Part shown: piece after piece, positions 1 to 64,000 of the stretch
How the letters are laid out: each line of letters starts with the position of its first letter
How positions within the stretch are numbered: position 1 is the stretch's first letter
Notes under the pieces: model-generated
What the model saw: the letters and a program-made list of their open reading frames with translations, nothing else
What the model was told of the DNA's origin: nothing
Database searches by the model: none
Translations under genes and position numbers: made by a program
Assembly (NCBI GenBank): GCA_958009085.1
Contig: OY253688.1
Coordinates: 620,001-684,000, forward strand
From: Protoeuglena noctilucae
Lineage: Eukaryota
Direction of reading: 5' to 3'
DNA length: 64,000 bases

Positions 1-602
1 TTGAATTGGGACTCGTCTCGGCTCTTGTGGAACACGCGGGCGAGGTCACGGGGGCTCGAGACGCCACTCCCGGACAGGCGGGCGCAGTACTGGGGGAGGG
101 AGAGGGAGAGGGGGTGGTGAAGGGGTGGTGGTGGTGTGGTGAATGCGGGTGAGTGACAGGTGAGACCGGCGCAGTGCTGCTCCTTTCGCAACCGGTCCCA
201 TCGCCGACCACATATGAGAACAGAAAGCCCCTCTCTGACCCTGTCACTCAGTCACTGATGAAAAACTGACGCCAGCCACGCTCCACGGCTCTACACATCC
301 CACACAACCCAGCACCACCACTCGCACGCTCGCACCTTGCGCCCGATGCCGTGCACGTCCATCAGCGAGGCCTCCGCGGAGCTTTGCGGGGAAGGCGGCC
401 GGGGCCTGTTTGCGGCCGATCGCGACGTCCCGATGCGCAGCGCGGGGGACGCGAGGTGCGCGCCGCTGCTGCTGGGCTGCACCGCATCGCCCTCCTCCCC
501 GTCGCCGCCCGCGTCGGGCGCCGCGTGCGCCGGGACGGACGCCAGGCCCGCAGCGCGCGGGATTAGCGCCGTTCCGCGGAATAGAGCCGCTCGCCGCAGC
601 AT
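1..602 (-). CDS. 5' part of a spliced gene with transit-peptide-like N-terminus and HhH motif; possibly plant-type deoxynucleoside kinase (runs off the window start)
   Basis: ATG at 602 gives MLRRAALFRGTALIPRAAG. Splicing GT ~335 to AG ~91 joins LMDVHGIGRK|YCARLSGSGVSSPRDLA, an L-x-x-V-x-G-I-G HhH motif resembling the N-terminal domain of plant dNK (recalled, not searched). Confidence 0.4.
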
Positions 603-1343
603 CGGCGGACGGTGCCCGCGCGGAGGGGCACACCGACTGGGGCGGTCCTGCGCGCGCGAGGAAAGCCGAGAAACGTTCCGGAAAGCGCGGGGCGACGCGG
701 GGTCGGGTGCACGACACGAAGACGAGGAATCGCCGAAGGCGGCGCGGGGCCAGGCGCGCGCGGAGGGGCGCGCGGCGGGGAGGCACCGACGGACGCATGC
801 GTGGGGGCCCGGGGCGGGCGGGGGCAGCGATAGCCGGGGCCGATAGCGGCATCCTACGTGTCGGAAGGCCACCTCCGAGCGCGCGGAAGCAACCGGGGGC
901 TCGGCGGGTGCGCGCGGCGCGGCGGGCGCCCTAGCAGGGTGGCGGGAGACTTCCCCGGGCGATGTCGTCCGGAGCCTTTCCCGCGAGGCGCTCACCTGTA
1001 GAATCGCACCGCTGGTTGCCATGTAAGAGCGCTTCCCGTGGGCCAGGCAAGGCGTCCCTTCCTCGTGCCAACGGACGGGCTACCGGCTCGTGGGCCGGGC
1101 AAGGCGGGCCCGCAGCGCTGCCTCGGCGACGATCGTCCTTCGTATACAGCCTTCGCGGCGAATGAGGGCGAAACCGGGCGCGGAGGCGCGCGAGCGGCGC
1201 GAGGGGCGCTAGTGGCAGAGATGCAGGCCCAGGAAGGCGGAAAGGACATCCACGGTTCAGCTGGTAGCGGCGATGTGCGGGGGTTGCGGCTGCGGCGCGT
1301 TCTTTCAGCAAACAACTTTTCTGACACAAGTTCGCGTCGCTTT

Positions 1344-1495
1344 CATCGGGAAAACCCGGCGATTTGACGTCACTCGGATCAGAAGGATCGCGGGAATCAC
1401 TGGATTCATCCCAGTGATCCCCGGGAATCGCCGGGATCATCCCCGTGATCCCGGCGATTCCCGCCACTGCCGCAGTGATCCCAGCGATCCCGGGC
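1344..1495 (+). repeat. Left TIR plus subterminal GGGATC/GATCCC motif array
   Basis: Dense short motifs in both orientations (ggatc, gatccc, ggaatc). GGATCATCCCCGTGAT (1434-1449) and ATCCCAGTGATCCC (1408-1421) recur inverted at the right end. Confidence 0.85.
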
Positions 1496-2035
1496 CGCGG
1501 CCCTGACGCGCGTGCGCGTCCCCGCGTTTGCTCAGGGGGCTCGAGAGGAGGCGGAGAGACCGCACATTTGCTAGTTGGTGCTAATGACTGCCTCGGAGGC
1601 CCCTCTCGCGTCCTAAAGCTTGCTCCAGCATGCAGACGGGGGCCGTCGACGCATCCGGGGTCCGCTTCCCCTGCGCCGCCGCTGTTCAACGTGAGATGTC
1701 CATATCTATGCGATGAGCGGGAGCTCGCGGGCTCGCCGGGCCCCCGGGGGCGCCGGGGAGGTCCCCGTGCTCGACCAGGCCTACCGCCGCCGCGGCCGCG
1801 ATCGGGCACGCAGCGCTTGGCCTATGGATTGAGGTGACCTAAATCTCGCTAGCTGCGGCGCCTTTGCCGGCTACGCCGCACGGAGGTGGCTGCTGCATGG
1901 GAGGTGAGCCGTCCCCGCCGTCATGGCGCTGCGGATGGGGGCGCGGGGCTGGCTTCGGAGAATTATCTCGATACAGATGACATCGCCGGCGTCGGGGACC
2001 TGGCACCGCGAGCATCGGGGAGCTCCTGGGGTCAC

Positions 2036-5000
2036 CTACTCCTCGCCGCCGCTGGCGTGGTGCTCCCAGACCTGCTGCACGTGGCCGCAGTGAAGAAGCT
2101 TTCCAGCAACTTTCACGGCGTGAAGCTGCCGCCGAAGGTTGCGGAGGGGCACGCACTTCAGAGCCTCGCCCTCCGCAGGCTCCAGGAGCGACAGCTGGGG
2201 AGGCTGCAGCGCTCCCAGGTTGGTGTAGAACGACAAGCACTGGTTGGACAGGTACCTCAGGTCGCATGGGGCCCTGTGCACCGGGGCCACCAGGGCGCAG
2301 AGGAAGGTCCCGGCACCGGAGCTGGTCTTCGCCTCAACCCCGCACACGACCCTGCCCGTCTGCAGCGTGCCCCTGTCCGGGAGGTACTCGACGAAGGACA
2401 GGGTCTCGTCGGTGGCGACGATCCTGGCCCGGTCCCCGCTGGCCGTCCCGATCTCGACCGTGGAGGTCAGCGCGACCTCGCCCAAGACGTGGCAGGGAAG
2501 CCCCGCGCCCTTGAGGGCGTTCAGGAGGTCCGCCTTAGAAACGAAGTCTTCCGCGCGTCCCTCGCTGCACAGGTCGTTCTTCTTCAGGACGGTCTTCACG
2601 CCCTTCACTTGGTCCTCGGGCTGGGACGGGACCGGCTGCTCCGCCCTCGCCCGGCTCTTGATGACGGAGGCCGCCCTCTGAGAGATGACGCTGGTGCTCG
2701 CCTGCGACAGGGCTCGGGGGTCAGTCCAGCGCGGCTCAGCATGGCACGCGGGTCGAGCGCCGTGCGACCGCATCGAGACGTGTGAGTCGCAAGAAACGCG
2801 TCCTGCGTGGGCTTCCCCGCGTCGCCTACGCTGGGCGGCGCTTCTTGCCTGTACCTGCACGTCGCCCTTGCCGTTCGTGCGCGCGTTGGCAATGGGCTTG
2901 TGCATGCGCTCGGCGTCGTTCATGCTGCCCAACATGATGGAGCCGTTCCTCGCCACCACTGCAGGGAAATGCGAAAGCGCGTGGCACTTCTGGCTGTTCT
3001 CGATCTTGCTGAAGAGGGGCTTCTCCGTGCGGACGATTTCGTGGCCACGCAGCAGCGTCTTGAGCACGACCTGCGGCGACACGGCAGCGACAAGGCTTCC
3101 AGAGTGAGTAAGGGGCAGCGAACGATGGGGCTGGTGTTGGAGAAGGCCTCACGTGGAGGACCTTATTCAGCTGCGCGTCCGCCGCCTGCGCCCCTGCGAT
3201 GGTGGCGCTCTCCAGGGACCATTCGGCATAGAGCTGAAGGCATGCCAGGGCTACGGCCACGAGCCCAACCCTCTCGTCGTGCACGTCTTTGCTGCCCGTA
3301 GGCTCTGCAAGGGATGTGGTGGTGGGGAAACACTCCCGGGGTTCCCCGGCCCGCATCGCGATACCCGCAGCTCCTCCCGATGCCCTCGCAGCGCTGACTG
3401 TCGGCCTCGCCTCGAGAGAAGAGCTCGACGAGGGCGAAAGGCAGAGCTTGGATCAAGAACCTCGCCTCGTACGCCTTTATCTTCCCAAACGGGTCCACGA
3501 GGCTCAGCACGATCTGGAAGGTCTCGCCCCACGGACGGGCGTGGATCCATGCCGGGGCCTGCGCTCCACCCACACGACGATGGACATGCCAGGTGAATAC
3601 CGAGCAGCTGCGGCGCCACTGCAGGCAACGCACGCCATTGCCTGACCTGCAGCTCACCTTGGCATCCGCAATGATCGATGCGAACGCAGCCAAGAGGGCG
3701 TTTGCCTTTGTCGCAGACTCTCCCGCTGCCGCGTTGTTGTAGAGGACGGTCAGTATGCAGAAGGGAACAGTCTTGCCCAACATTCCCAGTTCCACGGTGT
3801 GCATGGGGTCAGGTGCTTGGCCCTGATACAAGTCCGACCCGAACTCGTCCCAGTACGACAGGGCAGGAACCACAGGATGAATTTTGCTCTCCCTGGCTTG
3901 TTCGTTGGCCCTGGCCGTCCCCACGTCCCTCCTCAAGCGCAGGATGTGCTGCACCTGGAGGCGATGCAGCGCGACGGTGCGAGGCGTGCGGCAGTCATCC
4001 TGGAGGCACAGCGGGCACGACCTGACGGCCAGCGTGGACGAGTTGGCCATCATGTCGTTCAGCTGCGCCGCCAAGACGGGAAAGACGATGACTCTCCCGA
4101 CGTCGGGGAGGGTCATCCACACCCCACCGGACCTCGCCACGCCAATCAGCTGCCGGTCCACGGCAGCCAGCCGCCGCTGGATGGCCTCTCTGTTGTTCAG
4201 GTCTGCCTGTGACCCCGGAGTGATCCCGGACACCTGCGGGGGCCTCGAGCGACAACTCATACACGCGGCGTGGTGGTGGACGTGTGGGCTGCAACGCCGG
4301 CAATCCTCCTCTCGCCTTCATGGACTCGACGGTGGCCACGGTTCGCGGCGTCCCTGTCCTCACGGCTTTGCAAGGCGACAGGAGGTGCATGTGGATGGGC
4401 GTCGTCGATGCGCCCTTGGTCATCTCCACCCCGTCGATGCTGTACGCGACGGGCACGAGGAGCAGCCGGGCGTGCAGCTCGGGGCGGACTTTGCCAGCGA
4501 CAGCCTCGGCTATGTCGCTATACCCCTTCGCCCGGGAGAAGGTGAGCTTCTCGTGGATGCTGGGATGCGTCTCATGTGGTCTCGCCCGCGCCTGGCGTGA
4601 CCGTTCCCGTGCCTCGCTGAAGTCTCGCATCAACTTAACGAGCGTCTTGGGCTTGATCTGCTCCGCGTGCACCAGCATGTCCCTCAGCACCGTTATCGTT
4701 TGGTAGATGATGGTTGTGCTGCCCTCCTCTTGCAAAACCTGCAGGCCGTGCGTGCACTGGTTGGCGTCAGCCCCCTCGGCCGCGTCCGAGGCCCTCGACA
4801 CAAGCGGCACCGCGGCGTGACGCACCTCGTACTGGCCATGGATGCTGTTGAGTGAGGTGTGGAACGTGCGGTGGGAGCGCCCGAGGTCGAGAAGGTCGTC
4901 GCGGATGTCGGGGCGCAGCTTCACGAAGCAATCGAAATGCGCTGCCGTCAGCGATGCCATGAACTGCGCCCCTGCTTCAAGTTGGCTCAGGTACTCATCG

Positions 5001-5494
5001 TCACTGTCCCTGCTCCTGGCCCGCCATGCCTCCAGGTCCTCCGGCAGCTTCAGCGGTTCGTACTCCCCGGGCGCAGGAAGGTAGGAGACTCCAGGAGCGT
5101 CCTCTTGGGGCGCATCATGCGCTCCGGCGCTCTCGGGCGGTTCACCCCTCTCCGAGTCAATGTCCACGTCCATGTCCACGTCCGTGTCGGCGTAGTGGAG
5201 CCACGCGAGTCCTACATCTTCGCTCTCGCCATCACTGCCCGCAGCAACGTCCGCCGTCCCGTCTTCCTCCCGCAGTTCTTGGTCTGGTCCCGCGCTGGCG
5301 CTGTCGCGTGCCAGCCCGTCCGAGCCTCGCAGAGACGGAGAGACATAGTGTTCGTGTGGGGCGGCGGGGCGGGGTGCTTCCTGGCGGCTCTCCTCGCCAT
5401 ATCTCCAGCCCCACAGCGCAGGGCATCTTTGCTGATGCCGGGCGAGCTTGGCCGGGGTATCGAATTGCGTTCCACACGCGTCGCATTCGAGCAT
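2036..5494 (-). CDS. Plavaka/CACTA-like DDE transposase, multi-exon, N-terminal C2H2-like zinc finger
   Basis: MLECDACGTQFDTPAKLARHQQRC zinc finger, acidic linker, LVPVAYSIDG (D1 ~4434), VFPVLAAQLND..SCPLC (D2 ~4055), PDPMHTVELG (~3809), KCHALSHF and DAERMHK..TN (E ~2910). Frames join via introns, e.g. GC-AG intron 4315-4234 in phase 0. Confidence 0.82.
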
Positions 5495-6180
5495 GGTGAG
5501 CTGCAGCGCAGGTTGCGATGCAGGGTTCAAGGCGGGCATGGTGAGGGCGTGGAAGCGGAGGGAGCGCCACATAGGCTCACCTAGCGCAGCTCGATGCGCC
5601 TTTCACGCGCATGGGGGCCCCCACGAGGGGAGCGCCGTGTTGGATGCCGTATTGGCCGTTTCTATCCGTGGGGATGTTTAGTTCCACAACCAGCAGCACT
5701 GACGTTCTTCTTTTGTCATGGCTACGTCGATTTCGCGGTGCACGGAGCCCAGTACGGCCAGGAACGTTGATCATTGCGCCGCTGGCACCGCGGGCCCGAC
5801 GCTTGCCTGCGCTTCGTTCTGCGTACGTCGGGCCGCTGCCGGGGTCCATTGGCTGCAGCAGTTGCTCCAGCCCCTCCCCGTTCTGCCGCAGAAAGCCCCA
5901 GACGCCCCCTGAAGCTCTGCAGTCGCATTGCGCACACCAACGGGTCGTGTGCGTGCACTTTTGAAGCAACAACCTTTACTCGGGCCCCAGCTGCGATGTA
6001 CCGGCGGCAATGATGCGCAAGTGAGGCGCGCGCGGCGCAGCGGCTTCCTTTCATGGTTGCATCTGGGGTGCTCAGCGATCGCTGCGCGATGCGAAGTCTG
6101 CGCCTCAGTGACCCGCCATGGCAGCTGCATTGTGGCTGGAAGGCTGCGTTTTATATATGCCTTCCATCCTATGACTGCAG

Positions 6181-8851
6181 CGGTGGCGGGAGAGCCAACT
6201 TCATAGCCCCGAGGGCCACAGGCAACGGTGGGAATGGTGGGGCCGGCGCCAGCAGTGCTGGAGGGGGGTCTTATCCGGCCAACCCACCAGAGGCACTGCT
6301 ACGTCAAGGGACCCAGCCAGGCATGCCCGACTGGGCCAACCGCACGGACAATCGGGTCGCCAATCTTGCGGATGACGTGGGGCGGATGGCACACACCCTT
6401 AACGACGTGAAGGAGTGCGTGCGGGTGACTGAGCAGCGGGTTGGAAGATGGGTTTTGCGCCGACGAGATGTAGTTCCTGACATAGCCTAAACAGCCTGTA
6501 ACCATCACCGTGGCCCGTAGGAGTTGCAAGGGCAGCAAGGGCAGCAAGAGGCAGTTATGCAGTGCGTCGTAGAACGCCTCGCAAGTCTCGACACAAGCTA
6601 CCAGCTCCTACTGGCCCGACTCGAGGGCGGCGGATGGGCTACAGGAGGACATGGTGCGGGCAGCCGACGGGTGCCGGAGGTGCGTGTTGCCTGTGTCGTG
6701 TATACGCCCAGCAAAAGCCATTTTCAGAGCGAAGCTCCATGCCATCCGCGTCCTCTTTCTCCCTTTCCAGCAGCGGGAGCGCTCCCCCGACCCTGGCGAG
6801 GCGGAGGAGGGGGGCGCAGCCGTGCCTACGCCGGGCGCACAGCGAGGCAAGCAGCGGGAGGAGCCACGCCTGCGCCACTGGCGCACATTGGAGACGTTCA
6901 AAGACCTTTCAGACAATTTTCTCCCAAAGACGATTTCCCTGGCGACGATGTCCGAGTTCGTCCAGGTTGCGGGGGACATACACTGTGCCACGGGCCTCGC
7001 ACTCTTCCTTGTACTAAAGGTGATTGCCTCGCCACGGGCTGCTCCAGCTTGCTCTACATCGTAGCTGCTATTCATGTAGACGAGTTGCATGGCGGCGACC
7101 AATGATGCACTCATCCAATCCTGACCATCCCGTCTTTCCGTCATCGTCCCGCCCTTCCGTGCCCGCGCAGACGTCGGGGATGCGCGAGCCCTATGATCAG
7201 CCAGGCAGCATGGTGCTGCCGTCGTCAAGAGGTGGCATTGTCGCTTTCTCGATGGTCTACGACGCGGTCGCCTTCTACCCGACTCCGGAGCAGGCGTGGG
7301 CCTCCCTGATTTGGGACCATGTGCACCAGGACATGCGCCCGTACTCCAACCCAGAGACACCTCCTACTCATACACAAGGCGACCCCAAGCGTTTCTGGAC
7401 CCTCGCCGACTGCTGCAAGACTATGATGAGCAACATCAACAAGGTGGTCCAGCACCCGGTGCACTGCTTCATCCGGGAGCACCTGATGCTTGGGCTGGGC
7501 TGCAACACCCTGGACGGTGGGTGGCAGTCGTTCATCGTCGAGGACGAGAAGGTGAGCGGACACGAGTTTGCTGCTGGCGAGGCAGCACAGGTTGGGATAC
7601 ATGGGATGGACCCGGGGTGCGATTTCTTGGCATCGCAGGGAAAATTCCGACTTCTCACCGACGAGGAGCTGCAAGCAATCGACGGCGCTGCTCCCAACGC
7701 GGTCAGTGACGCGGTGGCCACGTGGAAACGCCAGCTGTTCCAGGGCAGCATCGACCCGTCTCGTCCCCTCGACTCGGCATGCATTCAAGAGATTCTCGCG
7801 CACCTGCAGAAAACCTTGTGCTCTATGCGGGAGAAGAGGTCTCAGCCCGTCATCAACAAGGGCGGCCTGTGGACGGTCACGCTGCCGTACTTGGCGTCCA
7901 TCCTTCGTCACGTGTTCCAGGCAAGCGGCATGCTGCAGATGTGCAGGGCAGCAGGCGGGTTGAAGTCAGATTGCACATAGTGCACAATATGTGCGGTCAA
8001 GCGTATGATAGGCTTTCTTTCTGCACACTGTATGTGGAGCCCCGCAGAACACGCACAACTCATGTCACGTAAGCGCGACGTTGGGTTTCCCTTGCCTCAT
8101 CCTCACAGCTAGCCTATCATGTGTTGCTCCCCAGGCCCTCGAGATCATCCCGTCGAGCCACCGCACTGCAAGGGACCCTTTCTGCGCTATCCTCGCCCTC
8201 CTGGAGGAGTCCCGAGGCGAATCGAGGTGCATACGGGATGTGCCAGACGTCCTGCGATTCCGCCCGGCGGGTGTTGCGCTGCAGAGCAAGCCCGACGCAG
8301 CAGGAGTGCGGCACAGCCTTCAGGCGCCCCTCGGTGCTCAGGCGCAGCTGGCGAGATCGTGGCTCGAGCCTCTGTACGACGACCCTCAGGCCAGGGGGCC
8401 TTGTGGCGAGCTCCGGGGGCTGAGGGATTTCCTACCTGAGCAGGCCCGTTTGGCTCTGGATGAGAGGCGCCAGAGGGAGCTGCGGGAGAGGCAGGAGACG
8501 GAGGCCGAGCGGGCCCGCGTTCGGGCAGCGGCGCGCCCTGACGCGGGGGATGCCGGGGAGCACAGGGATGGAGGCACAAGGCGGGGAGGTGGCGTTAGGG
8601 CACGAGGGACGGCTCTGGCTATGGGGTCGAGTGGGGCTGCGATGCTGGAGGACGCGGCTGCCGACGTCGACGGGCTGCAGAATGCCATGTTGGCACTGGA
8701 CCAGGAGCGCCAGGCAGCAGCCGCTAAGGGCGGGCAGATGGGTATTGCTCCCTCGCAGCCCCGTCAGTCGAGCCACGGGCCGTCTCAGGCGCAAAGCACG
8801 GGTGCTGGAGGAAGCCATGGTGGGGTGCAGCGTGGGACGCACCGGCGTTGA
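6181..8851 (+). CDS. Transposon second gene (accessory/TnpA-like position), unknown function, multi-exon; start uncertain
   Basis: Successive coding-like segments (6181-6445 with coiled-coil-like LADDVGRMAHTLNDVKE, 6520-6680, 6770-7020, 7171-7920, 8135-8851). Phase-0 join HVFQ|ALEIIP across 7921-8134. Confidence 0.65.
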
Positions 8852-10839
8852 AGGTGAGGTACGCTGCGCTGCTGTCATGCGGCGGGCCGCCTTTTGGCGG
8901 GGCAAGCGTTGGGGCCAGGTGAGGTGAGCTAGTTACTTGGGGCTCGAGCTTGTGCAGGCGCTGACTATCATGAAAGTGAGCCAGGGCGTGCCGGCTGAGG
9001 GCGAGGCCGACAATGAGATCCAGGGTCGAGGTGACTTATCGAGGCATCTGGTCGGTTAAGACGATTCTCCCGTCAGGTGCATCAGCGTCCCGTGCTAGAG
9101 TGGCAGCACCGTCAGGTGCGTTTCCAGGGCAGCAAGCAGGGTACCGATGACGACAATGTGTTCCTCAAGGTAAGGTTGTTGCAGCTGAAGCTTCATGCGA
9201 GTTGTTTGGTACAGAAGTGATGTAAGTTAGCGTCAGCCGTGCCGCAGCACCGGCGCGTGGTGCCTGTTGCCGAGCAATCGGTGAGGCGTGTTGCATGTCT
9301 ACCTGTTCAGAAGGACATCTGGTGAGAGGCTCTCGCATAGCATTCAGTCCTGGTGAGAGGGTGGAGCGAGCGGGCGGCAGGTAGCGTCAAGACAGGTGCG
9401 GCAGGCCGCGCAGGGCACAGCCACGTGCAGAGGCGGCCAGGGACGGGCATGGAAGTCTTTTCATGAAATGACGGATACCTTGCTTCGGTTTGTTTGCTGG
9501 CCTTCTGATGGCCATGCGGCTGGGTGTGGGTCCGCCTCGTGTGAGTGCTGCGAGGGGCCCCGCGTGGGGTTGAGTAGCTCAGCCTTGCTGGTCCCAGAGG
9601 TGCGCTTGCTGTGCGTGGGGTAGAGGACGTGCCGTGTCTGATAAAAAGGTGAGGAAAGTCCAGCGCGCGCTCTGTGGGTCAGGCAGGCTCAGGGGTCGTC
9701 AGTCCTCCAGGCAAGCGGGGGTGGATTGCAGGGCTGCAGCGACAGCACCGCGCACAGGCGAGGCTCGGCGCTGCTGGTGCGAACAGCGCTGGATCATCGT
9801 CCCTCTCTAGGGTGAGAGTGCAGCCTGCTGCTGAGCCATCTGCGAGGTGTGCTGACGTGGCTGGGGAGGGGAGGGGCCAGCTCCCGTGAGGTGAGATGCA
9901 GCATACGCATGACTAGATCAGGTCGGACATTGTCGCTGTCCCCGAGGTGCGCGGTTGGTCTGCTGCGCTACCGGTGGGGTCTGCGACACGGTCAGGTGTG
10001 CAAGGGGGGGTTGGTTGGCTGGGAGGGACGAAGGGCTGGTCCGCCAGCGTGGTATCTCTGTACTTGCTACCTGTACCTGGCACCGTGCCTGCACTCTCTC
10101 ACCCCGAGACTGACTCTAACTTCGCCTAACAAGCACGCAGGCGCACGTGCCACCTCGTCCCAAGTTCCGGCGCTGGTCGGGTGCTGGCCGGGCCCGCCAT
10201 GGCTCGTCCGCCGACCCATGCCCCTTGTCTGTCGTCTGGCGTCCGCGGCGCCCCGCAGCGGTGGTCATCGACTCCTGGGGCGGCCGTCGGCACGGCGGAG
10301 TCGCGCACGCCACCATCTCCCGAGTGCCTGGCCCGAGTGCCGGAGCGCCGCTCCCCGATGGAGCAGCAGCGTCCGGAACAAGCGGTCGGTGCCTCTGGCG
10401 GTGGTCGCTGCGCGCTCCCGTCGCGCCTGCGGCCGCCCGAGTCCGGCTGCATGTGCGTGCATGAGTGCGTTGCCTAGAGCGTCACGGATGGTCATGTAAC
10501 CTCGGCGTAGGGATTGAAATACCAATAGCTACGCTAGGGAGCGATTACGGGCCGAACGGAGCCCCCCGGGCCGCGCGGGCCCCGGAGCGCGCGTGCCCAA
10601 AAGATGCGTCCGATCGCGATCAAGATAGGTCTGATCGCGGCCGAGAAGGAAGATAGGCGGCGGGATAGCCTCGGCTAACGCTTCCGGCGCCGCTGCGCTC
10701 CCGAGTGGGCCCCGCTCCCCGCGATCCCCGACCACGACGAAATGCCGCGAAACTGCTCCCAGCGGCCTCTCGCATCCCGGGTGCGCCGTGGCCGTAACCG
10801 CGCCGCGTAAAACGGCCTCCCCAGGGAGATCGGGCGCGC

Positions 10840-11004
10840 GGCTGGAATCACTGGGCTCAATGAGGGTTTACATTACAGTCTGTGTCGTCAGTGGGATCAC
10901 TGGGATGATCCCTCTGATACCCCGGGATCAGCGGGATGATCCCCACGATTCCTGGGTATCACGGGGATGATCCTACTGACGCCAGACTCGCGGTTTTCCC
11001 GATG
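10840..11004 (-). repeat. Right subterminal array plus right TIR
   Basis: gggatcactgggatgatccc, gggatcagcgggatgatcccc and atcacggggatgatcc, followed by ggttttcccgatg. Confidence 0.85.
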
Positions 11005-11244
11005 TTTGTGGCCATTTCCCCTCCCCCTTCACCCATCCGCCGTCATTTGCCCGCGAAGACCACTCCGCGACGCCCGCTGCGCCTGTATACATCGGCTTCT
11101 CGCCCCGCCCGTGCCCCGTGTCCCCTGCGAGCCCCGCTGGGCCGACCGCCGGGCCTGCGTCCGTGCCCCCGCCGCGTTGCGCTTGCTCGGATTGATTGAC
11201 GCCGGGGGATCTCCCCCGCGCCGGTCCGCCGCGTGGGAGGAGGC

Positions 11245-12808
11245 ATGACGGGGCCCCAGAAGCGGTCCACCGCGCTCAAGGTGCAGTTTACGGACAAGGA
11301 CGATGGCGAGGACGACGTGGACGATGCTTCGAAGCGCATGAAGGCGAGGGCGCGTGCGGACGCGCGCAATAAGCCTCTCGCCGATCCACGGCAAGCTCGC
11401 ATCGCTTCGCGCGGCCTTTTCCCCCCGCAGGCGCCCCTCCTTCCGCCTCTTCCGGACCTGAGCCCGGGCCCCGCGCTTCTCCCGCCACTCCCGGTGCCCG
11501 CGCCCGCCCCGCCGGCCGAGCAGCCCATCGAAATCGTCGAGGACCCCTGGGTTTGCTGCGAGCGATGCAACAAGTGGCGCCGACTGCCCCCGGGGACGCC
11601 TCTCCCGGACGACGACGAACCGTGGTTTTGGTAAGGTCCTCTCGAGTCTTTTCCGCAGCGGCAGGCGTCCGCGCGGGGCGGGGAGATGACGGCAATGACG
11701 CGCACGCTTTAGGTCGCGCGAATACGCTTCGCTGCCGCCCGCCCGCAGCGAGATGAACCCGAACCGGCAATTCAGCAAATGCTCGGTCCCGGAGGAGAGC
11801 TGGCAGATGCAGGCGAGGCCGCGGGGCGCCGATTGCTGCAGCGCCGCGCCTGTCTCGCCCTCGCCTGTCGCACGCGCGAGCGTACGGATCCAAAGCGAGT
11901 CCCGGATGTTTATATTCGACTTTCTACCTTTCGCAGAGGCTTCCGGGCGTCATGCAGGACATCTACATCCCGCCTCCCGAGGCGTTTGCGCCACCGATGG
12001 GGCCGGGCTTTGGGGAGGTCAAACCGGGCCGGGGATTGGCGGCGAGGGGCCGGGGGAGGGGTCGTGGGCCGGGCAGAGGGTCGGGGAGGGGCACGGGGAG
12101 GGGAGGGCGCGGGAGGGGCAGGGGAAGGGGGCGGGGGAGAGGGCGGGGGCGGGGGCGGGCGCTTGCAGACGAGGTGAGGGGGGCTGGGGGTCGGGATGGG
12201 GAGGGGTTGGCATTAGCATGGATGTATGGGCGGTGCTCGGGTGGTTGTCATTTCTTGCTGCAGGTGTCCTTTGCACCTACTGTACATATCAGCCCACATA
12301 AAATACCCCCGTACCATGCATGAGAAGTACTGCGCAGTAACAGATAAGCATCATGACCCAATGATGTACTTTTATGATATATGATAGTACATACATAACC
12401 ATTAGCCTCTCTAATCCCTCTCTCTCTCCCCAGGGCGAGGACGCGTATCTCTCCACGCTGCCCCCCTCGCTCCGCACGCTGCCCCTCGACGCCCTGCAAG
12501 CCTGCCGCGACGCGTGCCGTGTACTGGCACAGAGCGGCCAGTGGACCGATCCGACCGACTGCCTCGTGAACCCATCGGCGCCCTTATCAGTGCCGCCACG
12601 CTGGGTGTGGTCCGCCATGCGCGAGCTGTGCCCCGACCAACACCGCGTAGCCGTGCAAGCGGCGGACGCGGTGACGGCGGCGGCGTACGTGCGGCTCTCG
12701 GGGTTCGCCAGGCAGCAAGCGGCGGAGGCGGCAGAGGCGTGTCAGGCGGCCATTGCCGAGGCCGGGAGGGTCGCGGCGCTGGCGATGGGGGCCGTGCCGT
12801 GGGAGTGA
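11245..12808 (+). CDS. CW-type zinc finger protein with RG-repeat tract
   Basis: WVCCERCNKWRRLP..PWFC|EMNP..CSVPEE (zf-CW) joined by intron 11631-11748. Long (GR)n tract at 12040-12160. Last exon 12434-12808. Confidence 0.85.
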
Positions 12809-13273
12809 GGGGGAGTGGGGAATGGGGTGGATGGGGGGTGTGCAGTGTTGGCTGTGGAAGTGAGGGTGCTGGTTGGGGAGGTGGCGCTGGCGATGGGGGC
12901 CGTGTTGTGGGTGTGGGAGCGAGCGAATGCGACCAAGGTCGACAGTCACGTTATATCATAGACATGCGTCCCTTGCCTTTGCTCATGGTTTGCTCCTAAA
13001 GCCTGGGTACAGGACCGTAGTGGGCGGTAGTCAAATGCTGCCATCGCCCTTCACTCTACATAGTATTAGTAACCCCCGACAGCCCATAGCTCTCGGGCCT
13101 CTACTCACTAGAGGTCGCCCATTCAATTGTTGGCGATGGACGTTCACGCGTCATTAGTATGAAACAAAACCAAACCAAACTGTAACAACGTGTTACATGC
13201 AAGCCGAAACTTGCAAACGCAGCTCAGCACTTGCCACATCCCCACCATTCATCAACCCCCCTTCACACCCCCC

Positions 13274-15966
13274 TCACACCCACGTCCCCTGCGTGACGCT
13301 CCGCACGCTGCACGCCTCATGCAAGTTACTGCACATCCTGACCACATCCGCATCGGAGCTGGGATCGACGTTCCTCGCCCGCAGCTGCGCGCTGCGTGCC
13401 CAGCAGGCCCGCGTCTCCGCCTGAAACTTGCGCAGGAAACTAGCGACTTTCTTGTCCAGGAGCGTTTGAAACCGACCGGAGGTGGGGTCGCCGGCGAAGT
13501 CCACGCGAGAGACCAGGCGAACGCCCCCACTGTCCTGCAATCACGAAAAGGGGGCCTGACATCCTGAGTGACGAAAGCACGGGCATGACATTTCCCATCA
13601 TGGCAGACAAGACATGGCCATAACTATTACTTCAATGATCAGTTAGCCCACCTCACACTCATCCACTTCACACCTCCTCTGCTCCACCCAGCCTCACCTG
13701 CCCCCTCACCCCACCACCATCACACCCCACCCCACCCCACCACCCCTCGCCCCCTCACCTGCCCCCCCGATCCCCCCCCCACGCTTCCCAAACGCCGTCT
13801 CTCCCCCAGACGTCTCTTCTTCAGACGATTCCCCGGCCTGCCATATTTGAACGCTCCCCAGCGCCACACCCGCCGGTATCACCAGACCGTTACTCAGCAC
13901 CGTACCCTCAGGACCCTCAGCCCCACGCTTCCCACGCATAGTCAATGTCTTCCCGTCACCGCTCGACGCCTCCCGAGAGCTGCCAGATGCCGCCGCCGTC
14001 CCAGCCCCCCCATCAGCCCGACAGGCCATCGCACCCGCACCCCCACCACCCGCACCCGCCCCGTCGTTGCGAGTGAAGCATCGCAGCAGGCGAGAGAAGC
14101 CCCCGGCCCGCTTTCCAGCCGCCTCGTGGCCCAGGAAGCCCGGCACCCCCGGCGGGGCCGTTTCTGGCAGGAGGTCGATCGTCAGAATGGTGACGTCGTC
14201 GTTGAGGCCGTGGGCGCGGCCCGTCCGACGCAGCTGAGCACAGGGGAAGGGATGGGGTGGTGTTAGGTGGTGTTAACTTGCTTTGCAAAGGCGAGAAAGA
14301 GGGTCAGAGTGGGGGCAAGCGTTGAGTGGCGGTGGTGTGATGGCAGGTCGAGTGGGTGAGCGTGACTGCTGTATCCTAAGTTTGCGCACACCCGCCCCGC
14401 TCTGCCCCATCCCCCCTCACCAGCTTGCGCCCCGCCGCCTGGCAGTTGAGTTTGCGCGCACACACACCCACACACAAACACACACACACCCCCACCCACC
14501 CACACACACACACACACACCCACCCACCCACACACCCACACATACCCACCCACACACGCACACTCTAACCCCTCACCAGCTTGCGCCCTGCCGCCTGGCA
14601 GTTGAGTTTGCGCACGCGCGCGACCGTCGCCACGTCGCTGCCCTTCTCCACGTCCCACAGCCCGTCCGTGGCAATCACGATCCGACACCCGGACTCTGGC
14701 AGGCGGTACTGGGCCACGCTGGGGGCGCACGTGATGGGCTCGCCCACGTCGAAGTCGCCAATGCCACGACTGCGACATGGGGGGTCGGGGTGGGAGGATT
14801 AGAAGGTAACATGACCTAACTTAGCTTAAACCATCCACTGCCAAAAAGCCCCCTTTTTCCATGTCCCCATGTGCCATGCCTGCCTCAACAAACCCTAGCT
14901 CGCTTGCCCCATCTCACTCGCTTCACCCCATCTCCTCACCTGACCGCCAGCCCCCCCGGCCACACCCGTAGCGGCCCGATGCCCGCATACCTGTCCCTGG
15001 CGACTCCCTGCAGCGACACGTCCAGCCGCCGGACGATGTATCGGGGCTCATAGGGCAACAGGCGCTGCCTCTCTAACTCGCTGTCATCCAAGCGGTGGTC
15101 CTCCGTCAGACCCACGACGTCAGAACCGGTGTCGACGTAAGCCGAGGAATCTCCCAGATTCGCCACCGTGATGAGCCACCCCGTCTGCAGCACGATGGTG
15201 CACGTGGCGCCCGACGAGATGCCCGCGGCTGCAAACTTGCGCTCCACCGCCGCCAGCGCCAGCGCCACCGCCGCCCGCAGCTGCGCCAGCCACTCGTGGA
15301 TCGAGGCCTCGTTGTCCGCCGGCCAGGGCCCCACGGGCAGACGCCGGTGGATTTCCCGGTGTATCGCTCCCATGCTGAACTGGGCGGCCTCGTGGCCGTT
15401 GTGACCATCGAACACCGCGTAAAGCGAGTAGCTCGAGCCGTCCAGCACCAGCTCCGTGCCCGATCCGGCCGCGGGACCCTCCACGAACTCCAGCTTGTCG
15501 CCTTTGGACCCCGCCGCACGCTCAATGCGGTTCAGGTCCGTCAGGGTCATGCCGCAGGCCGCCTGGATGGCGCGCGTGGCAAACGCCTGCCCGCGATGCA
15601 CGGACTCGCGCGTGGGCCATACCGTGCCTAAACGCACGTGGTGCTTGTCCTCGCCCTTCAGCAACCCGACCGTCGCATCCACTTTGATGCATGGGAGCGT
15701 TGAGCCGAAGTAGCGGGCCTTCTGCGGGGACGAGGCGCGGGCGAAGCATATTGAGGGGGCAGATAGGAAGACAAATGCCAGAATGAGGTGCAGGGGGCGT
15801 CGCAGGGCCGGCGCAGCGGCGGGCGGGCGGGGCATTGCAAGCGTACCAGGGCAGGGACCTCGTCGAGGTGCAGCGCATCGGCCGGGGCGCTGAAACGGCC
15901 GAACTGCTGCAGGACGTTGTTGAACAGCCCCGCGGGAGAGCTCGCGGGGCCCAGAACCGTCGTCAT
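13274..15966 (-). CDS. PP2C/PPM family protein phosphatase
   Basis: KGED, AVFDGHNG, SGATCT, VANLGDS, LTEDHR, GPLRVWPGGLAVS|RGIGD, IATDGLWD and NDDVT motifs across exons. Confidence 0.93.
14455..14565. repeat. CA/CAC-rich microsatellite in PP2C intron
   Basis: Runs of cacaca/caccca. Confidence 0.8.
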
Positions 15967-16525
15967 CGCCCTGGCCCCGCACGCGCAGCGCCGAAGCGAG
16001 GGGCCTGCTCGAGTCTGGGCTCCTCGATCCGTCCCGTGGCTGCGGAAGGGAGGGATAAGGAATTATAACGCCATCGTCGATGTATCCGTGCGCAAACAGC
16101 CGCATTCAGCACAGGGGGCCCGCACAGAACTCGATGCACGTGAGGCAGTTTTCCCAACCGCTCGCCCCACCTCAAATGCCGACTCCTCCACTGCGGGTTT
16201 ACAAGCAATGAATCAAGCGAGAGGTGCCTGGGAATAGGCGAAACGCCCGCGTGCGGCGCGTGGCTGGCTGCGGGACGGTCGTGCGACGGGGGAAAGGGGG
16301 CACACGGGTTCGTCAATGTTTATTTGGCAGACAGGAAAGCCGTACAAAGCGACGAACTCAGCCCCTGCCGTCGCTAAACTCCAGCGCAGTGGGTAGACCC
16401 CAGGTTTCCTGACACCCTCAGGCCCGACACTCTTGTTGCTCTTTCGACCGTCATGGGATTTCACGAGCTACAGAAGAAGCAGTCTGCACCTTAGCGCCGT
16501 ATGGGGACCCTCCTAGCATCGAGCC

Positions 16526-18138
16526 CTAGCACTCGGCGAGCGCTGCGGCGGGTGCTGCTCGGTCGGAGGAGAAGTGCAGCACAGCGCGGGCCTCCCGAGG
16601 GCCCCCGGGCTCCCATCCGTCCTCCACGCGCCGCTCAATCGCCTCCACGAACTTCTCGACGGAGCAGTCGCGGTGATGCACGGACAGCACCTCGGGCAAA
16701 GCAGAGCGCAGGGATGGGAAGGACACGAACAGGTAGCTGACGACCTGCTTGATCTTGTTGTACTGCGGTGAATGCACGACTCATCGACGACCGTCAATGC
16801 CCGGCCACGGATGGCATGACTGCCCCATCCAGCATGCACCACCATGCATCAACACGCCACCCACAGCATCACCCCATCCACCATGCCACCCTCAGCATCG
16901 CCCCATCCCGCATGCCCCCCTCAGCAACGCCCCATCTACCATGCCACCCTCACCTTCCCCCGCACATGCTCCTGCTTCCCCTCCGCATCAAAGCCGTCGT
17001 GGCTGACCTCACGCAAGTACGCGCGTAAAAAACCCTTGACGGCCTCCACCTCGTCGTTTAAATCAACTCCACCCGGTCCCTGTCCTGGTCCCGTCTCCCC
17101 GAACTCTGCCCGAATGCGCCAGAACAGCAAGGGGTCCTGCACCGCACCCCGTCCCACCATGATGCCCTGGCACCCCGTGGCGTCGACCAGCTCCCGCGCC
17201 CGCTCCGGCGTCACCACGTCCCCGTTGCCAATCACGGGGATGCTCAGGGCCTCGCGCGCCGCTCGGATCAGCGACCAGTCCGCCCTGCCCCGGTAGCCCT
17301 GCACTTTGGTGCGGGGATGCACAGCGACGAACGCCACGCCACCCGCCTCCGCTGCACGGGCATTGTCGAGGAACAGCCCCGTGTCTGTGAACCCCGCGCG
17401 CATCTTGACGGTGACCGGCACGCGGCCCCGCACGGCCTCGACCATCGCACGCACGCAGGCGTGAAGGCGATCCGGCTCTAACAAAAGACTCGACCCGGCG
17501 CCCTTGCCCGTCACGATGTTGCTCGGGCACCCGCAGTTCAGGTCCACCCGCGGCGCACCGCGCGCCACCATGGCAGCCGCCACGGTCCCGAGCATAAAGG
17601 GGTCCCCGCCCATGATCTGCACCGCCAGTGGCGTGCAGGATCCGTCTGCAGGCGCGGGGGTGGTGGGGATGGCATCGGCACGCGCGCCGTCACTGCTGCT
17701 GGCCATGCCACAGCTCCCCCAAGCCTCACCTGGACCCACGAGCTCGTTCCACACATAGCGCCGGCTCAAGGAGCGCGCCATGCCGCTCGCGGGCCCCGTG
17801 ACTTCGCATGGCACGCGGACGAACTCGGTGCACATCTCGTCCATGCCTCCGATGGAGAACGTTAACGCCCGCCGCAGCCTCCAGTCTCCCAGGTTCTCCA
17901 TCGGGGCCATGAATAGCGCCGGGGCTCCTCCAGCCTCGGCTCGCGCAAAGAGGCGAGCGTAATCGACGCGCAGCGCCCCCGCAGCGCCGACAGGCACCTC
18001 GCTCGGCATGCCCGGCACCGGGATACGGGCGCGGAGGACCGGCGGTACGGGAGCAGAGTAAGCCGGGTGGTCGCGGTATCTCCTGCGGGCGAGGGTCGAC
18101 GAATCGCGTGACCTAGGATGTGTGAGTGCGTATGTCAT
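16526..18138 (-). CDS. tRNA-dihydrouridine synthase (Dus) family flavoenzyme
   Basis: MAPME, CTEF, PLAVQIMGGDP, VDLNCGCP..GAGSSLL, PVTVKMRAG, VHPRT, PVIGNGDV, GIMVGRGA. One intron at ~16766-16953. Confidence 0.93.
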
Positions 18139-18436
18139 GGTGCGCTCTGCAGGTCGCGCGGGAAGCTCACTTGTGGCGCGCACCCGCCTCTACTCGTGGC
18201 CATCGCCTGCGCTGTCCGACCGCGCGCTCAACATAGCGCGCCCCGCACGAGTGGGAGGGGGTGGGGGCTCCTACGACCATTTCGCCCCGCCCGCTCGCCC
18301 GGAAGGCCCTCAATCCCAAGCGTGGCCATTCCGAAGTATTTCGTATCACAAAGTGCCCCTGGCATCAGGTCAGCTCGCTTTTTGTGCGACAGGAAGCGTC
18401 CACGGGGCCGTTACCCTTTTGCCAGAAGCGTTTCTT

Positions 18437-20216
18437 TCAATGCGGGGCGGCCCACCAAGGCTGACGCCCATCCCGCGCCCTACTCCTGTCAGTCTCGTGC
18501 CTCCCACTCCTATCCCGCTCCCTGCTCCTCCTATCTCGCTCCCTGCTCCTCTCCCTCCCTCGCCTCTCATCTCGCCTCCCTCCCCTCTCACGCTCCCTGC
18601 TCCGGTCTCGTTCCCTGTAACCCTCTCGTCTCCTGTCTCCCTCACCCCTCTCCCGCTCCCTCCTCCTACTCCGCTCCCTCTCTCGCCTCCCGCCCTTCTC
18701 CCGCTCCCTGCTCCGCTCCTCACCCCTTCGCCCCTCCCTATCCCCCTCTCTACCCCGCTCCCTCTCCTCCCTCTCCACCTCCCGCACCCACTGCCCCATC
18801 TCCCGTGCGCTCACGCCGACCCCCGACAGGTATTGTTCCAGCTGCCGCTCCCCAGAGCCCAGCGACCCGCCTCGCCCCCTCGCCGCCTCCAAGTCGCGGT
18901 ATGCCCTCGCCAGGCGCACCCGGTCCCCGCGAGGCAGCGACCGCAGCAGCGTCAGCCCCCCGCCTTTCCCCTTGTTCCCATCACCATCGACGGTGTCACC
19001 CTCACCGCCCCTACGACCCCCACCGACCCCACCGGTCGCACCCCCGCGCCCAACCCCCGCCCCTGCCTCCATCGCGAGCTCTTCCGGATCCAAAAGCAGC
19101 ATGTCTGCGTCCGCGCCCGGCCCCGGCCGCTGCCCGAGCATGCCGAGAGCGTCGGGGGCGAACTGAAGGCCGCTGTTACGAGCCAACTCCTCGCGGGCAG
19201 CCAGGAGGTCCCTCGCGGAGAGCACTGGCATTGCGGGCGCGCGGGAGGGGCCTGCGGGACAGATAGGTGAGTGAGGTGATGAGACTTCATTGCATGCCCG
19301 CGAGAGGGGCCTGAGTGATCACATAGCGAATATAACTGATAGCACTGCCTCACAGATGCATCCATGCTTCTACACATCCAGCTCTGCAGCAAATGCAGCG
19401 GTGGGCTCGACTGTGCAGTCACAGAGCCTCATGCAGCTCTCGCCTGCCTTGTCCCCCCGATCTGCGGCGGCGTCACCCACAGCACCGCCCTCCTCTTTCT
19501 TCTGTCGCTCGGCCTCAGCTTTCTTTTTCTGCAAAAAGGAGACTCAAACAAAAGACTCGAACAGAACAGACGGGTCAAACCAAGTGGCAGCACCACACCC
19601 CCGACACCCTGTCGATACATAACAAAGGCATTGCTAAGCCATCGCTGCGCCGCGTGGAGCACCCGCACCTCCCGCTCGACCATCGCATCGTATCCCGGCG
19701 GCTTGGTGTACATGAACGAGATGCTCTGTGCCGCACGCAGCCGCTCGGCCTGCTCCGTCGGCAGCATCGCCAGCGTCGCCATCTTCTCCTGCTCGGCACG
19801 AAACTCCTCCTCGCCGCGAATGCGGGCCTTCTCGCGCTGAATGTGCTCCTGCTCCTTTTCGTAAAGCCGTGCCATGACTGCGGGGGCGAGCGAGGCGCGG
19901 GTGAGGGTGAACGGTGAAGCGCACACGCCTTCGACATGAACCTGAGCGCCTGTGAGACAGAGTGGCGTCACGTTGCGGTCGCTGTTCAGGCAGATGGAGC
20001 GCAGGTGTACAGTTGAGAGAGGGAGAGACAGCGGTCATGCGGGAGGGGCTCCCACTGCACCTGACACTCGCCTGAGAAATTGAGCGGATGCCACGGCTTG
20101 TGGTTCAGGAAGTTGTGAGTGTATCGCGAGACGGAGTTGACGGTCATTCCGATCCCCGCCTCCCGTGCTTCCTTCATGTCGTCCCGCACGCCCTGCACCG
20201 CGCCCCGCGACGGCAT
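18437..20216 (-). CDS. CIR1/Cwc25-like (Cir_N domain) splicing-associated protein with RE/RS-rich tail
   Basis: FLNHKPWHPLNF, EEFRAEQE, SISFMYTKPPGYD, and an Arg/Glu/Ser dipeptide-rich C-terminus. Confidence 0.75.
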
Positions 20217-20912
20217 CTTGTGCCGGGGCTTCAGCCTGCATCGAAGGTCGAGGGATAAAGCAACTCGTGGAGAACGCAGATGCCCGATGCGGTGCGTCTC
20301 TGAGGCGCGGGATGGCGACTCACGGGTCCGGCTCAGAGTTGGGAGGTTTGGCGCTCATGGCTGCCGCTCCACGCCTGCTAGAACGGCGCGGCCGGTACTC
20401 TCACAACTACCAGGACTCGCGCGCTTGCCAAATCGACCCGTCGATGACGGAGGGGGCTGTGCTGGAACCGCTGCGCTCGAGCCGAGGAGCACGCCGCTGC
20501 GACGAGGGTGAAGTGTACTCGCGTCCTTTGGCGTGGTTGAAGAACAGGAATGCGCGATATGTGGACACAGCGAATGGATCTCCGCGCCTGGACAGCGACT
20601 GGCACGGCTCGACACGCGCTGCGCCGACGCCAGTCCCCCGCTGCGGTGCTGTTTCGAACCCCGCCGGTCTATCAGCACCTCACATTTCTCTCGAAGCATG
20701 CATGCCTGACAAAGTTGAGGACGCTGGTTGGGTCTCTCGCCGCATCAAGGCCTTTGATCGGCGCAGCTGTCGTTTGAGACCCTCGCCGCCTCACGCTCGC
20801 CAAATCTGGCTGTCCTGTGCTGCGCACCTTTGTCTAGCGGAGAGTATGGGTCCGGTTCCCTCCCGGCCCTAGGCGGCGGCCGCGGAGAGCTCGGCGCAGC
20901 ACGCTGCGTGCG

Positions 20913-23900
20913 ATGAGCCAGTCCGACCCTGGAGCGCGCCTGAAGCAGGGCGCGGCGGCAGCGACCGCATCCTCGCAGAGCTGCGCTGCGCTGGCGGATG
21001 AGGTGGTCAGGGCCGCCGCGCAGGGGCTCGCGAGGTGATGGCATCTCTGCGCGCGTGCATTTCCCTTTCCAATGCTCCGCGAAATTCGACCGCGGGCAGG
21101 CCCGTCCTGCCCGTGACTCGTTCGTAATCTCTTTCTTTTATCCCGCGCAGGCTCGCTGTGCTGGCCTCCGCGTGCTTGGAGCACTGCGCGGCCCTGCTGA
21201 TCTCCGACCTGCGGCAGCTGCACGACTCCTGCGTCCTCGTCTCGAGTCTCTGGTGAGCGTCCCGCGCATCTCGCGAAGTAAACGAAGCTTTCGTTCTTCC
21301 GCGTTCAGCTGCGCCTTCCACAATCGATGGATGGCATCAATGGCATCAATGGCAGGATGACACGTGGCCCTGCCTGCAGTGATGCTGTGCTGGGCAGCCT
21401 TCGCGACGATGCGCTGCCGGAGGAAGGAGCCAGGACCCTTGCCGCTCTCGTGGACTGCGTCGCGCGCTGCAACGCCGCGGTTCGTCGCTTCCTCGAGCCA
21501 GGCCGCCCCGGCACCCACTCGCACACTCCCGCACCCGACGCCCCCGCCATCACCAGCGTCCTGCGCGCGACCACGGACAGCTTGCGCCTCGCCGACACGT
21601 GCCTGCTCTCCGATCGGTACCTGCAGGCTGTGGGGCCCGAGCTGGGCCAGCAGGCGTGGTGAGCGAGCCATGCCACTATGTCACCATGACTGCTACCCCT
21701 CTGCTCATCTCCTCGACGGCGTATGTGGGCTAGGACCAGTGACCATGTCATCATGTGACGTAAGTTCAAAGCACGATCACCAACCGCACCCGCAGTGGCA
21801 CCCTGCGAGGGATGGTCCGCGACGATCTGGGCCCGGTGCTGGCGGCCGTGGCGGCGCTCCCGGCTGCTTGGCCCGCTCCGGGCGGCGGCGGGGACGCGAG
21901 CGCGGAAGCCCATGCGAACGCGGGCCCCGCGCTGCTGCGCCTGCACGCGATGGCTGCGGCTGCCGCAGACGTCATTGCGGGAAGACACGGGGCCAGCGGG
22001 GTGCAGCAGCTGCGGAGCTTCGCGACGCTCAATGCTCTGTGGGTGGCGCTCGTGGCGGCCCTCGCCAGCGCCCACGCCAGCGTCACGGACGCCCTCGCAC
22101 GCGGGGCCGTCCCTGGCGCTCCCTTCACCCCACGCGTGATGTCCCACGTCCTGGGCCTGCTGGCCGACGCACGCACCGACTATCTCGCATCCGGTGAGCC
22201 GCTCTGCTCACGGACATTGTATCGATGCCAATGGCATGCGGATAGTATCTGTTCATACAGACACACCCCCACCCCCGCCCCATCTCAGCCCCGCTCCCTG
22301 TCTCAGCCCTGCTCCCTTGCCTCCCCATCGCAGGCTCGGACGCCCACGTCCGCGTCATGCGGTTCTGGATGCAGCACTACTTTCGCCTCGCCGCCGCCCA
22401 CCCGGCCGCCGCCGCCCTCGCCTTCCCGGCCCTGTCATCTCTCGCGGCTGCCGCCTCGTGCCCCCCGCCATCCTCGCCATCCAGCGCCGCTGTCGACCTC
22501 CACGCCACCGTCGCCCGCGTCGTCGGCGCCAAGCTGCTCCCCTCCGTCACGGCGGCCCTCGCGGCAGCACCGACGCCCGCCCTCCTCCGCCACTGCACGC
22601 GCACGCTGGCGGGTGCTGTCGAGGCTGCCCCCGCGCCCCACTGTCCCGGCTTCACGCTCGCGGCAGATGCCCTGCGCGCTGCCGCGTCCGATGCCGGCCC
22701 TGCTGCCCTCGCTGCCCTGGTTGAGGACGTCTGGGGGCCCATCTGGGCCCATGCGCTGGCAGCGAGCGCCGTGGAGCCTTCCACATCTGCGAACGGTGAT
22801 GCATTGGCAGAGGCCTCGCCAGTAGCTCGACAGGGCGAGGATGCGGAGGCGGGTGCAGGTGCAGGTGCTGCCTCGCGGCCCCCGGCAGTGCGGGCGGTGG
22901 GGGCGTTGGCGGCGGCGGCGCGTGCGGCCGCAGTGGCGGGGGGCGTTGCGTGGGACGCGGTCCAGCGTCAGCTCTTCCGCACCGCGACGTCCGCGCACCC
23001 GGCGGCGCCCTGGCTGCTGGTGCCGGTGTGGCGGGCGGGGCTCGGGGCGCTGCCGGACGACGCCCTCTCCCGCCACGCGTGCACCCTGGCCTCTGTGCTG
23101 CTGAGCGCCGCGGCGACGGAGGCGGTCCAGCCGGGCGCGGCCGGGCCACGCCAACGCACGCGCAACTGCGCGGCGGTTCTTGCCGGCCTGCTGGCCGCGT
23201 CGCGCATCCCGGCGACAGACGTCCCCGCAGCGCTCGCTGCCCTGATCCCCGCTTCTGACCCAGTTACCACGAGTGCAGTGTCTCCGCACGCCCTGGCCGC
23301 GGCCGCCGCGCTCATCGCGTGCCCTGACACCCCCCTCGCGCACCTGCCGCCCGCGCACGCTGCGAGGGTCATCCGAGTGGCGTTGGCAGCTGCGGGCATG
23401 ACGGAGCGTGACAGCAAGGGTCCTGCCGACAAGGGTGGGCATAGCAGTGGGGCGTCCGCTGCCGTGATGCACGCCTTCCTGTCCTCTGGCGGTGGGGTAG
23501 CACCCGGTACGAATGCGGCTGTGGGTGGGGCACGCGCGGCAGCCCACGCGAGTGCCGTGGCGGTTGGGACGGCCGAGCCTGCGCTGGCGCTGTGCCGGGC
23601 GATGGTGGTGGGGGCGGCGCGGGCGGCGGAGGGGGGGCCGGCGGGCGCGGGTGTCGTGGGGGCGGTGCGGGATGCAACGGCGGACATGTTGACAGCGGCT
23701 GTGGGGGTGGCCAGGTGCCATGGCAGTGCAGGGGCGAGAGCAGACGAGGCTTGGGGTCGCGCGGCGGCAGAGGCGCTGCGGCTGGCCGTGGCCCTGGCGC
23801 AGCTACGGCACGCGCGGGAGGGTGACACTGGCCCACGTCGCGCCGCCGACCCCGTCGCGACCATCGACGGCATCCTGCGCCACTCCGGCACTGTGCTGGC

Positions 23901-25111
23901 CTCGGACCCCGCGACGCTGCCTGCCCTGGCCGAGGCAGTGGCTTACAGGTGCCTTGTTGGCGGGCTTGCGTGTGCCACATGCTATGCTCCCCGCCAAGCC
24001 ACGCGCTCTGAGCCGCGGCATCGTGCCCTCCTTGCGCCATGCCGTTTCACGACAAAGCCCTACCCTTTTCATTCGCCCTGCCCCGCAGTTCCCCGGCCTG
24101 CCAGGCGCACGCCCGTGCCACGTGGGACGCCGCGTTGGGCACAGGCGACCCAGCCCTCTCCCACGCAGCCACGTGCTCGCTGACGCTGCTCCGGCACCTC
24201 CAACAGGTGCGAGCGCGAAGTGCTATGAGTGATACAATACTTAAGTGCAACGTAACCTCAGGGTCTCTACCCGAGCACCCTGTTCTTACCCTCTCTCGTT
24301 GCATCCATTCCCAGGCGGAGTTCAAATCCCTCGCGCCCTCGCGGCTCTGGGACTCTGGCAGCGCCGAACCCCGCGCCCCCACTTTCAAGAGGACCCTCGC
24401 CGCCCACCTGCGCCGCATCGCCAGCCGCGGGGCCCAGCCCAGCGACGCCCCAGATGCAGAGGTGAGATTAGAGAGACTGACCGGGTCAGGTAATAGAGAC
24501 TGGCATATTGGCACAGTCCCTTGACGTGCAGTACCCTGCCCCTCACCCTACGCTCACTCACGCCATGCTCACCCACCCACGCCCACCGCCACGCAGGCTG
24601 CGAGCACCCACCACGCGTGCTCGCCCTCCGCGACCCACCACGTGTTCGCCGGCCTGTCCCAACGCGCCCACGCCTGGCAGGGAGCGGCTGGGGAAGAGGC
24701 CAGGGCAGGGGCGGCGCTGTTGCGTGCTGCGGCACAGCGGCGGGGAGAGGCTCTGGATCCGGTGGGGCGACTGGAGGGGGCTGCAATTGCTCTGGAGCAG
24801 GTGGGTGGGGCACTGGTTGACTGCCGCAATGCCGCCATGGCCATTGTCCACGTTTCCCGGTAGTCAAAAAGGCACTAAGGCAGCGGGCTTTGATGTCGCA
24901 GCGAGCTTGGCAGTTGTCGCATATTTGTCACATATGGCTGAAACTCACGGGGCTTCCACGTCTCTCCTCGCAGTCTCTGGCGAGCGGGGTGGGGTGGGCC
25001 GGGGCCGAGGGAGGGGCGGAGGGCGCGTGGGCGCGGCTGCAGGACGCCGTGCGTCGGGCGGAGCGCGCGGGTTCCGGGCTCCGGGCTGCGGCGGAGGCGG
25101 GGGCGGCGTAG
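20913..25111 (+). CDS. Large Ala-rich helical multi-exon protein; possible FLIP/C1orf112(FIRRM)/MEICA homologue
   Basis: Spliceable exons from ATG 20913 to TAG 25111. Motifs TLNALWVALV, MRFWMQH..HP, PALSHAA and P..LWDSGS..F..TL..HL parallel recalled plant FLIP motifs in order. Confidence 0.45.
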
Positions 25112-26049
25112 CGTTGTTCTATCGCAGCGTTTGAGCCCGCCGCTGCTGCCGCGCGCCGCGTAGCCGCGCCTGGATGTTCTGACATTTGCGATGCGAACCG
25201 ACACCGCTGGGTTGGACTCACGTCACCGTCCCTCGACCTCCGCGCCACAATGCGTCGAGGGGAAGCAGTCTCCTGCGCTACCGAAACCGTCGACCCGCCT
25301 CGTAGCGACTCGACCCCGCGTGCACCCCCCGAGTTCGTCACCCCTTGGCCTCGTCTGCGCTCGCCAGGCCGTCGACGGTGTTGCGGAGGTAGACCTTGAC
25401 CCTCGCTGACCCGTGGTCCACACAGGTGGGTGCCGAGAGTCTCCTTTCATTGTTGTCCAGGCCGTCTGCGCTGCCGTCTGCGCTGAACTAGGTAGAGGTG
25501 AGTCTTCTGGCCCTGATCGTTCGTCATCTATCATTGGCCGCGCGTCCCGGGCACCGGCCGGCGCGCAGCGCTGCCCCAGAGGGCGCCGACAGGTGTGCCA
25601 AGCCTGCCCGCCCAGTTTTGGTCGCTTCATCCTATCTGGCGAGTCGGTATCGATACGTCTAGTGCGTCCCAGCGGTGCGCCCCGCCCCCGGGAGCCCGCC
25701 GCGACTCTCGGAAAGTCGTCGCCTTCTCGTGGCTGCCGCGCCGTCAGGGCTCCGTGGGCCGGCGCGCTTTGCCGTTGCGCATCTCCGATTGACGTCGTTC
25801 CGGGCTGTCATCGCTACCAATCGCTTGTATCTGCCCGCACGCGGCCGTGCCGGGGCAGCCTCACTGATCCGTTCCCCGGAGCTTGCGGCGCCCTCGCAAA
25901 CTCCCTTGCCGCACACCACGGTGCACTTTTCACTCTCAGCTATCTGCTGCGGCCGCGCGGAGGTCTCTCGAGCCCCCGGGGCGACGCACGCGCGAGCCTA
26001 TGGGTGCGTGGTTCCCGCGACGCCCGCCGCGCCGCGCCTTTCCCGCAGA

Positions 26050-28678
26050 ATGGGCCGGAAGTCCAAGCCGTCGCTGGCGGCTCCGTCGTCGATCCCCAAC
26101 GATGAGGAGGGCCGCCTCAAGATGGCGCTGGACCTGAAGAAGCAGGGCAACGAGCGCTTTGCCCGTCGCGAGTTCGCCAAGGCCCTGCAGCTCTACGATG
26201 CCGCGCTCCGGCTCGTCCCCGAGAGCCACGCGAAGGAGGCCGCCGTGCTGCACAACAACAAGGTGCGGGCCCCGGGGCTGCGCCACCGGGAGCGCGGTGT
26301 TGGCGATACGGCAACACCGCCACCGACCCTCCGCCCCCCTCCCCCTCCCCGGCGCAGGCGGCTTGCCACCTGAAGTCCCTTCGCTTCAAGGACACGGTCC
26401 GCGAGTGCACGCACGCGCTGCAGCTCGACCCCGAGTTCTCGAAAGCGGTGTCGCGTCGTGCTAAGGCACTCGAGATGTCGGGCAACCACGCGGGGGCTCT
26501 GGAGGACTACCGCAAGCTGGCGGCGATGCCGGGGGGTGGGGGCGCGGAGGTGGAGAAGCGCATCGAGGCCCTGGAGCAGGCGGTCAAGGAGGGGAGGGGG
26601 GTGACCAAGCTGGTGAGTGGCTCACAAGCGGGGCTCACAAAAGGGCAGCTGGCGGGGGTGCTTACAAGCGCCCGCTCCCTCGCACCCCTTGTGCCCCTCC
26701 TCCGCTCACTCGACACATCTCGCATCTCCCGTCCGCGCAGGCGGCCCGCTCGCAGCAGCAGGAGGAGGCGGCCCAGCGTCGCGCCGTGCAGCAGAAGCGC
26801 GCGGTGGTGCAGGAGATCAAGCTGGTGCACGGGGAGGACACGAAGGTGTGCCGGTTTCAGGGCGGCGAGGTCACGTATGCGCTGCTGCAGGAGCAGGTGG
26901 CTCAGAAGTTCCCCGGGCTGGGGCCGGCGCGTCTTTCGTATGTCGATCGCGAGGGCGAGCGCGTGGTGGTCTCCAGCCGGGACGACGTGCTCGCGGCGCT
27001 CGAGGTGGCGCTCATGCAGGCCGTGGAGCAGGGCGGCCCGCGCCTGGCGGCCATGCCCCCCGCGCGGCTCAACGTGGAGCCGTGCGCCGAGGCCGAGGTT
27101 CCGCCGCCCCCCCCGGAGGAGGCCAAGCAGCTCGAGCAGATGCGTCAGATGCGCAAGTACATCGACGAGCTGCAGGAGCGGCAGCTGAAGGCCCGCATGG
27201 AGGCGCTGCAGCAGCAGGCGTCGGCGGGGTCTGAGCTGGTCGAGATCGACTCATGGGTGGTGCAGCTGGCGCAGCTGGTGCGGGAGCAGCTCAACATCGA
27301 CCCGGACCGGCACGTGGACCTGCAGCAGGAGGGGTGGGAGCACGTCTCGCAGGCGCTGGACAAGGTGCTAGTTTCTGACGAGGCGGTCCAGCTGTTTGAG
27401 CAGGGCATTGGGAAGTTCAAGGAGGTGGTGGCGCTCGGGCACCTCAACTGGGGACACGCGCACCTCGGTGAGAGCCTGGCGACGGATGGGATGGGTGTCC
27501 TAGCTCAGGGGGTCGTAGCGGCGGGCATCGTGGCGGCGGGGGGCGCGGTGTTGCTGTGGTTTCAGTGGTGGCTTGGCTGGGGGTTCGGGGTCGATGGTCT
27601 GTTGAGGGCAGTGCAGTGGAGTCGCTGTGTAAAGTGGCTGGGCACCGCCTTTGTCCCATCTTTGTCCCATGTCTTGCCCACGTCACCTCTCGCGTCGTCC
27701 TCACCCCCGCAGCCATCGCGCGCAAGTTCATGGATGAGATGGCGAAGGCCGGGACGACGCGTGCAAAGGCGGACGGCGACGCGACGTACGCGCGCGTGCT
27801 CGAGGAGTTCGGCAAGGCGGAGGCCAAGATGGGGGAGGCGATGGGGTACAAGCCCGACTTTTACGACGGGGCGGTGGGGCTAGGGCAGCTGTGGTTTGAG
27901 CGCGCGAAGCTCGAGGCGGGCATGCTGATGACGAACCCGGCCACGACGCCCGAGGCGGCGGACGGGGCGCCGAAGGGGGAGGACGAGAAGGTGTACCGCG
28001 CGTGCCTTGAGCGGCTGGAGACGCGGTTTGTGGCTTCGTCCATGCCGCTGTTCGAGCGGGCCGTGGAGTGGCACGATAAGGGGCTCGGGATGGCGCGGGG
28101 GGCGGTGGGGGGGACGGACCCGGAGAAGATGGAGGTGAGGCAACGCCAGGGTGGGGCGCGGTGACGGGATGAGGTCGCGTGCGACGGGCGCAGCTGCGGG
28201 ACGTGGGCGCGCGCGGGCGCAGTTATGGCGGGAGTGAAAAAGTAATGGTTTTTGTTTGCTACTTTGCCGCAGACGGACGCGCAGCAGCTGCGCAACCAGA
28301 GCAACATCCTGGCGGGGAACGTCCTGTACGAGGTGTCGCAGATCAAGGCGGCCACGGGGGACGCCGGGTGGCGCACGTGGCTCGACAAGGCCATTGGGAG
28401 GTTCCGGGAGGCGTCGTGCGAGGTGAGAGGCCGCGGCGGGGCTGGTTGACCGGATGCTGGTGCGCAAGGCAGCGACATCCGCCCGGCGCGACGCATTCTC
28501 TCCCTGCCGGCCTCCGCAGTCGAGCGACATCATCCAGGCCCTTCAGAACCACGTCAAGACGGAGGAGCTGCAGGACCTGATCGCCGAGGTGCGCCCCGCG
28601 GAGGAGCCCAAGGCCGAGAAGGCCGACGAGGCGAAGGCCGAGGGGTCCAAGGGGCCTTCCCTGCCGAAGAAGAAGTAG
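26050..28678 (+). CDS. TPR + PB1 domain protein (PHOX/CLMP1-like)
   Basis: LKKQGNERF..ALQLYD, ECTHALQLDPEFSKA (TPR). IKLVHGEDTK..SYVDREGERVVV (PB1). VEIDSWVVQLAQL and KFKEVVALGHLNWG. Confidence 0.88.
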
Positions 28679-29186
28679 ATTGGCACAGCTGCAGCTGCAG
28701 CGCAGCAGCGGCGTCGCACTGCGCGCGATTGAAGAGGCAATCAGCAACCCAAGAGGGCCACCAGCAACTCCTTCTGGCATGCCGACGTGGATTGCCTGCA
28801 GCGCTTCATCACCCATGTGCTGCGCTCTGGGAGCTAAATCGTGCCATTGTCGAGCTGAACGCACCGCACCCTGTGGTTTCCTCGAAAATCAAGCAACCAG
28901 GACCAAGGTGACTGCAGCTTGGCTTTTTGCGGACTCCAGAAGGACGTGTAGCCCCACCAGCAAGCAGTAAACTCATTACAGCGAGCACTGGTGGCTCGGT
29001 TTCCTGCGCGCGACTGCGAGTGCTGCTCCCTGGCCCGGACTGCGCTGCATCGCTGAACGGCATGGCTCTGCGCCTCCGCAGCGAGGACGAGGTTAGCCAG
29101 TCGTCGAGCACTTCAGAGCTGCTTACGTGCATTGCCTAGATTGGCGGAGAGGACGCGCGGCGTCCCAGCTTGGCGAGCCAGGGGGT

Positions 29187-30862
29187 ATGGCGCACTTCAG
29201 GGCGGCCAATCGCCTGACCAAGGAAATAAAGCGGGTCAAGGTGCGGAGTAGACGTGGACGTCTACGCATCCGCTCCGTCCATGCGCCGTCCCTGGGCAGA
29301 GAGTGGCCGCCCCTGACTTTCTTGTATCGTGCTCGGTCCTGTGCGCAGGAGGACCCGCCGGAGTGCGTGGTGGGCATCTACATCGACGACAAGAACATGA
29401 AAGAGGTTTTCTTTCTTGTGGAGGGTCCGGAGGGCACGCCGTTCCACGTGAGCGCCTCGAATCGACCCTCGTTTCCGTGTACGTGCGCCCCGCAGCCTAG
29501 GCGCAGCGCCAGGACCCCGCGAGCCGCGAGCCGCGCTCCCGCAGGGCGGCGAGTACGTCTTCAAGCTCGATTTGCCGGAGGAGTACCCGATGAAGCCCCC
29601 CAAGCTTTCCTGCCTGACCGACTCGGGGCGCTTTGAGACGGGCGTGCACATCTGCGCCACCTTCACGCACTACCATCCGGAGGTGTGTGCATTCGAGCGC
29701 GGTATGTGACTGGTTGAGATCCCCATCACGTGGTTGGTGACGGAGTTGCCCAAGTTTGTTATCGGGGCCACCGATAGTGACGGTCAATCCTGCTCACCAC
29801 ACCTGCAGTCCTGGGCCCCCTCGTACACGCTCTCCACCCTCATGAAGTCCACCGTGTCGTTCATGTGCGACACCGACTCGGGATTCCACATCGGGCACTA
29901 CAAGGCGAGTAGTTATTGCTAGTTAATCGCAGCCCCTTGTCCCGTGCAGCCAGCGGCACCGAGCATGGCAGTAATGTCTTCGCGGCCGCAATCACGGCTC
30001 TGCAGGTGCTGGTGTCCCGTATAACGTCCCACCACACTCCCTGCCCCCCACATCCACGCCCCACCACACTCTCTCCCCCTGTCTTTCGCTGCCCACGCCC
30101 CCTACATCGACGCCCCACCACACATGCCGGCCCTTACATCGACCCCCAGCCCCGCCACGCCCCTTGCAGTCCCGCTACGCCACCAAGGCGGAGGCGGAGA
30201 AAGTCCAGAAGAAGTTCGCCAAAGAGAGCACGGCCTTCAACAAGCGCAAGAACTTCGACCAACAGTTCCCATGCATCACCGACCCCTCCCTGCGGCTCAA
30301 GCAGGTGGCCAACGGCGCGGGCAAGGCGGGCGCGACGCCGGCGAACGGAGCCGAGCCGTCCAAGGCCGCGGGGGCTGAGGAGGCGGGGGTTAAGGTGGCT
30401 GCGGGGGCGGAGGGGGCGGGGGTTAACGGGGCGGGGGCTAAGGTGGTTGGGGTGGCGGGGGTGGCTGAGGGGGCAGGGGCGAAGGTGGCGGGTGCCAAGG
30501 CGGCTGAGGCTGCGGCGGCTGCGGCGGCAGGGGCTGCGGCTGCGAGGGTTGGGATGGGGAGGGCTGCAACGGCAGAGGCGGCCACGGCCCGACCCACGGT
30601 GCCGGCAGCGGCGGCGGCTGCTGCCAAACTGCCCGCGAAGTCAGCGGTGATTACGGTGGAGATATCCGATGACGAGGACGGGGTGGGTGACGTTGCGGGT
30701 GGCGGGGAGGGTGTGAAGGGTGCGAAGGGGCGTAGGGCGGTCAAGAGCGGGGACGGAAAGCGTAAGCGAGACGAGGCGCCCTCAGCGCCCCGTCGCATGC
30801 GGCAGCGAGCACAGCAGCAGCAGCAGCAGCAGCCGCCCGCTGTCATTGTCATGGATGACTGA
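29187..30862 (+). CDS. Ubiquitin-conjugating enzyme E2, Ubc6/UBE2J class, with low-complexity C-terminal extension
   Basis: RLTKE, GPEGTPFH|GGEY, PEEYPMKPP, SGRFETGVHIC..YHPE|SW (Ubc6-type, lacks HPN). Confidence 0.88.
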
Positions 30863-31674
30863 GGCCGCTAGGGGAGGCAATGCCACGTCGTGGGTAGTTG
30901 TGTGCTCAGCACCAGCGACGTGCGCGTACTTTTCATCAGTAGCACGGCACGGCGCGGACCGGCCTGACGCGGAGCAGGGCGCGTGTAGCCGCACATTGCG
31001 CGTCACGCCAGCATGGGGCATGTGAGCAGGGTTGACCTCCGCCAGCTCTTGTGTGTGAAAAGTCTGACCAAGCGGGAAGACAAGCGGCATTTTCGCGGCG
31101 TCGACGGGTTTGTTAATCAAGAGACGTGGGGCTTTGCAGAGCAGCGCAAAAGGGTAGCCCGTGCTTTCGGGAAAGCGCCCAGACATCCGTGTCTACATCC
31201 GTGCAGCGACAGACGTGTCCGGGGCCGGCCGTTCGGTGTGCAAGCGGGGCCTTCTAAAGTGGACGTGCGTCGCGTGGTGGAATATTCCGGGGACAAGGCG
31301 GACAGGAGTGCAGCGGGGCCTGCCCAGTCCGGTCATCTCTTGGGGCGCGAGTGCGCCGCGGGGGTCGGCTCGCATGCCCAGGCGAGTGGCACAGCAGAAC
31401 GTAGTTGCATGGATTGCACCCGTTGTCGCGGAAACAACCTCGGAAGCCCGTCCGGGGCGCCTGTCCGCTGCAACATGCGCTGTTCCCACCCTCGCGCGGC
31501 GACGGAGACCCTCGCTGCGGCCGCCGTGGCGCCCCGCGAGCATCGTCTTGATAATCTCGCTTCGCGCGCTGGCGCCCGCCGCCGCAGCGTGGCCGCCACA
31601 CGCGCCGAAGTCCCCGCGCCCGCAGCTAGCGTCCGTCCGCGACCCGCGGGGCGCTCCGCGACCCCTTATCCGCC

Positions 31675-34600
31675 ATGTACGCGGCTTCGGAAGCCCAGAA
31701 TTCCACGGGCACGGGCGCCATGAGCGTCAAGAGCCCCGGGAGCGTCAAGCCGCCCTTGGCCCCCGTGGTGTCGCGCTCTCGATCTGAGAAAAGCCACACC
31801 CTGGGCCCCCTCATCGCCGAGGCGTCGGCCGCCCCGGGTCCCCCCGCGCCGGTGCGATCGTTGGAGGAGCGTTCCGTGGACCCCGGGGCTTACGACCTCA
31901 CACCCCGACGGTCGGTGGGGGTCACGTTTCGCGATGCTGAGGGGCCCAGGTGGGTGGGTGAATGGGGGGTGGTGACAGTGGATAAAATGGATGGGAAAGG
32001 GAGCGGATGAAGTGGGTGGGCTGGATTGAGAGGGCTGTCTCTCACGCCACTCCCAACGTCCCACCCTTCATCTCACAATCGCCCCACTCTCACCCACCCA
32101 CCCAACCCCCCTCCCCACCCCCCCCTATGATGCAGTCGCTCCCACCGCATCTCCGGAATGGGCCAGCAGGCTCCCGCGTTGAAGCACAAGCGCAGCAAGA
32201 TGGCGTCCATGCCGGGCATTCACAGGGCGGAGGGGGACGAGGGGGAAACGGACACGGCGCCACAGTGGCTGCAGGAGGCAGTTGAAGCGCATAACAGGGT
32301 GAGGGGGTGATGGGGGGTGGGGGGGGTTCAATAGGGGTGGGGAGGGTGCACAACAGGGTGAGAAGTGAGTGGTAGTAATGACGAATGGTGGGAGAGTGTG
32401 CTTGCTTGAGTGGGGGTGCATAGGGTGATGGAGGTAGAAGGGATGGCTGCAGGAGGCAGTCGAGGCGCATAACAGGGTGAGTGGGAGATGGGGGGTGGTG
32501 GGGGTAATGGGTATTATGGACATAAACCGGGGCTGGTGGATCAAAACAGACACCCTGTCACCTGCGCTACTGACTGTCATCTTTCCACTCACCTCTCCCT
32601 CCCCCCCAGCGCTACACCGGCACATCCCTGGTGGAGGCCGACCCCGGCTCCCCCCCCCTCCACCGACAGCGCCCGCGTGCAGCAGCGATCGCGCATCCTC
32701 TCGCGATTCGCGGACTCGTCATCCGTCGCCGCGCGCGACGCCTTATTCGCGACGCACGCGGGGGATGACGAGCACACGGGGCGGGGACTGGGAACGGGTG
32801 CGGGTGCGGGTCCGGGTGCGGGTGCGGGGGTGGGTACATCGCGACTTCAATCGTCGTCCAATCACCCCGGCGCCCTGCCACCGCCCCGCCTGAGCACGCC
32901 GGCGAGGAGTTCGCAGGGCGAGGCGCGGGCGGGGGGGGTTTCGGGATCCCAGTTGCGGGGGGGGGGGTGCCCGGGTCAACAGCGACGCCGGGGCTAAGAA
33001 AGACACCGTCGGGGTCGTCACGGCATGCGGGGGGAGTGCAGAGCAATGGGGGGGGGAACACGGTGAGCGAATGAGAGAGATGGTATGGTAAGTGGTGCAG
33101 TGATTGCCGACATGGTGAGGGGATGAGGGAGGTGGGGGAGTGATGGCATGCGGGGGGGGGGGTGCAGAGCGTGGGGGTAACACGGCGAGCGGGAGATGGA
33201 GAAATGGTGGAGCGATGGCAAAGACCCCATACAGCACCCCATATCTCACCCCACATCCCTCTCTTCCCCCCCCTCCCCGATGGCCTCCACCCCCCGCGGC
33301 GGCACCCACCACGGCGGATGGTCCAGCGCCGCCAGCATTGGCCAGAATAGCGTTGCAGGAAAGGGGGGGTCATCGAGAGTGGTGGCGTGGGGTGGGTCGG
33401 ACAGCGTGGGGTCGGCGGGGGCGTCGGGGAAAGGGGCGGATAAGGCGCCGGGCAGGGCGGGGAGCGCGGATAGGGGGGGTGAGTGGGTGGGGTGGTTGTG
33501 AGTTTTGATCTCGACTCTTACAGTTCCAACATCTAACAGCCTTCATCTTACAGTCCTACATCTTACAGTCTATCTCTGCGCATCACTCCCCGCAGTGTTT
33601 CTGGACTCCAATAACTCCAGCACCAGCGCCCCCTACCGCCACCACCGCCGCCCCAGCGTGTGGGCCTCGTGTTGCTGTGGGGGAGGGGCGGTGGCGGCGG
33701 AAGGGGAGAGGGCGAGGGGGAAGCCGGGTGAGTGTTGATATCAGTGGTGATGTTGATATTGTGATAGTTACAGTAACTATGACAAACACTGACGGTGTTG
33801 TGTGGGGGCCGTGGCTGCGGAAGGGGAGAGGCCGAGGGGGAAGCCGGGTGAGTGAGGAGACAGCCATGGGAATGGGAATGGTAATAGCCTTGATAGTGAT
33901 AGGGATAGGAACACTGTGTTTGCGTTCACCAATGCTGCGCCTGCACCGTCGCTCCCCATCTCGCACACCCTTGCTACCCATCTCCCACTCCCATCTCCCC
34001 CTCTCCCACTTACCCACCTTCCCCATCCCCATCATTCACCTCCCCATCATCACCCCCTCTCCCCCCACGCAGCCACCCGTGCTGCCAAGGCCAGCACCGT
34101 GAGTGTTGGGAAACACACGGGGAAAGCCACGCCGTCCGTCACTTTGAGTGTAGTTAATGATATAGTAACAATCCATCAATAATGGTCCGTGTTGCATGGC
34201 GTTGGTTGATTGTCATGATTACACACAGCCACGCCGTCCGTCACGGTGAGTGTAGTTAATGATATAGTAACAATCCATCAATAATGGTCCGTGTTGCATG
34301 GCGTTGGTCGATTGTCATGATTACACACAGCCACGCCGTCCGTCACGGTGAGTGTAGTTAATGATATAGTAACAATCCATCAATAATGGTCCGTGTTGCA
34401 TGGCGTTGGTCGATTGTCATGATTACACACAGCCACGCCGTCCGTCACAGTGCGTATCATCAGTGACATAGTAAGAAGTAATACCACACTATGTCATCTT
34501 TCCTTCCTCATCAACTGGTGCCTATCGCACCCACACCCACGCCCCTCACTTCCCCCAGGGCCAGCCCCGCCGCAGCCGAATGCGCTCTATGAACGGCGTG

Positions 34601-35331
34601 AATGCCAGCGTAAGCGTGGTAGACCAGGTGAGACATGGAAGGGGTCAGAACAAAGAAGCAATACTTGTTTTCTCCAAGTTAGGTTATGGCTTCACCTATG
34701 TATCGCTCATGTCCCCTATTCCCACCTTCCCAGGTGGCCGCGATGGTGCAGCGTTTTGAGGACCGTCATTTGGGGTCGGCGCAGCTGAGATTCGATGCCG
34801 AGACGGTGGCGGCGGAGGACCCCTCGCAGCTGCAGGACCTTTCAAATATCGGGAGGGCGGTGGCGGAGGTGAGGGGGTGGTAGATGGGGTGGTGGGGTGC
34901 GTATGGAGTGGCGGAGGTGAGGGGGATGGTGTTTACTGGTTACTGAGGGCGGTGGGGTGGGGACTGATAGTGGATTTGTCTAACATTGGCAGGGCGGTGG
35001 CTGAGCTGAGGGAGATCAGGTGGTGGTGGAGATGGGGTGGTGGTGGGTGGGTTGGGGTGGGGTGGGTGGGGCGGTGATGGATGGGGTGGGAATGGAATGG
35101 TGGGGTGGTTGGCATGTGGTGGTGGTGTCGCGGTGGTGACACAACAGGCAACAAATTTGAGTGGGAGTGGCAGTGATTGCGCGTGTGTGCTCTCTCAATG
35201 CCTCAGCATGACACTCTCGTGTTACACACTCGCAGCGTTACCTGGGCAAGGACGCCAAGCAGAAGAAGATAAGGCAGCAGGCGGAGCGGTGGATGGAGGA
35301 ACACGCGGAGATGATCGCAAGGGGGGTGTAG
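31675..35331 (+). CDS. Hypothetical low-complexity multi-exon protein
   Basis: Exon chain with GT/AG boundaries ending ..DLSNIGRAVAE|RYLGKDAKQKKIRQQAERWMEEHAEMIARGV*. The frame is broken near a poly-G run at ~32957. Confidence 0.5.
34125..34448 (+). repeat. 102-bp tandem repeat, ~3.2 copies
   Basis: agccacgccgtccgtcac starts at 34125, 34227, 34329 and 34431; units nearly identical. Confidence 0.97.
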
Positions 35332-36037
35332 TGGGGGTATAGTGTGAGGGGGCTAGAGGGGTGGGGCAGAGGCGTGTGCGATAGCGGTAGCGGTAGCGGT
35401 GGGGGTGAGTCCAACAGCAGTCACGCTTTGCGCGATGGCCGCCACGCTGTGTGCGGTAGCGGTGCGTTGGGGGCCACGCTGTGTGCAACAGCTGCTAGGC
35501 TGCGTGCGATGACACATGTCCATGCTGATAGCGACCGCAGCAATCCAATGTGTTTTGAGTTTCACCTTAGCCTAGCCGGACCACAGCCATTCCCGCGCGC
35601 TCATTTCAAGCTTGCGCAGAAGCGAGATGTGTTATTGCAAACGCCAGATGGCACAGATGAGTCATTGCAAACGCCAGCTGCGTATATGCCACGCACAGCT
35701 GCGTCCCACATACGCGCTGTATGCTGGACATGCCCGGCGCAGCACGATACATGAAAGACGCAGCACAATACGTGCCAGTTGCAGCACCCGCAGCTGCATC
35801 CATATGCAAGCCGCTGCTACACACATGCCAGCCGCAGTCGCACCACCCAGTAGTCCCCACACAGCCCCACCGGCGTGCCAGAGACCGCCACAGAGCCCGC
35901 CAAATCCCCGCCCTGCTCTTCCCGTCCTGCAACTCCCACAAACTGCCCACCGAGAAACCACATCTGCCGTGCCCGCACGCGCCTCCCATCCCACGCACCC
36001 ACCCCACCGTCCCCCTCCCAGCCCAGCACCCCCCCAA

Positions 36038-37600
36038 TCATCTGCGTCGCTGCCCCCGCACCCGCCTCACCATCTCCAGCAAATCGGCTGCCCAGCGCCT
36101 GCGCTCTTCGGCCTCCGCCACCACCCGCCGCACCAGCCCAGGCTCCTCGCCCGTGTTGACCAGGTCCGCGCCGCGGTCAGCGGACCGCATCACCAGCTCG
36201 TGATCCGCGGGCGGGGATGCCGCAACATAGATGGGCGTCTTGCCCTCCCCATCGCGCGCCTCCAGGTCCGTTCCGGCGTCCACCAGCAGGTCCACGCACT
36301 CCGCGTGCCCGACGTTGTGCAAAGGCGTCCCACCGCAATCGTCCGCGACGTTCGGGTCCGCCCCCGCCGCCAGCAGCAGCCGCGTCAGCTCCACCGCCAC
36401 CCGCTCCTCCAAATGCCCTCCCCCCGCGAAGTGGAGAGGCGTCACGCCCATGCCTTCCTCGTCTCTAAAGTTGACGTCCGCGCCCAGCTCGATAAACGCA
36501 CGGACCAAATCCACATGGCCGCCCATGCAAGCCCACTGCAGAGGGGACTCGCTGTACCCGTCGCTCTGCACGCTCGCCCCGCGCGATGCCAGAAACCGCA
36601 CCACCTCGGGAGTCTTGGCGTAGTGCATCGCGTTGAGACGGTCCATGGTCGTCGCATGCACGTCCGCACCCAGGCCAATGAGGATCTCCAGTTGGGAAAC
36701 GTCGCCGTTGATGGCTGCGACGTGGAGGGGGGTGAAGCCACCAGAGTCGCGGCCGTTGACGTCCGCCCCCGCCTCCACCAGCCGCCGGAAGATGCCCGGC
36801 GTCGGCATGCCCTTGCAGACCATCCCAAGCGCGTCGTCGCCGGTCGGCCCGAGCTTGGCCGACGCTCCCGCCTCCAGCAGCGCCTCCACCACCGCCTCGT
36901 GGCCCCAGCACGCGGCGTGCACCAGCGCCGTCACGCGCCGCACATAAGGCGTGCCCTCGATGTCCACCTGCGCCCCCGCTGCCAGGCACGCCTTGACTGC
37001 AGCCAGGCGCCCCCATATCGCGCAATACGTCAGCACCGGCCATGAGTTGTGCAGCCTCCGGTTGATGTCCGCACCCATCGCCACGGCCGTCCGCACATCC
37101 GCGCCGCCTCCTCCTCGCCCACCGCAAACTCCCATTGCAGCCTGCCGTCCGCATTGCGCCCCGCCGGCCGCAGCGCCCGCACCGCCAGCATCAGCGGCGA
37201 CTGGTCGACGTCATCCAACGTTGGCAGATTCCACGAGATGCCGTTGAAGTCCGGCCCCTCCGCCACCAGCATGGCGAGCCACCACAGCCCCAGGCTCGCC
37301 AAGTGGTGCGCGTGCGACCCACCCATCGCGAACACCGCCACAGGGCCAGGATAGAGCATGAAGTTGGGCACACAGTGGCGTATCTGGAAGTCCCTGCGCG
37401 TATCCTCCCGCTTGTCCTTTGCCGTAGCGCGGACGCCCCAGGCCCGCCACGTCTGGTCGACCTCGTCGCGCATCTCCCACGACACCTGCCGCGCCGACGT
37501 CGCGTCGCGCAGCGGCACCAGCCGCAGGATCGCGCGGTGCACCTTCCCCGGCAGGTCGTCCCACCCTGCGCAAGCGACCGGGCCACGCAGCGTGTCATCG
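36038..37600 (-). pseudogene. F-box-like + ankyrin-repeat gene, apparently intronless, with 1-bp frameshift
   Basis: WDDLPGKVHRAILRLVPLRDATSARQVS (F-box-like). Multiple ankyrin repeats (GADVNGRDSGGFTPLHVAA, ESPLQWAC, VTPLHFA, GTPLH). Frames join at ~37096 if one G is restored (ARM[V]RTAVAMGADIN). No clear in-frame ATG. Confidence 0.65.
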
Positions 37601-38348
37601 CGACCCAGCCGAAAAGCGATGCGACGGCGGACGGCCTCGTTGCAGCGGCGCCTCACCCACGTGCGGACCCGTCCGCTTCTCCTCCTGCTAAGGCGATTGC
37701 TTGCCCTTCGCACCGCCCGGCATCGCGTCCCGCCTGCGCGCACGCCGCCCCGCAACGGTTCTCGCTGCAACTACACAGGCCAATGGACAGCGCGAGCGCA
37801 TCAGCCGCCTCGATGTCGGCCCCGTCCTGCCGCTAAGTTCCATGATAACTCACGAGTCCTTCAGCCGGCTCCGTCTGCCTTAAAAAGATGCGGCGCGGAC
37901 GCTCCGGTTGCCTCAAGCTTCGTGACGTGAGAAGGCCGTCCGAGCTCACACCGCTCGTGCGCTGGCGCCCGATGGCTCAGGCTTGCATCCGACGACTCGC
38001 GAGATGTGCGCTGGGCCGGGCCCGAGTCCTGCGAACGGTCGGAGGGCCGCGCGGGGGAGGCCCCGAGTCGGTTGCGCGCCAGGCCTGCGCAGGAGTGCCG
38101 CCGTCTGCGGCGATGAGCGGACCGACCGGGCCATCCATCAGAGCATGTCTCCAGTCGCGTCCCTGCACCCGACGATTGCCCCGGGATGCGCGCAGGCAGC
38201 CTCGGCGTCGATGCGCGTCATTCTTCAGTCCTACCCTCTGATCTATCGGGATAACATGGGTCCCCGTTTATCGGATGTCATCGTTGCACGGCCATCCAGT
38301 GCACCATCAATCGCAAATTGCTATCGCTGTGCGCTGTTCCTCGACTCT

Positions 38349-39217
38349 TCACAACGACGCCAGGACGGTGGTCCACAAGGGGTTCAAGAGGGCGAGGATC
38401 TCGTGCACCTCTTCCACCGACGCGGAATTGTCATCTGCGGCGAGAGGCGAGACGGAAGGCATGACAGCAGTTGCGTCGAGGCCACAACATGGCGCGCAGG
38501 AGTCCTCGTCCCAGGGCTCTCACCGTCGTCGTCGATGATGTCCATGACCGCCTGCGCGACGCAGTGGCCGTAGATCCTGTCGCCGCGCTGCACGGCGGTC
38601 TTGGGCGTGTAGGCCTCCACCACCTCGGCCAAATCCGTGGCGCAGACCTCGTCTGATGCGGACACGTCGTCCATCAAGGAGTCCGTGGCGCTGCGGGCAG
38701 TCGCAGAAGGGTCGTTCAACAGTAAATCCGCGACACTTTGGGCGGTCCTGAGGGAGGGGCTAGGATTGGAGGATAGGCGTGAGGGCCGACCGCATTGCCG
38801 CGCGATGCAGTTGGGGGCCGCCTCGGCCTCACCACACCGTCAGCCTTGCCATAGCGTCGCGGAGACCGCGGAGAGCGTTCTTGTCGAAGCATATCTCTGC
38901 GAGGGGGTGGAGAGGGTGCTCGCAAAAAGCGACACGGTTTGGGCCAAAACGCACGCGCAGTTTCGCTGCCGACGAAGCACGCAGATGTACGCAGAATGCC
39001 ATTTTATTTACAAATCAGCGCAGACAAATCGGAAGCGCGGCGTGACGAGCGCGCCGGTGGCCTCCGCATGCTCTCGCATGTCACCCTCCTGATCCTGCTC
39101 CCAGGGCGACTGGTTGGCCAGCTTCACCGCCGAAACCAGCACGGAGTTGACGGCCATCGCGGGAACGGCCAGCGCCGCGCCCACTAGCGCGGCCAGGGCG
39201 GTCTTCCTCGACAACAT
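38349..39217 (-). CDS. Small secreted acidic Cys-containing protein, paralog A
   Basis: Signal peptide MLSRKTALAALVGAALAVPAMA. Spliced exons to ..NPLWTTVLASL*. Similar to the neighbouring gene. Confidence 0.7.
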
Positions 39218-39577
39218 GGCTGCCTGGGTATGCTGTGCGGTGGTGGCAGCAGAGGGATGGGAACTGGAGGGCTACGGCTCGCACGCGCGCTGTGAAGCCG
39301 GCTACATGCAGTCAGAAACCTGTCCCTGGCAAGTAGCAGCCCGAGACGCAAATCCCCGTGAGTGAAAGCGCCCAATAACGGTTTTAGTATCCCCTACCGG
39401 CGTCCGGAGGGTATGGGCATCCCGCAGAACTGCTCGGGTGTGCACGCATGCCGCGCTTCTCATTGCCCAGAGCCTGTCGCGCGCGAAGGCCGCGCCGCCC
39501 ACCAAGTCTGGATCATTTCAACGCGAGCAGCCCTAGCTACACTGCTATCCGCAACGATCACTAGCCACGCGCGAGCA

Positions 39578-41057
39578 TCAGCACTGCGCATCCACGAGCT
39601 CCCCGAGCTCCTCCTCGTTCTCCTCGATGTAGTCGATGATGCTGCCTGCGGACATCGAACCAGAGAGACCGTCCGCAGTCGCGCCCGTCGCGTTCGGCGG
39701 ACGCCGCGGCGCTGTCGCGAAACGACAGCCGAGGCGGCGCCACCCTGCCACACTCACCGATCTTGTGCACGTCCTCGGGGCAGAAGTAGTTCTTGCCCAG
39801 CGACTGCGTGAGCAGGATGTCGATGGCGCTGCGGGGGAGGCGGCGGGGGGGGTCCTGGATCACGCTGACGGACAAGCGGCCGTGTGCCCAAGCCAGGCAT
39901 ACAGCACAGTTCGCGCTCGCACCAGCTGATCTCCTTGACCTCGCGGGGGCTCATGTCGAAGAGGTCGGGGGCGATTAGGACGAAGTCGGCCACCTCGCCA
40001 GCCGACGCGCAGCCATCGCCTGCGGGGCGGGGGCGAGCAGGGTGTGGGGCAGCGCCTCCCGCGGGCGTGCCCGGGGCGCGAGATCGGTCAACCGCATCAC
40101 GTCGCGTCACTCACCGTCGGTGTCGATGATGGGCATGAGCGCGGTCGTCACGCACTCGCCCACAGCCTCCCCGACCGTGCGGACCTGGTCCGACTCGTCT
40201 GCGGGCGCACGTGCGCACGAAGAGGGATCGCGCTGCGCCCGCCACTGCGCACTACATCTGCTCAGGTGAGCGCGGGCATGGCACTCGCCCATCATCATGA
40301 ACTCCATCATCTTGCCCTGGATGTTCATGCACAGCTCGTCCGAGTCGCTCAGGTAGTCCATCACGGCCTCCGTCGAGCTGCAAAAGCGGCCACTAGCCTC
40401 CCCTTGAGCGGATATGCGCGCGGGAGCTGCTGGCGTGACCCACGCCGCGCGCGCGGGGGCGAGAGATGGCTTCATCTCTCACCAGGTGATGAAGTCGAGC
40501 GCGGCGTCGCGGACGGCGCGGACGCCGTCCTTGGGAAGGCAAACATCTGCAGGGACCAGAGAGGGGGGCGGCGCGCGGTCAGTCCCATGTCGGCACGCAG
40601 AACACCCAGTTGGTGGACGGGTCAACGGCCGTCCCCCGCGGCTGGCGGGGGCCCGGAAACGGGCACAGCCGCCGCATCCCGGAACAATGATCGCCCTTCT
40701 TCGACGACGTCGGACCGATCGGGGGCGGGGGACGTCGGGATGCGCGGCAAGGCCACCCGACGACATGCGCGCCCCCTGCCGCTCGGAGGGCATCGCGTGC
40801 GCCCTTGCCATCGGCCCGGGGGATTGAAAAGCTCAAAATCTGCGCGCCAGGCGCGCAATCCCCCGACCCCGACGCGCGGTGCGCCGCGCCGGGGCCGCGG
40901 TTGGCTGAGGGGTCGCAGAAGCGCGCGCGGCCTCACCCGACGGGTCCTGGTCGCCGTTCATGACCACGAGAGCCGTGGCGACGTGGTCGCGGACGGCCAG
41001 CGCGGGGAAGGCCAGAGCGGACGCCGCGAGGGCGCCGATGACAGCCTTGCGCATCAT
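39578..41057 (-). CDS. Small secreted acidic Cys-containing protein, paralog B
   Basis: Signal peptide MMRKAVIGALAASALAFPALA. Many short exons ending IIDYIEENEEELGELVDAQC*. Confidence 0.7.
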
Positions 41058-41782
41058 GGTAGCGACGTGGAGGTGAGCGAGGGAAGGTAACGAGCGAGAT
41101 GTGGCCGGGGCAGGGCGCGTAACCGGGTCAAGCCTTCCCCAAAACCGGGAGGGTAAGGGGTCCCCCGAGGGTTAACACTAACGGTTGACTGGGCACGCTC
41201 AGGGCCCCCGCGGATGCACATGCGCGCAATCTAGGCGTGTCGGAACATTGCAGAGCTCTCGGGGACGCGCCTGTCTCTCTGCATGCATCTCCGAGCATGT
41301 CACGAGAAGCGAGCTGGACAGGTGCGGCTCGCGACGACTTCATCGAGCGTGGGGGCCCCACGCGCGCTGGAATCCGCGCGCTTGCACGCGCGCGACGCGC
41401 CTGAGATGCTGCACGCGCCCACTGGTCACCAGGGCCACGCCCCGCGCGTCTCTCCGCGGAGCCGCGGTGGCCACCTGCGCTTGCTGTTCTCCGGTATTCA
41501 TTTGCACCCTGCTCACGGACGCGCAAGGCTTTTCGCCGCTCCACGCGGGCCTCCCGCAGCCTCATACCAGAGTCAACCCCCTGGAAGCTGACTGCGGGGC
41601 CCTGCTGAGCCCGCAGACGGCAAAGCCTTGTTTCTATCATGTCGTGTGGAGGGTGTCCCCTGCGCGCGTGCCGGTGGTGCTTTCCTTTGTTTCACTCACG
41701 CTTTCGCACTCGCAAGCGGGGGTGGGGCCGCGGACGCCGCGCCTAGACCGCAACGCCCTACTTTCCCCTCCCTCGTGACGCC

Positions 41783-44700
41783 ATGCCTGCAGGGCGGGGG
41801 CAGGCGGAGGACGCGGAATGTGTGCCGCTCCCCTTCGTGTCGGCCTGCTGCCCGCCCCAGATGGCCGCCCATGCGTCGTGGACGGTGGACCGCTTCATCC
41901 GACTTCAGAAAATTGGCGAGGGATTTGCCAGTCACGTGTTTTTGGCAATCGACACGCTCGGCCGCATGCGCGTCGCGCTGAAGGTGCGTCGCAGCTCCGC
42001 AGATGCTCGCCGCGCGGCGCCGCGGCTCTGCGACGCGTCACCTTGGCAATGCCGCGTTTCTTCCTCTCAGATATACCAGAAAAAGAACCTGACCCCGGCG
42101 CTGCTGGCGTCGGTGCGCCACGAGGTGTCGGTGCATGGCCGCATCGTCCACCCGCACGTCCTGCCCCTCCTGGCCGCGTTCGAGGACGGCGGCTATCTGT
42201 GCATTATCACGTGGTGAGCACGCGACGAACTGCATCCGGGCGGAGCTCCCAGGGACTTCGCAGCCGCAGCGCCCGCACAACTGCACTTGGCGCGCTGGCT
42301 CCCACTGTCCCGCACGGCTTGTTGCAAACACCTGGTCCCATTACATACACGATTACATACATGTCTAATTCCGCGTTTCTGCCCTGCGCACCCAGCGTCG
42401 CGGAGAACTCGGACCTCTTCCGCCGCCTCCCCGACATCCGCCGTGACGAGCCGACGGTGGTCAAGCACATCCTGGGGCCCCTGCTCTCGGCCCTCGCGTC
42501 GCTCCACATTGCGGGGTACATCCACAGGGACATCAAGCCAGAAAACATCATGCTGCAGGTGCAACATGCTGCGCGCATGTTGCACCCGAGGTTCTCGGGT
42601 TGCGCGCACTTTGCACACGAGGTTGCACGCTCCGATAGCAGAGCTGCTGGGGAGACGCAAACACGCGCAGGGTTGCCTGCACGCTCCCATTCCCGCCCCT
42701 CTTCCCGCCCTCATTGGCCTTACACCCTGCTCTGCGCTCACCGCCTGCACCCCCACTCCCACCCCCACTCCCGCACCCACTCCCACCCCCACCCTCACTG
42801 CCACCCCCACTCCAACCCTCACTCCCACTCCCACCCTCACCGCCCCACCCTTCCCCCCTCCCCCCAGGGCTCCCACGCGCTCCTCGCGGACTTTGGCTTC
42901 GCTATCTGCCACCGCCGCCGCCGCGCGCTCACCCGCCTGGGCACGCTCCAATTCATGGCGCCTGAGGTGGTCTTGAACGACCCGCACGACAAAGCCACGC
43001 ATCGCGACGCGGTGCCGCGGGGCGTGCGCCTGCCTTACTCGGAGACGGTCGACGTGTGGGCGTTGGGGGTGGTGGCGTTCGAGTGCATGACGGGCGCGCT
43101 GCCCTTCACGGGGACCACCGAGGACGACGTGGTGGACGCGGTGCTGAGGACGAGGCCGCAGTACCCGGGGACGCTCAGGTGAGGGGGAGAGGGAGTGGGG
43201 GAGTGAGGGTGGCAGAGTGGTAGCAGCAGTGAGAGTGAGGGTAGCGAGCGTCATGACCAAGAGTAAGCGTCTTACATGCAATCGTCTGCATCGTATGGTC
43301 ACTGTTCACCCTTCGCAGTCGCGAGGCGGTGGAGCTCCTGAAAGTGTGTTATAAAATCATGACCGGTGTCATCGTGTCAATTATGCTGGTCACACTTCTC
43401 GTTATTATTGCAGTCGCGAGGCGGTGGAGTTCCTGGACCTGTGCCTGGCATACGACCCCGGCAAGCGAGGATCGGCCGTCGACCTCTACTACCACCCCTT
43501 CGTGAGTGTCACACGGACGGGCGATGGGCTGGCTGGGCACGCTCCCACGTGCACGTTCACGCACATCATCCCACTCAGCACATGTGCCAGCTGCGCTTCT
43601 CAACAGCACGTCTGTCCATGACATGACGTCACCCCAGCTGCACTGTTAACAGCCAGAGACGCCATGCCATGCGCACGCATCATCGCACATCGTCAGCGCC
43701 TCAAACGCTCCTGCTGGCTCCCACCCCACCCGATCCACCCCGCCACGCTCCTTCCTCCCCCTCACTCAGATCCGCAAGCACATGCCCCGCGACAACTGGC
43801 ACAAGCTGGAGCCGTCTAATTGGGCATCCCCCGAGGCATCTGCCACCGCCATGGCAGCCTTTCCCGCCCTCGTGCCCTCCATGTGCCAGGTGAGCCTGCG
43901 ACATGAGAACTGCCAGACACTTGCCGTACGGACTGCGGAATGCGAGAGTCACTCGTCGGAGTTAGCTTCGATCACCACGAGCTGACTGCGGCCGATCAGC
44001 GCAAGCGATTCGCATGGCATGAGACGCCACCACTCATCCCCCTCGCCCCCCCACCCCCTCCATCCCTCCTCTCTCACCTCGCTCCCTGACCCCACTCCCT
44101 CCTCCCCTGCCCCCCAGGCCCCCCCGCCAGTCACTGCAGATGACGGCGCTGACCCCGACCCCCGCACCCCCTCCGCCATCCGCCGCGCATGCGGCTCCTT
44201 CGCTCGCCCCAACCACGAGCCGGACACGCTCACTATCGGCGGCCAGCGGGACCGGTTCCGCGCCCAGCACTCCCAGTTCCAATCCAACCTGCCCCTACCG
44301 CCGCCCTCGGTGGCGGGGTCGGCTGCCAACTCCCTGCCCATGGGGAACGCCCCGATGCCCTGGGGCCCGCCCACGCGCGACTGGAGCGACCCCGCCAACG
44401 CCCCGCTCAGCCCCGGCCGCGCCGCACTGCCACCCGTCCGTGTGTGTGCCGGCGACCCTACAAGCGACCTCCGTGCCCGCGCAGTCCAGGGCTCATTCGC
44501 CCAGGCAGCCGCCGCGGCGGTCCACAAGTCCGCGCTCAGCTCCCCCGCGCTCGCCTCCACCCGCGTCCGGCCCAACCCGCGCGCCCCCCAAGTCGCGCCT
44601 GTCGACTCCGGGCAGTCGGCCACCGCCCCCGCACCCTCGGGGCGCAGCTCGGGCATGCTGGGGATCGGGCTCTGGCGCAGCCTCTCCCGGGGCGTGCGGC

Positions 44701-45160
44701 CCGCGCCGGCGGGCGTGCTACGGGGCACAGTGTCTGCCGAGGGGGGCGCCAGTGACCGGACCACGCTTTCGGGGGACGTGGCGTGCGTGGGGGGTGGGTC
44801 CGTGGGCCGGGCGCTGCGCCTGGCGGACGCCGGGCCGTCCACGGTGGAGGGCGGGGTGCTTGAAACGGTCGAGTCGGGGCAGATTCTGACGCCAGAGGCG
44901 TTTAAGGCGGCGAGGGCCGCGGGGGGGAGCAAGGGTGCGAGGGGGAAGGTGAGGGCGCGATGGGGTGGGTGGGGAGTGACGGGGTGGTGAGGGCATGGCC
45001 GGGTTGTTACGGGACATAGCGGTGGGGGTGGGAACAGTGCGGGTGTGCAGCATAGGCTCGTTTGCACATCACCACCTCACACCTTGTACTCGCCTCACCT
45101 CGCCTCACCCTGCCTCTCTCGCAGGGTTTCTTCCAACGCATGTTCGGTTGTTTGGGTTGA
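41783..45160 (+). CDS. Aurora-like Ser/Thr kinase, tandem copy 1
   Basis: IGEGFASHV, VALK, IHRDIKPEN, LADFG, TRLGTLQFMAPE, VDVWALG. Last exon GFFQRMFGCLG*. Confidence 0.92.
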
Positions 45161-46491
45161 ATCGCTTTCGGCCCCACCCACGATGTTTCTCGACTTTGCT
45201 TGTAGCAGCCCCTCCACATCATGCATGTGCTATGTTCGGTACGCCCACGCCCGCCCCCGACATTGGGGGACCAGCCTGGGCTGCCGACTTGCTGAGATGA
45301 GATGCCGGCTGTTCTGTTCGTTTCCATCCATGCTGGAAACAATAGGTTTTTACCAGCCTTGCACCACCGTGGGGAGCTTGTCATGCTGGGGCCCTTTACG
45401 CTGCACCTGCTACCGTGCAGCCCGTTTCCTGCAGCTGCCGCCCGCAGTCAGCATCGTGGCCTAGCCCCAGCAGCCAGTAAGCTCTCGCTGTCCCGCACAC
45501 AGCGCTTTTCCCGCCGCAGCCAGGCCGTAGGTTCGATCTCTTGCCTGCCGCTCAGCGCCCGTTCGCTTTTAGGACTGCGGCTAGGTGCGCCCGCCGGTCT
45601 CATGCGACCGCCGCGACCGCTCCGTGTTTCCTGTGTGCCTTTCCGCTGTATCATCTTGGGCCTGAGAGACACGCAAGCTGCCTTAGCCTTCCTCGCTGCC
45701 CCTCGCGCACGCGCCTTGATGCGTGACCTGATCTCCAGCCTGCGCCCCTTGTCGCCACACTGCAGACGGCGGGCCTTTCCTCGTTTCTTTGGGAGCTTTC
45801 CTCGACCTTCCTGTGTGCCGCACGAGCGCCAGTCTGGCTGTGGCCGGGGCACTCGAGTGGCAGCGAGGGAGCGAAAGCTGCGCTAGTTATCTGTTCGTCC
45901 CTTTGAAAAGCACAGTTTGACGGGCGGGCGGGGGCGCGGACTCGCGTAGAGGGCGCGGGAGGACGAGCATGCGGACAGAGGCTGCCTCCCGCAGCGAGCC
46001 CTCGCTCGGGGGGGCGACGGATCGGCAAGGTGCCGCGAGTAGGTGAGGCAGAACTGACAATGCGCATGCCTCGACGGTCGAGCTATACTGCGAATCCAGC
46101 GTGCCAGACTTTCCCGGCACGGAGCGCGCCAGGCGCTTCGGGGCGTCGGCGGCTGCGTGGTGCACTTGTGAATACTAACTTGGGGAGGAGGCCTCTCCTG
46201 TGCGCGCCTCGTTGTGTCGCGTGGGCGACTTCCGGCGTGACCGAAACGTGGGCGGCGTTATCTCGACGCAGAGCGTCCCGCTCGCCCATTCAGCGGCGCT
46301 ATTTGTGGATTTAACACACGTATGCGTGCCGCAACCCAGGAGTTGTCCGTCGAGTTTGCATTTCATGGAACCCACGTGCCAGGCGTTTGACCATCTGCAG
46401 TTGCGAGGACACCTCGCCGCGATTGGAGGTTCTGGCGCCCATCGTCGGCACAAGCTGCACACAGATCGTCGGCGCCTCGTGTCCCCCGACC

Positions 46492-49116
46492 ATGAGCGCG
46501 GCGGGCTTCTGCATGGATCGGTTTCGCAAGGTGTCAAGGCTCGGCTCTGGGGTCGGCGGGACGGTCTTCCTGGCCATGGACGCCGTATCCAGGCAGCAAG
46601 TCGCCCTCAAGGTTAGGCGCGCGAGAGAGTTCCCCGGGCACCCACGCCGATTCCGCGCGGGACGGCGGACAGGCCGTGTTTGCCGCGCGGTCGGTTCGAG
46701 GGCCAGCCGACTGTAATGCTTGCCGCGCGGTCGGCATGAGCTTAGGGTCTGTCGTCTCCTCGCCCATCCTCAGGTGTACAAGAAGAAGGACCTGTCGCCA
46801 CCATTGATCCAATCGGTCCGCTCGGAGGTCCGCATTCACGCGCGCCTGCGTCACCCGCACATCGTGCCCTTTTACGCCGCTTTCGAAGACGAGACGCACG
46901 TATGCGTCGTGACCAAAGCCGCCCAGGACTACGATCTCTTCCAGCGCATGTCTGATATCCGGCGCGACGAGAGGACCGTCGTGAAGCACGTCGTGGGCCC
47001 ACTCCTATCCGCGCTATCGACTATGCATCTCGCAGGCATCATCCACCGGGACGTCAAGCCTGAGAACGTGCTGCTACAGGCAAGCACGTTTTCTGCCTGC
47101 ACATTGTCATGCCTCCCTCGCTCCAAGTTGCACGCCCTCGGCCCATCAGCGGCTGATGGCTGCCGTCTTAGTGGGCCAGCAGGTGGGTATGTAGTATCTA
47201 GACTAAGGTCATACCCCTGTGGGGATGCCCACATGCCAGAGCGACATGCCTGCCTGTCAGCCACGCACGCACTCCTGTGCCTGACATCTGAGCGCCTCAC
47301 ACCTTTACCCTAACCTCCAGGGCTCCCACGTGCTCCTGGCCGACTTCGGGTTCGCCCTCGCGGGCCGCGAGCGCGCCCTGACCCTCCTGGGCACCCTGTC
47401 CTTCATGGCACCTGAGCTGATGGTGCACGTCGACCGCGACTCGGGGCACGCCACGCTGCGGTCCGAGGTGCCCCGCGATCGGCGCGCGCCGTACGGGGAG
47501 GAAGTGGACGTGTGGGCCCTGGGCGTGCTGACGTTCGAGTGCCTCTTGGGGCGGCTCCCCTTCGCGGGGTCGTCGTACCGCCAGGTACTCGACTCTATCT
47601 CCGGCGACCCCATCCGGCTCGACGGGCAGCTCAGGTAAGAGATGAGAGAGGAGGTGCGAGCTAAGCGCGTTGAGAGGTACATGCACAGCTTCAGGGGCAA
47701 CAGCTGCCTTTGTATCACACTGATAGTGTGGTATGTGCCTCGTGTCACAACTCCGACACGCGCCTCGGGACTCAGCGACCGGGTGCTGCTCTCTCCGCAC
47801 CCACGAGGCGATCGACTTCCTTCGGCAGTGCTTCACATTCAACGCTAGCGACAGACCCCACGCGACGGAGCTGTTCGCGCACCCGTGGGTGAGAAACATT
47901 GCTGATGCAACGTTGATGACCATACCATTAAAATACCCTCTTGCATTCTCGCTAGGGCGCGTGCCAAATGTGCATCACAGCTGCGATTGCCATTAACCCG
48001 TGACCCGCGTCTTTGACTTGACTTTCGCAGATCACCAATCACATCCCCGCCAGTGTGTGGGCCTACCTCCACCCCACCAAATGGGCGCCCATTTTCGTCG
48101 CCGACGACAAGGGCAGGCCGTCGGGTGAGCATGGGCGGGACAGGATCGAACGAGGGTGGCAGCGGCACCCCACGCGCTACCTTCACCTCTACCCCGCCAC
48201 AGCGCTCGCTCCCCCATCCCCCACACCCCCGCAGCTGCCCTATCCACTTCAACACCCTCGCCATCGCTCTCCCATCCCCCACGCCTCCGCAGCTGCGCTC
48301 TCCACCGACACCACCCTCACCACCGCGCCCGTGTCGCCATGCCCCGGTCGTGTGCCCTCTCGCCTTCACATGGTCGTCACCGGGTCCCCCAACCACTCCG
48401 CCCCCGGCCCCGGCGCCGACGATACCAACGTCCCTTCGCGTCCTTTCCCCGTCGCCAGCCACTCCCTGCAACTCTTCCCTATCAGCCACGACCCCTCTTC
48501 GTACGACGCACAGGCGCAGCCCTCCCCTACCACCGCCGCCGACCCTTCGCGGCCCTTTCTTCCCAACAAAGACGCCCCGTCTCCCCGCGTGAGAGTTTCC
48601 GCGGCGCACCGGCGCTGGGCCGGGCGCGGGGTGGCGGTGGTGCCCGCGCCGCGACTCCATGACGAGGCGGGCGTCGCACCGGCGCAAGAGGGGCGCATCC
48701 ACGGGGCCAGGGGAGCCCAGGCCGCATGCGGACTCGACGGCGGAGTGGCGTCGGCTCGGCGCAGCGGGGCGGTGCCCTCTGCCTGCAACAGCGCGCACTC
48801 GGTGGGAGTGGGGGCGCTTGCGGCATTGGCGGCGCAGCCCGCGACGTCGCTGGCCGGGAAGCCCTCGGTCGGCGAGGCAATCAGCGGATTGACGATTCCG
48901 TGGGGAGCGCGGTCGACGCGGGGACGCGGGCTGCCGGTCACGGCGTCCGCGCCGTCGCTGGCCGGGGACGGGAGCGGCAAGTGGGCGCGGTATCAATCCC
49001 GCACGCGCCGCACGGCGTCCGGCGAGGAAGAGGAGGAGGAGGGATCGACCGTGCGCAGCGTCGCGGAGAGCGTGAAGGCGAGGGCGCGAGGCCGCACTCC
49101 GCTGCCCACTCCGTGA
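46492..49116 (+). CDS. Aurora-like Ser/Thr kinase, tandem copy 2 (start may be further upstream)
   Basis: LGSGVGGTV, VALK, IHRDVKPEN, LADFG, TLLGTLSFMAPE, VDVWALG. Confidence 0.92.
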
Positions 49117-49552
49117 CGGCCACGCGACGCTGCCCGTCCTCGCCCCGCTCGCAGGCCGCGGCCCGAAGAGTGCTTTTCTGCGGGGCCCTTTGACGTAGCG
49201 AAATCCTTTCCTTTTAACTTTTTTCCTTCTGCGCGCACGGGCGGGCTTCCCTTTGCCCCCCGACCCTTAGCGCATTGCGCCGGTCCTTTTCAGCATCGCT
49301 TTGAGCTTCGACATCCTTGTTAGATTTGAGTCGGCAAGCGCGCAGCTGTGCGACGGCTCGTAGCCGCTGCTGTTTTTGGCACGCCTTCCTTCTTCATCCC
49401 TCCCCTCCAATACAATGCCTTGCTCTGCCCTCGTCTGTGTGAATGTGGCGCCAGCACTCCACGACGCAGCGTCATTCATCCGCGCGCTGTGGCATATCCA
49501 AAACGTGTGGCCAGGACAGCTGCTGCCGCTGACATGAGGTTATTCCCTGCCA

Positions 49553-52500
49553 ATGGAGTTTAGGGCCCTGCGAGCACTCTCTGCGTGCAATTCACGCTTG
49601 GGGGGGTTCCAGCAGTTGCTGCGCGAGCAGCGAGGGGAAGCGCGTGGTCCTGAGCTTGAGGGAGCGAGCGAGATGAACGCTCTTCTGGAGGCTCCGGAGC
49701 TCCCGGGGGACCCCATCCGGCTGCCGTTCTTCTCCTCCGCATGTCCGCCCGAGTTCGTCGCGCCGCTATCGCAGCGGCGCTTTCTGCGGCTCCAGCAGAT
49801 CGGGGCAGGGATGATGAGCACGGTGCACCTGGCCGTCGACACCATGACGAAGAGCAAGGTGGCTCTGAAGGTGAAAACGTTTGGGGCGAAGACGCGGCGG
49901 CGCTGGGCGCGCGGGCGAGCGACGCCCGTAACGCCCTGCCGGCCTAATGCTGCCTCAATGTGCCTCCGTGCGCCGTTTGACCCTCGAAGCACGCCTCTAC
50001 CGCTGCCGCTGCAGATGTATCTTCTCAGCTCTCTCTCGCCGGCTTTGCTCAAATCCGTAAAAGCCGAGGTGGCAATACAAGTGAGTGACGTCGTCATGGG
50101 TCGTCCCAGCGTCGCAGCTACCCCGCAGCCACGGATGGGCGTTTCACGCGCTGCTCCGCTTTTCTACCACCCCAGGGCCGTCTCCGCCACCCCCACATCT
50201 TGCCGCTCTGGGCGGCCTTTGAGGATGGCAAGCACCTCTGCATCGTGTCCAAGTGAGAGAGCGGCGGCAGGCGGGCTATGGGGGCGGAGAGAGCGCGCAA
50301 CGGATGTATATAATCGATCTCGATGGCCTGATGCGGGTCTCCCGTGAAACCCGGCTCCTTCGCCAAACTCCCGTCCGGCTGCGCAACGTCGTTGCTTTTC
50401 GCGCCTCGCAGGTACGCGGAGGGGACGGACCTCTTCCGCCGGCGCTCGGCTGTCCGTAGGGATGAACCCGCGGTGGTCAAGCACATCGTCGGGCCCCTTC
50501 TCTCGGCGATCTCGTCCATGCATTTGGCCGGCATCGTGCACCGGGACATAAAGCCCGAGAACGTCCTCCTCGAGGCGAGCCGCGCCCTCTCCGCGATGCG
50601 TAGCGCCCGCGCCGCGCCGCGCCTCTACCCTGTGCCGCGCGTCGCGGCTTCTCGCCTAACGCCCGCTCGCCGCCTCGCCCACGCTATCGCTCCCCATTTC
50701 CCGCCCCCCCCGCGCCCGCGCCGCCCCATCACCACCGAAACTTTCCATAATATGAACCATTTCATCTTAATCCTTCCATTTCCAGGGTTCCCACGCCTTC
50801 CTGAGCGACTTCGGCTTCTCCGTGAGCCTGCGCCACCAGCGCCCCGTGACCCGATTAGGCACCCTCGTGTTCATGGCGCCAGAAATACTCGTGGCTTATC
50901 CGGACGGGGAGGGCAAAGATTCCGGGGCGGGCGTGATGCGGAGGGACGCCAAGAGGGACGCCAGGGCGCCTTATGACGAGGGGGTGAGATGGGTGGGATG
51001 GAATGGGGGTTTGTGAATGGAGTTGATATATGTGTGGTAATGTCACACGGCACTGTTTGTGCATATATGAGACGCGAGGGCGCCGAACGACGAGGGGGTG
51101 AGGGGATATGAGATGTGTGGGGTGGGGCATGCGGGATGGGAGATGGGGGATGGGGATGCAAACAAGTGCACAGTGAGCGACAGTGGAGTAGACGAGCACA
51201 TGCAGAATGGGCCTGCGCTGCCCCTCCCATCTCTCAAATCTCTCACTACCTCCCCCCCCCGCTGTGTTGTGTGCGCATGTGGGTGTGTTTGTTCTGCCCT
51301 CTCCCATCTCTCAAATCTCTCACCACCTCACCCCCCCTGCTGTGTTATGTTCCTCTGCAGGTGGATGTGTGGGCGCTGGGTGTGCTGACCGTGGAGTGTT
51401 TGACGGGCCATGCGCCATTCCATGGGGAGTCGGATGAAGACGTGCTGAGGAGCATCGAGGGGGGGTGGGAGATGGGGGGTTCGGTCAGGTGATGAATGGG
51501 GTGGATGAGAGAGTGGTGATGATAGGGGCTGTGGTGAGGCAGTGGTTGACAGCGACGGCGTGTTGGCCCACTCTACTGACACCATCGTCGTGCCTTGGCC
51601 TGTGCTGACAACACCCCCCTTTCTCCCCCCCCCCCAGCCCCAACGCGGCTGACTTCGTGCGCAAGTGCCTGACCGTCGACGCCAGAAACAGGCCCGACGC
51701 CCTGGACCTGTACCGGCACCCGTGGGTGAGTGAGGGGAGAGGAGAGGTGTTTGAAACGCCGTGTGTGTCGTGTCACAAGCCATGGCTCATTGGCAGTGTG
51801 TGCGTGTGTATGCCCGGCAAGCTATGTGCATACTCCCTCACCCCCAGATCCGCGGCAACATGCCCGCCAAGCTCTACGCACACTCACTCCCCCACTCACC
51901 CCCTCACCCCCTCACTCCCTCTCTCACTCACCCCCTCACTTCTCTCTCTCCTCTGCAGATCCGCGGCAACATGCCCGCCAAGCTCTACGGCTACCTGGAC
52001 CCCACGCGGTGGATGCAGGGGGCGGCAGACCCCACGCCCATGACGGTGAGCAGTGTGTGGGGTGATGATGTAGGGAATTTGTGACGGAGTGGTGCTGTCA
52101 TGCTGAGCGGTGTCTACACCCTCACTCCCACCCCCACTGCCACCCTCACCCCCACCCTCCCCCTCCCCCCCGCAGTCCCCCTCCCCCACCTCCTCCAACC
52201 ACACCACCCCCACCTTCCCTCGTCCCGACTCGTTCGCCATCGCCGCCCTCCCCACCTCCCCCCTCCCCTCCCTCCACCCCCTCGCCGCCGCACTCCGCGT
52301 CGCGCCATCCCCCGCAAGCAGCACGGTGGTCAGTGCTCACAGCGCCGCCCCCCGCCGGCCCCGCATCTTCTCGACACGCCAGTCGCGCCACCCCGGCAAC
52401 CCCGGCACCCCCACCCGCGCCTCCGCTGCGCTCCGGGACCCCTCGCTGGGCCTCTCGGCGCACTCCGCTACCCTCTCTGCCACCGCCGCGACCGGCAGCC

Positions 52501-53012
52501 TCGCTCCCCGCACCGATGACGAGCGAGACACCTTTGCCGCCAGAATGCGCGCGCAAGGGAGGGTCGGGGTGCCGGACAGTGCGCGCGTGCGCGAGGCGGG
52601 GGGCAAGTCCCGGAGCTTCGCGAGGGGTCTGGGGGAGGAGGGGGCGTGGGGGGCGTACGATGAGGGGAGGACTGGGCACAATCCGATGGGAGTGGCTCCG
52701 ATGTGGGCTGGGGAGGATACGATCGGGGATGGCTATGGGGCGGTGGCGATAACCGGGGGCAAGGGCAAGCGGATGTCGCGGTGGCTGGTGAGTGGGGGGG
52801 GTTGGTGGGGTGGGCGATGGGGCAGTGTGCCCCCATCGCAGACGCACGCTGTCGTGCCTGTCAGCACGCCATGGTTATCACAATCACATAGTACTGAGTA
52901 CTATGTGACACAGATATATTATGAGTCTTGTCTTATTCGCCTTATCTGCTTTCTTTCCTCGCAGGACGCCCTGCTCTGCCTCGGGGGCGCCCACCAGGGC
53001 CGGTGCCTCTGA
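49553..53012 (+). CDS. Aurora-like Ser/Thr kinase, tandem copy 3
   Basis: IGAGMMSTV, VALK, VHRDIKPEN, LSDFG, TRLGTLVFMAPE, VDVWALG. Ends DALLCLGGAHQGRCL*. Confidence 0.92.
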
Positions 53013-55108
53013 CACGGTCACTCTGGCATCGCCGGGTGCCAGACGCCGGTGTCGGTGACGGTGCCGGCGCCCCGCGTCGACCCCAGATCGGCCGTCCGCC
53101 CCCTCCGGCCCCCCGCCACCTCCTGTCAGTCTCAGTTCGCTCATGCCACGAGCTAGAGTGGCCTGTCCGCCAATCTCACCATCCGTGCCACGCAGCAGCA
53201 GGGGGGAGGCGCGCCGCTCATCTGTCGCGGCTGCCCCCCGCCCGTCACCCGCGCTGCCAGCATCGGCCCGCGTTTTGTCGTACATCCCGCACCGCTCACT
53301 CCCCCAGCGTGCGGCGTGGTGTTTTATACCTGAGTGGTGTTCACACTCAAACTCGTATGACATGTACATCTAACTTGTATATCACTCACAGTGGGGCAAG
53401 CATGGGCAAGCACGGCGCCCTGGCCTCACCGACTCAGCGCCCCTTACGATAATGGGGCTGACAGACTGGCTCGGCTATCTCTAGGATGACGTAAACTCAT
53501 AGCCCCACTCGCGTAATCCCGGTTTCCATAATCCTAGTTTCTCCCTTTTCCCGCCCCCGACCCCGATTACCGCGCTATTGCACCCGCTGCCACGCGGCTG
53601 CATCACGCACCATCCCCCTCCTCGCCCCGTCCCCATCCCCGCCAGCTCCGCACAGCAAGTGTGGTGCGGCACATTCCCCTCAGAGTGGCTTTGCTCCCCG
53701 GCAGCGGTCCGAGCAGCCCCGCTGTTTCATCGCCCATCCCCGTCTCCCGCCCCCAGTCCCTCCAGTGCTGTGGATGGGCCAGCCCCAGTTAACCAAGGCG
53801 GTATGACCCCCTACGTCACCCCTGGCTGGGTTCTGACATCCCCAACACGCTTGTCCTCCCAATAGCCGTTTTCGCGCTACCTCTGTTTCCGTGCGTTCTG
53901 TTTTCGCGTTACCCCCGCGTTATCACCATTGCATGTGTCCCCTTCGTGTCCTCGACGCGCCCCAATCCCCGCGCTCGCACACGCACACTCACCGCCCCCC
54001 TTCCCCCGCTGTCGTTGATTGTCGGCGACGGGAGGCCCCTCGACACCCGCAGCGGCCGCCGCGCCGCGTCGTTTCTGGCAGCGTTTGGCTTCGGCCGAAT
54101 GCCCCACCTCAGTGGCCCTGCTATGACGGGAAGGGTAAGCGACTACCCTACCCGTGCACGCCACCTCACAGAGACGACGCGGCTGCCGCCGCCTCAGCCC
54201 CAGCGCTGCCCCAAGCGCTGACGAGGGTCCTCTTTCGATCCGATCAATCGCACAGCTTTTCTCTCTTTTACCGCGATCGACGCACGCTTTGCCTTTTTCA
54301 CGCGTGCCGCGCGCGAGGCCGTGGCCAGAGACGCCGGCCCGCGAGCGCCTGCGCGCCCGTACCCCCTCCCCCGGGGCGCAGCACAAAGCACGTACCGCGA
54401 AGCACGTCCTGCGCATGAACTTACCCCAACCCCTCCCTGCCCCTCCCTTTGCGCGGACTGCCCCCTTTCCCCTTCCCTGCCCCATCCCTGCCCCTCCCCT
54501 GCCCTTGCTGCGCGTGTTACATCGCGCACTGTACCACCTCCCCCAGACTCCGCCCTGTGCCGGCTCCTCTGTAACATCCGCCCTCATCTGTGCATATGAC
54601 TGCGGGTGTTTTCTGGCGCCCGCCGTCGCTGTGCCAGCCGGGGTGTTTCGTGAGCCTGCACCGCACGCGCGCCTTCCCATGTGCTGCCTGGCGCAGCGTA
54701 TTTGAATATCCCAATATCCCCAATATCCATTACCTGTTTCAGTGAACCCATGTGGTTACACGCCAAGCCAAGCCAACAGTCAAAGAAACAGCCATGGATG
54801 CACAACCGGGCGCAGCGGCAGGCACGATCACACGCACGGAGTGTACTGAGAGTGCGCGAGCCTTTTGCAGCAGGCTGGGCAGCGCTGAGCGCAACGTGGT
54901 CGAACCAACTCCCCTCCCTACCTGGCACCCCTCCCCACCTGGCATTTTCCTATGGCTGACTGACTGACTGACTGGCAGTTGCTGTCGCCAGCGTGATGGC
55001 CCAGCTTCTGACTTGTGTGGCCGCCAGAGGCAGTCAGGCGTACCTATCAAGGGCAGGGTAGCCCCGCTTGACAGAAGCATGAGATAGAAGCATCCACATA
55101 TATATGCC

Positions 55109-56154
55109 ATGGGCTGCGCGGCGAGCAAGACCGTAGGGGACCTTGTGCGCGACGCAGCGCGCCGGGATGACCTGGAAGAGCTAAAGGAGCTGCTGCAGAG
55201 CCACGAGGGCAAAGACGCGGAGAGCTTGCGCGACGTAATCAACAGCACAGACAGCCGGGTGAGGCATACCCTAAGTGCCCTCGCCTGCGGCCCGATGCAG
55301 CCGCTTATTGCCGTGTGTTGGCGCATGCTGAGCTAAGCATCATCATAAGTGCCATCGCCACCTGGCGCGCATCCCCGCAGGGCCGCACGGCGCTGATGCT
55401 TGCGGCGAAGCGAGGGCACGCGGAAGTTGGCGGGCTCCTTTTGCAGCGCGGCGCCGATCCGAACATCGCAACGTATTCCCTCCGCGCGCCTCTCCACGTC
55501 GCCGCTTACCGCAACGACCCGGCCTTTCTGCACATCCTGATGGCGCATGGGGCACGCCTGGGCCTGGAAAACGGGGGCGGGCAGGCGGCGCTGGACGTCG
55601 CGCTCGATATAAGCAATCACGATTTCGTCAAGGAGTGTTTTTCTTACTGCGCGTTCGCGGGAGAGATGCTGGTCGAGCCCCCGCGCGGCCGTTTCGTCGC
55701 GCGCTATGTGGTTTTGCAGGAACACAAGCGGCCCGGGGCTTTGCAGGGCCCGCGCCGGTGGCTGGAGATGACCGTGATCACGGACGCGAGCTCCACGAGC
55801 ATCGCCGCCCGCGCAAAAATCTACAGCGCCGGCTCCAGCACCATCGTGAGCCAGCCCGGGAGCGACGGCCCCGCGCTGCAAATCACGGTCGGCGAAGAGG
55901 TGACTGATTGTGGCCCGGGCCGATTGCAGCATTCAGCGTTGGGAGATCAGGCTGGCGTTCAAACCCCGCCGGCTGCCGCTGTGCTTCCAATGTGTTTCTG
56001 ATTGCAATCCTGCCAGTACGAGCCTTCGACTGCGGTGTCACCGCAGGACGCCGAGGGCTTCAAGGTCCACCGTTCTGGCTCCGGGGCCCAGGAGCAGCGT
56101 CACATCCTCGTGATGAGTGCCGACCGGGGGGAGGGTGGGGCGATACGCAACTGA
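55109..56154 (+). CDS. N-myristoylated ankyrin-repeat protein, XBAT34/35-like N-terminal architecture, no RING seen
   Basis: MGCAASK acylation motif, GRTALMLAAKRGH, APLHVAA, ALDVA, followed by a CAFAGEM..RYVVL..LEMTV segment. Confidence 0.7.
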
Positions 56155-56520
56155 TGGAGATCCTGCAACGGTGGGAACCTTGATTCCAGCCCTCGGTAAT
56201 GAAGACCCTCAGGATCCTATTCCCAATATCCCCATTCATGGCCTGTCAGGTCCCAGTGATCTCACTAGTGAACTTACTAGCAGTGTGTCTCGTCTGTCCT
56301 CTGTAAACATTCTGTAGTCACAAGCCAAGCCAACGTTCATAGAACTAGCAACGCTTAACACACCGCCATTGCTGTAGTTACTAACACACGCCAGCTGCGT
56401 CGCTCGTTAATCTTTCTCTCCTCGTCGACCCACCCTCGCTTTCAAACAAAAGCCCGATGCTACAAAGTACAAAAGCACAAGTCACCGATTCCAGACAACA
56501 CAGCACATCGCTGCACGTAA

Positions 56521-59500
56521 TCACAGGTCGGCCCCGATCGCCCCCGCGGCCGTCCCCCGGCTGCCCGTCGTCATCCCCGCACTCCCCGCCCCCCTCGCCA
56601 TCGCCCCGTAAGTCACGTTATATGTCTTTGTGACCATATCCGCGTCGCTGCGCAGATTGTAGTTGCCGGGGCCGGGCTGGGCGGTGGTGGCGGTGGGGAA
56701 GCGACGGCCGGGACGCCACGCCATGCCCTGCGTGTGGTTGGTAACAGGGGATTTCAAATATTCAAATATCACGGGGAGGTGCACGCATCGTGGTTGGTGG
56801 TGCCACTAATTGGCGTGATGTCGCTGTCACCCTCGCTGCAGCCCTCACCCGCATGTTAAGACCCCAACGACCCTCACCCCCACAATCAACACACCACCCA
56901 CCCACCCCCCTCACCTTCCCCCTTTCCCTCAATCCCGCCTCATACTCCCCCGGGCCCGGGTGCACATCACTCCCCAGCAGCCGCGTCCCATCCAGCCCCG
57001 CATTGGCCGGCAGTCGCTGCGATGACACCAGAAAGCCATCGTCGCTCCTGCCACGCCCCTGCCGCGAGCGAGCGCGTGAGAATGCGTCGGGGGCGTTGTA
57101 GGCGCCGGGACCGGGCACGGGCTTGCGATACTCCACCTCCTCGCCCGTCACGTCGTCGCGGATGTAGACTGGGGGGGTGGATGGGGGGGGGGTGGTGGTG
57201 GATGGGTGTGGGGTGGGGTAAGGGTGGGTAAGGGGTGGTGGGATGAGGGGTGATGAGAGGGCGGGGTGGCAATAACAGCGAGTCCTTGAAACTACCATGC
57301 ACCCCCCACTTCCAGCCATGCATCGTCACCCACACCACCCATGTCACCCAACCACTACCCACCCCACCCACATGCACCCCCCTACCCCCCTCACCCATGC
57401 ACCGTCACTGTCACGTATCCGCACCCACACCACCCCTGTCATGCTAACACTACCCATGCACCCCCACCCATCCCATCCCCCCCTCACCCGTGCCGTCCCT
57501 TGTCCTGAACCTGTCCACTTGCGTGGAGAAGGAGCTGCTCATCTTGCCCCTCTCCTTATGTCTCTTGACGATCTGCGGCACGTCCGCCTGATACACGGCG
57601 GGGCCGGGGGAGGCGGGGGTGGCGGAGACGGGGCGGTCGTGGGAGGTGAAGCGGGGATTGGAAGTGCCGGAGACGCCTGGGGGATTAAGGTTGGAGGGGT
57701 GGGGATGAAGGGGTGGCACGAGTGAGGGTCTGGTGAACTGAGCAGCTGCTGCGTTCATTACTACCCCCACTGCCACCCTCTGTCACCCTCACCACCACCC
57801 CCACTGCCACCCCCACTGCCACCCCCACTGCCACCCCCACCATCCCACCCCATCACCCCTCACCAGTCTTGGATGCCAGCATTTGCTGCACTGCCCTCTC
57901 CGTCGACGCCACCGCCTCCGCCCTGTAAGCGCCTGGCCCGGGCGACCGGGCCCTTTCCCTTGCAAACCGGGGGGACGTGGATCGAAACCCGGCGGAGACC
58001 TTTTTCGGGCGCAGGCCGCGGGACTCGTAGGCGCCGGGGCCGGGGTTCTGTTGGGGGGGGTGAAGGGTGGGGGGGGAGATGAGGGTGGTGAGGTGAGGTG
58101 AGGTGAGAGATGAGGGGGTTAGGGGAGAGGAGTGGAGAGGATGTGAACTGAGAGGATGTAAGGTGACAGAAGATGCGATGAGATATGCCTGGCGCTCGGC
58201 ACACGCATTGCCCACCGTCCCCACAACCACCATCGATCCCACACATCACCGACCACCGACCCACCCTAACCCAGCCACAACCCCCGCCTCCCCTCACCTT
58301 AGTATAAGTCGGCGCATTCCGCATCGTATACACATCCTTCTGATACGCCAGTCGGTCCGTGGTGCTAAACGCAGGGCGAGGCGCGCGTGGCTGGGTATCG
58401 CCCCCACCACTCTCGCTCCCATACTCCCCCGGCCCAGGCCCGTCCCTCGCGTCAGGAAACCTCTGACTGCCGGAGACGAAGTTGCCGGTACCAACTGCCG
58501 TCTCCCTCGGCCCCCGCCACCCCTGCACTCTCGGGACCGTGTCGCGGAGCGGGGCGGCGCGTGGTTTGGTGGCGTCGGAGTGATAGGCGCCGGGTCCGGG
58601 GTTGCTGGACGTCGCGAAGAGCTGACGATCCTTGCGGGAACGCTGCGGGGGGGGGGAAGGGGGGTGGGGTGATGGTGAGGGGTGAAGGGGTGTGAAGGGG
58701 GGAGTGAAGGGGTGTTGGTGAGGGGCAACGGGGTGTTGCAGAGGAGAAGAGGAATAAAAGGGCTCCTTCACTCTCACAATCCCCTCATCCACCACTCTCC
58801 TCACATTCTCACCACCCACCACTCCCATCCACCACTCTCCTCACACCCCCTCACCCCTCCCCCCCCCCCCCCTCCACCACTCTTCTTCAACCCCTCACCT
58901 TCCCGAACTCCGTCGCCGACTCCCCCCTCCTCATCAGCGCGGGGTTGGGGTCATAATCGGTGGGGCCGGGCCTGTCGATGCCTACCACCGTGCGAATATT
59001 CGAGGGACGCTGCGGGACTAATTTGCCGTCGGGGCCCTCGTCGTAGCCGTACGAACGGAAACGGTCGGGGACTGCGAGGTGAGTATCGGGGGGGGTGAAG
59101 AGGTGAGAAAGGGTGGTGAAGGAGGGTGGATGAGGGGGTGGGGGTGTGCGGGGTGCGGGAGATGGTATGCACACCCACACCCACCTAACCACACCCACAT
59201 AACACACACATTTACGCACTCTCACACCCCCACACCCACCCACCCCTGCCTACCCACACCCCCCCATCCACACTCACCCGAGGGGCAGTTGGGCTGTCTC
59301 TCAAACCTCAGCGGCGACCCCCCCGACGCCGCCGGCGCCGTGCCGGGCGCATGGCCCCTGCTAGACGCGCTCGTGAGCCTGGATGCGCCCTGCTTGCCCC
59401 ACTTGGGCTGAACCTCGTAAGCGCCGGGACCCGGGTCAGCCACGTAAGAGGACCAGTCTTCGTAGAGGCGGTCGGTGTGGGAGCGGAAGGCGGAGCGGGC

Positions 59501-60133
59501 CAGGCCCACCACGTCTGGGGGTGGGGGAATGGGGTGGGTTGGGGTGGTGGGGGTGGTGGGTGGTGAGTGCGGCAGTGACAGGTGGGTGCGTGATGAGGGT
59601 GACTGACAGGTGGGGTAGGGTAGGCGACAGGTGGGTGGGTGCGGGGGTGACTGACAGGTGGGGTGCGGGGGATGACGAGCAGAACGCGGCAGGTGCTGGC
59701 GTGGGTGGTGCGGCGATGCCCACGTGTTGGACAGCCCTAGCAAGCGCACACGAGCAGGCGTGACATCACCCACATCTGCCCCGCCCGCCCCACACCGTCT
59801 CTGGCCCAGTTGATGCGATGCACGGCGTCGTTCGTTCCGTAGTTGCCCGGCCCGGGTCGCGACGATTTCATGACGGGCTGGGAAGCATCGCGGATCTTCG
59901 TTGACCCGAACGGCGCGAGGTGCAGCGAAAAATCCAGACGTTGCGGATCCGCATCGCGGAGGTTATACGCTCCCGGACCGCACTGCGGACGGCGACGGGC
60001 GATCGGGCGTGGCGCGCGGCGGGGCGGGGCGGAAAGCCTCGCATGCAGCTGATTGACGAAGGCTTCTCACTTGTCCGAGGGTCGTCTTGGACTCCCACTC
60101 GATCCTGCGGTCGCTCCTCACCACGAACGCCAT
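56521..60133 (-). CDS. SHIPPO/STPG (PGPGxY) repeat protein, STPG2/ODF3-like ciliary protein
   Basis: MAFVVRSDRR start. More than ten (P)GPGxY repeats (GPGAY, PGPGNY, PGPTDY, PGPGEY) spread over many exons. Confidence 0.88.
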
Positions 60134-61251
60134 CGCGGGGCGCGCGGCGCGGCCGCCGCGACGCTGCGGGGGCGCGCGGAGGGTGTTCCGTCAGCTGCAC
60201 GAGACTCCACGCCGCTCGGGGCGGTCGATGGGATATAACGCGAGCGCAGGAAGCAGTTACAACGACATATGAGTCAGCGGGCGGGACAGGACAGCGCGGA
60301 GCGGCGGCGGCGAGGCGCAGGGCTGGGCATGCCGGTGATGGGGCAAGACTCGCTGCTTTGCGCGAGGCTGAGCCGTTTGACCGGCCCCGCACCTGCCGCT
60401 GAAGAGCGCGGCCCTACTTGCCCTGCCCACGACGCGGCAAGCTGAATGTCTGCGGCACAGGAAAGAGAGGGCGCATGCTCGGCAGTTCTCTCGCTGCGAG
60501 GGAGGGCTCTCTTGGTTCGCAATGTGACGCCTGCGTCAAGGTTCTTATTACCGACAACAATGCGATGACCACACCACCCCTGTGGTCCCCAGGGCGGACG
60601 GTGCAGGACCCTTGCCGCACATGCCACGTGGGAACCCGCGCCAGGCGGGCGGGTTGGGCCCTGCGGGTCACCTGGCGTGAGTGGTGAGGTTGCAAAGGAC
60701 GAAAGTAGGCGCTACCGGCCTAGTCGAAGCCGCGGTGCCTTCAGGACGGGACCGGTTCTCACGATCAAGCCTTCCGTCAGGGCCTGAGCTAGCTCTGCGG
60801 CACGGCCGCAGCATAGAAAGCGCAAGGTTGCCGAGAAAGCTCATTCAATGCGCTCTGCAGACGCGCTGGCGGTAGGGTTTCCGTCCCCAGCGCTGCTTTT
60901 CTCCCAGCTGGCGCCATCCCTCGCCAGCCAGCACATCCCGAGGGCGCAATCGCTTCATCTCGTGTGCGTGTGTGACTCGGCAAGGGACATCTCGGCCGGG
61001 ACGAGACATGCAGAGCCTTCAGGCTGCAGGCGAGTCGTGCGCACGCTGCGCGCACAAGACCGCCGATTGGACATCGCGACATTGCGCTTCATGTTTTATT
61101 TTCCTGCTCTCTGCGGCCGTGGACCCTTTGGAGGCATCCTCGCCCGGCATCGCCCGGGAACTGCGCCACTGCGTCCCGGCGCCCATCCCGGGCCCATCGC
61201 GGCGCGATGTCCCACCCGTCGATGGATATTTGCGAATCACCTTTCCTGCGA

Positions 61252-63333
61252 ATGCCGCGTGGCCAGCAGACCCGGCGCGCGACGCCCCGGGAGTGCCGGC
61301 GAGGCCCCCCGGTCTGGCCCCCGCGAGTCGCGCCTCTGGCCCGTCCGGGCCCCTCGTCACCACGACCATCGCGACCTCGACCTCCCCACGCGTCGCCTCG
61401 CGGGATTCCGCCCCCGCCCCGCGCCCCGCCTCGTCGCGCGAGCCCCGCGTGTTCTCCCCTCCCGCCCGCAGCCCTCGCGGGCGCGCCCCGTGGGGCCCCG
61501 CTCCGGGCCTCCCCGCGCGCGATGTCCTCCCGCTCCGTCCGCGCCTGCGCGGCGCCCGGCAAGCGCATCAACAAGGTCGTGCTGGCCTACTCGGGCGGCC
61601 TCGACACGTCGGTCATCCTGAAGTGGCTCCAGGACAAGTACGAGTGCGAGGTCATCACCTTCACGGCCGACCTGGGCCAGGGCGAGGAGCTGGAGCCGGC
61701 TCGCCAGAAGGCCCTGAAGATGGGCGTGCGCCAGGTGTTTATCGAGGACGTGCAGGAGGAGTTCGTGCGTGACTACGTGTTCCCCATGTTCCGCGCCAAC
61801 ACGCTCTACGAGGGCGTCTACCTCCTCGGCACCTCCATCGCGCGGCCGCTCATCGCCAAGAAGCAAATCGAGATCGCGGAGAAGGTGACATTGGGGGGGG
61901 GGGGGGTGTTATGATGAATGAGAGGGTGTGTCAAGTGGGGCGGTGCGGTGGGGATGGAGTGCGCTAGAATGTCACGGTTCCAAGCTAATATCTCGTGTGA
62001 CTGGCTGCTGAGCTGACTGCGTGGCTACGCGGTACACCCAAGCCCTCGCGCCTGCCCATCGACCCTGCACTCCGTCACCTGTCACCCCCCTCACCCCTCA
62101 CCTATCACCCCCTCACCACCCCATCACCCCCTCACCACCCCCCGTCACCTTAACACCCCATCACCCCCCTCCCCCCCTCCCCAGCTGGGCGCCGCCGCCG
62201 TCTGCCACGGCGCGACCGGCAAGGGCAACGACCAGGTCCGATTCGAACTGGGATACTACGCCCTGAAGCCCGACATCAAGGTCATTGCCCCCTGGCGCGA
62301 GTGGGACCTCAACTCCCGCACCAAGCTGCTGGCTTACGCCGAGGCGAACGGCATCCCGGTGCCGGCGTCCAAGCGGTCTGAGGCGAGAGTGGGGGTGGTG
62401 GAGTGGTGGAGTTCGGGTTAGTTATTGCGAACATTGGGAGCGGTCACAGAACGATCCGGGTTGGCATCCCTCACTCTAGCACCCATCCCTCCCTCACCTG
62501 CCCTCTCTCACCTGTCACCCACCCCACCTCAAACGCTCTCACCCACCCACCTCCTCACCCACCCCTCACTCTCACCCACCCCCCCCCCCCCCCCCTCCCC
62601 CAAACTCCCCCCAGCCCCCCTACTCCATGGACGCCAATCTCCTGCACATCAGCTACGAGGGCAATGCCCTCGAGGACCCATGGGTGGAGCCGCCCGAGGA
62701 CATGTACCTGCGCACGGTGGCGCCAGAGGTGAGAGACATGGGGGAATGGCTTGTCCAGATATGGTTTTTGCGTATGTATTCTGAATATTTGTATTTTAGT
62801 AATATTTTCTGTGTAAGTTTACACATGCTTCATAAATGGTTTTTTTTTGTTTTTAATCATGTTTTAGTTTGTATCTATACTAAATACTGGTAATTATCAA
62901 AAGTTATTGTTTCTGTACCCCCGCAGAAGGCCCCCGACCAGCCCACGTATTTGGAGATTGAGTTCGAAAAGGGCGACGCCGTGGCCATCAACGGGGAGCG
63001 CATGTCGCCCGCAACGCTGCTGAGGACGCTGAACGAGGTGAGGGGAGGGGTGGGGTTTGTGTAGAGAGATATATCCCATACCGTCACATGCTCGACACTG
63101 CTGAAGGGGTGTCGGTTAGCGATGCGGTGCTGCGGTAATACTGTCCATTACCCCATCTCATTCCATTCCACCAACCCATCTGACATCTCATATTATCACA
63201 TTCCCCAATTGTCACAGGTCGCCGGCGCCAACGGCATCGGCCGCCGCGACATTGTGGAGTCGCGCTTTGTGGGGATGAAGTCGCGGGGGGTGTACGAGAC
63301 GCCGGGGGGGACGGTGCTGCTCGAGGCACACAG
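61252..63333 (+). CDS. argG: Argininosuccinate synthase (start uncertain; 3' end interrupted by assembly gap)
   Basis: [75 protein letters not shown]. Confidence 0.97.
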
Positions 63334-63520
63334 GCGAGTGCGATATTGTGTTATTGATAGTGTTACTGTTACTGTTATGGTTATTATCAGTGATGGCTGT
63401 GGTGTTGTGTGTATGAGACGCCGGGGGGACCGTGCTGCTCGAGGCGCACAGGTGAAGAGGACGTTGTTCTTGTTCACAATATAGTGATAGATGTTTGACT
63501 GCATGTGCGTCTTCATCCAG

Positions 63521-63720
63521 NNNNNNNNNNNNNNNNNNNNNNNNNNNNNNNNNNNNNNNNNNNNNNNNNNNNNNNNNNNNNNNNNNNNNNNNNNNNNNNN
63601 NNNNNNNNNNNNNNNNNNNNNNNNNNNNNNNNNNNNNNNNNNNNNNNNNNNNNNNNNNNNNNNNNNNNNNNNNNNNNNNNNNNNNNNNNNNNNNNNNNNN
63701 NNNNNNNNNNNNNNNNNNNN
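63521..63720. other. Assembly gap (200 N)
   Basis: Run of n. Confidence 1.
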
Positions 63721-64000
63721 TGGCTGTTGCTGTTGTGGGTTGTTGTTGTTGTTGCTGCTGTCAAAATGGTGTTGGCATTGTTGGTTTGGATTGCGCTGTT
63801 CTTCGAAAGGCGGGACTGCGGGGGGGATTGAGAGGGGGTGGTAGAGGGGGTAGTGATGTGTGGAAGTGGCAATGAGTGTTTCCAATCCCACATATTCCAA
63901 TTTAACAATCACCATGACTCACCAGCAGCTCCCCCAGCGAGCACCCCTCCTGGAACAGGTGTAACGTCGAAGGCGCATTGGCCCCCACACCCACACCCAC

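Follow-up and report, generated by a model that had tools for sequence, protein, structure and literature searches.

The 64-kb stretch of DNA analysed here (the window) very probably carries, at positions 1344-11004, a copy of a young cut-and-paste DNA transposon of the Plavaka lineage (PlavakaB-like), within the CACTA/EnSpm-Mirage-Chapaev-Transib clade, in a GC-rich marine alga. The element is multicopy and its copies are near-identical, and it is probably still mobile. New here is the existence of a common form of 5,573 bp beside the window copy, which bears 4,088 extra bases and an expressed orphan gene. The coordinates of the features are collected in Table 1.

Table 1. Features of the element and of its insertion site (window coordinates).
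Feature	Position	Strand	Remarks
Left target-site duplication, TTT	1341-1343		Identical to 11005-11007
Left terminal inverted repeat, CATCGGGAAAACC	1344-1356	+	Exact match; contigs of other copies diverge just before 1344
Left subterminal 31-bp repeats, GGGATCA/TGATCCC motifs	1391-1452		Period 31, 2.0 copies; inverted matches to 10893-10979
3' UTR intron of the transposase transcript, directly past the TAG stop	1929-2035	-	RNA contigs, run X9
Transposase gene model	2036-5539	-	Six exons, coding sequence of 2,934 nt, 977 aa; predicted splicing
Extra segment of the window copy, absent from the common form	5559-9646		4,088 bp; joint 5558>9647
Gene 2, multi-exon orphan, divergent from the transposase	~6300-8850 (approximate limits)	+	GC pattern, RNA contigs
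Right arm common to all copies	9647-11004		Contigs in X13, X9 and X6
Right subterminal 31-bp repeats	10892-10973		Period 31, 2.7 copies
Right terminal inverted repeat, CATCGGGAAAACC	10992-11004	-	Exact match; loose ends of contigs behind 11004 or 11006
Right target-site duplication, TTT	11005-11007		Identical to 1341-1343

The element is bounded by a perfect 13-bp inverted repeat, CATCGGGAAAACC, whose exact matches in the 64-kb window are limited to the two termini; with up to two mismatches, four matches were found in the window against 1.38 expected. Past base 13 the two arms, as read from the printout, agree at 16 of 25 positions with an offset of one base. The perfect repeat announced in a preliminary description of this DNA is thus confirmed and, because of the agreement past base 13, its extension to an imperfect repeat of about 37 bp is a fair description. 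The TTT that had been placed exactly outside both ends is indeed present there, the 3-bp duplication being read from one pair of left and right flanks, that of the window copy, since the flanks of the other copies are unpaired. The motif GGGATCA occurs three times on the plus strand of the whole window, always within the element ends, and the subterminal 31-bp repeats are presumed to be binding sites of the transposase. The insertion lies about 200 bp upstream of a zf-CW gene, and Rfam and tRNA scans of positions 1-13000 returned nothing. Two of three host introns are of the GC-AG type, and the host may lie outside Archaeplastida.

Evidence for other copies was drawn from contigs of four public runs (X6, X9, X13 and X14), which were compared with the window. 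On the left, their similarity to the window is lost exactly at 1344 (X13, X14, X9) and, on the right, it ends at 11004 (X14, X9) or 11006 (X6, X9), so that homology among copies stops at the claimed termini in all four runs. Seven distinct flanks of other copies were recovered (CAA, GAA and CAC on the left; CTG, ATG, TTA and TTC on the right), which with those of the window makes at least four left and at least five right flanks. Taken together, the termini, the TTT and these contigs support the earlier claim of a real transposon with such ends and a 3-bp flanking repeat. In X6, a DNA run labelled as a single organism, contigs of the element arms have a depth of 3,896-4,144 versus 121.9 and 129.7 for the flank contigs; the arms are ~24-33x deeper than the flanks, a ratio of contig depths that is a rough guide to copy number. 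Over 1344-5558 and 9647-11004, the collapsed contigs depart from the window copy by only seven listed single-base differences, and the same seven variant letters appear in X6, X13 and X9. Moreover, the ORF of the first transposase exon falls in a cluster of 28 members at 90% identity, and a variant of the exon-2 ORF is present on 55 contigs. Contigs of run X13 (labelled organism B) comprise the short form and two small pieces at 8047-8405; none of them covers the flanks of the window, of which X14 has bits only, such holes in the cover proving nothing. A joint from ~1343 to ~11005, i.e., an empty site, was absent among the 15 of 26 joints listed. The 18-base terminal pattern matched 119 loci in metagenome contigs, which were rejected as further copies and attributed to chance, none of the 119 having blastn similarity (E <= 1e-5) to the element; likewise, tblastn confirmed none of 115 pattern matches of the exon-2 peptide to metagenome contigs.

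The transposase model comprises the minus-strand exons 5539-4364, 4233-3658, 3558-3411, 3304-3153, 3070-2855 and 2701-2036. It is free of internal stops, and its introns measure 82-153 nt, with four GT donors, one GC donor and AG at all acceptors; its GC content by codon position is 0.66/0.46/0.82. The predicted product looks like a DDE-type, Plavaka-like transposase, with a zinc finger (CDAC..HQQRC) at residue 19, SIDG at 367, LNDMM at 450, CPLC at 465 and DPMHTVE at 534. CPLC stands 13 residues past the D of LNDMM and the only histidine pair nearby is HRLQVQH (H-x5-H, residues 482-488), all these residues being assigned by eye and not on a reference alignment. In run X9, two RNA contigs (depth 27.2) join 1928 to 2036, and the skipped ends, CT..AC, read GT..AG on the minus strand. 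The RNA joints listed across the transposase body are of the plus strand, opposite to coding, and the coding-strand introns are those predicted. A plus-strand gene over 1344-5558 was rejected, as its RNA-supported splice product lacks a long frame of protein-like character and codon-position GC favours the minus strand.

The predicted enzyme does look Plavaka-type, as earlier assigned: PF18759 (Plavaka) is the sole Pfam family matched by exon 2, weakly, at E 0.0068-0.0098 and 15.6-16.1 bits, below the gathering cut-off of 26.3 bits and among about 78 partly overlapping peptide queries, with query residues 24-143 aligned on profile positions 198-317 of 325. In addition, the best ESM Atlas neighbour reaches a score of 0.97 (188 of 256 features), and 22 of the 30 neighbours are Plavaka clusters, which serves as a lead only. 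Neither the four peptides taken from the last part of exon 1 nor the two C-terminal exon peptides matched a Pfam family. An exhaustive phmmer search against 1.84 billion protein representatives returned no relative besides the element itself and one tandem-repeat protein (P0002), judged spurious, and word-based searches recovered self clusters only or nothing. Against PDB chains, phmmer with the exon-2 peptide gave only chance-level matches, a designed coiled coil scoring best at E 0.14, and an AlphaFold2 model of this peptide computed without an alignment was unusable (mean pLDDT 36.2).

The two divergent genes of the preliminary description are both present in the window copy, but gene 2 lies in the segment that is missing from the common form, so that the two-gene structure of 9.66 kb cannot be maintained as the usual form of the family: the abundant form, devoid of gene 2, consists of 1344-5558 joined to 9647-11004. 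This joint was seen in all four runs, and three bases fit either side of it, AGG being found at both segment junctions (5559-5561 and 9647-9649). In X6, the contig of 5559-9646 has a depth of 170.8 versus ~3,900-4,150 for the element arms. In the common form, the transposase start codon is immediately preceded by the right arm, with 17 in-frame codons devoid of ATG before that start. Another X6 joint, 2463>9811, whose shorter side has 29 letters, is a mere hint of a further deletion derivative. Gene 2 includes an ORF (7024-7977) with coding-type GC by codon position (0.60/0.48/0.74) and is expressed, pieces of RNA contigs being aligned to 7169-7549 and 8557-9676. Its peptides matched no Pfam family and gave no consistent lead in the ESM Atlas, and a search of the protein collection yielded no relatives or paralogue beyond its own cluster.

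How the two forms are related may be read in both directions. We slightly favour the window copy as the longer ancestral form, the abundant copies being internal deletions joined at the AGG microhomology. The opposite order has a substantial probability, if short of an even one: the short form would be the original autonomous element, and the window copy would later have gained, 19 bp before the start codon of the transposase, a foreign piece of 4.1 kb consisting of a host gene or some other mobile gene. Gene 2 would then be cargo or inserted material and no gene of the family, and the transposase of the window copy may be severed from its promoter. The abundance of the short form, which keeps the whole transposase reading frame, speaks for such a gain, as do the ATAAAAA at the end of the segment and the lack of a detectable transposon link for gene 2; the AGG on both sides could be a 3-bp insertion duplication, but internal deletions just as typically show 3-bp microhomology. 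Against such a gain, neither inverted nor direct terminal repeats were found for the segment itself, for which reason a nested transposon or LTR element was rejected, and it matched no family of reverse transcriptases or transposases. Gene 2 contains introns and is therefore not a processed retrocopy, it lacks a paralogue in the protein collection, and no donor copy was seen, the depth of the segment being close to that of the single-copy flanks (122-130).

Two further alternatives bear on the identity and the state of the element. That it belongs to some other lineage of the clade sharing CATC-like ends (canonical EnSpm/CACTA, Mirage, Chapaev or an unnamed branch) is improbable. CACTA elements, too, show a 3-bp duplication, subterminal repeats and a second gene, a Transposase_21 cluster is one of the 30 ESM Atlas neighbours, and the Pfam score for Plavaka is sub-threshold. 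Yet the ends read CATCG and not CACTA, Plavaka clusters make up most of the same neighbours, no peptide matched Transposase_21 (PF02992) in Pfam even at E up to 10, and the terminal 13-mer agrees with PlavakaB consensus starts in the available text of PMC12730594. Transposase_24 likewise had no Pfam match among the peptides searched. We consider it highly improbable that the element is a dead repeat that no longer moves and whose near-identical copies stem from recent segmental duplication or assembly collapse. This would accord with the absence of an empty site, excision footprint or insertion polymorphism among the contig joints listed, and with RNA confirming the sense-strand splicing of the transposase for the 3' UTR intron only. 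On the contrary, the boundaries are exact and shared across all the distinct flanks counted above; the inverted repeat, the flanking duplication and the open 977-aa frame favour transposition, and a segmental duplication would not end at inverted repeats.

For a Plavaka-lineage transposon, we infer the splice model, catalysis, DNA binding and current mobility along the following lines. A DDE-type transposase of 977 aa with an N-terminal zinc finger would be made from the minus strand, its candidate catalytic residues lying in SIDG, LNDMM and DPMHTVE, with CPLC after the second D. This protein would attach to the subterminal repeats of GGGATCA type, cleave the DNA at the CATC termini and reinsert the element through a 3-bp staggered cut, which would have generated the TTT duplication at the window site. 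The element is plausibly active because the transposase model is uninterrupted, the family multicopy and its copies near-identical; to this extent the earlier wording of an intact, possibly active element stands, its activity being inferred. A wider scenario is speculative and rather unlikely as a whole: an active PlavakaB-type family would reside in a chromist alga (of haptophyte or pelagophyte type, as the GC-AG introns would suggest), outside fungi and Archaeplastida, with a rare long form carrying an element-borne orphan accessory gene, a microhomology deletion leading to the 5.6-kb form, a burst of the latter to roughly 24-33 copies, and abundant spliced antisense transcripts acting as host or self control.

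With this element, a marine algal family joins the known Plavaka. It is very young, probably mobile and cleanly delimited, with defined exact ends, a target duplication, subterminal repeats and a model of an intact transposase. The known working of Plavaka-class transposons is unchanged by it. The existence of a long and a short form provides a natural test of the need for a Plavaka accessory gene in movement. The family may also be useful for following genome change among strains of an abundant plankton organism, or as a starting point for a transposon tool.

En/Spm (CACTA) elements produce a 3-bp duplication and harbor short terminal inverted repeats, subterminal repeat arrays and more than one gene product; in maize, internally deleted derivatives (dSpm) outnumber the long form. 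The present element resembles En/Spm of maize in its 3-bp duplication, its short terminal inverted and subterminal repeats, its more than one gene product and its short copies of the deleted type, more numerous than the long form. It differs by termini that read CATCG..CGATG and not CACTA (CAC..GTG), by two separate divergent genes instead of splice variants of one transcript, and by an abundant short form that retains the whole transposase frame. Zisupton, of the Kyakuja-Dileera-Zisupton (KDZ) group, makes an 8-bp duplication, in contrast to the 3 bp found here, and no KDZ family appeared in the Pfam results or among the ESM Atlas neighbours listed.

PlavakaB is defined by the termini 5'-CATCA..TGATG-3' and by duplications of 2-3 bp, and all 30 Plavaka consensus starts listed in the available text begin with CATC (28 CATCA, one CATCG and one CATCT), that of PlavakaB-1_AuCo being CATCG and that of PlavakaB-1_RuGr CATCAGGAAAACC (PMC12730594). 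The termini of the window copy agree with this definition at four of five bases, its TTT (one flank pair) falls within the published range of duplications, and its terminal 13-mer matches PlavakaB-1_RuGr at 12 of 13 bases, the best agreement among the consensus starts listed. The CATC ends, previously held to be non-canonical, are thus a published hallmark of PlavakaB and, as CATCA..TGATG serves as its definition, the link of a Plavaka enzyme to defined ends, presented as new, was already in print. The view of Plavaka as mainly fungal is likewise outdated: according to the portions available of recent reports, the lineage occurs in red algae (Bostrychia; preprint 10.1101/2025.02.11.637652), in Spirogyra and other Archaeplastida (PMC13519894), chlorophytes, streptophyte algae and moss among the reported hosts, and in Auxenochlorella, where "EnSpm-Plavaka" insertions are polymorphic and potentially active (10.1101/2025.02.07.637104).

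Compared with PlavakaB of Agaricomycotina, as described in the available part of its source (Kojima, 2025; PMC12730594), the element has the same CATC termini, 3-bp duplication and single large transposase, and an accessory gene also exists in some members of that family. CPLC, read by eye, would correspond to the C(2)C that follows the second catalytic D. On the other hand, the host is a marine GC-rich alga and not a fungus, the fifth terminal base is G and not A, and the transposase is too diverged for the Pfam threshold. The accessory gene is an orphan without Pfam match in place of a TET/JBP dioxygenase, and the histidine pair, again read by eye, is H-x5-H and not the H(3-4)H of the published transposase motif. 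Red-algal Plavaka, in the text available, form giant, mostly degenerate families of 17-19 kb with accessory genes PAG1-3 beside the transposase. By description only, these differ from the 5.6-9.7 kb and near-identical copies found here, in which Pfam moreover detected no PAG-like domains (methylase, SET, ParB). With the algal Plavaka so described, the element nevertheless shares a probable Plavaka-lineage transposase in a photosynthetic eukaryote and an adjoining accessory gene.

The transposon at 1344-11004 is delimited by sharp ends. The preliminary description of it was correct in placing a 13-bp terminal inverted repeat and flanking TTT triplets here. In the 64 kb window, the exact terminal 13-mer occurs only at the two element ends, inverted to each other, and with up to two mismatches four matches are found versus 1.38 expected from shuffles. 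The 31-bp units of the left and right ends pair mutually as inverted repeats and are made up of GGGATCA/TGATCCC motifs, which are absent from the rest of the element.

Coordinates of features of the element and its surroundings (window positions)
Feature	Position	Strand	Sequence, evidence or remark
Left end	1344 (element start)		..GTCGC TTT CATCGGGAAAACC..; read from window sequence
Right end	11004 (element end)		..GGTTTTCCCGATG TTT GTGGCC..; read from window sequence
Subterminal 31-bp repeat units	1391-1452		inside left end
Subterminal 31-bp repeat units	10892-10973		inside right end
Antisense introns	2466-2572, 3104-3391, 3593-3716, 4542-4744	+	X9 metatranscriptome contigs, spliced
Intron immediately after transposase stop codon	1929-2035	-	RNA
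Extra segment of long form	5559-9646
Gene 2 ORF	7024-7977	+	coding-type GC by codon position, 0.60/0.48/0.74
Gene 2 RNA matches	7169-7549, 8557-9676		RNA contig pieces
zf-CW exon	11200-11631		immediately right of element
GC-AG introns of right-hand host gene	11344-11430, 11813-11936	+	RNA; GCGAGG donor
Diverged 161-nt unit	42399-42559, 46920-47080, 50415-50575		70-72% identical, 3.5-4.5 kb apart
54-nt unit	42849-42902, 47302-47355		4,453 bases apart
Pkinase exon match	41747-42214		weak
C-rich short tandem repeats (examples)	14449-14581, 42724-42894, 52093-52203, 57760-57870		units such as CACTCCCACCCC
Repeat family D6	34125-34477		three tandem copies, spacing 102 bp, 92-98% identical

Other copies were sought in public sequencing runs and were found with the same exact ends and different flanks. 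The stretch, or part of it, is contained in 17 of the 24 runs listed (marine metagenomes, metatranscriptomes of the same samples and runs under two organism labels), and the contigs of four of them (X13, X14, X9 and X6) were aligned to positions 1-13000. Similarity to the element breaks directly before 1344 and directly after 11004, except in two contigs that break after 11006 and whose new flank also starts with TT. Seven different flanking sequences follow beyond the ends: the left-hand ones show the triplets CAA, GAA and CAC, the right-hand ones CTG, ATG, TTA and TTC. In five of these triplets two or more bases are A or T, in a genome of 65% GC, which hints at an A/T-rich target. The 3-bp duplication itself rests on the single TTT/TTT pair of the window, the flanks of the other copies being unpaired.

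Labelled as a single organism, run X6 has contigs that show no splicing, and it therefore behaves as DNA. It has the same insertion, with contigs spanning 1-1369 and 10979-13000 at depths of 121.9 and 129.7, and its contigs of the element arms (1361-5558 and 9647-10538) reach 3,896-4,144, suggesting roughly 24-33 copies, as far as contig depth can serve as a rough guide. Compared with the collapsed contigs of the other copies, the window copy shows only seven listed single-base differences, and the same seven alternative letters recur in X6, X13 and X9. Protein look-ups likewise fit a multicopy family: the ORF of the first exon belongs to a 28-member cluster at 90% identity and the ORF covering exon 2 is found on 55 contigs.

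Most copies are shorter than that of the window. A joint between 5558 and 9647, which skips 4,088 bases and where three bases (AGG) fit either side, was found in all four runs. Its depth in X6 is 4,144 versus 170.8 for the skipped segment, which is about the single-copy level; the usual form of the family is thus 5,573 bp and the window copy a rare long form. This additional stretch, whose left junction is 19 bp upstream of the start codon of the transposase, has neither inverted nor direct repeats at its own termini, and no Pfam family was found in it. The second gene of the preliminary description is indeed present on the plus strand and multi-exon, but it lies in this segment and is missing from the common form. 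Protein searches gave no relatives of it outside its own cluster, and the ESM Atlas no consistent lead.

Internally deleted derivatives are the norm for this class of element. For this reason, and because neither a donor copy nor a paralogue of the segment was seen, we slightly favour an ancestral long form, from which the abundant copies derive by internal deletion joined at the 3-bp microhomology. The reverse order, with an ancestral short form and acquisition of the segment by the window copy, is slightly less favoured. In X13, which bears a different organism label, a single contig of 5,647 bases holds the complete short form with the seven variant letters of X6, and two further small contigs match 8047-8405 of the extra segment without a difference; this may reflect a shared species, transfer between organisms or contamination. 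A weak hint of another derivative by internal deletion, about 2.3 kb long, comes from a single X6 contig (depth 127.8, the single-copy level) in which 2463 is followed directly by 9811; 7,347 bases are skipped, and the shorter side of the joint counts only 29 letters.

Codon-position GC assigns the transposase at 2036-5539 to the minus strand. The predicted six-exon model has a coding sequence of 2,934 nt (977 aa) free of internal stops, and introns of 82-153 nt with four GT donors, one GCGAGG donor and AG acceptors throughout; the GCGAGG donor is that supported by RNA in the adjoining host gene. RNA on the minus strand supports a single intron. None of 58 ORFs of at least 100 aa matched Pfam at E ≤ 0.01, the scan having taken 58 of 63 ORFs and left out five that span the element ends. 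The exon-2 peptide matched PF18759 (Plavaka) as its sole Pfam family (E 0.0068-0.0098, below the gathering cut-off; profile positions 198-317 of 325), and Plavaka clusters account for 22 of the 30 neighbours it has in the ESM Atlas (top score 0.97, 188/256 shared features). Against a Plavaka assignment, pieces of the other exons had no Pfam match. Candidate catalytic motifs are SIDG, LNDMM and DPMHTVE, with CPLC following the second D, and a C2H2-like finger is indicated by a weak zf-C2H2 match (E 0.09). Also against that assignment, phmmer, run exhaustively over 1.84 billion representatives, brought up nothing but the element and a single repeat protein judged spurious, and a single-sequence AlphaFold model was uninformative (pLDDT 36).

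The transposase region is also spliced in antisense: the four plus-strand introns are canonical GT..AG, with joint depths of 39-158 in X9. The product is devoid of a protein-like open frame and may be a sign that the element is silenced or under antisense control.

A cut-and-paste DDE transposon is the best-supported account. Direct observation covers its ends, the flanking repeat, the open transposase frame and the presence of many near-identical copies at different sites; the transposase would bind the subterminal repeats, cleave at the CATC termini and integrate by a 3-bp staggered cut, and the element is probably mobile at present.

Outside the element, the window holds ordinary eukaryotic genes (PP2C, dihydrouridine synthase, ankyrin repeats, kinase, argininosuccinate synthase). 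The 161-nt and 54-nt repeats, together with the Pkinase match, point to kinase-like genes arrayed in tandem, and C-rich short tandem repeats occur window-wide. Two of the three RNA-supported introns of the right-hand host gene are GC-AG. Such junctions make up 56% of those mapped in Emiliania huxleyi (PMC4028052) and 14-17% in two pelagophytes (10.1101/2024.10.30.620910); on these three introns, usage resembles Emiliania-like haptophytes or pelagophytes, unlike green algae, and by this sign the host would plausibly be a marine chromist alga of high GC and not a green one. By title, no haptophyte or pelagophyte Plavaka appeared among the literature matches listed (Repbase and Dfam lying outside this scope), and nothing relevant was found there on EnSpm in Micromonas or in huxleyi.

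Plavaka is grouped with EnSpm, Mirage, Chapaev and Transib (PMC12730594). The preliminary description took CATC ends as non-canonical and newly linked to a Plavaka enzyme; both claims are refuted by the published PlavakaB termini, 5'-CATCA..TGATG-3' with duplications of 2 or 3 bp (PMC12730594). Among the matches listed in its supplement, all 30 Plavaka consensus starts read CATC (28 CATCA, one CATCG, one CATCT), many continuing ..G.AAAAC, and that of PlavakaB-1_RuGr, CATCAGGAAAACC, shares 12 of the 13 terminal bases of the window element, which adds an independent second line of evidence that it belongs to PlavakaB. Points of some interest are a possible host range beyond fungi and Archaeplastida, the existence of a long form with an orphan accessory gene beside a short one, and the spliced antisense RNA. 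Plavaka elements are known from red algae, with accessory genes (10.1101/2025.02.11.637652), and from chlorophytes, streptophyte algae and moss (PMC13519894), and in Auxenochlorella their insertions are polymorphic between haplotypes (10.1101/2025.02.07.637104).

Follow-up and report, generated by a model that had tools for sequence, protein, structure and literature searches.

In Daphnia, new introns contain the end of the neighbouring exon as a direct repeat, and the internal repeats found within them were attributed to staggered breaks (PMC4202315). In the Rogers model, an intron is born by tandem duplication of an exon segment containing AGGT (PMC3265369; PMC4974935). Such an intron starts at the GT of one copy and ends at the AG of the next, which places the copied upstream exon end directly against the downstream exon (PMC3265369). 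Polymerase theta end joining leaves templated insertions and tandem duplications, the latter between ~100 bp and 10 kb long (median ~1 kb); the breaks can originate at G-quadruplex motifs, and plants, without HELQ, show complex patchwork insertions (PMC8654963). Introners are introns derived from transposons and are met in marine algae; an insertion together with the target it duplicates can provide a splice site or keep one intact (PMC9860276; PMC11282704).

Intron lengthening and the origin of splice sites are still argued mostly from few species, Daphnia among them, and from introner-bearing algae. The stretch of DNA analysed here (the window) comprises 64,000 nt of Protoeuglena noctilucae (GCA_958009085.1, contig OY253688.1, positions 620,001-684,000, forward strand). 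The host is a marine green alga with a GC-rich genome (65% GC). About 1 in 10 introns in this 64-kb sample harbours a copy of the exon edge next to it, and such copies can be dated.

Copies of exon edges in the window

The initial annotation had listed nine pairs in which an exon edge with its splice site, or in one case a coding end with its stop codon, recurs in neighbouring non-coding DNA, and had read them as an ongoing local duplication process focused on splice junctions. All nine were found in place, with 77-100% identity between the members of a pair (Table 1). Four additional events of the same type were detected (33022/33145, 34125-34474, 51218/51294 and 57317/57412; 13 in all). The copies are real, recurrent and very local DNA duplications. 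Of the proposed process, the recurrent local duplication stands, with third copies possible at four sites; an aim at splice junctions may be apparent in part, as c9 lies at a stop codon and one third copy (c7) arose inside the intron.

Copies are located in introns in 12 of the 13 events and in the 3' UTR in one (c9). Original and copy lie 50-204 nt apart, always in direct orientation. Two forms were distinguished. In the first, a sharp-edged patch of 26-62 nt, made up of 21-52 nt of exon edge and 3-29 nt of the splice-site side, is separated from its original by a unique spacer. The second is a true tandem duplication with a unit of 76-102 nt (three events), where the whole unit is duplicated, its intron part too.

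Table 1. Positions of originals, copies and related features in the window. Labels c1 to c9 denote the nine pairs; spacing and identity are given with the copy, and ungapped matches refer to the pair.
Feature	Position	Strand	Description	Spacing (nt)	Identity	Ungapped matches
c9 original	12768..12815	+	last ~36 nt coding, TGA stop 12806-12808, start of G-run			
c9 copy	12876..12923	+	downstream, presumed 3' UTR	108	81% over 48 nt	31/35 (core)
c1 original	14569..14613	-	last 37 nt of PP2C exon and donor GTGAGGGG			
c1 copy	14413..14457	-	intron	156	44/45	41/42
c2 original	32266..32327	+	last 33 nt of first exon, donor, 29 nt of G-rich intron			
c2 possible third copy	32348-32362	+	partial; p 0.016			
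c2 copy	32444..32505	+		178	92% over 62 nt	36/38
Additional pair, first copy	33022-33084	+	putative exon end			
Additional pair, second copy	33145-33208	+		123	77%	
c3 original	33676..33734	+	exon end and donor GTGAGTG			
c3 copy	33796..33854	+		120	88% over 59 nt	42/44 (core)
Micro-exon	34073..34099	+	27 nt; edges echoed in downstream 102-nt array			
Tandem array	34125..34474	+	102-nt unit, 3.2 copies		98%	
c4 original	34835..34875	+	last 33 nt of exon (DLSNIGRAVAE) and donor GTGAGGG			
c4 third copy	34908-34930	+	partial			
c4 copy	34972..35012	+	donor now CT	137	78% (DNA)	30/39
c5 copy	43315..43340	+	intron; GCAG and 22 nt of next exon's start; upstream of original	95		25/26
c5 original	43410..43435	+	acceptor and start of kinase exon			
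c6 original	50957..50988	+	last 27 nt of kinase exon and donor GTGAG			
c6 copy	51071..51102	+		114		23/26
Tandem duplication	51218..51370	+	76-nt unit		84%, gapped	
c7 third copy	51810-51843	+	older copy of c7 echo and start of the echo's spacer			
c7 copy	51845-51878	+	intron; CAG and 31 nt of exon start			34/34
c7 original	51956..51989	+	acceptor and start of kinase exon			
Tandem-type duplication	57317..57487	-	~95-nt unit; 5' end of intron of minus-strand gene			
c8 original	63290..63337	+	last ~45 nt of argininosuccinate synthase exon and GC donor (GCGAGT)			
c8 copy	63409..63455	+	1-nt deletion; GT donor	119	91%	22/46

The low ungapped count of the c8 pair (63291/63410) is owing to its 1-nt indel; with blastn the identity is 91% over 45 nt. 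Elsewhere in the window, RNA supports a GC-AG intron that has the donor word of c8, and in the gene carrying c5 the next two introns have RNA support. At c9 the open frame closes at the TGA, and both copies of the 33022/33145 pair are closed by a donor-like CACG|G(T/C)GAGCG.

For the diagonal scan of the window, ungapped matches with a score of at least 15 and a dinucleotide entropy of at least 3 were retained, and short-period repeats were excluded. At a spacing of 60-400 nt, direct repeats accounted for 14 hits at 11 loci; three outer distance bands of equal width had one hit each. Inverted repeats at 60-400 nt numbered 0 in the 64-kb window, and block shuffles of the window yielded 0 hits in 5/5 runs. 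When the window was compared with itself by blastn, 10 of the 16 non-self rows (9 loci) were direct repeats 76-204 nt apart. A coding border is included in 8 of the 11 filtered loci (c1, c2, the 102-nt array and c4-c8); the remaining three are a non-coding C/T-rich locus at 18471 and repeats within exons at 30347 and 48839. With the complexity filter off, 11 of the 13 loci scoring at least 22 include such a border.

DNA contigs from two marine metagenome runs were 0 or 1 letters off the window over 32109-33157, 33166-34174, 34419-36009 and 44379-51640, with 1 differing letter over the last of these. The matched parts span c2, c3, c4, c6 and the 76-nt tandem duplication. Outside them lie c1, c5 (43182-43482), c7, c8 and c9, and the 102-nt array is unbridged (34175-34418). 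The independent contigs agree base for base at four of the listed pairs, and misassembly is therefore excluded there. That collapsed haplotypes or gap-closing duplicates should have produced the copies is scarcely credible. The sequence has draft status and contains a gap of 200 N, ahead of which the c8 copy ends by 65 nt, but contigs assembled independently from the two runs reproduce the five events named above at even depth, and the copies differ by substitutions and cover a range of ages. JGI metagenome contigs scanned with the ankyrin ORF adjoining c4, or with a degenerate pattern for the peptide common to exon and copy in c4, gave no match.

Spacers, repeated rounds and comparison with described systems

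Spacers were compared with the sequence past the second copy and judged against chance. No significant match was obtained for c1, c2, c7 and c8, and a weak one for c3 and c6 (p 0.04). The only clear match was that of the c5 spacer, which aligns with the intron stretch ahead of the copy (z 3.8). Simple tandem duplication as the source of every pair is ruled out by the unmatched spacers of c1, c2, c7 and c8. The c1 spacer is a (GT)n/(GGGT)n microsatellite, unrepeated past the copy. At the youngest patches, c1 (98%) and c7 (100%), a low-complexity tract runs on at both sides of the patch, and this continuing tract with the unrepeated spacer fits a patch dropped into a pre-existing intron.

In the tandem array, each 102-nt unit combines an acceptor-like CACACAG and a donor-like GTGAGTG with 17 exon-like nt. 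The second unit of the 76-nt duplication takes in the acceptor at 51360 together with the opening ~10 nt of the exon, and the ~95-nt unit starts a few nt ahead of the donor at 57487. Of the possible third copies, those of c4 and c7 are clear (p<0.002), and those of c2 (p 0.016) and c1 (p 0.04) are weak; the same search gave no support for third copies at c3, c5 and c6. The third copy of c7 derives from the earlier copy, so events inside introns do occur. Some introns hold several generations of copies and thereby a direct record of the mutational process.

As in the staggered-break introns of Daphnia pulex, a repeat of the exon end lies inside the intron or at its far end; in that work, internal direct repeats were ascribed to staggered breaks that recur and make introns longer (PMC4202315). 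The corresponding footprint, an exon-end direct repeat flanking a non-homologous spacer, was found here, with the spacer unrepeated in c1, c2, c7 and c8. The host intron of c6 (50984-51360) has no counterpart in two kinase paralogues of the window, as would be expected of a new intron. Unlike those described there, the exon-derived part measures 21-52 nt here and brings the splice consensus along, and the copy lies in the middle of the intron, with another 130-260 nt past it. Paralogues have an intron at the same position as two or more of the host introns, which are therefore old.

With the Rogers model, the pairs share a short duplication within a gene, duplicated splice signals and an intron that resembles the adjacent exon. 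Unlike that model, each donor-type copy has its own donor and 130-260 nt of intron past it. Birth of the c6 intron by duplication of an uninterrupted exon was ruled out: its start aligned with the downstream exon at scores of 5 and 7, where 22 unrelated intron starts reach 15, and is no more exon-like than those.

Like the scars of polymerase theta (PMC8654963; PMC7368036), the events comprise copies of flanking sequence near a presumed break, repeated rounds and tandem by-products, and each patch matches sequence at a distance of 50-178 nt with 77-100% identity. Unlike those scars, they show no visible microhomology at the junctions and are direct copies only, and their tandem units of 76-102 nt differ from the tandem duplications described for this enzyme (PMC8654963). 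A limited literature search gave no description of 20-50-nt exon-edge copies in mid-intron.

The likeness to introners lies in a duplicated target that can supply or preserve a splice site and in the marine algal host. Unlike introners, the copies have no multi-copy family in the window, terminal inverted repeats are missing, and the stretch duplicated is long and of varying size. A short introner-like mobile element with an unusually long target-site duplication spanning the junction is very improbable here. Such an element would leave the observed layout of copy, unique spacer and copy, and four or five spacers are AT-rich islands in the 65% GC genome. However, self-blastn of the 64 kb, with on the order of 100 introns, revealed no repeated intron or spacer family, terminal inverted repeats exceeded those of shuffles in 0 of 10 spacers, and spacers compared all against all share short motifs only. 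The variable duplicated length of 26-62 nt is unlike a transposase, and three events are plain tandem duplications. Transposon features were ruled out on this comparison.

Origin of the copies

Error-prone repair of breaks or replication, combined with selection that keeps copies in non-coding DNA, is the best reading of the events (probability about 0.55). Breaks or stalled forks would arise in introns rich in repeats and G-runs. Template switching would then give a templated insertion, a staggered break would be filled in and acquire filler DNA, and ends extended too far would be joined into a small tandem duplication. Selection would purge every event that disturbs the frame, copies on the non-coding side alone would survive, and among these only exon-bearing copies would stay recognisable. 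The analysis shows that the copies exist, how they are built, that rounds were repeated and what length the introns gained; we infer both the repair pathway and the shares of selection and detectability. Selection against copies in coding sequence could account for part of the apparent junction focus, and poor visibility of copies in low-complexity intron DNA could account for another part.

The excess far above chance, the independent contigs, the repeated rounds, the decay of the copies and the position of c9 at a stop codon, not a splice site, argue for error-prone repair. So do the unrepeated spacers of the youngest patches, the duplication of whole units in three events, and the published findings on polymerase theta and on Daphnia introns. 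As judged from exon, copy and paralogue letters, the copies appear to decay as unselected DNA would: the c5 copy has Leu where the exon and both paralogues have Phe, the c6 copy carries a Tyr to Asn change, the c8 copy is frameshifted and the donor of the c4 copy is dead. The enrichment of G-quadruplex motifs is only weak, at 7 of 13 loci where 29% is the baseline. Templated insertions can occur in either orientation, and the patches are longer than the inserts of the polymerase theta literature. Against error-prone repair stand this weak enrichment, the 0 inverted copies, the contact of every event with a coding border and the lack of visible microhomology; none was clear in the 30-nt flanks of 10 pairs, where substitutions or ambiguous edges could hide 1-4 nt.

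A coding border is touched by 13/13 events. Copying of exon-interior sequence into an intron was found in none of the 13, and no young copy wholly inside an intron of normal complexity was found in the window. By a rough estimate, most patches placed at random should leave the border untouched. A junction-anchored mechanism, by which breaks or priming at the exon/intron border would lead to preferential copying of the edges and not merely to their preservation, is conceivable though unlikely. Candidate anchors would be the start of the G-run (as G-quadruplex or R-loop), pausing of a polymerase at the splice site, or an intermediate of RNA with its end at that site. Besides the border contact, anchoring would fit the intron-side patch end, which lies 3-11 nt past the border in 8 of 10 patches, and the G-quadruplex motif that begins at or near the border in c2, c6 and c9 and ends there in c3; the exon-derived part is always the minor share of the unit (8-52 of 76-204 nt). 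However, c9 sits at a stop codon, the third copy of c7 is an intron-internal event, and the intron starts of c3 and c8 are AT-rich and without G-runs. The border focus can also be mimicked by selection and detectability, and the sample consists of 64 kb of sequence alone.

Exon and copy differ at 20 codons, and in 16 of these the change is synonymous (p 2e-4 to 8e-4). In c4 this applies to 7/7 codons, and the copy encodes the same 11-residue peptide as the exon despite its DNA divergence; a peptide-level search for further c4-like cases gave none. The synonymous excess is unpredicted by neutral decay of a copy and counts against error-prone repair, which leaves it unexplained together with the border contact of every event. 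A tentative alternative, to which we give low credence, combines border-anchored copying with copies that may stay tied to the exon, either by origin from a functional template or through selection against gene conversion from copy to exon. If true, it would account for the mostly synonymous differences, and border-anchored copying would represent a way, so far undescribed, in which introns grow and splice sites are born. Selection against copy-to-exon conversion would presuppose a very large population. If border anchoring or the synonymous excess holds genome-wide, more than random repair error is at work.

The synonymous excess, overall and in c4, would also suit repair from a diverged functional homologue (allele, sibling lineage or paralogue) of a break in non-alignable intron, followed by end joining. 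Such repair would leave the exon edge of the homologue, its synonymous differences included, and then the homologue's intron. The distance from donor-type copy to acceptor (130-260 nt) is that of a normal-sized intron, and RNA contigs a few percent different were present for a neighbouring gene in the same samples. We nevertheless regard a homologous template as improbable. Two variant sites were found in 20 kb across two DNA runs, so the alleles present are not diverged, and copy divergence is spread over 0-24%, which does not fit one donor genome. In c5 and c6 the copies are decayed and the exon retains the state common to the paralogues. Argininosuccinate synthase and PP2C are without a second copy in the window, and at least 10 illegitimate joints in 64 kb would be extraordinary.

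Intron length and predicted splice sites

The claim of the initial annotation that the copies lengthen introns was borne out. The added length makes up 35-67% of the eight affected introns (233-459 nt); RNA-supported introns used for comparison measure 90-390 nt (n=9). A consensus GT donor is kept in 5 of 7 donor-type copies and CAG in both acceptor-type copies (2/2), and by their letters the spare splice sites look usable; as the initial annotation proposed, they may compete with the original ones. Past each donor-type copy come a G(T/C) donor word of its own and a further 130-260 nt of intron. The copies may in this way illustrate one path by which introns lengthen and acquire additional splice sites.

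Use of the c7 copy's acceptor is predicted to add 37 codons, in frame and stop-free, and use of the c3 copy's donor 40 stop-free codons in one of two possible frames. The copy donors of c1, c2 and c6, if used, are predicted to reach a stop within 15-20 codons, and the copy sites of c5 and c8 to shift the frame. That the copies are functional, being selected as alternative or decoy splice sites or as coding extensions, would be in line with the consensus site kept in 7 of 9 junction copies, the stop-free additions predicted for c7 and c3, and the synonymous excess. The early stops of c1, c2 and c6 and the shifted frames of c5 and c8 make such a function quite improbable, as does c4, which has the most conserved peptide but a dead donor and no in-phase acceptor. 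Frameshifts and replacement changes are present in copies, and the copies are missing from paralogous introns (kinase paralogues in the window). Nested or recursive splicing through the copies was rejected, since by eye no consistent in-phase acceptor was seen ahead of them.

The copies are of relevance to annotation: micro-exons were placed inside two copies by a crude gene finder, which over-predicts on both strands, and two copies are predicted to allow stop-free in-frame insertions. Near c9, TGTAA occurs at 13181 on the plus strand and at 13193 on the minus strand (reading TTACA), and its presence on both strands points to a probable pair of convergent gene ends.

Reality of the exon-edge copies

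All nine pairs claimed by the initial annotation (c1 to c9) were located where it had placed them. Each pair consists of an exon edge with its splice signal (in c9, a coding end with its stop codon), taken as the original, and a copy in flanking non-coding DNA. Comparison of the window with itself by blastn left 16 non-self rows. Ten of these, at 9 loci, were direct repeats 76-204 nt apart; the others were kinase paralogues, two palindromes and one 31-nt repeat. Within distances of 60-400 nt, an ungapped diagonal scan yielded 14 matches at 11 loci; three outer bands of equal width yielded 1, 1 and 1. Inverted repeats at 60-400 nt were absent from the window (0), and composition-preserving shuffles gave 0 matches in 5/5. 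Independent assemblies of two metagenome DNA runs gave contigs that differed from the window by 0 or 1 letters over 32109-33157, 33166-34174, 34419-36009 and 44379-51640. These stretches include pairs c2, c3, c4 and c6 and a 76-nt tandem duplication, all reproduced by the contigs, and chance and misassembly, the latter a concern raised with the initial annotation, are therefore excluded there.

Four further events were detected, giving 13 in total (see table). A coding border was touched by 13/13 events, and none of them copied an exon-interior stretch into an intron. Among repeat loci, a border was included in 8 of 11 after complexity filtering, and in 11 of the 13 scoring at least 22 without the filter. 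Border-free exceptions were a C/T-rich stretch at 18471 and a C-rich intron tract at 51881 (both non-coding), and repeats within exons at 30347 and 48839. A rough estimate is that patches placed at random would miss a border more often than they hit one.

Table. Exon-edge pairs and further duplication events in the window
Feature	Position	Length or spacing	Matching positions	Remarks
c1	14572		41/42	PP2C
c2	32266		36/38	
c3	33691		42/44	
c4	34836		30/39	
c5	43410		25/26	acceptor-type
c6	50963		23/26	
c7	51956		34/34	acceptor-type
c8	63291		91% identity once a 1-nt deletion is allowed	argininosuccinate synthase
c9	12775		31/35	stop codon
Extra pair	33022/33145	spacing 123 nt		donor-like word ends both copies
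102-nt unit array	34125-34474	3.2 repeats		units mimic micro-exon acceptor, body and donor
Micro-exon mimicked by the array	34073-34099	27 nt		
76-nt tandem duplication		76 nt		second unit extends into acceptor at 51360
~95-nt duplication (- strand)		~95 nt		starts a few nt before donor at 57487

Position and anatomy of the copies

To place exon ends and starts, open frames and protein homology were used together with a crude gene finder; RNA joints supported neighbouring introns. In all junction cases one copy continued the reading frame and was the exon, and the other lay on the intron side. The stop-codon placing of c9 in the initial annotation was borne out: its copy lies in the 3' UTR, because the frame stops at a TGA (12806-12808) and convergent TGTAA signals mark two gene ends. 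TGTAA occurs at 13181 (+) and its complement 12 nt on at 13193, which looks like two convergent genes with their polyadenylation signals back to back.

Two classes were distinguished. Class I (c1 to c9 and the 33022 pair) comprises sharp-edged patches, to which the exon contributes 21-52 nt and the splice-site side 3-11 nt (longer in c2, 29 nt, and in the 33022 pair, ~22 nt); the spacer measures 60-116 nt. In c1 (98%) and c7 (100%), the youngest pairs, no spacer repeat was present past the second copy, and one low-complexity tract ran on at both flanks of the patch. Both look like a patch put into an existing intron, or a filler put between duplicated ends. Class II (the 102-nt array, the 76-nt and the 95-nt unit) comprises true tandem duplications, in which the intron part is as well preserved as the junction part. 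Pair c5 is intermediate, since its spacer aligns with the intron stretch preceding the copy (z 3.8). At c4 and c7 a third copy was clear (p<0.002); at c2 (p 0.016) and c1 (p 0.04) it was weak. The third copy of c7 derives from the earlier copy together with the first part of that copy's spacer, and therefore arose within the intron.

Copies accounted for 35-67% of the length of eight affected introns (233-459 nt). The affected introns are strongly G-rich and C-poor in the 5' part and C-rich in the 3' part. The ends of copy-bearing introns carry partly reverse-complementary words, GTGAGGGGG and CCCCCTCAC. Nine RNA-supported introns measured 90-390 nt. A second, short intron style of ordinary composition prevails in a highly expressed - strand gene at 38300-41060 (mostly 90-188 nt, one of 390 nt). 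A GC-AG intron at 40199-40288 (-) begins GCGAGTG and is supported by RNA contigs of two runs; read on the + strand, the joint 40198>40289 is CT..GC. The GC donor of the argininosuccinate synthase exon (63335) is therefore plausible.

Three tandem paralogous protein kinase genes lie on the + strand (41779-44220, 46400-48140 and 49500-52800). Intron 50984-51360 of the third has no counterpart in either kinase paralogue of the window, where the corresponding stretch is uninterrupted exon (42871-43176, 47324-47632); at least two other host introns are at positions common to the paralogues. This extra intron may be a recent gain carrying an exon-edge repeat.

Splice signals and codon differences

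The consensus GT was kept in 5/7 donor-type copies (exon end plus donor) and CAG in both acceptor-type copies (acceptor plus exon start). Use of the c1, c2 and c6 donor copies is predicted to meet a stop within 15-20 codons, and use of the c5 or c8 copy sites to shift the frame. With the c7 acceptor copy the gain would be 37 codons, in frame and stop-free, and with the c3 donor copy 40 stop-free codons in the frame fitting the downstream exon phases.

Synonymous changes made up 16 of the 20 codons differing between exon and copy, and 17 of 23 base differences fell on third positions. Free decay of the copy predicts ~39-43% synonymous (p 2e-4 to 8e-4); with c4 left out, 9/13 were synonymous (p 0.03-0.05). 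Pair c4 is the extreme case, with 7/7 differing codons synonymous and an identical 11-residue peptide at 78% DNA identity, although the c4 copy has a dead donor and no in-phase acceptor upstream. Copying from a diverged functional homologue is one candidate explanation of the excess. Coding use of the copies, past or present, is another. As a third candidate, the copies would come under indirect selection if, in a very large population, gene conversion carried their sequence into the exon. Free decay was evident in c5 (Leu in the copy, Phe in the exon and both paralogues), c6 (Tyr to Asn) and c8 (frameshift).

A mobile family was rejected: no spacer or intron recurred in the window, and spacers had no terminal inverted repeats and shared only short motifs. 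Intron birth by duplication of an AGGT segment, as outlined in excerpts of PMC3265369, was likewise discarded; each copy has its own donor followed by 130-260 nt more of intron, and similarity between the intron start and the downstream exon did not exceed that of unrelated introns. Nested splicing was rejected too, inspection by eye having revealed no consistent in-phase acceptor preceding the copies.

Most likely, the copies arise when breaks or stalled forks in these repeat-rich introns undergo error-prone repair. G-quadruplex motifs were present at 7/13 loci, the baseline being 29%. The motif starts at the border or a few nt from it in c2, c6 and c9. According to excerpts of PMC8654963, polymerase theta end joining acts on G-quadruplex-induced breaks and leaves small tandem duplications as well as insertions templated by flanking DNA close by; plants have no HELQ, and its products there are complex patchworks. 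No clear microhomology was seen at patch edges, nor any inverted copy. Border-spanning events would be mainly those left visible if selection removed copies landing in coding sequence and if copies of low-complexity intron DNA blurred fast. Repair plus selection does not explain border contact in every event or the synonymous excess. A genuinely junction-anchored process is considered rather unlikely.

The closest described phenomena are the staggered-break repeats of Daphnia and end-joining scars. In excerpts of PMC4202315, Daphnia neointrons repeat the end of the adjacent exon in direct orientation, and repeats inside them are ascribed to recurring staggered breaks that lengthen introns. The exon-derived part is 21-52 nt in the alga, versus 4-12 bp in the Daphnia repeats as excerpted. 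Unlike these repeats and end-joining scars, so far as the excerpts describe them, the algal copies lie mid-intron with their own splice signal, arise in repeated rounds at one site and show a synonymous excess. A literature search, mostly at title and abstract level, found no description of the pattern. The exon-edge copies are real and unusual, and worth genome-wide follow-up.

Host lineage and other features of the window

The window has a G+C content of 65%, a single 200-N run (63521-63720) and spliced eukaryotic genes. Pfam matches were PP2C, dihydrouridine synthase, PB1, ankyrin repeats, three protein kinases and argininosuccinate synthase. The best named relatives were green algae (a pedinophyte, Ulva, Haematococcus and Chlamydomonas) at only 44-50% identity, and the host is therefore a chlorophyte that has no annotated close relative. 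Of the words sampled from a 10-kb stretch, nearly all were found in marine metagenome runs and runs labelled as one organism.

Between 62000 and 64000 the G+C content falls to 51%, and a 198-nt AT-rich island (62736-62933) lies within the argininosuccinate synthase gene region. At 43450 a second contig carried an A/C difference at roughly half depth in each of the two metagenome DNA runs (17.8 of 32; 7.2 of 16.3), and the similar ratio suggests two alleles or two strains. At 38320-38620 and 39663-39982, high-depth RNA contigs showed several mismatches to the window per 100-200 nt, whereas the DNA runs had the window's letters only; these samples apparently also contain transcripts of a close relative or of a second copy of the gene. 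Tandem repeats of 31 nt with a partly palindromic unit (GGGATCAC..GATCCC) occur at 1391-1452 and 10892-10973, 9.5 kb apart and in opposite orientation. The (CGGGTG)n microsatellite at 32795-32828, with word depths in the thousands in metagenome and metatranscriptome runs and many loose ends, is a generic repeat common to other organisms.
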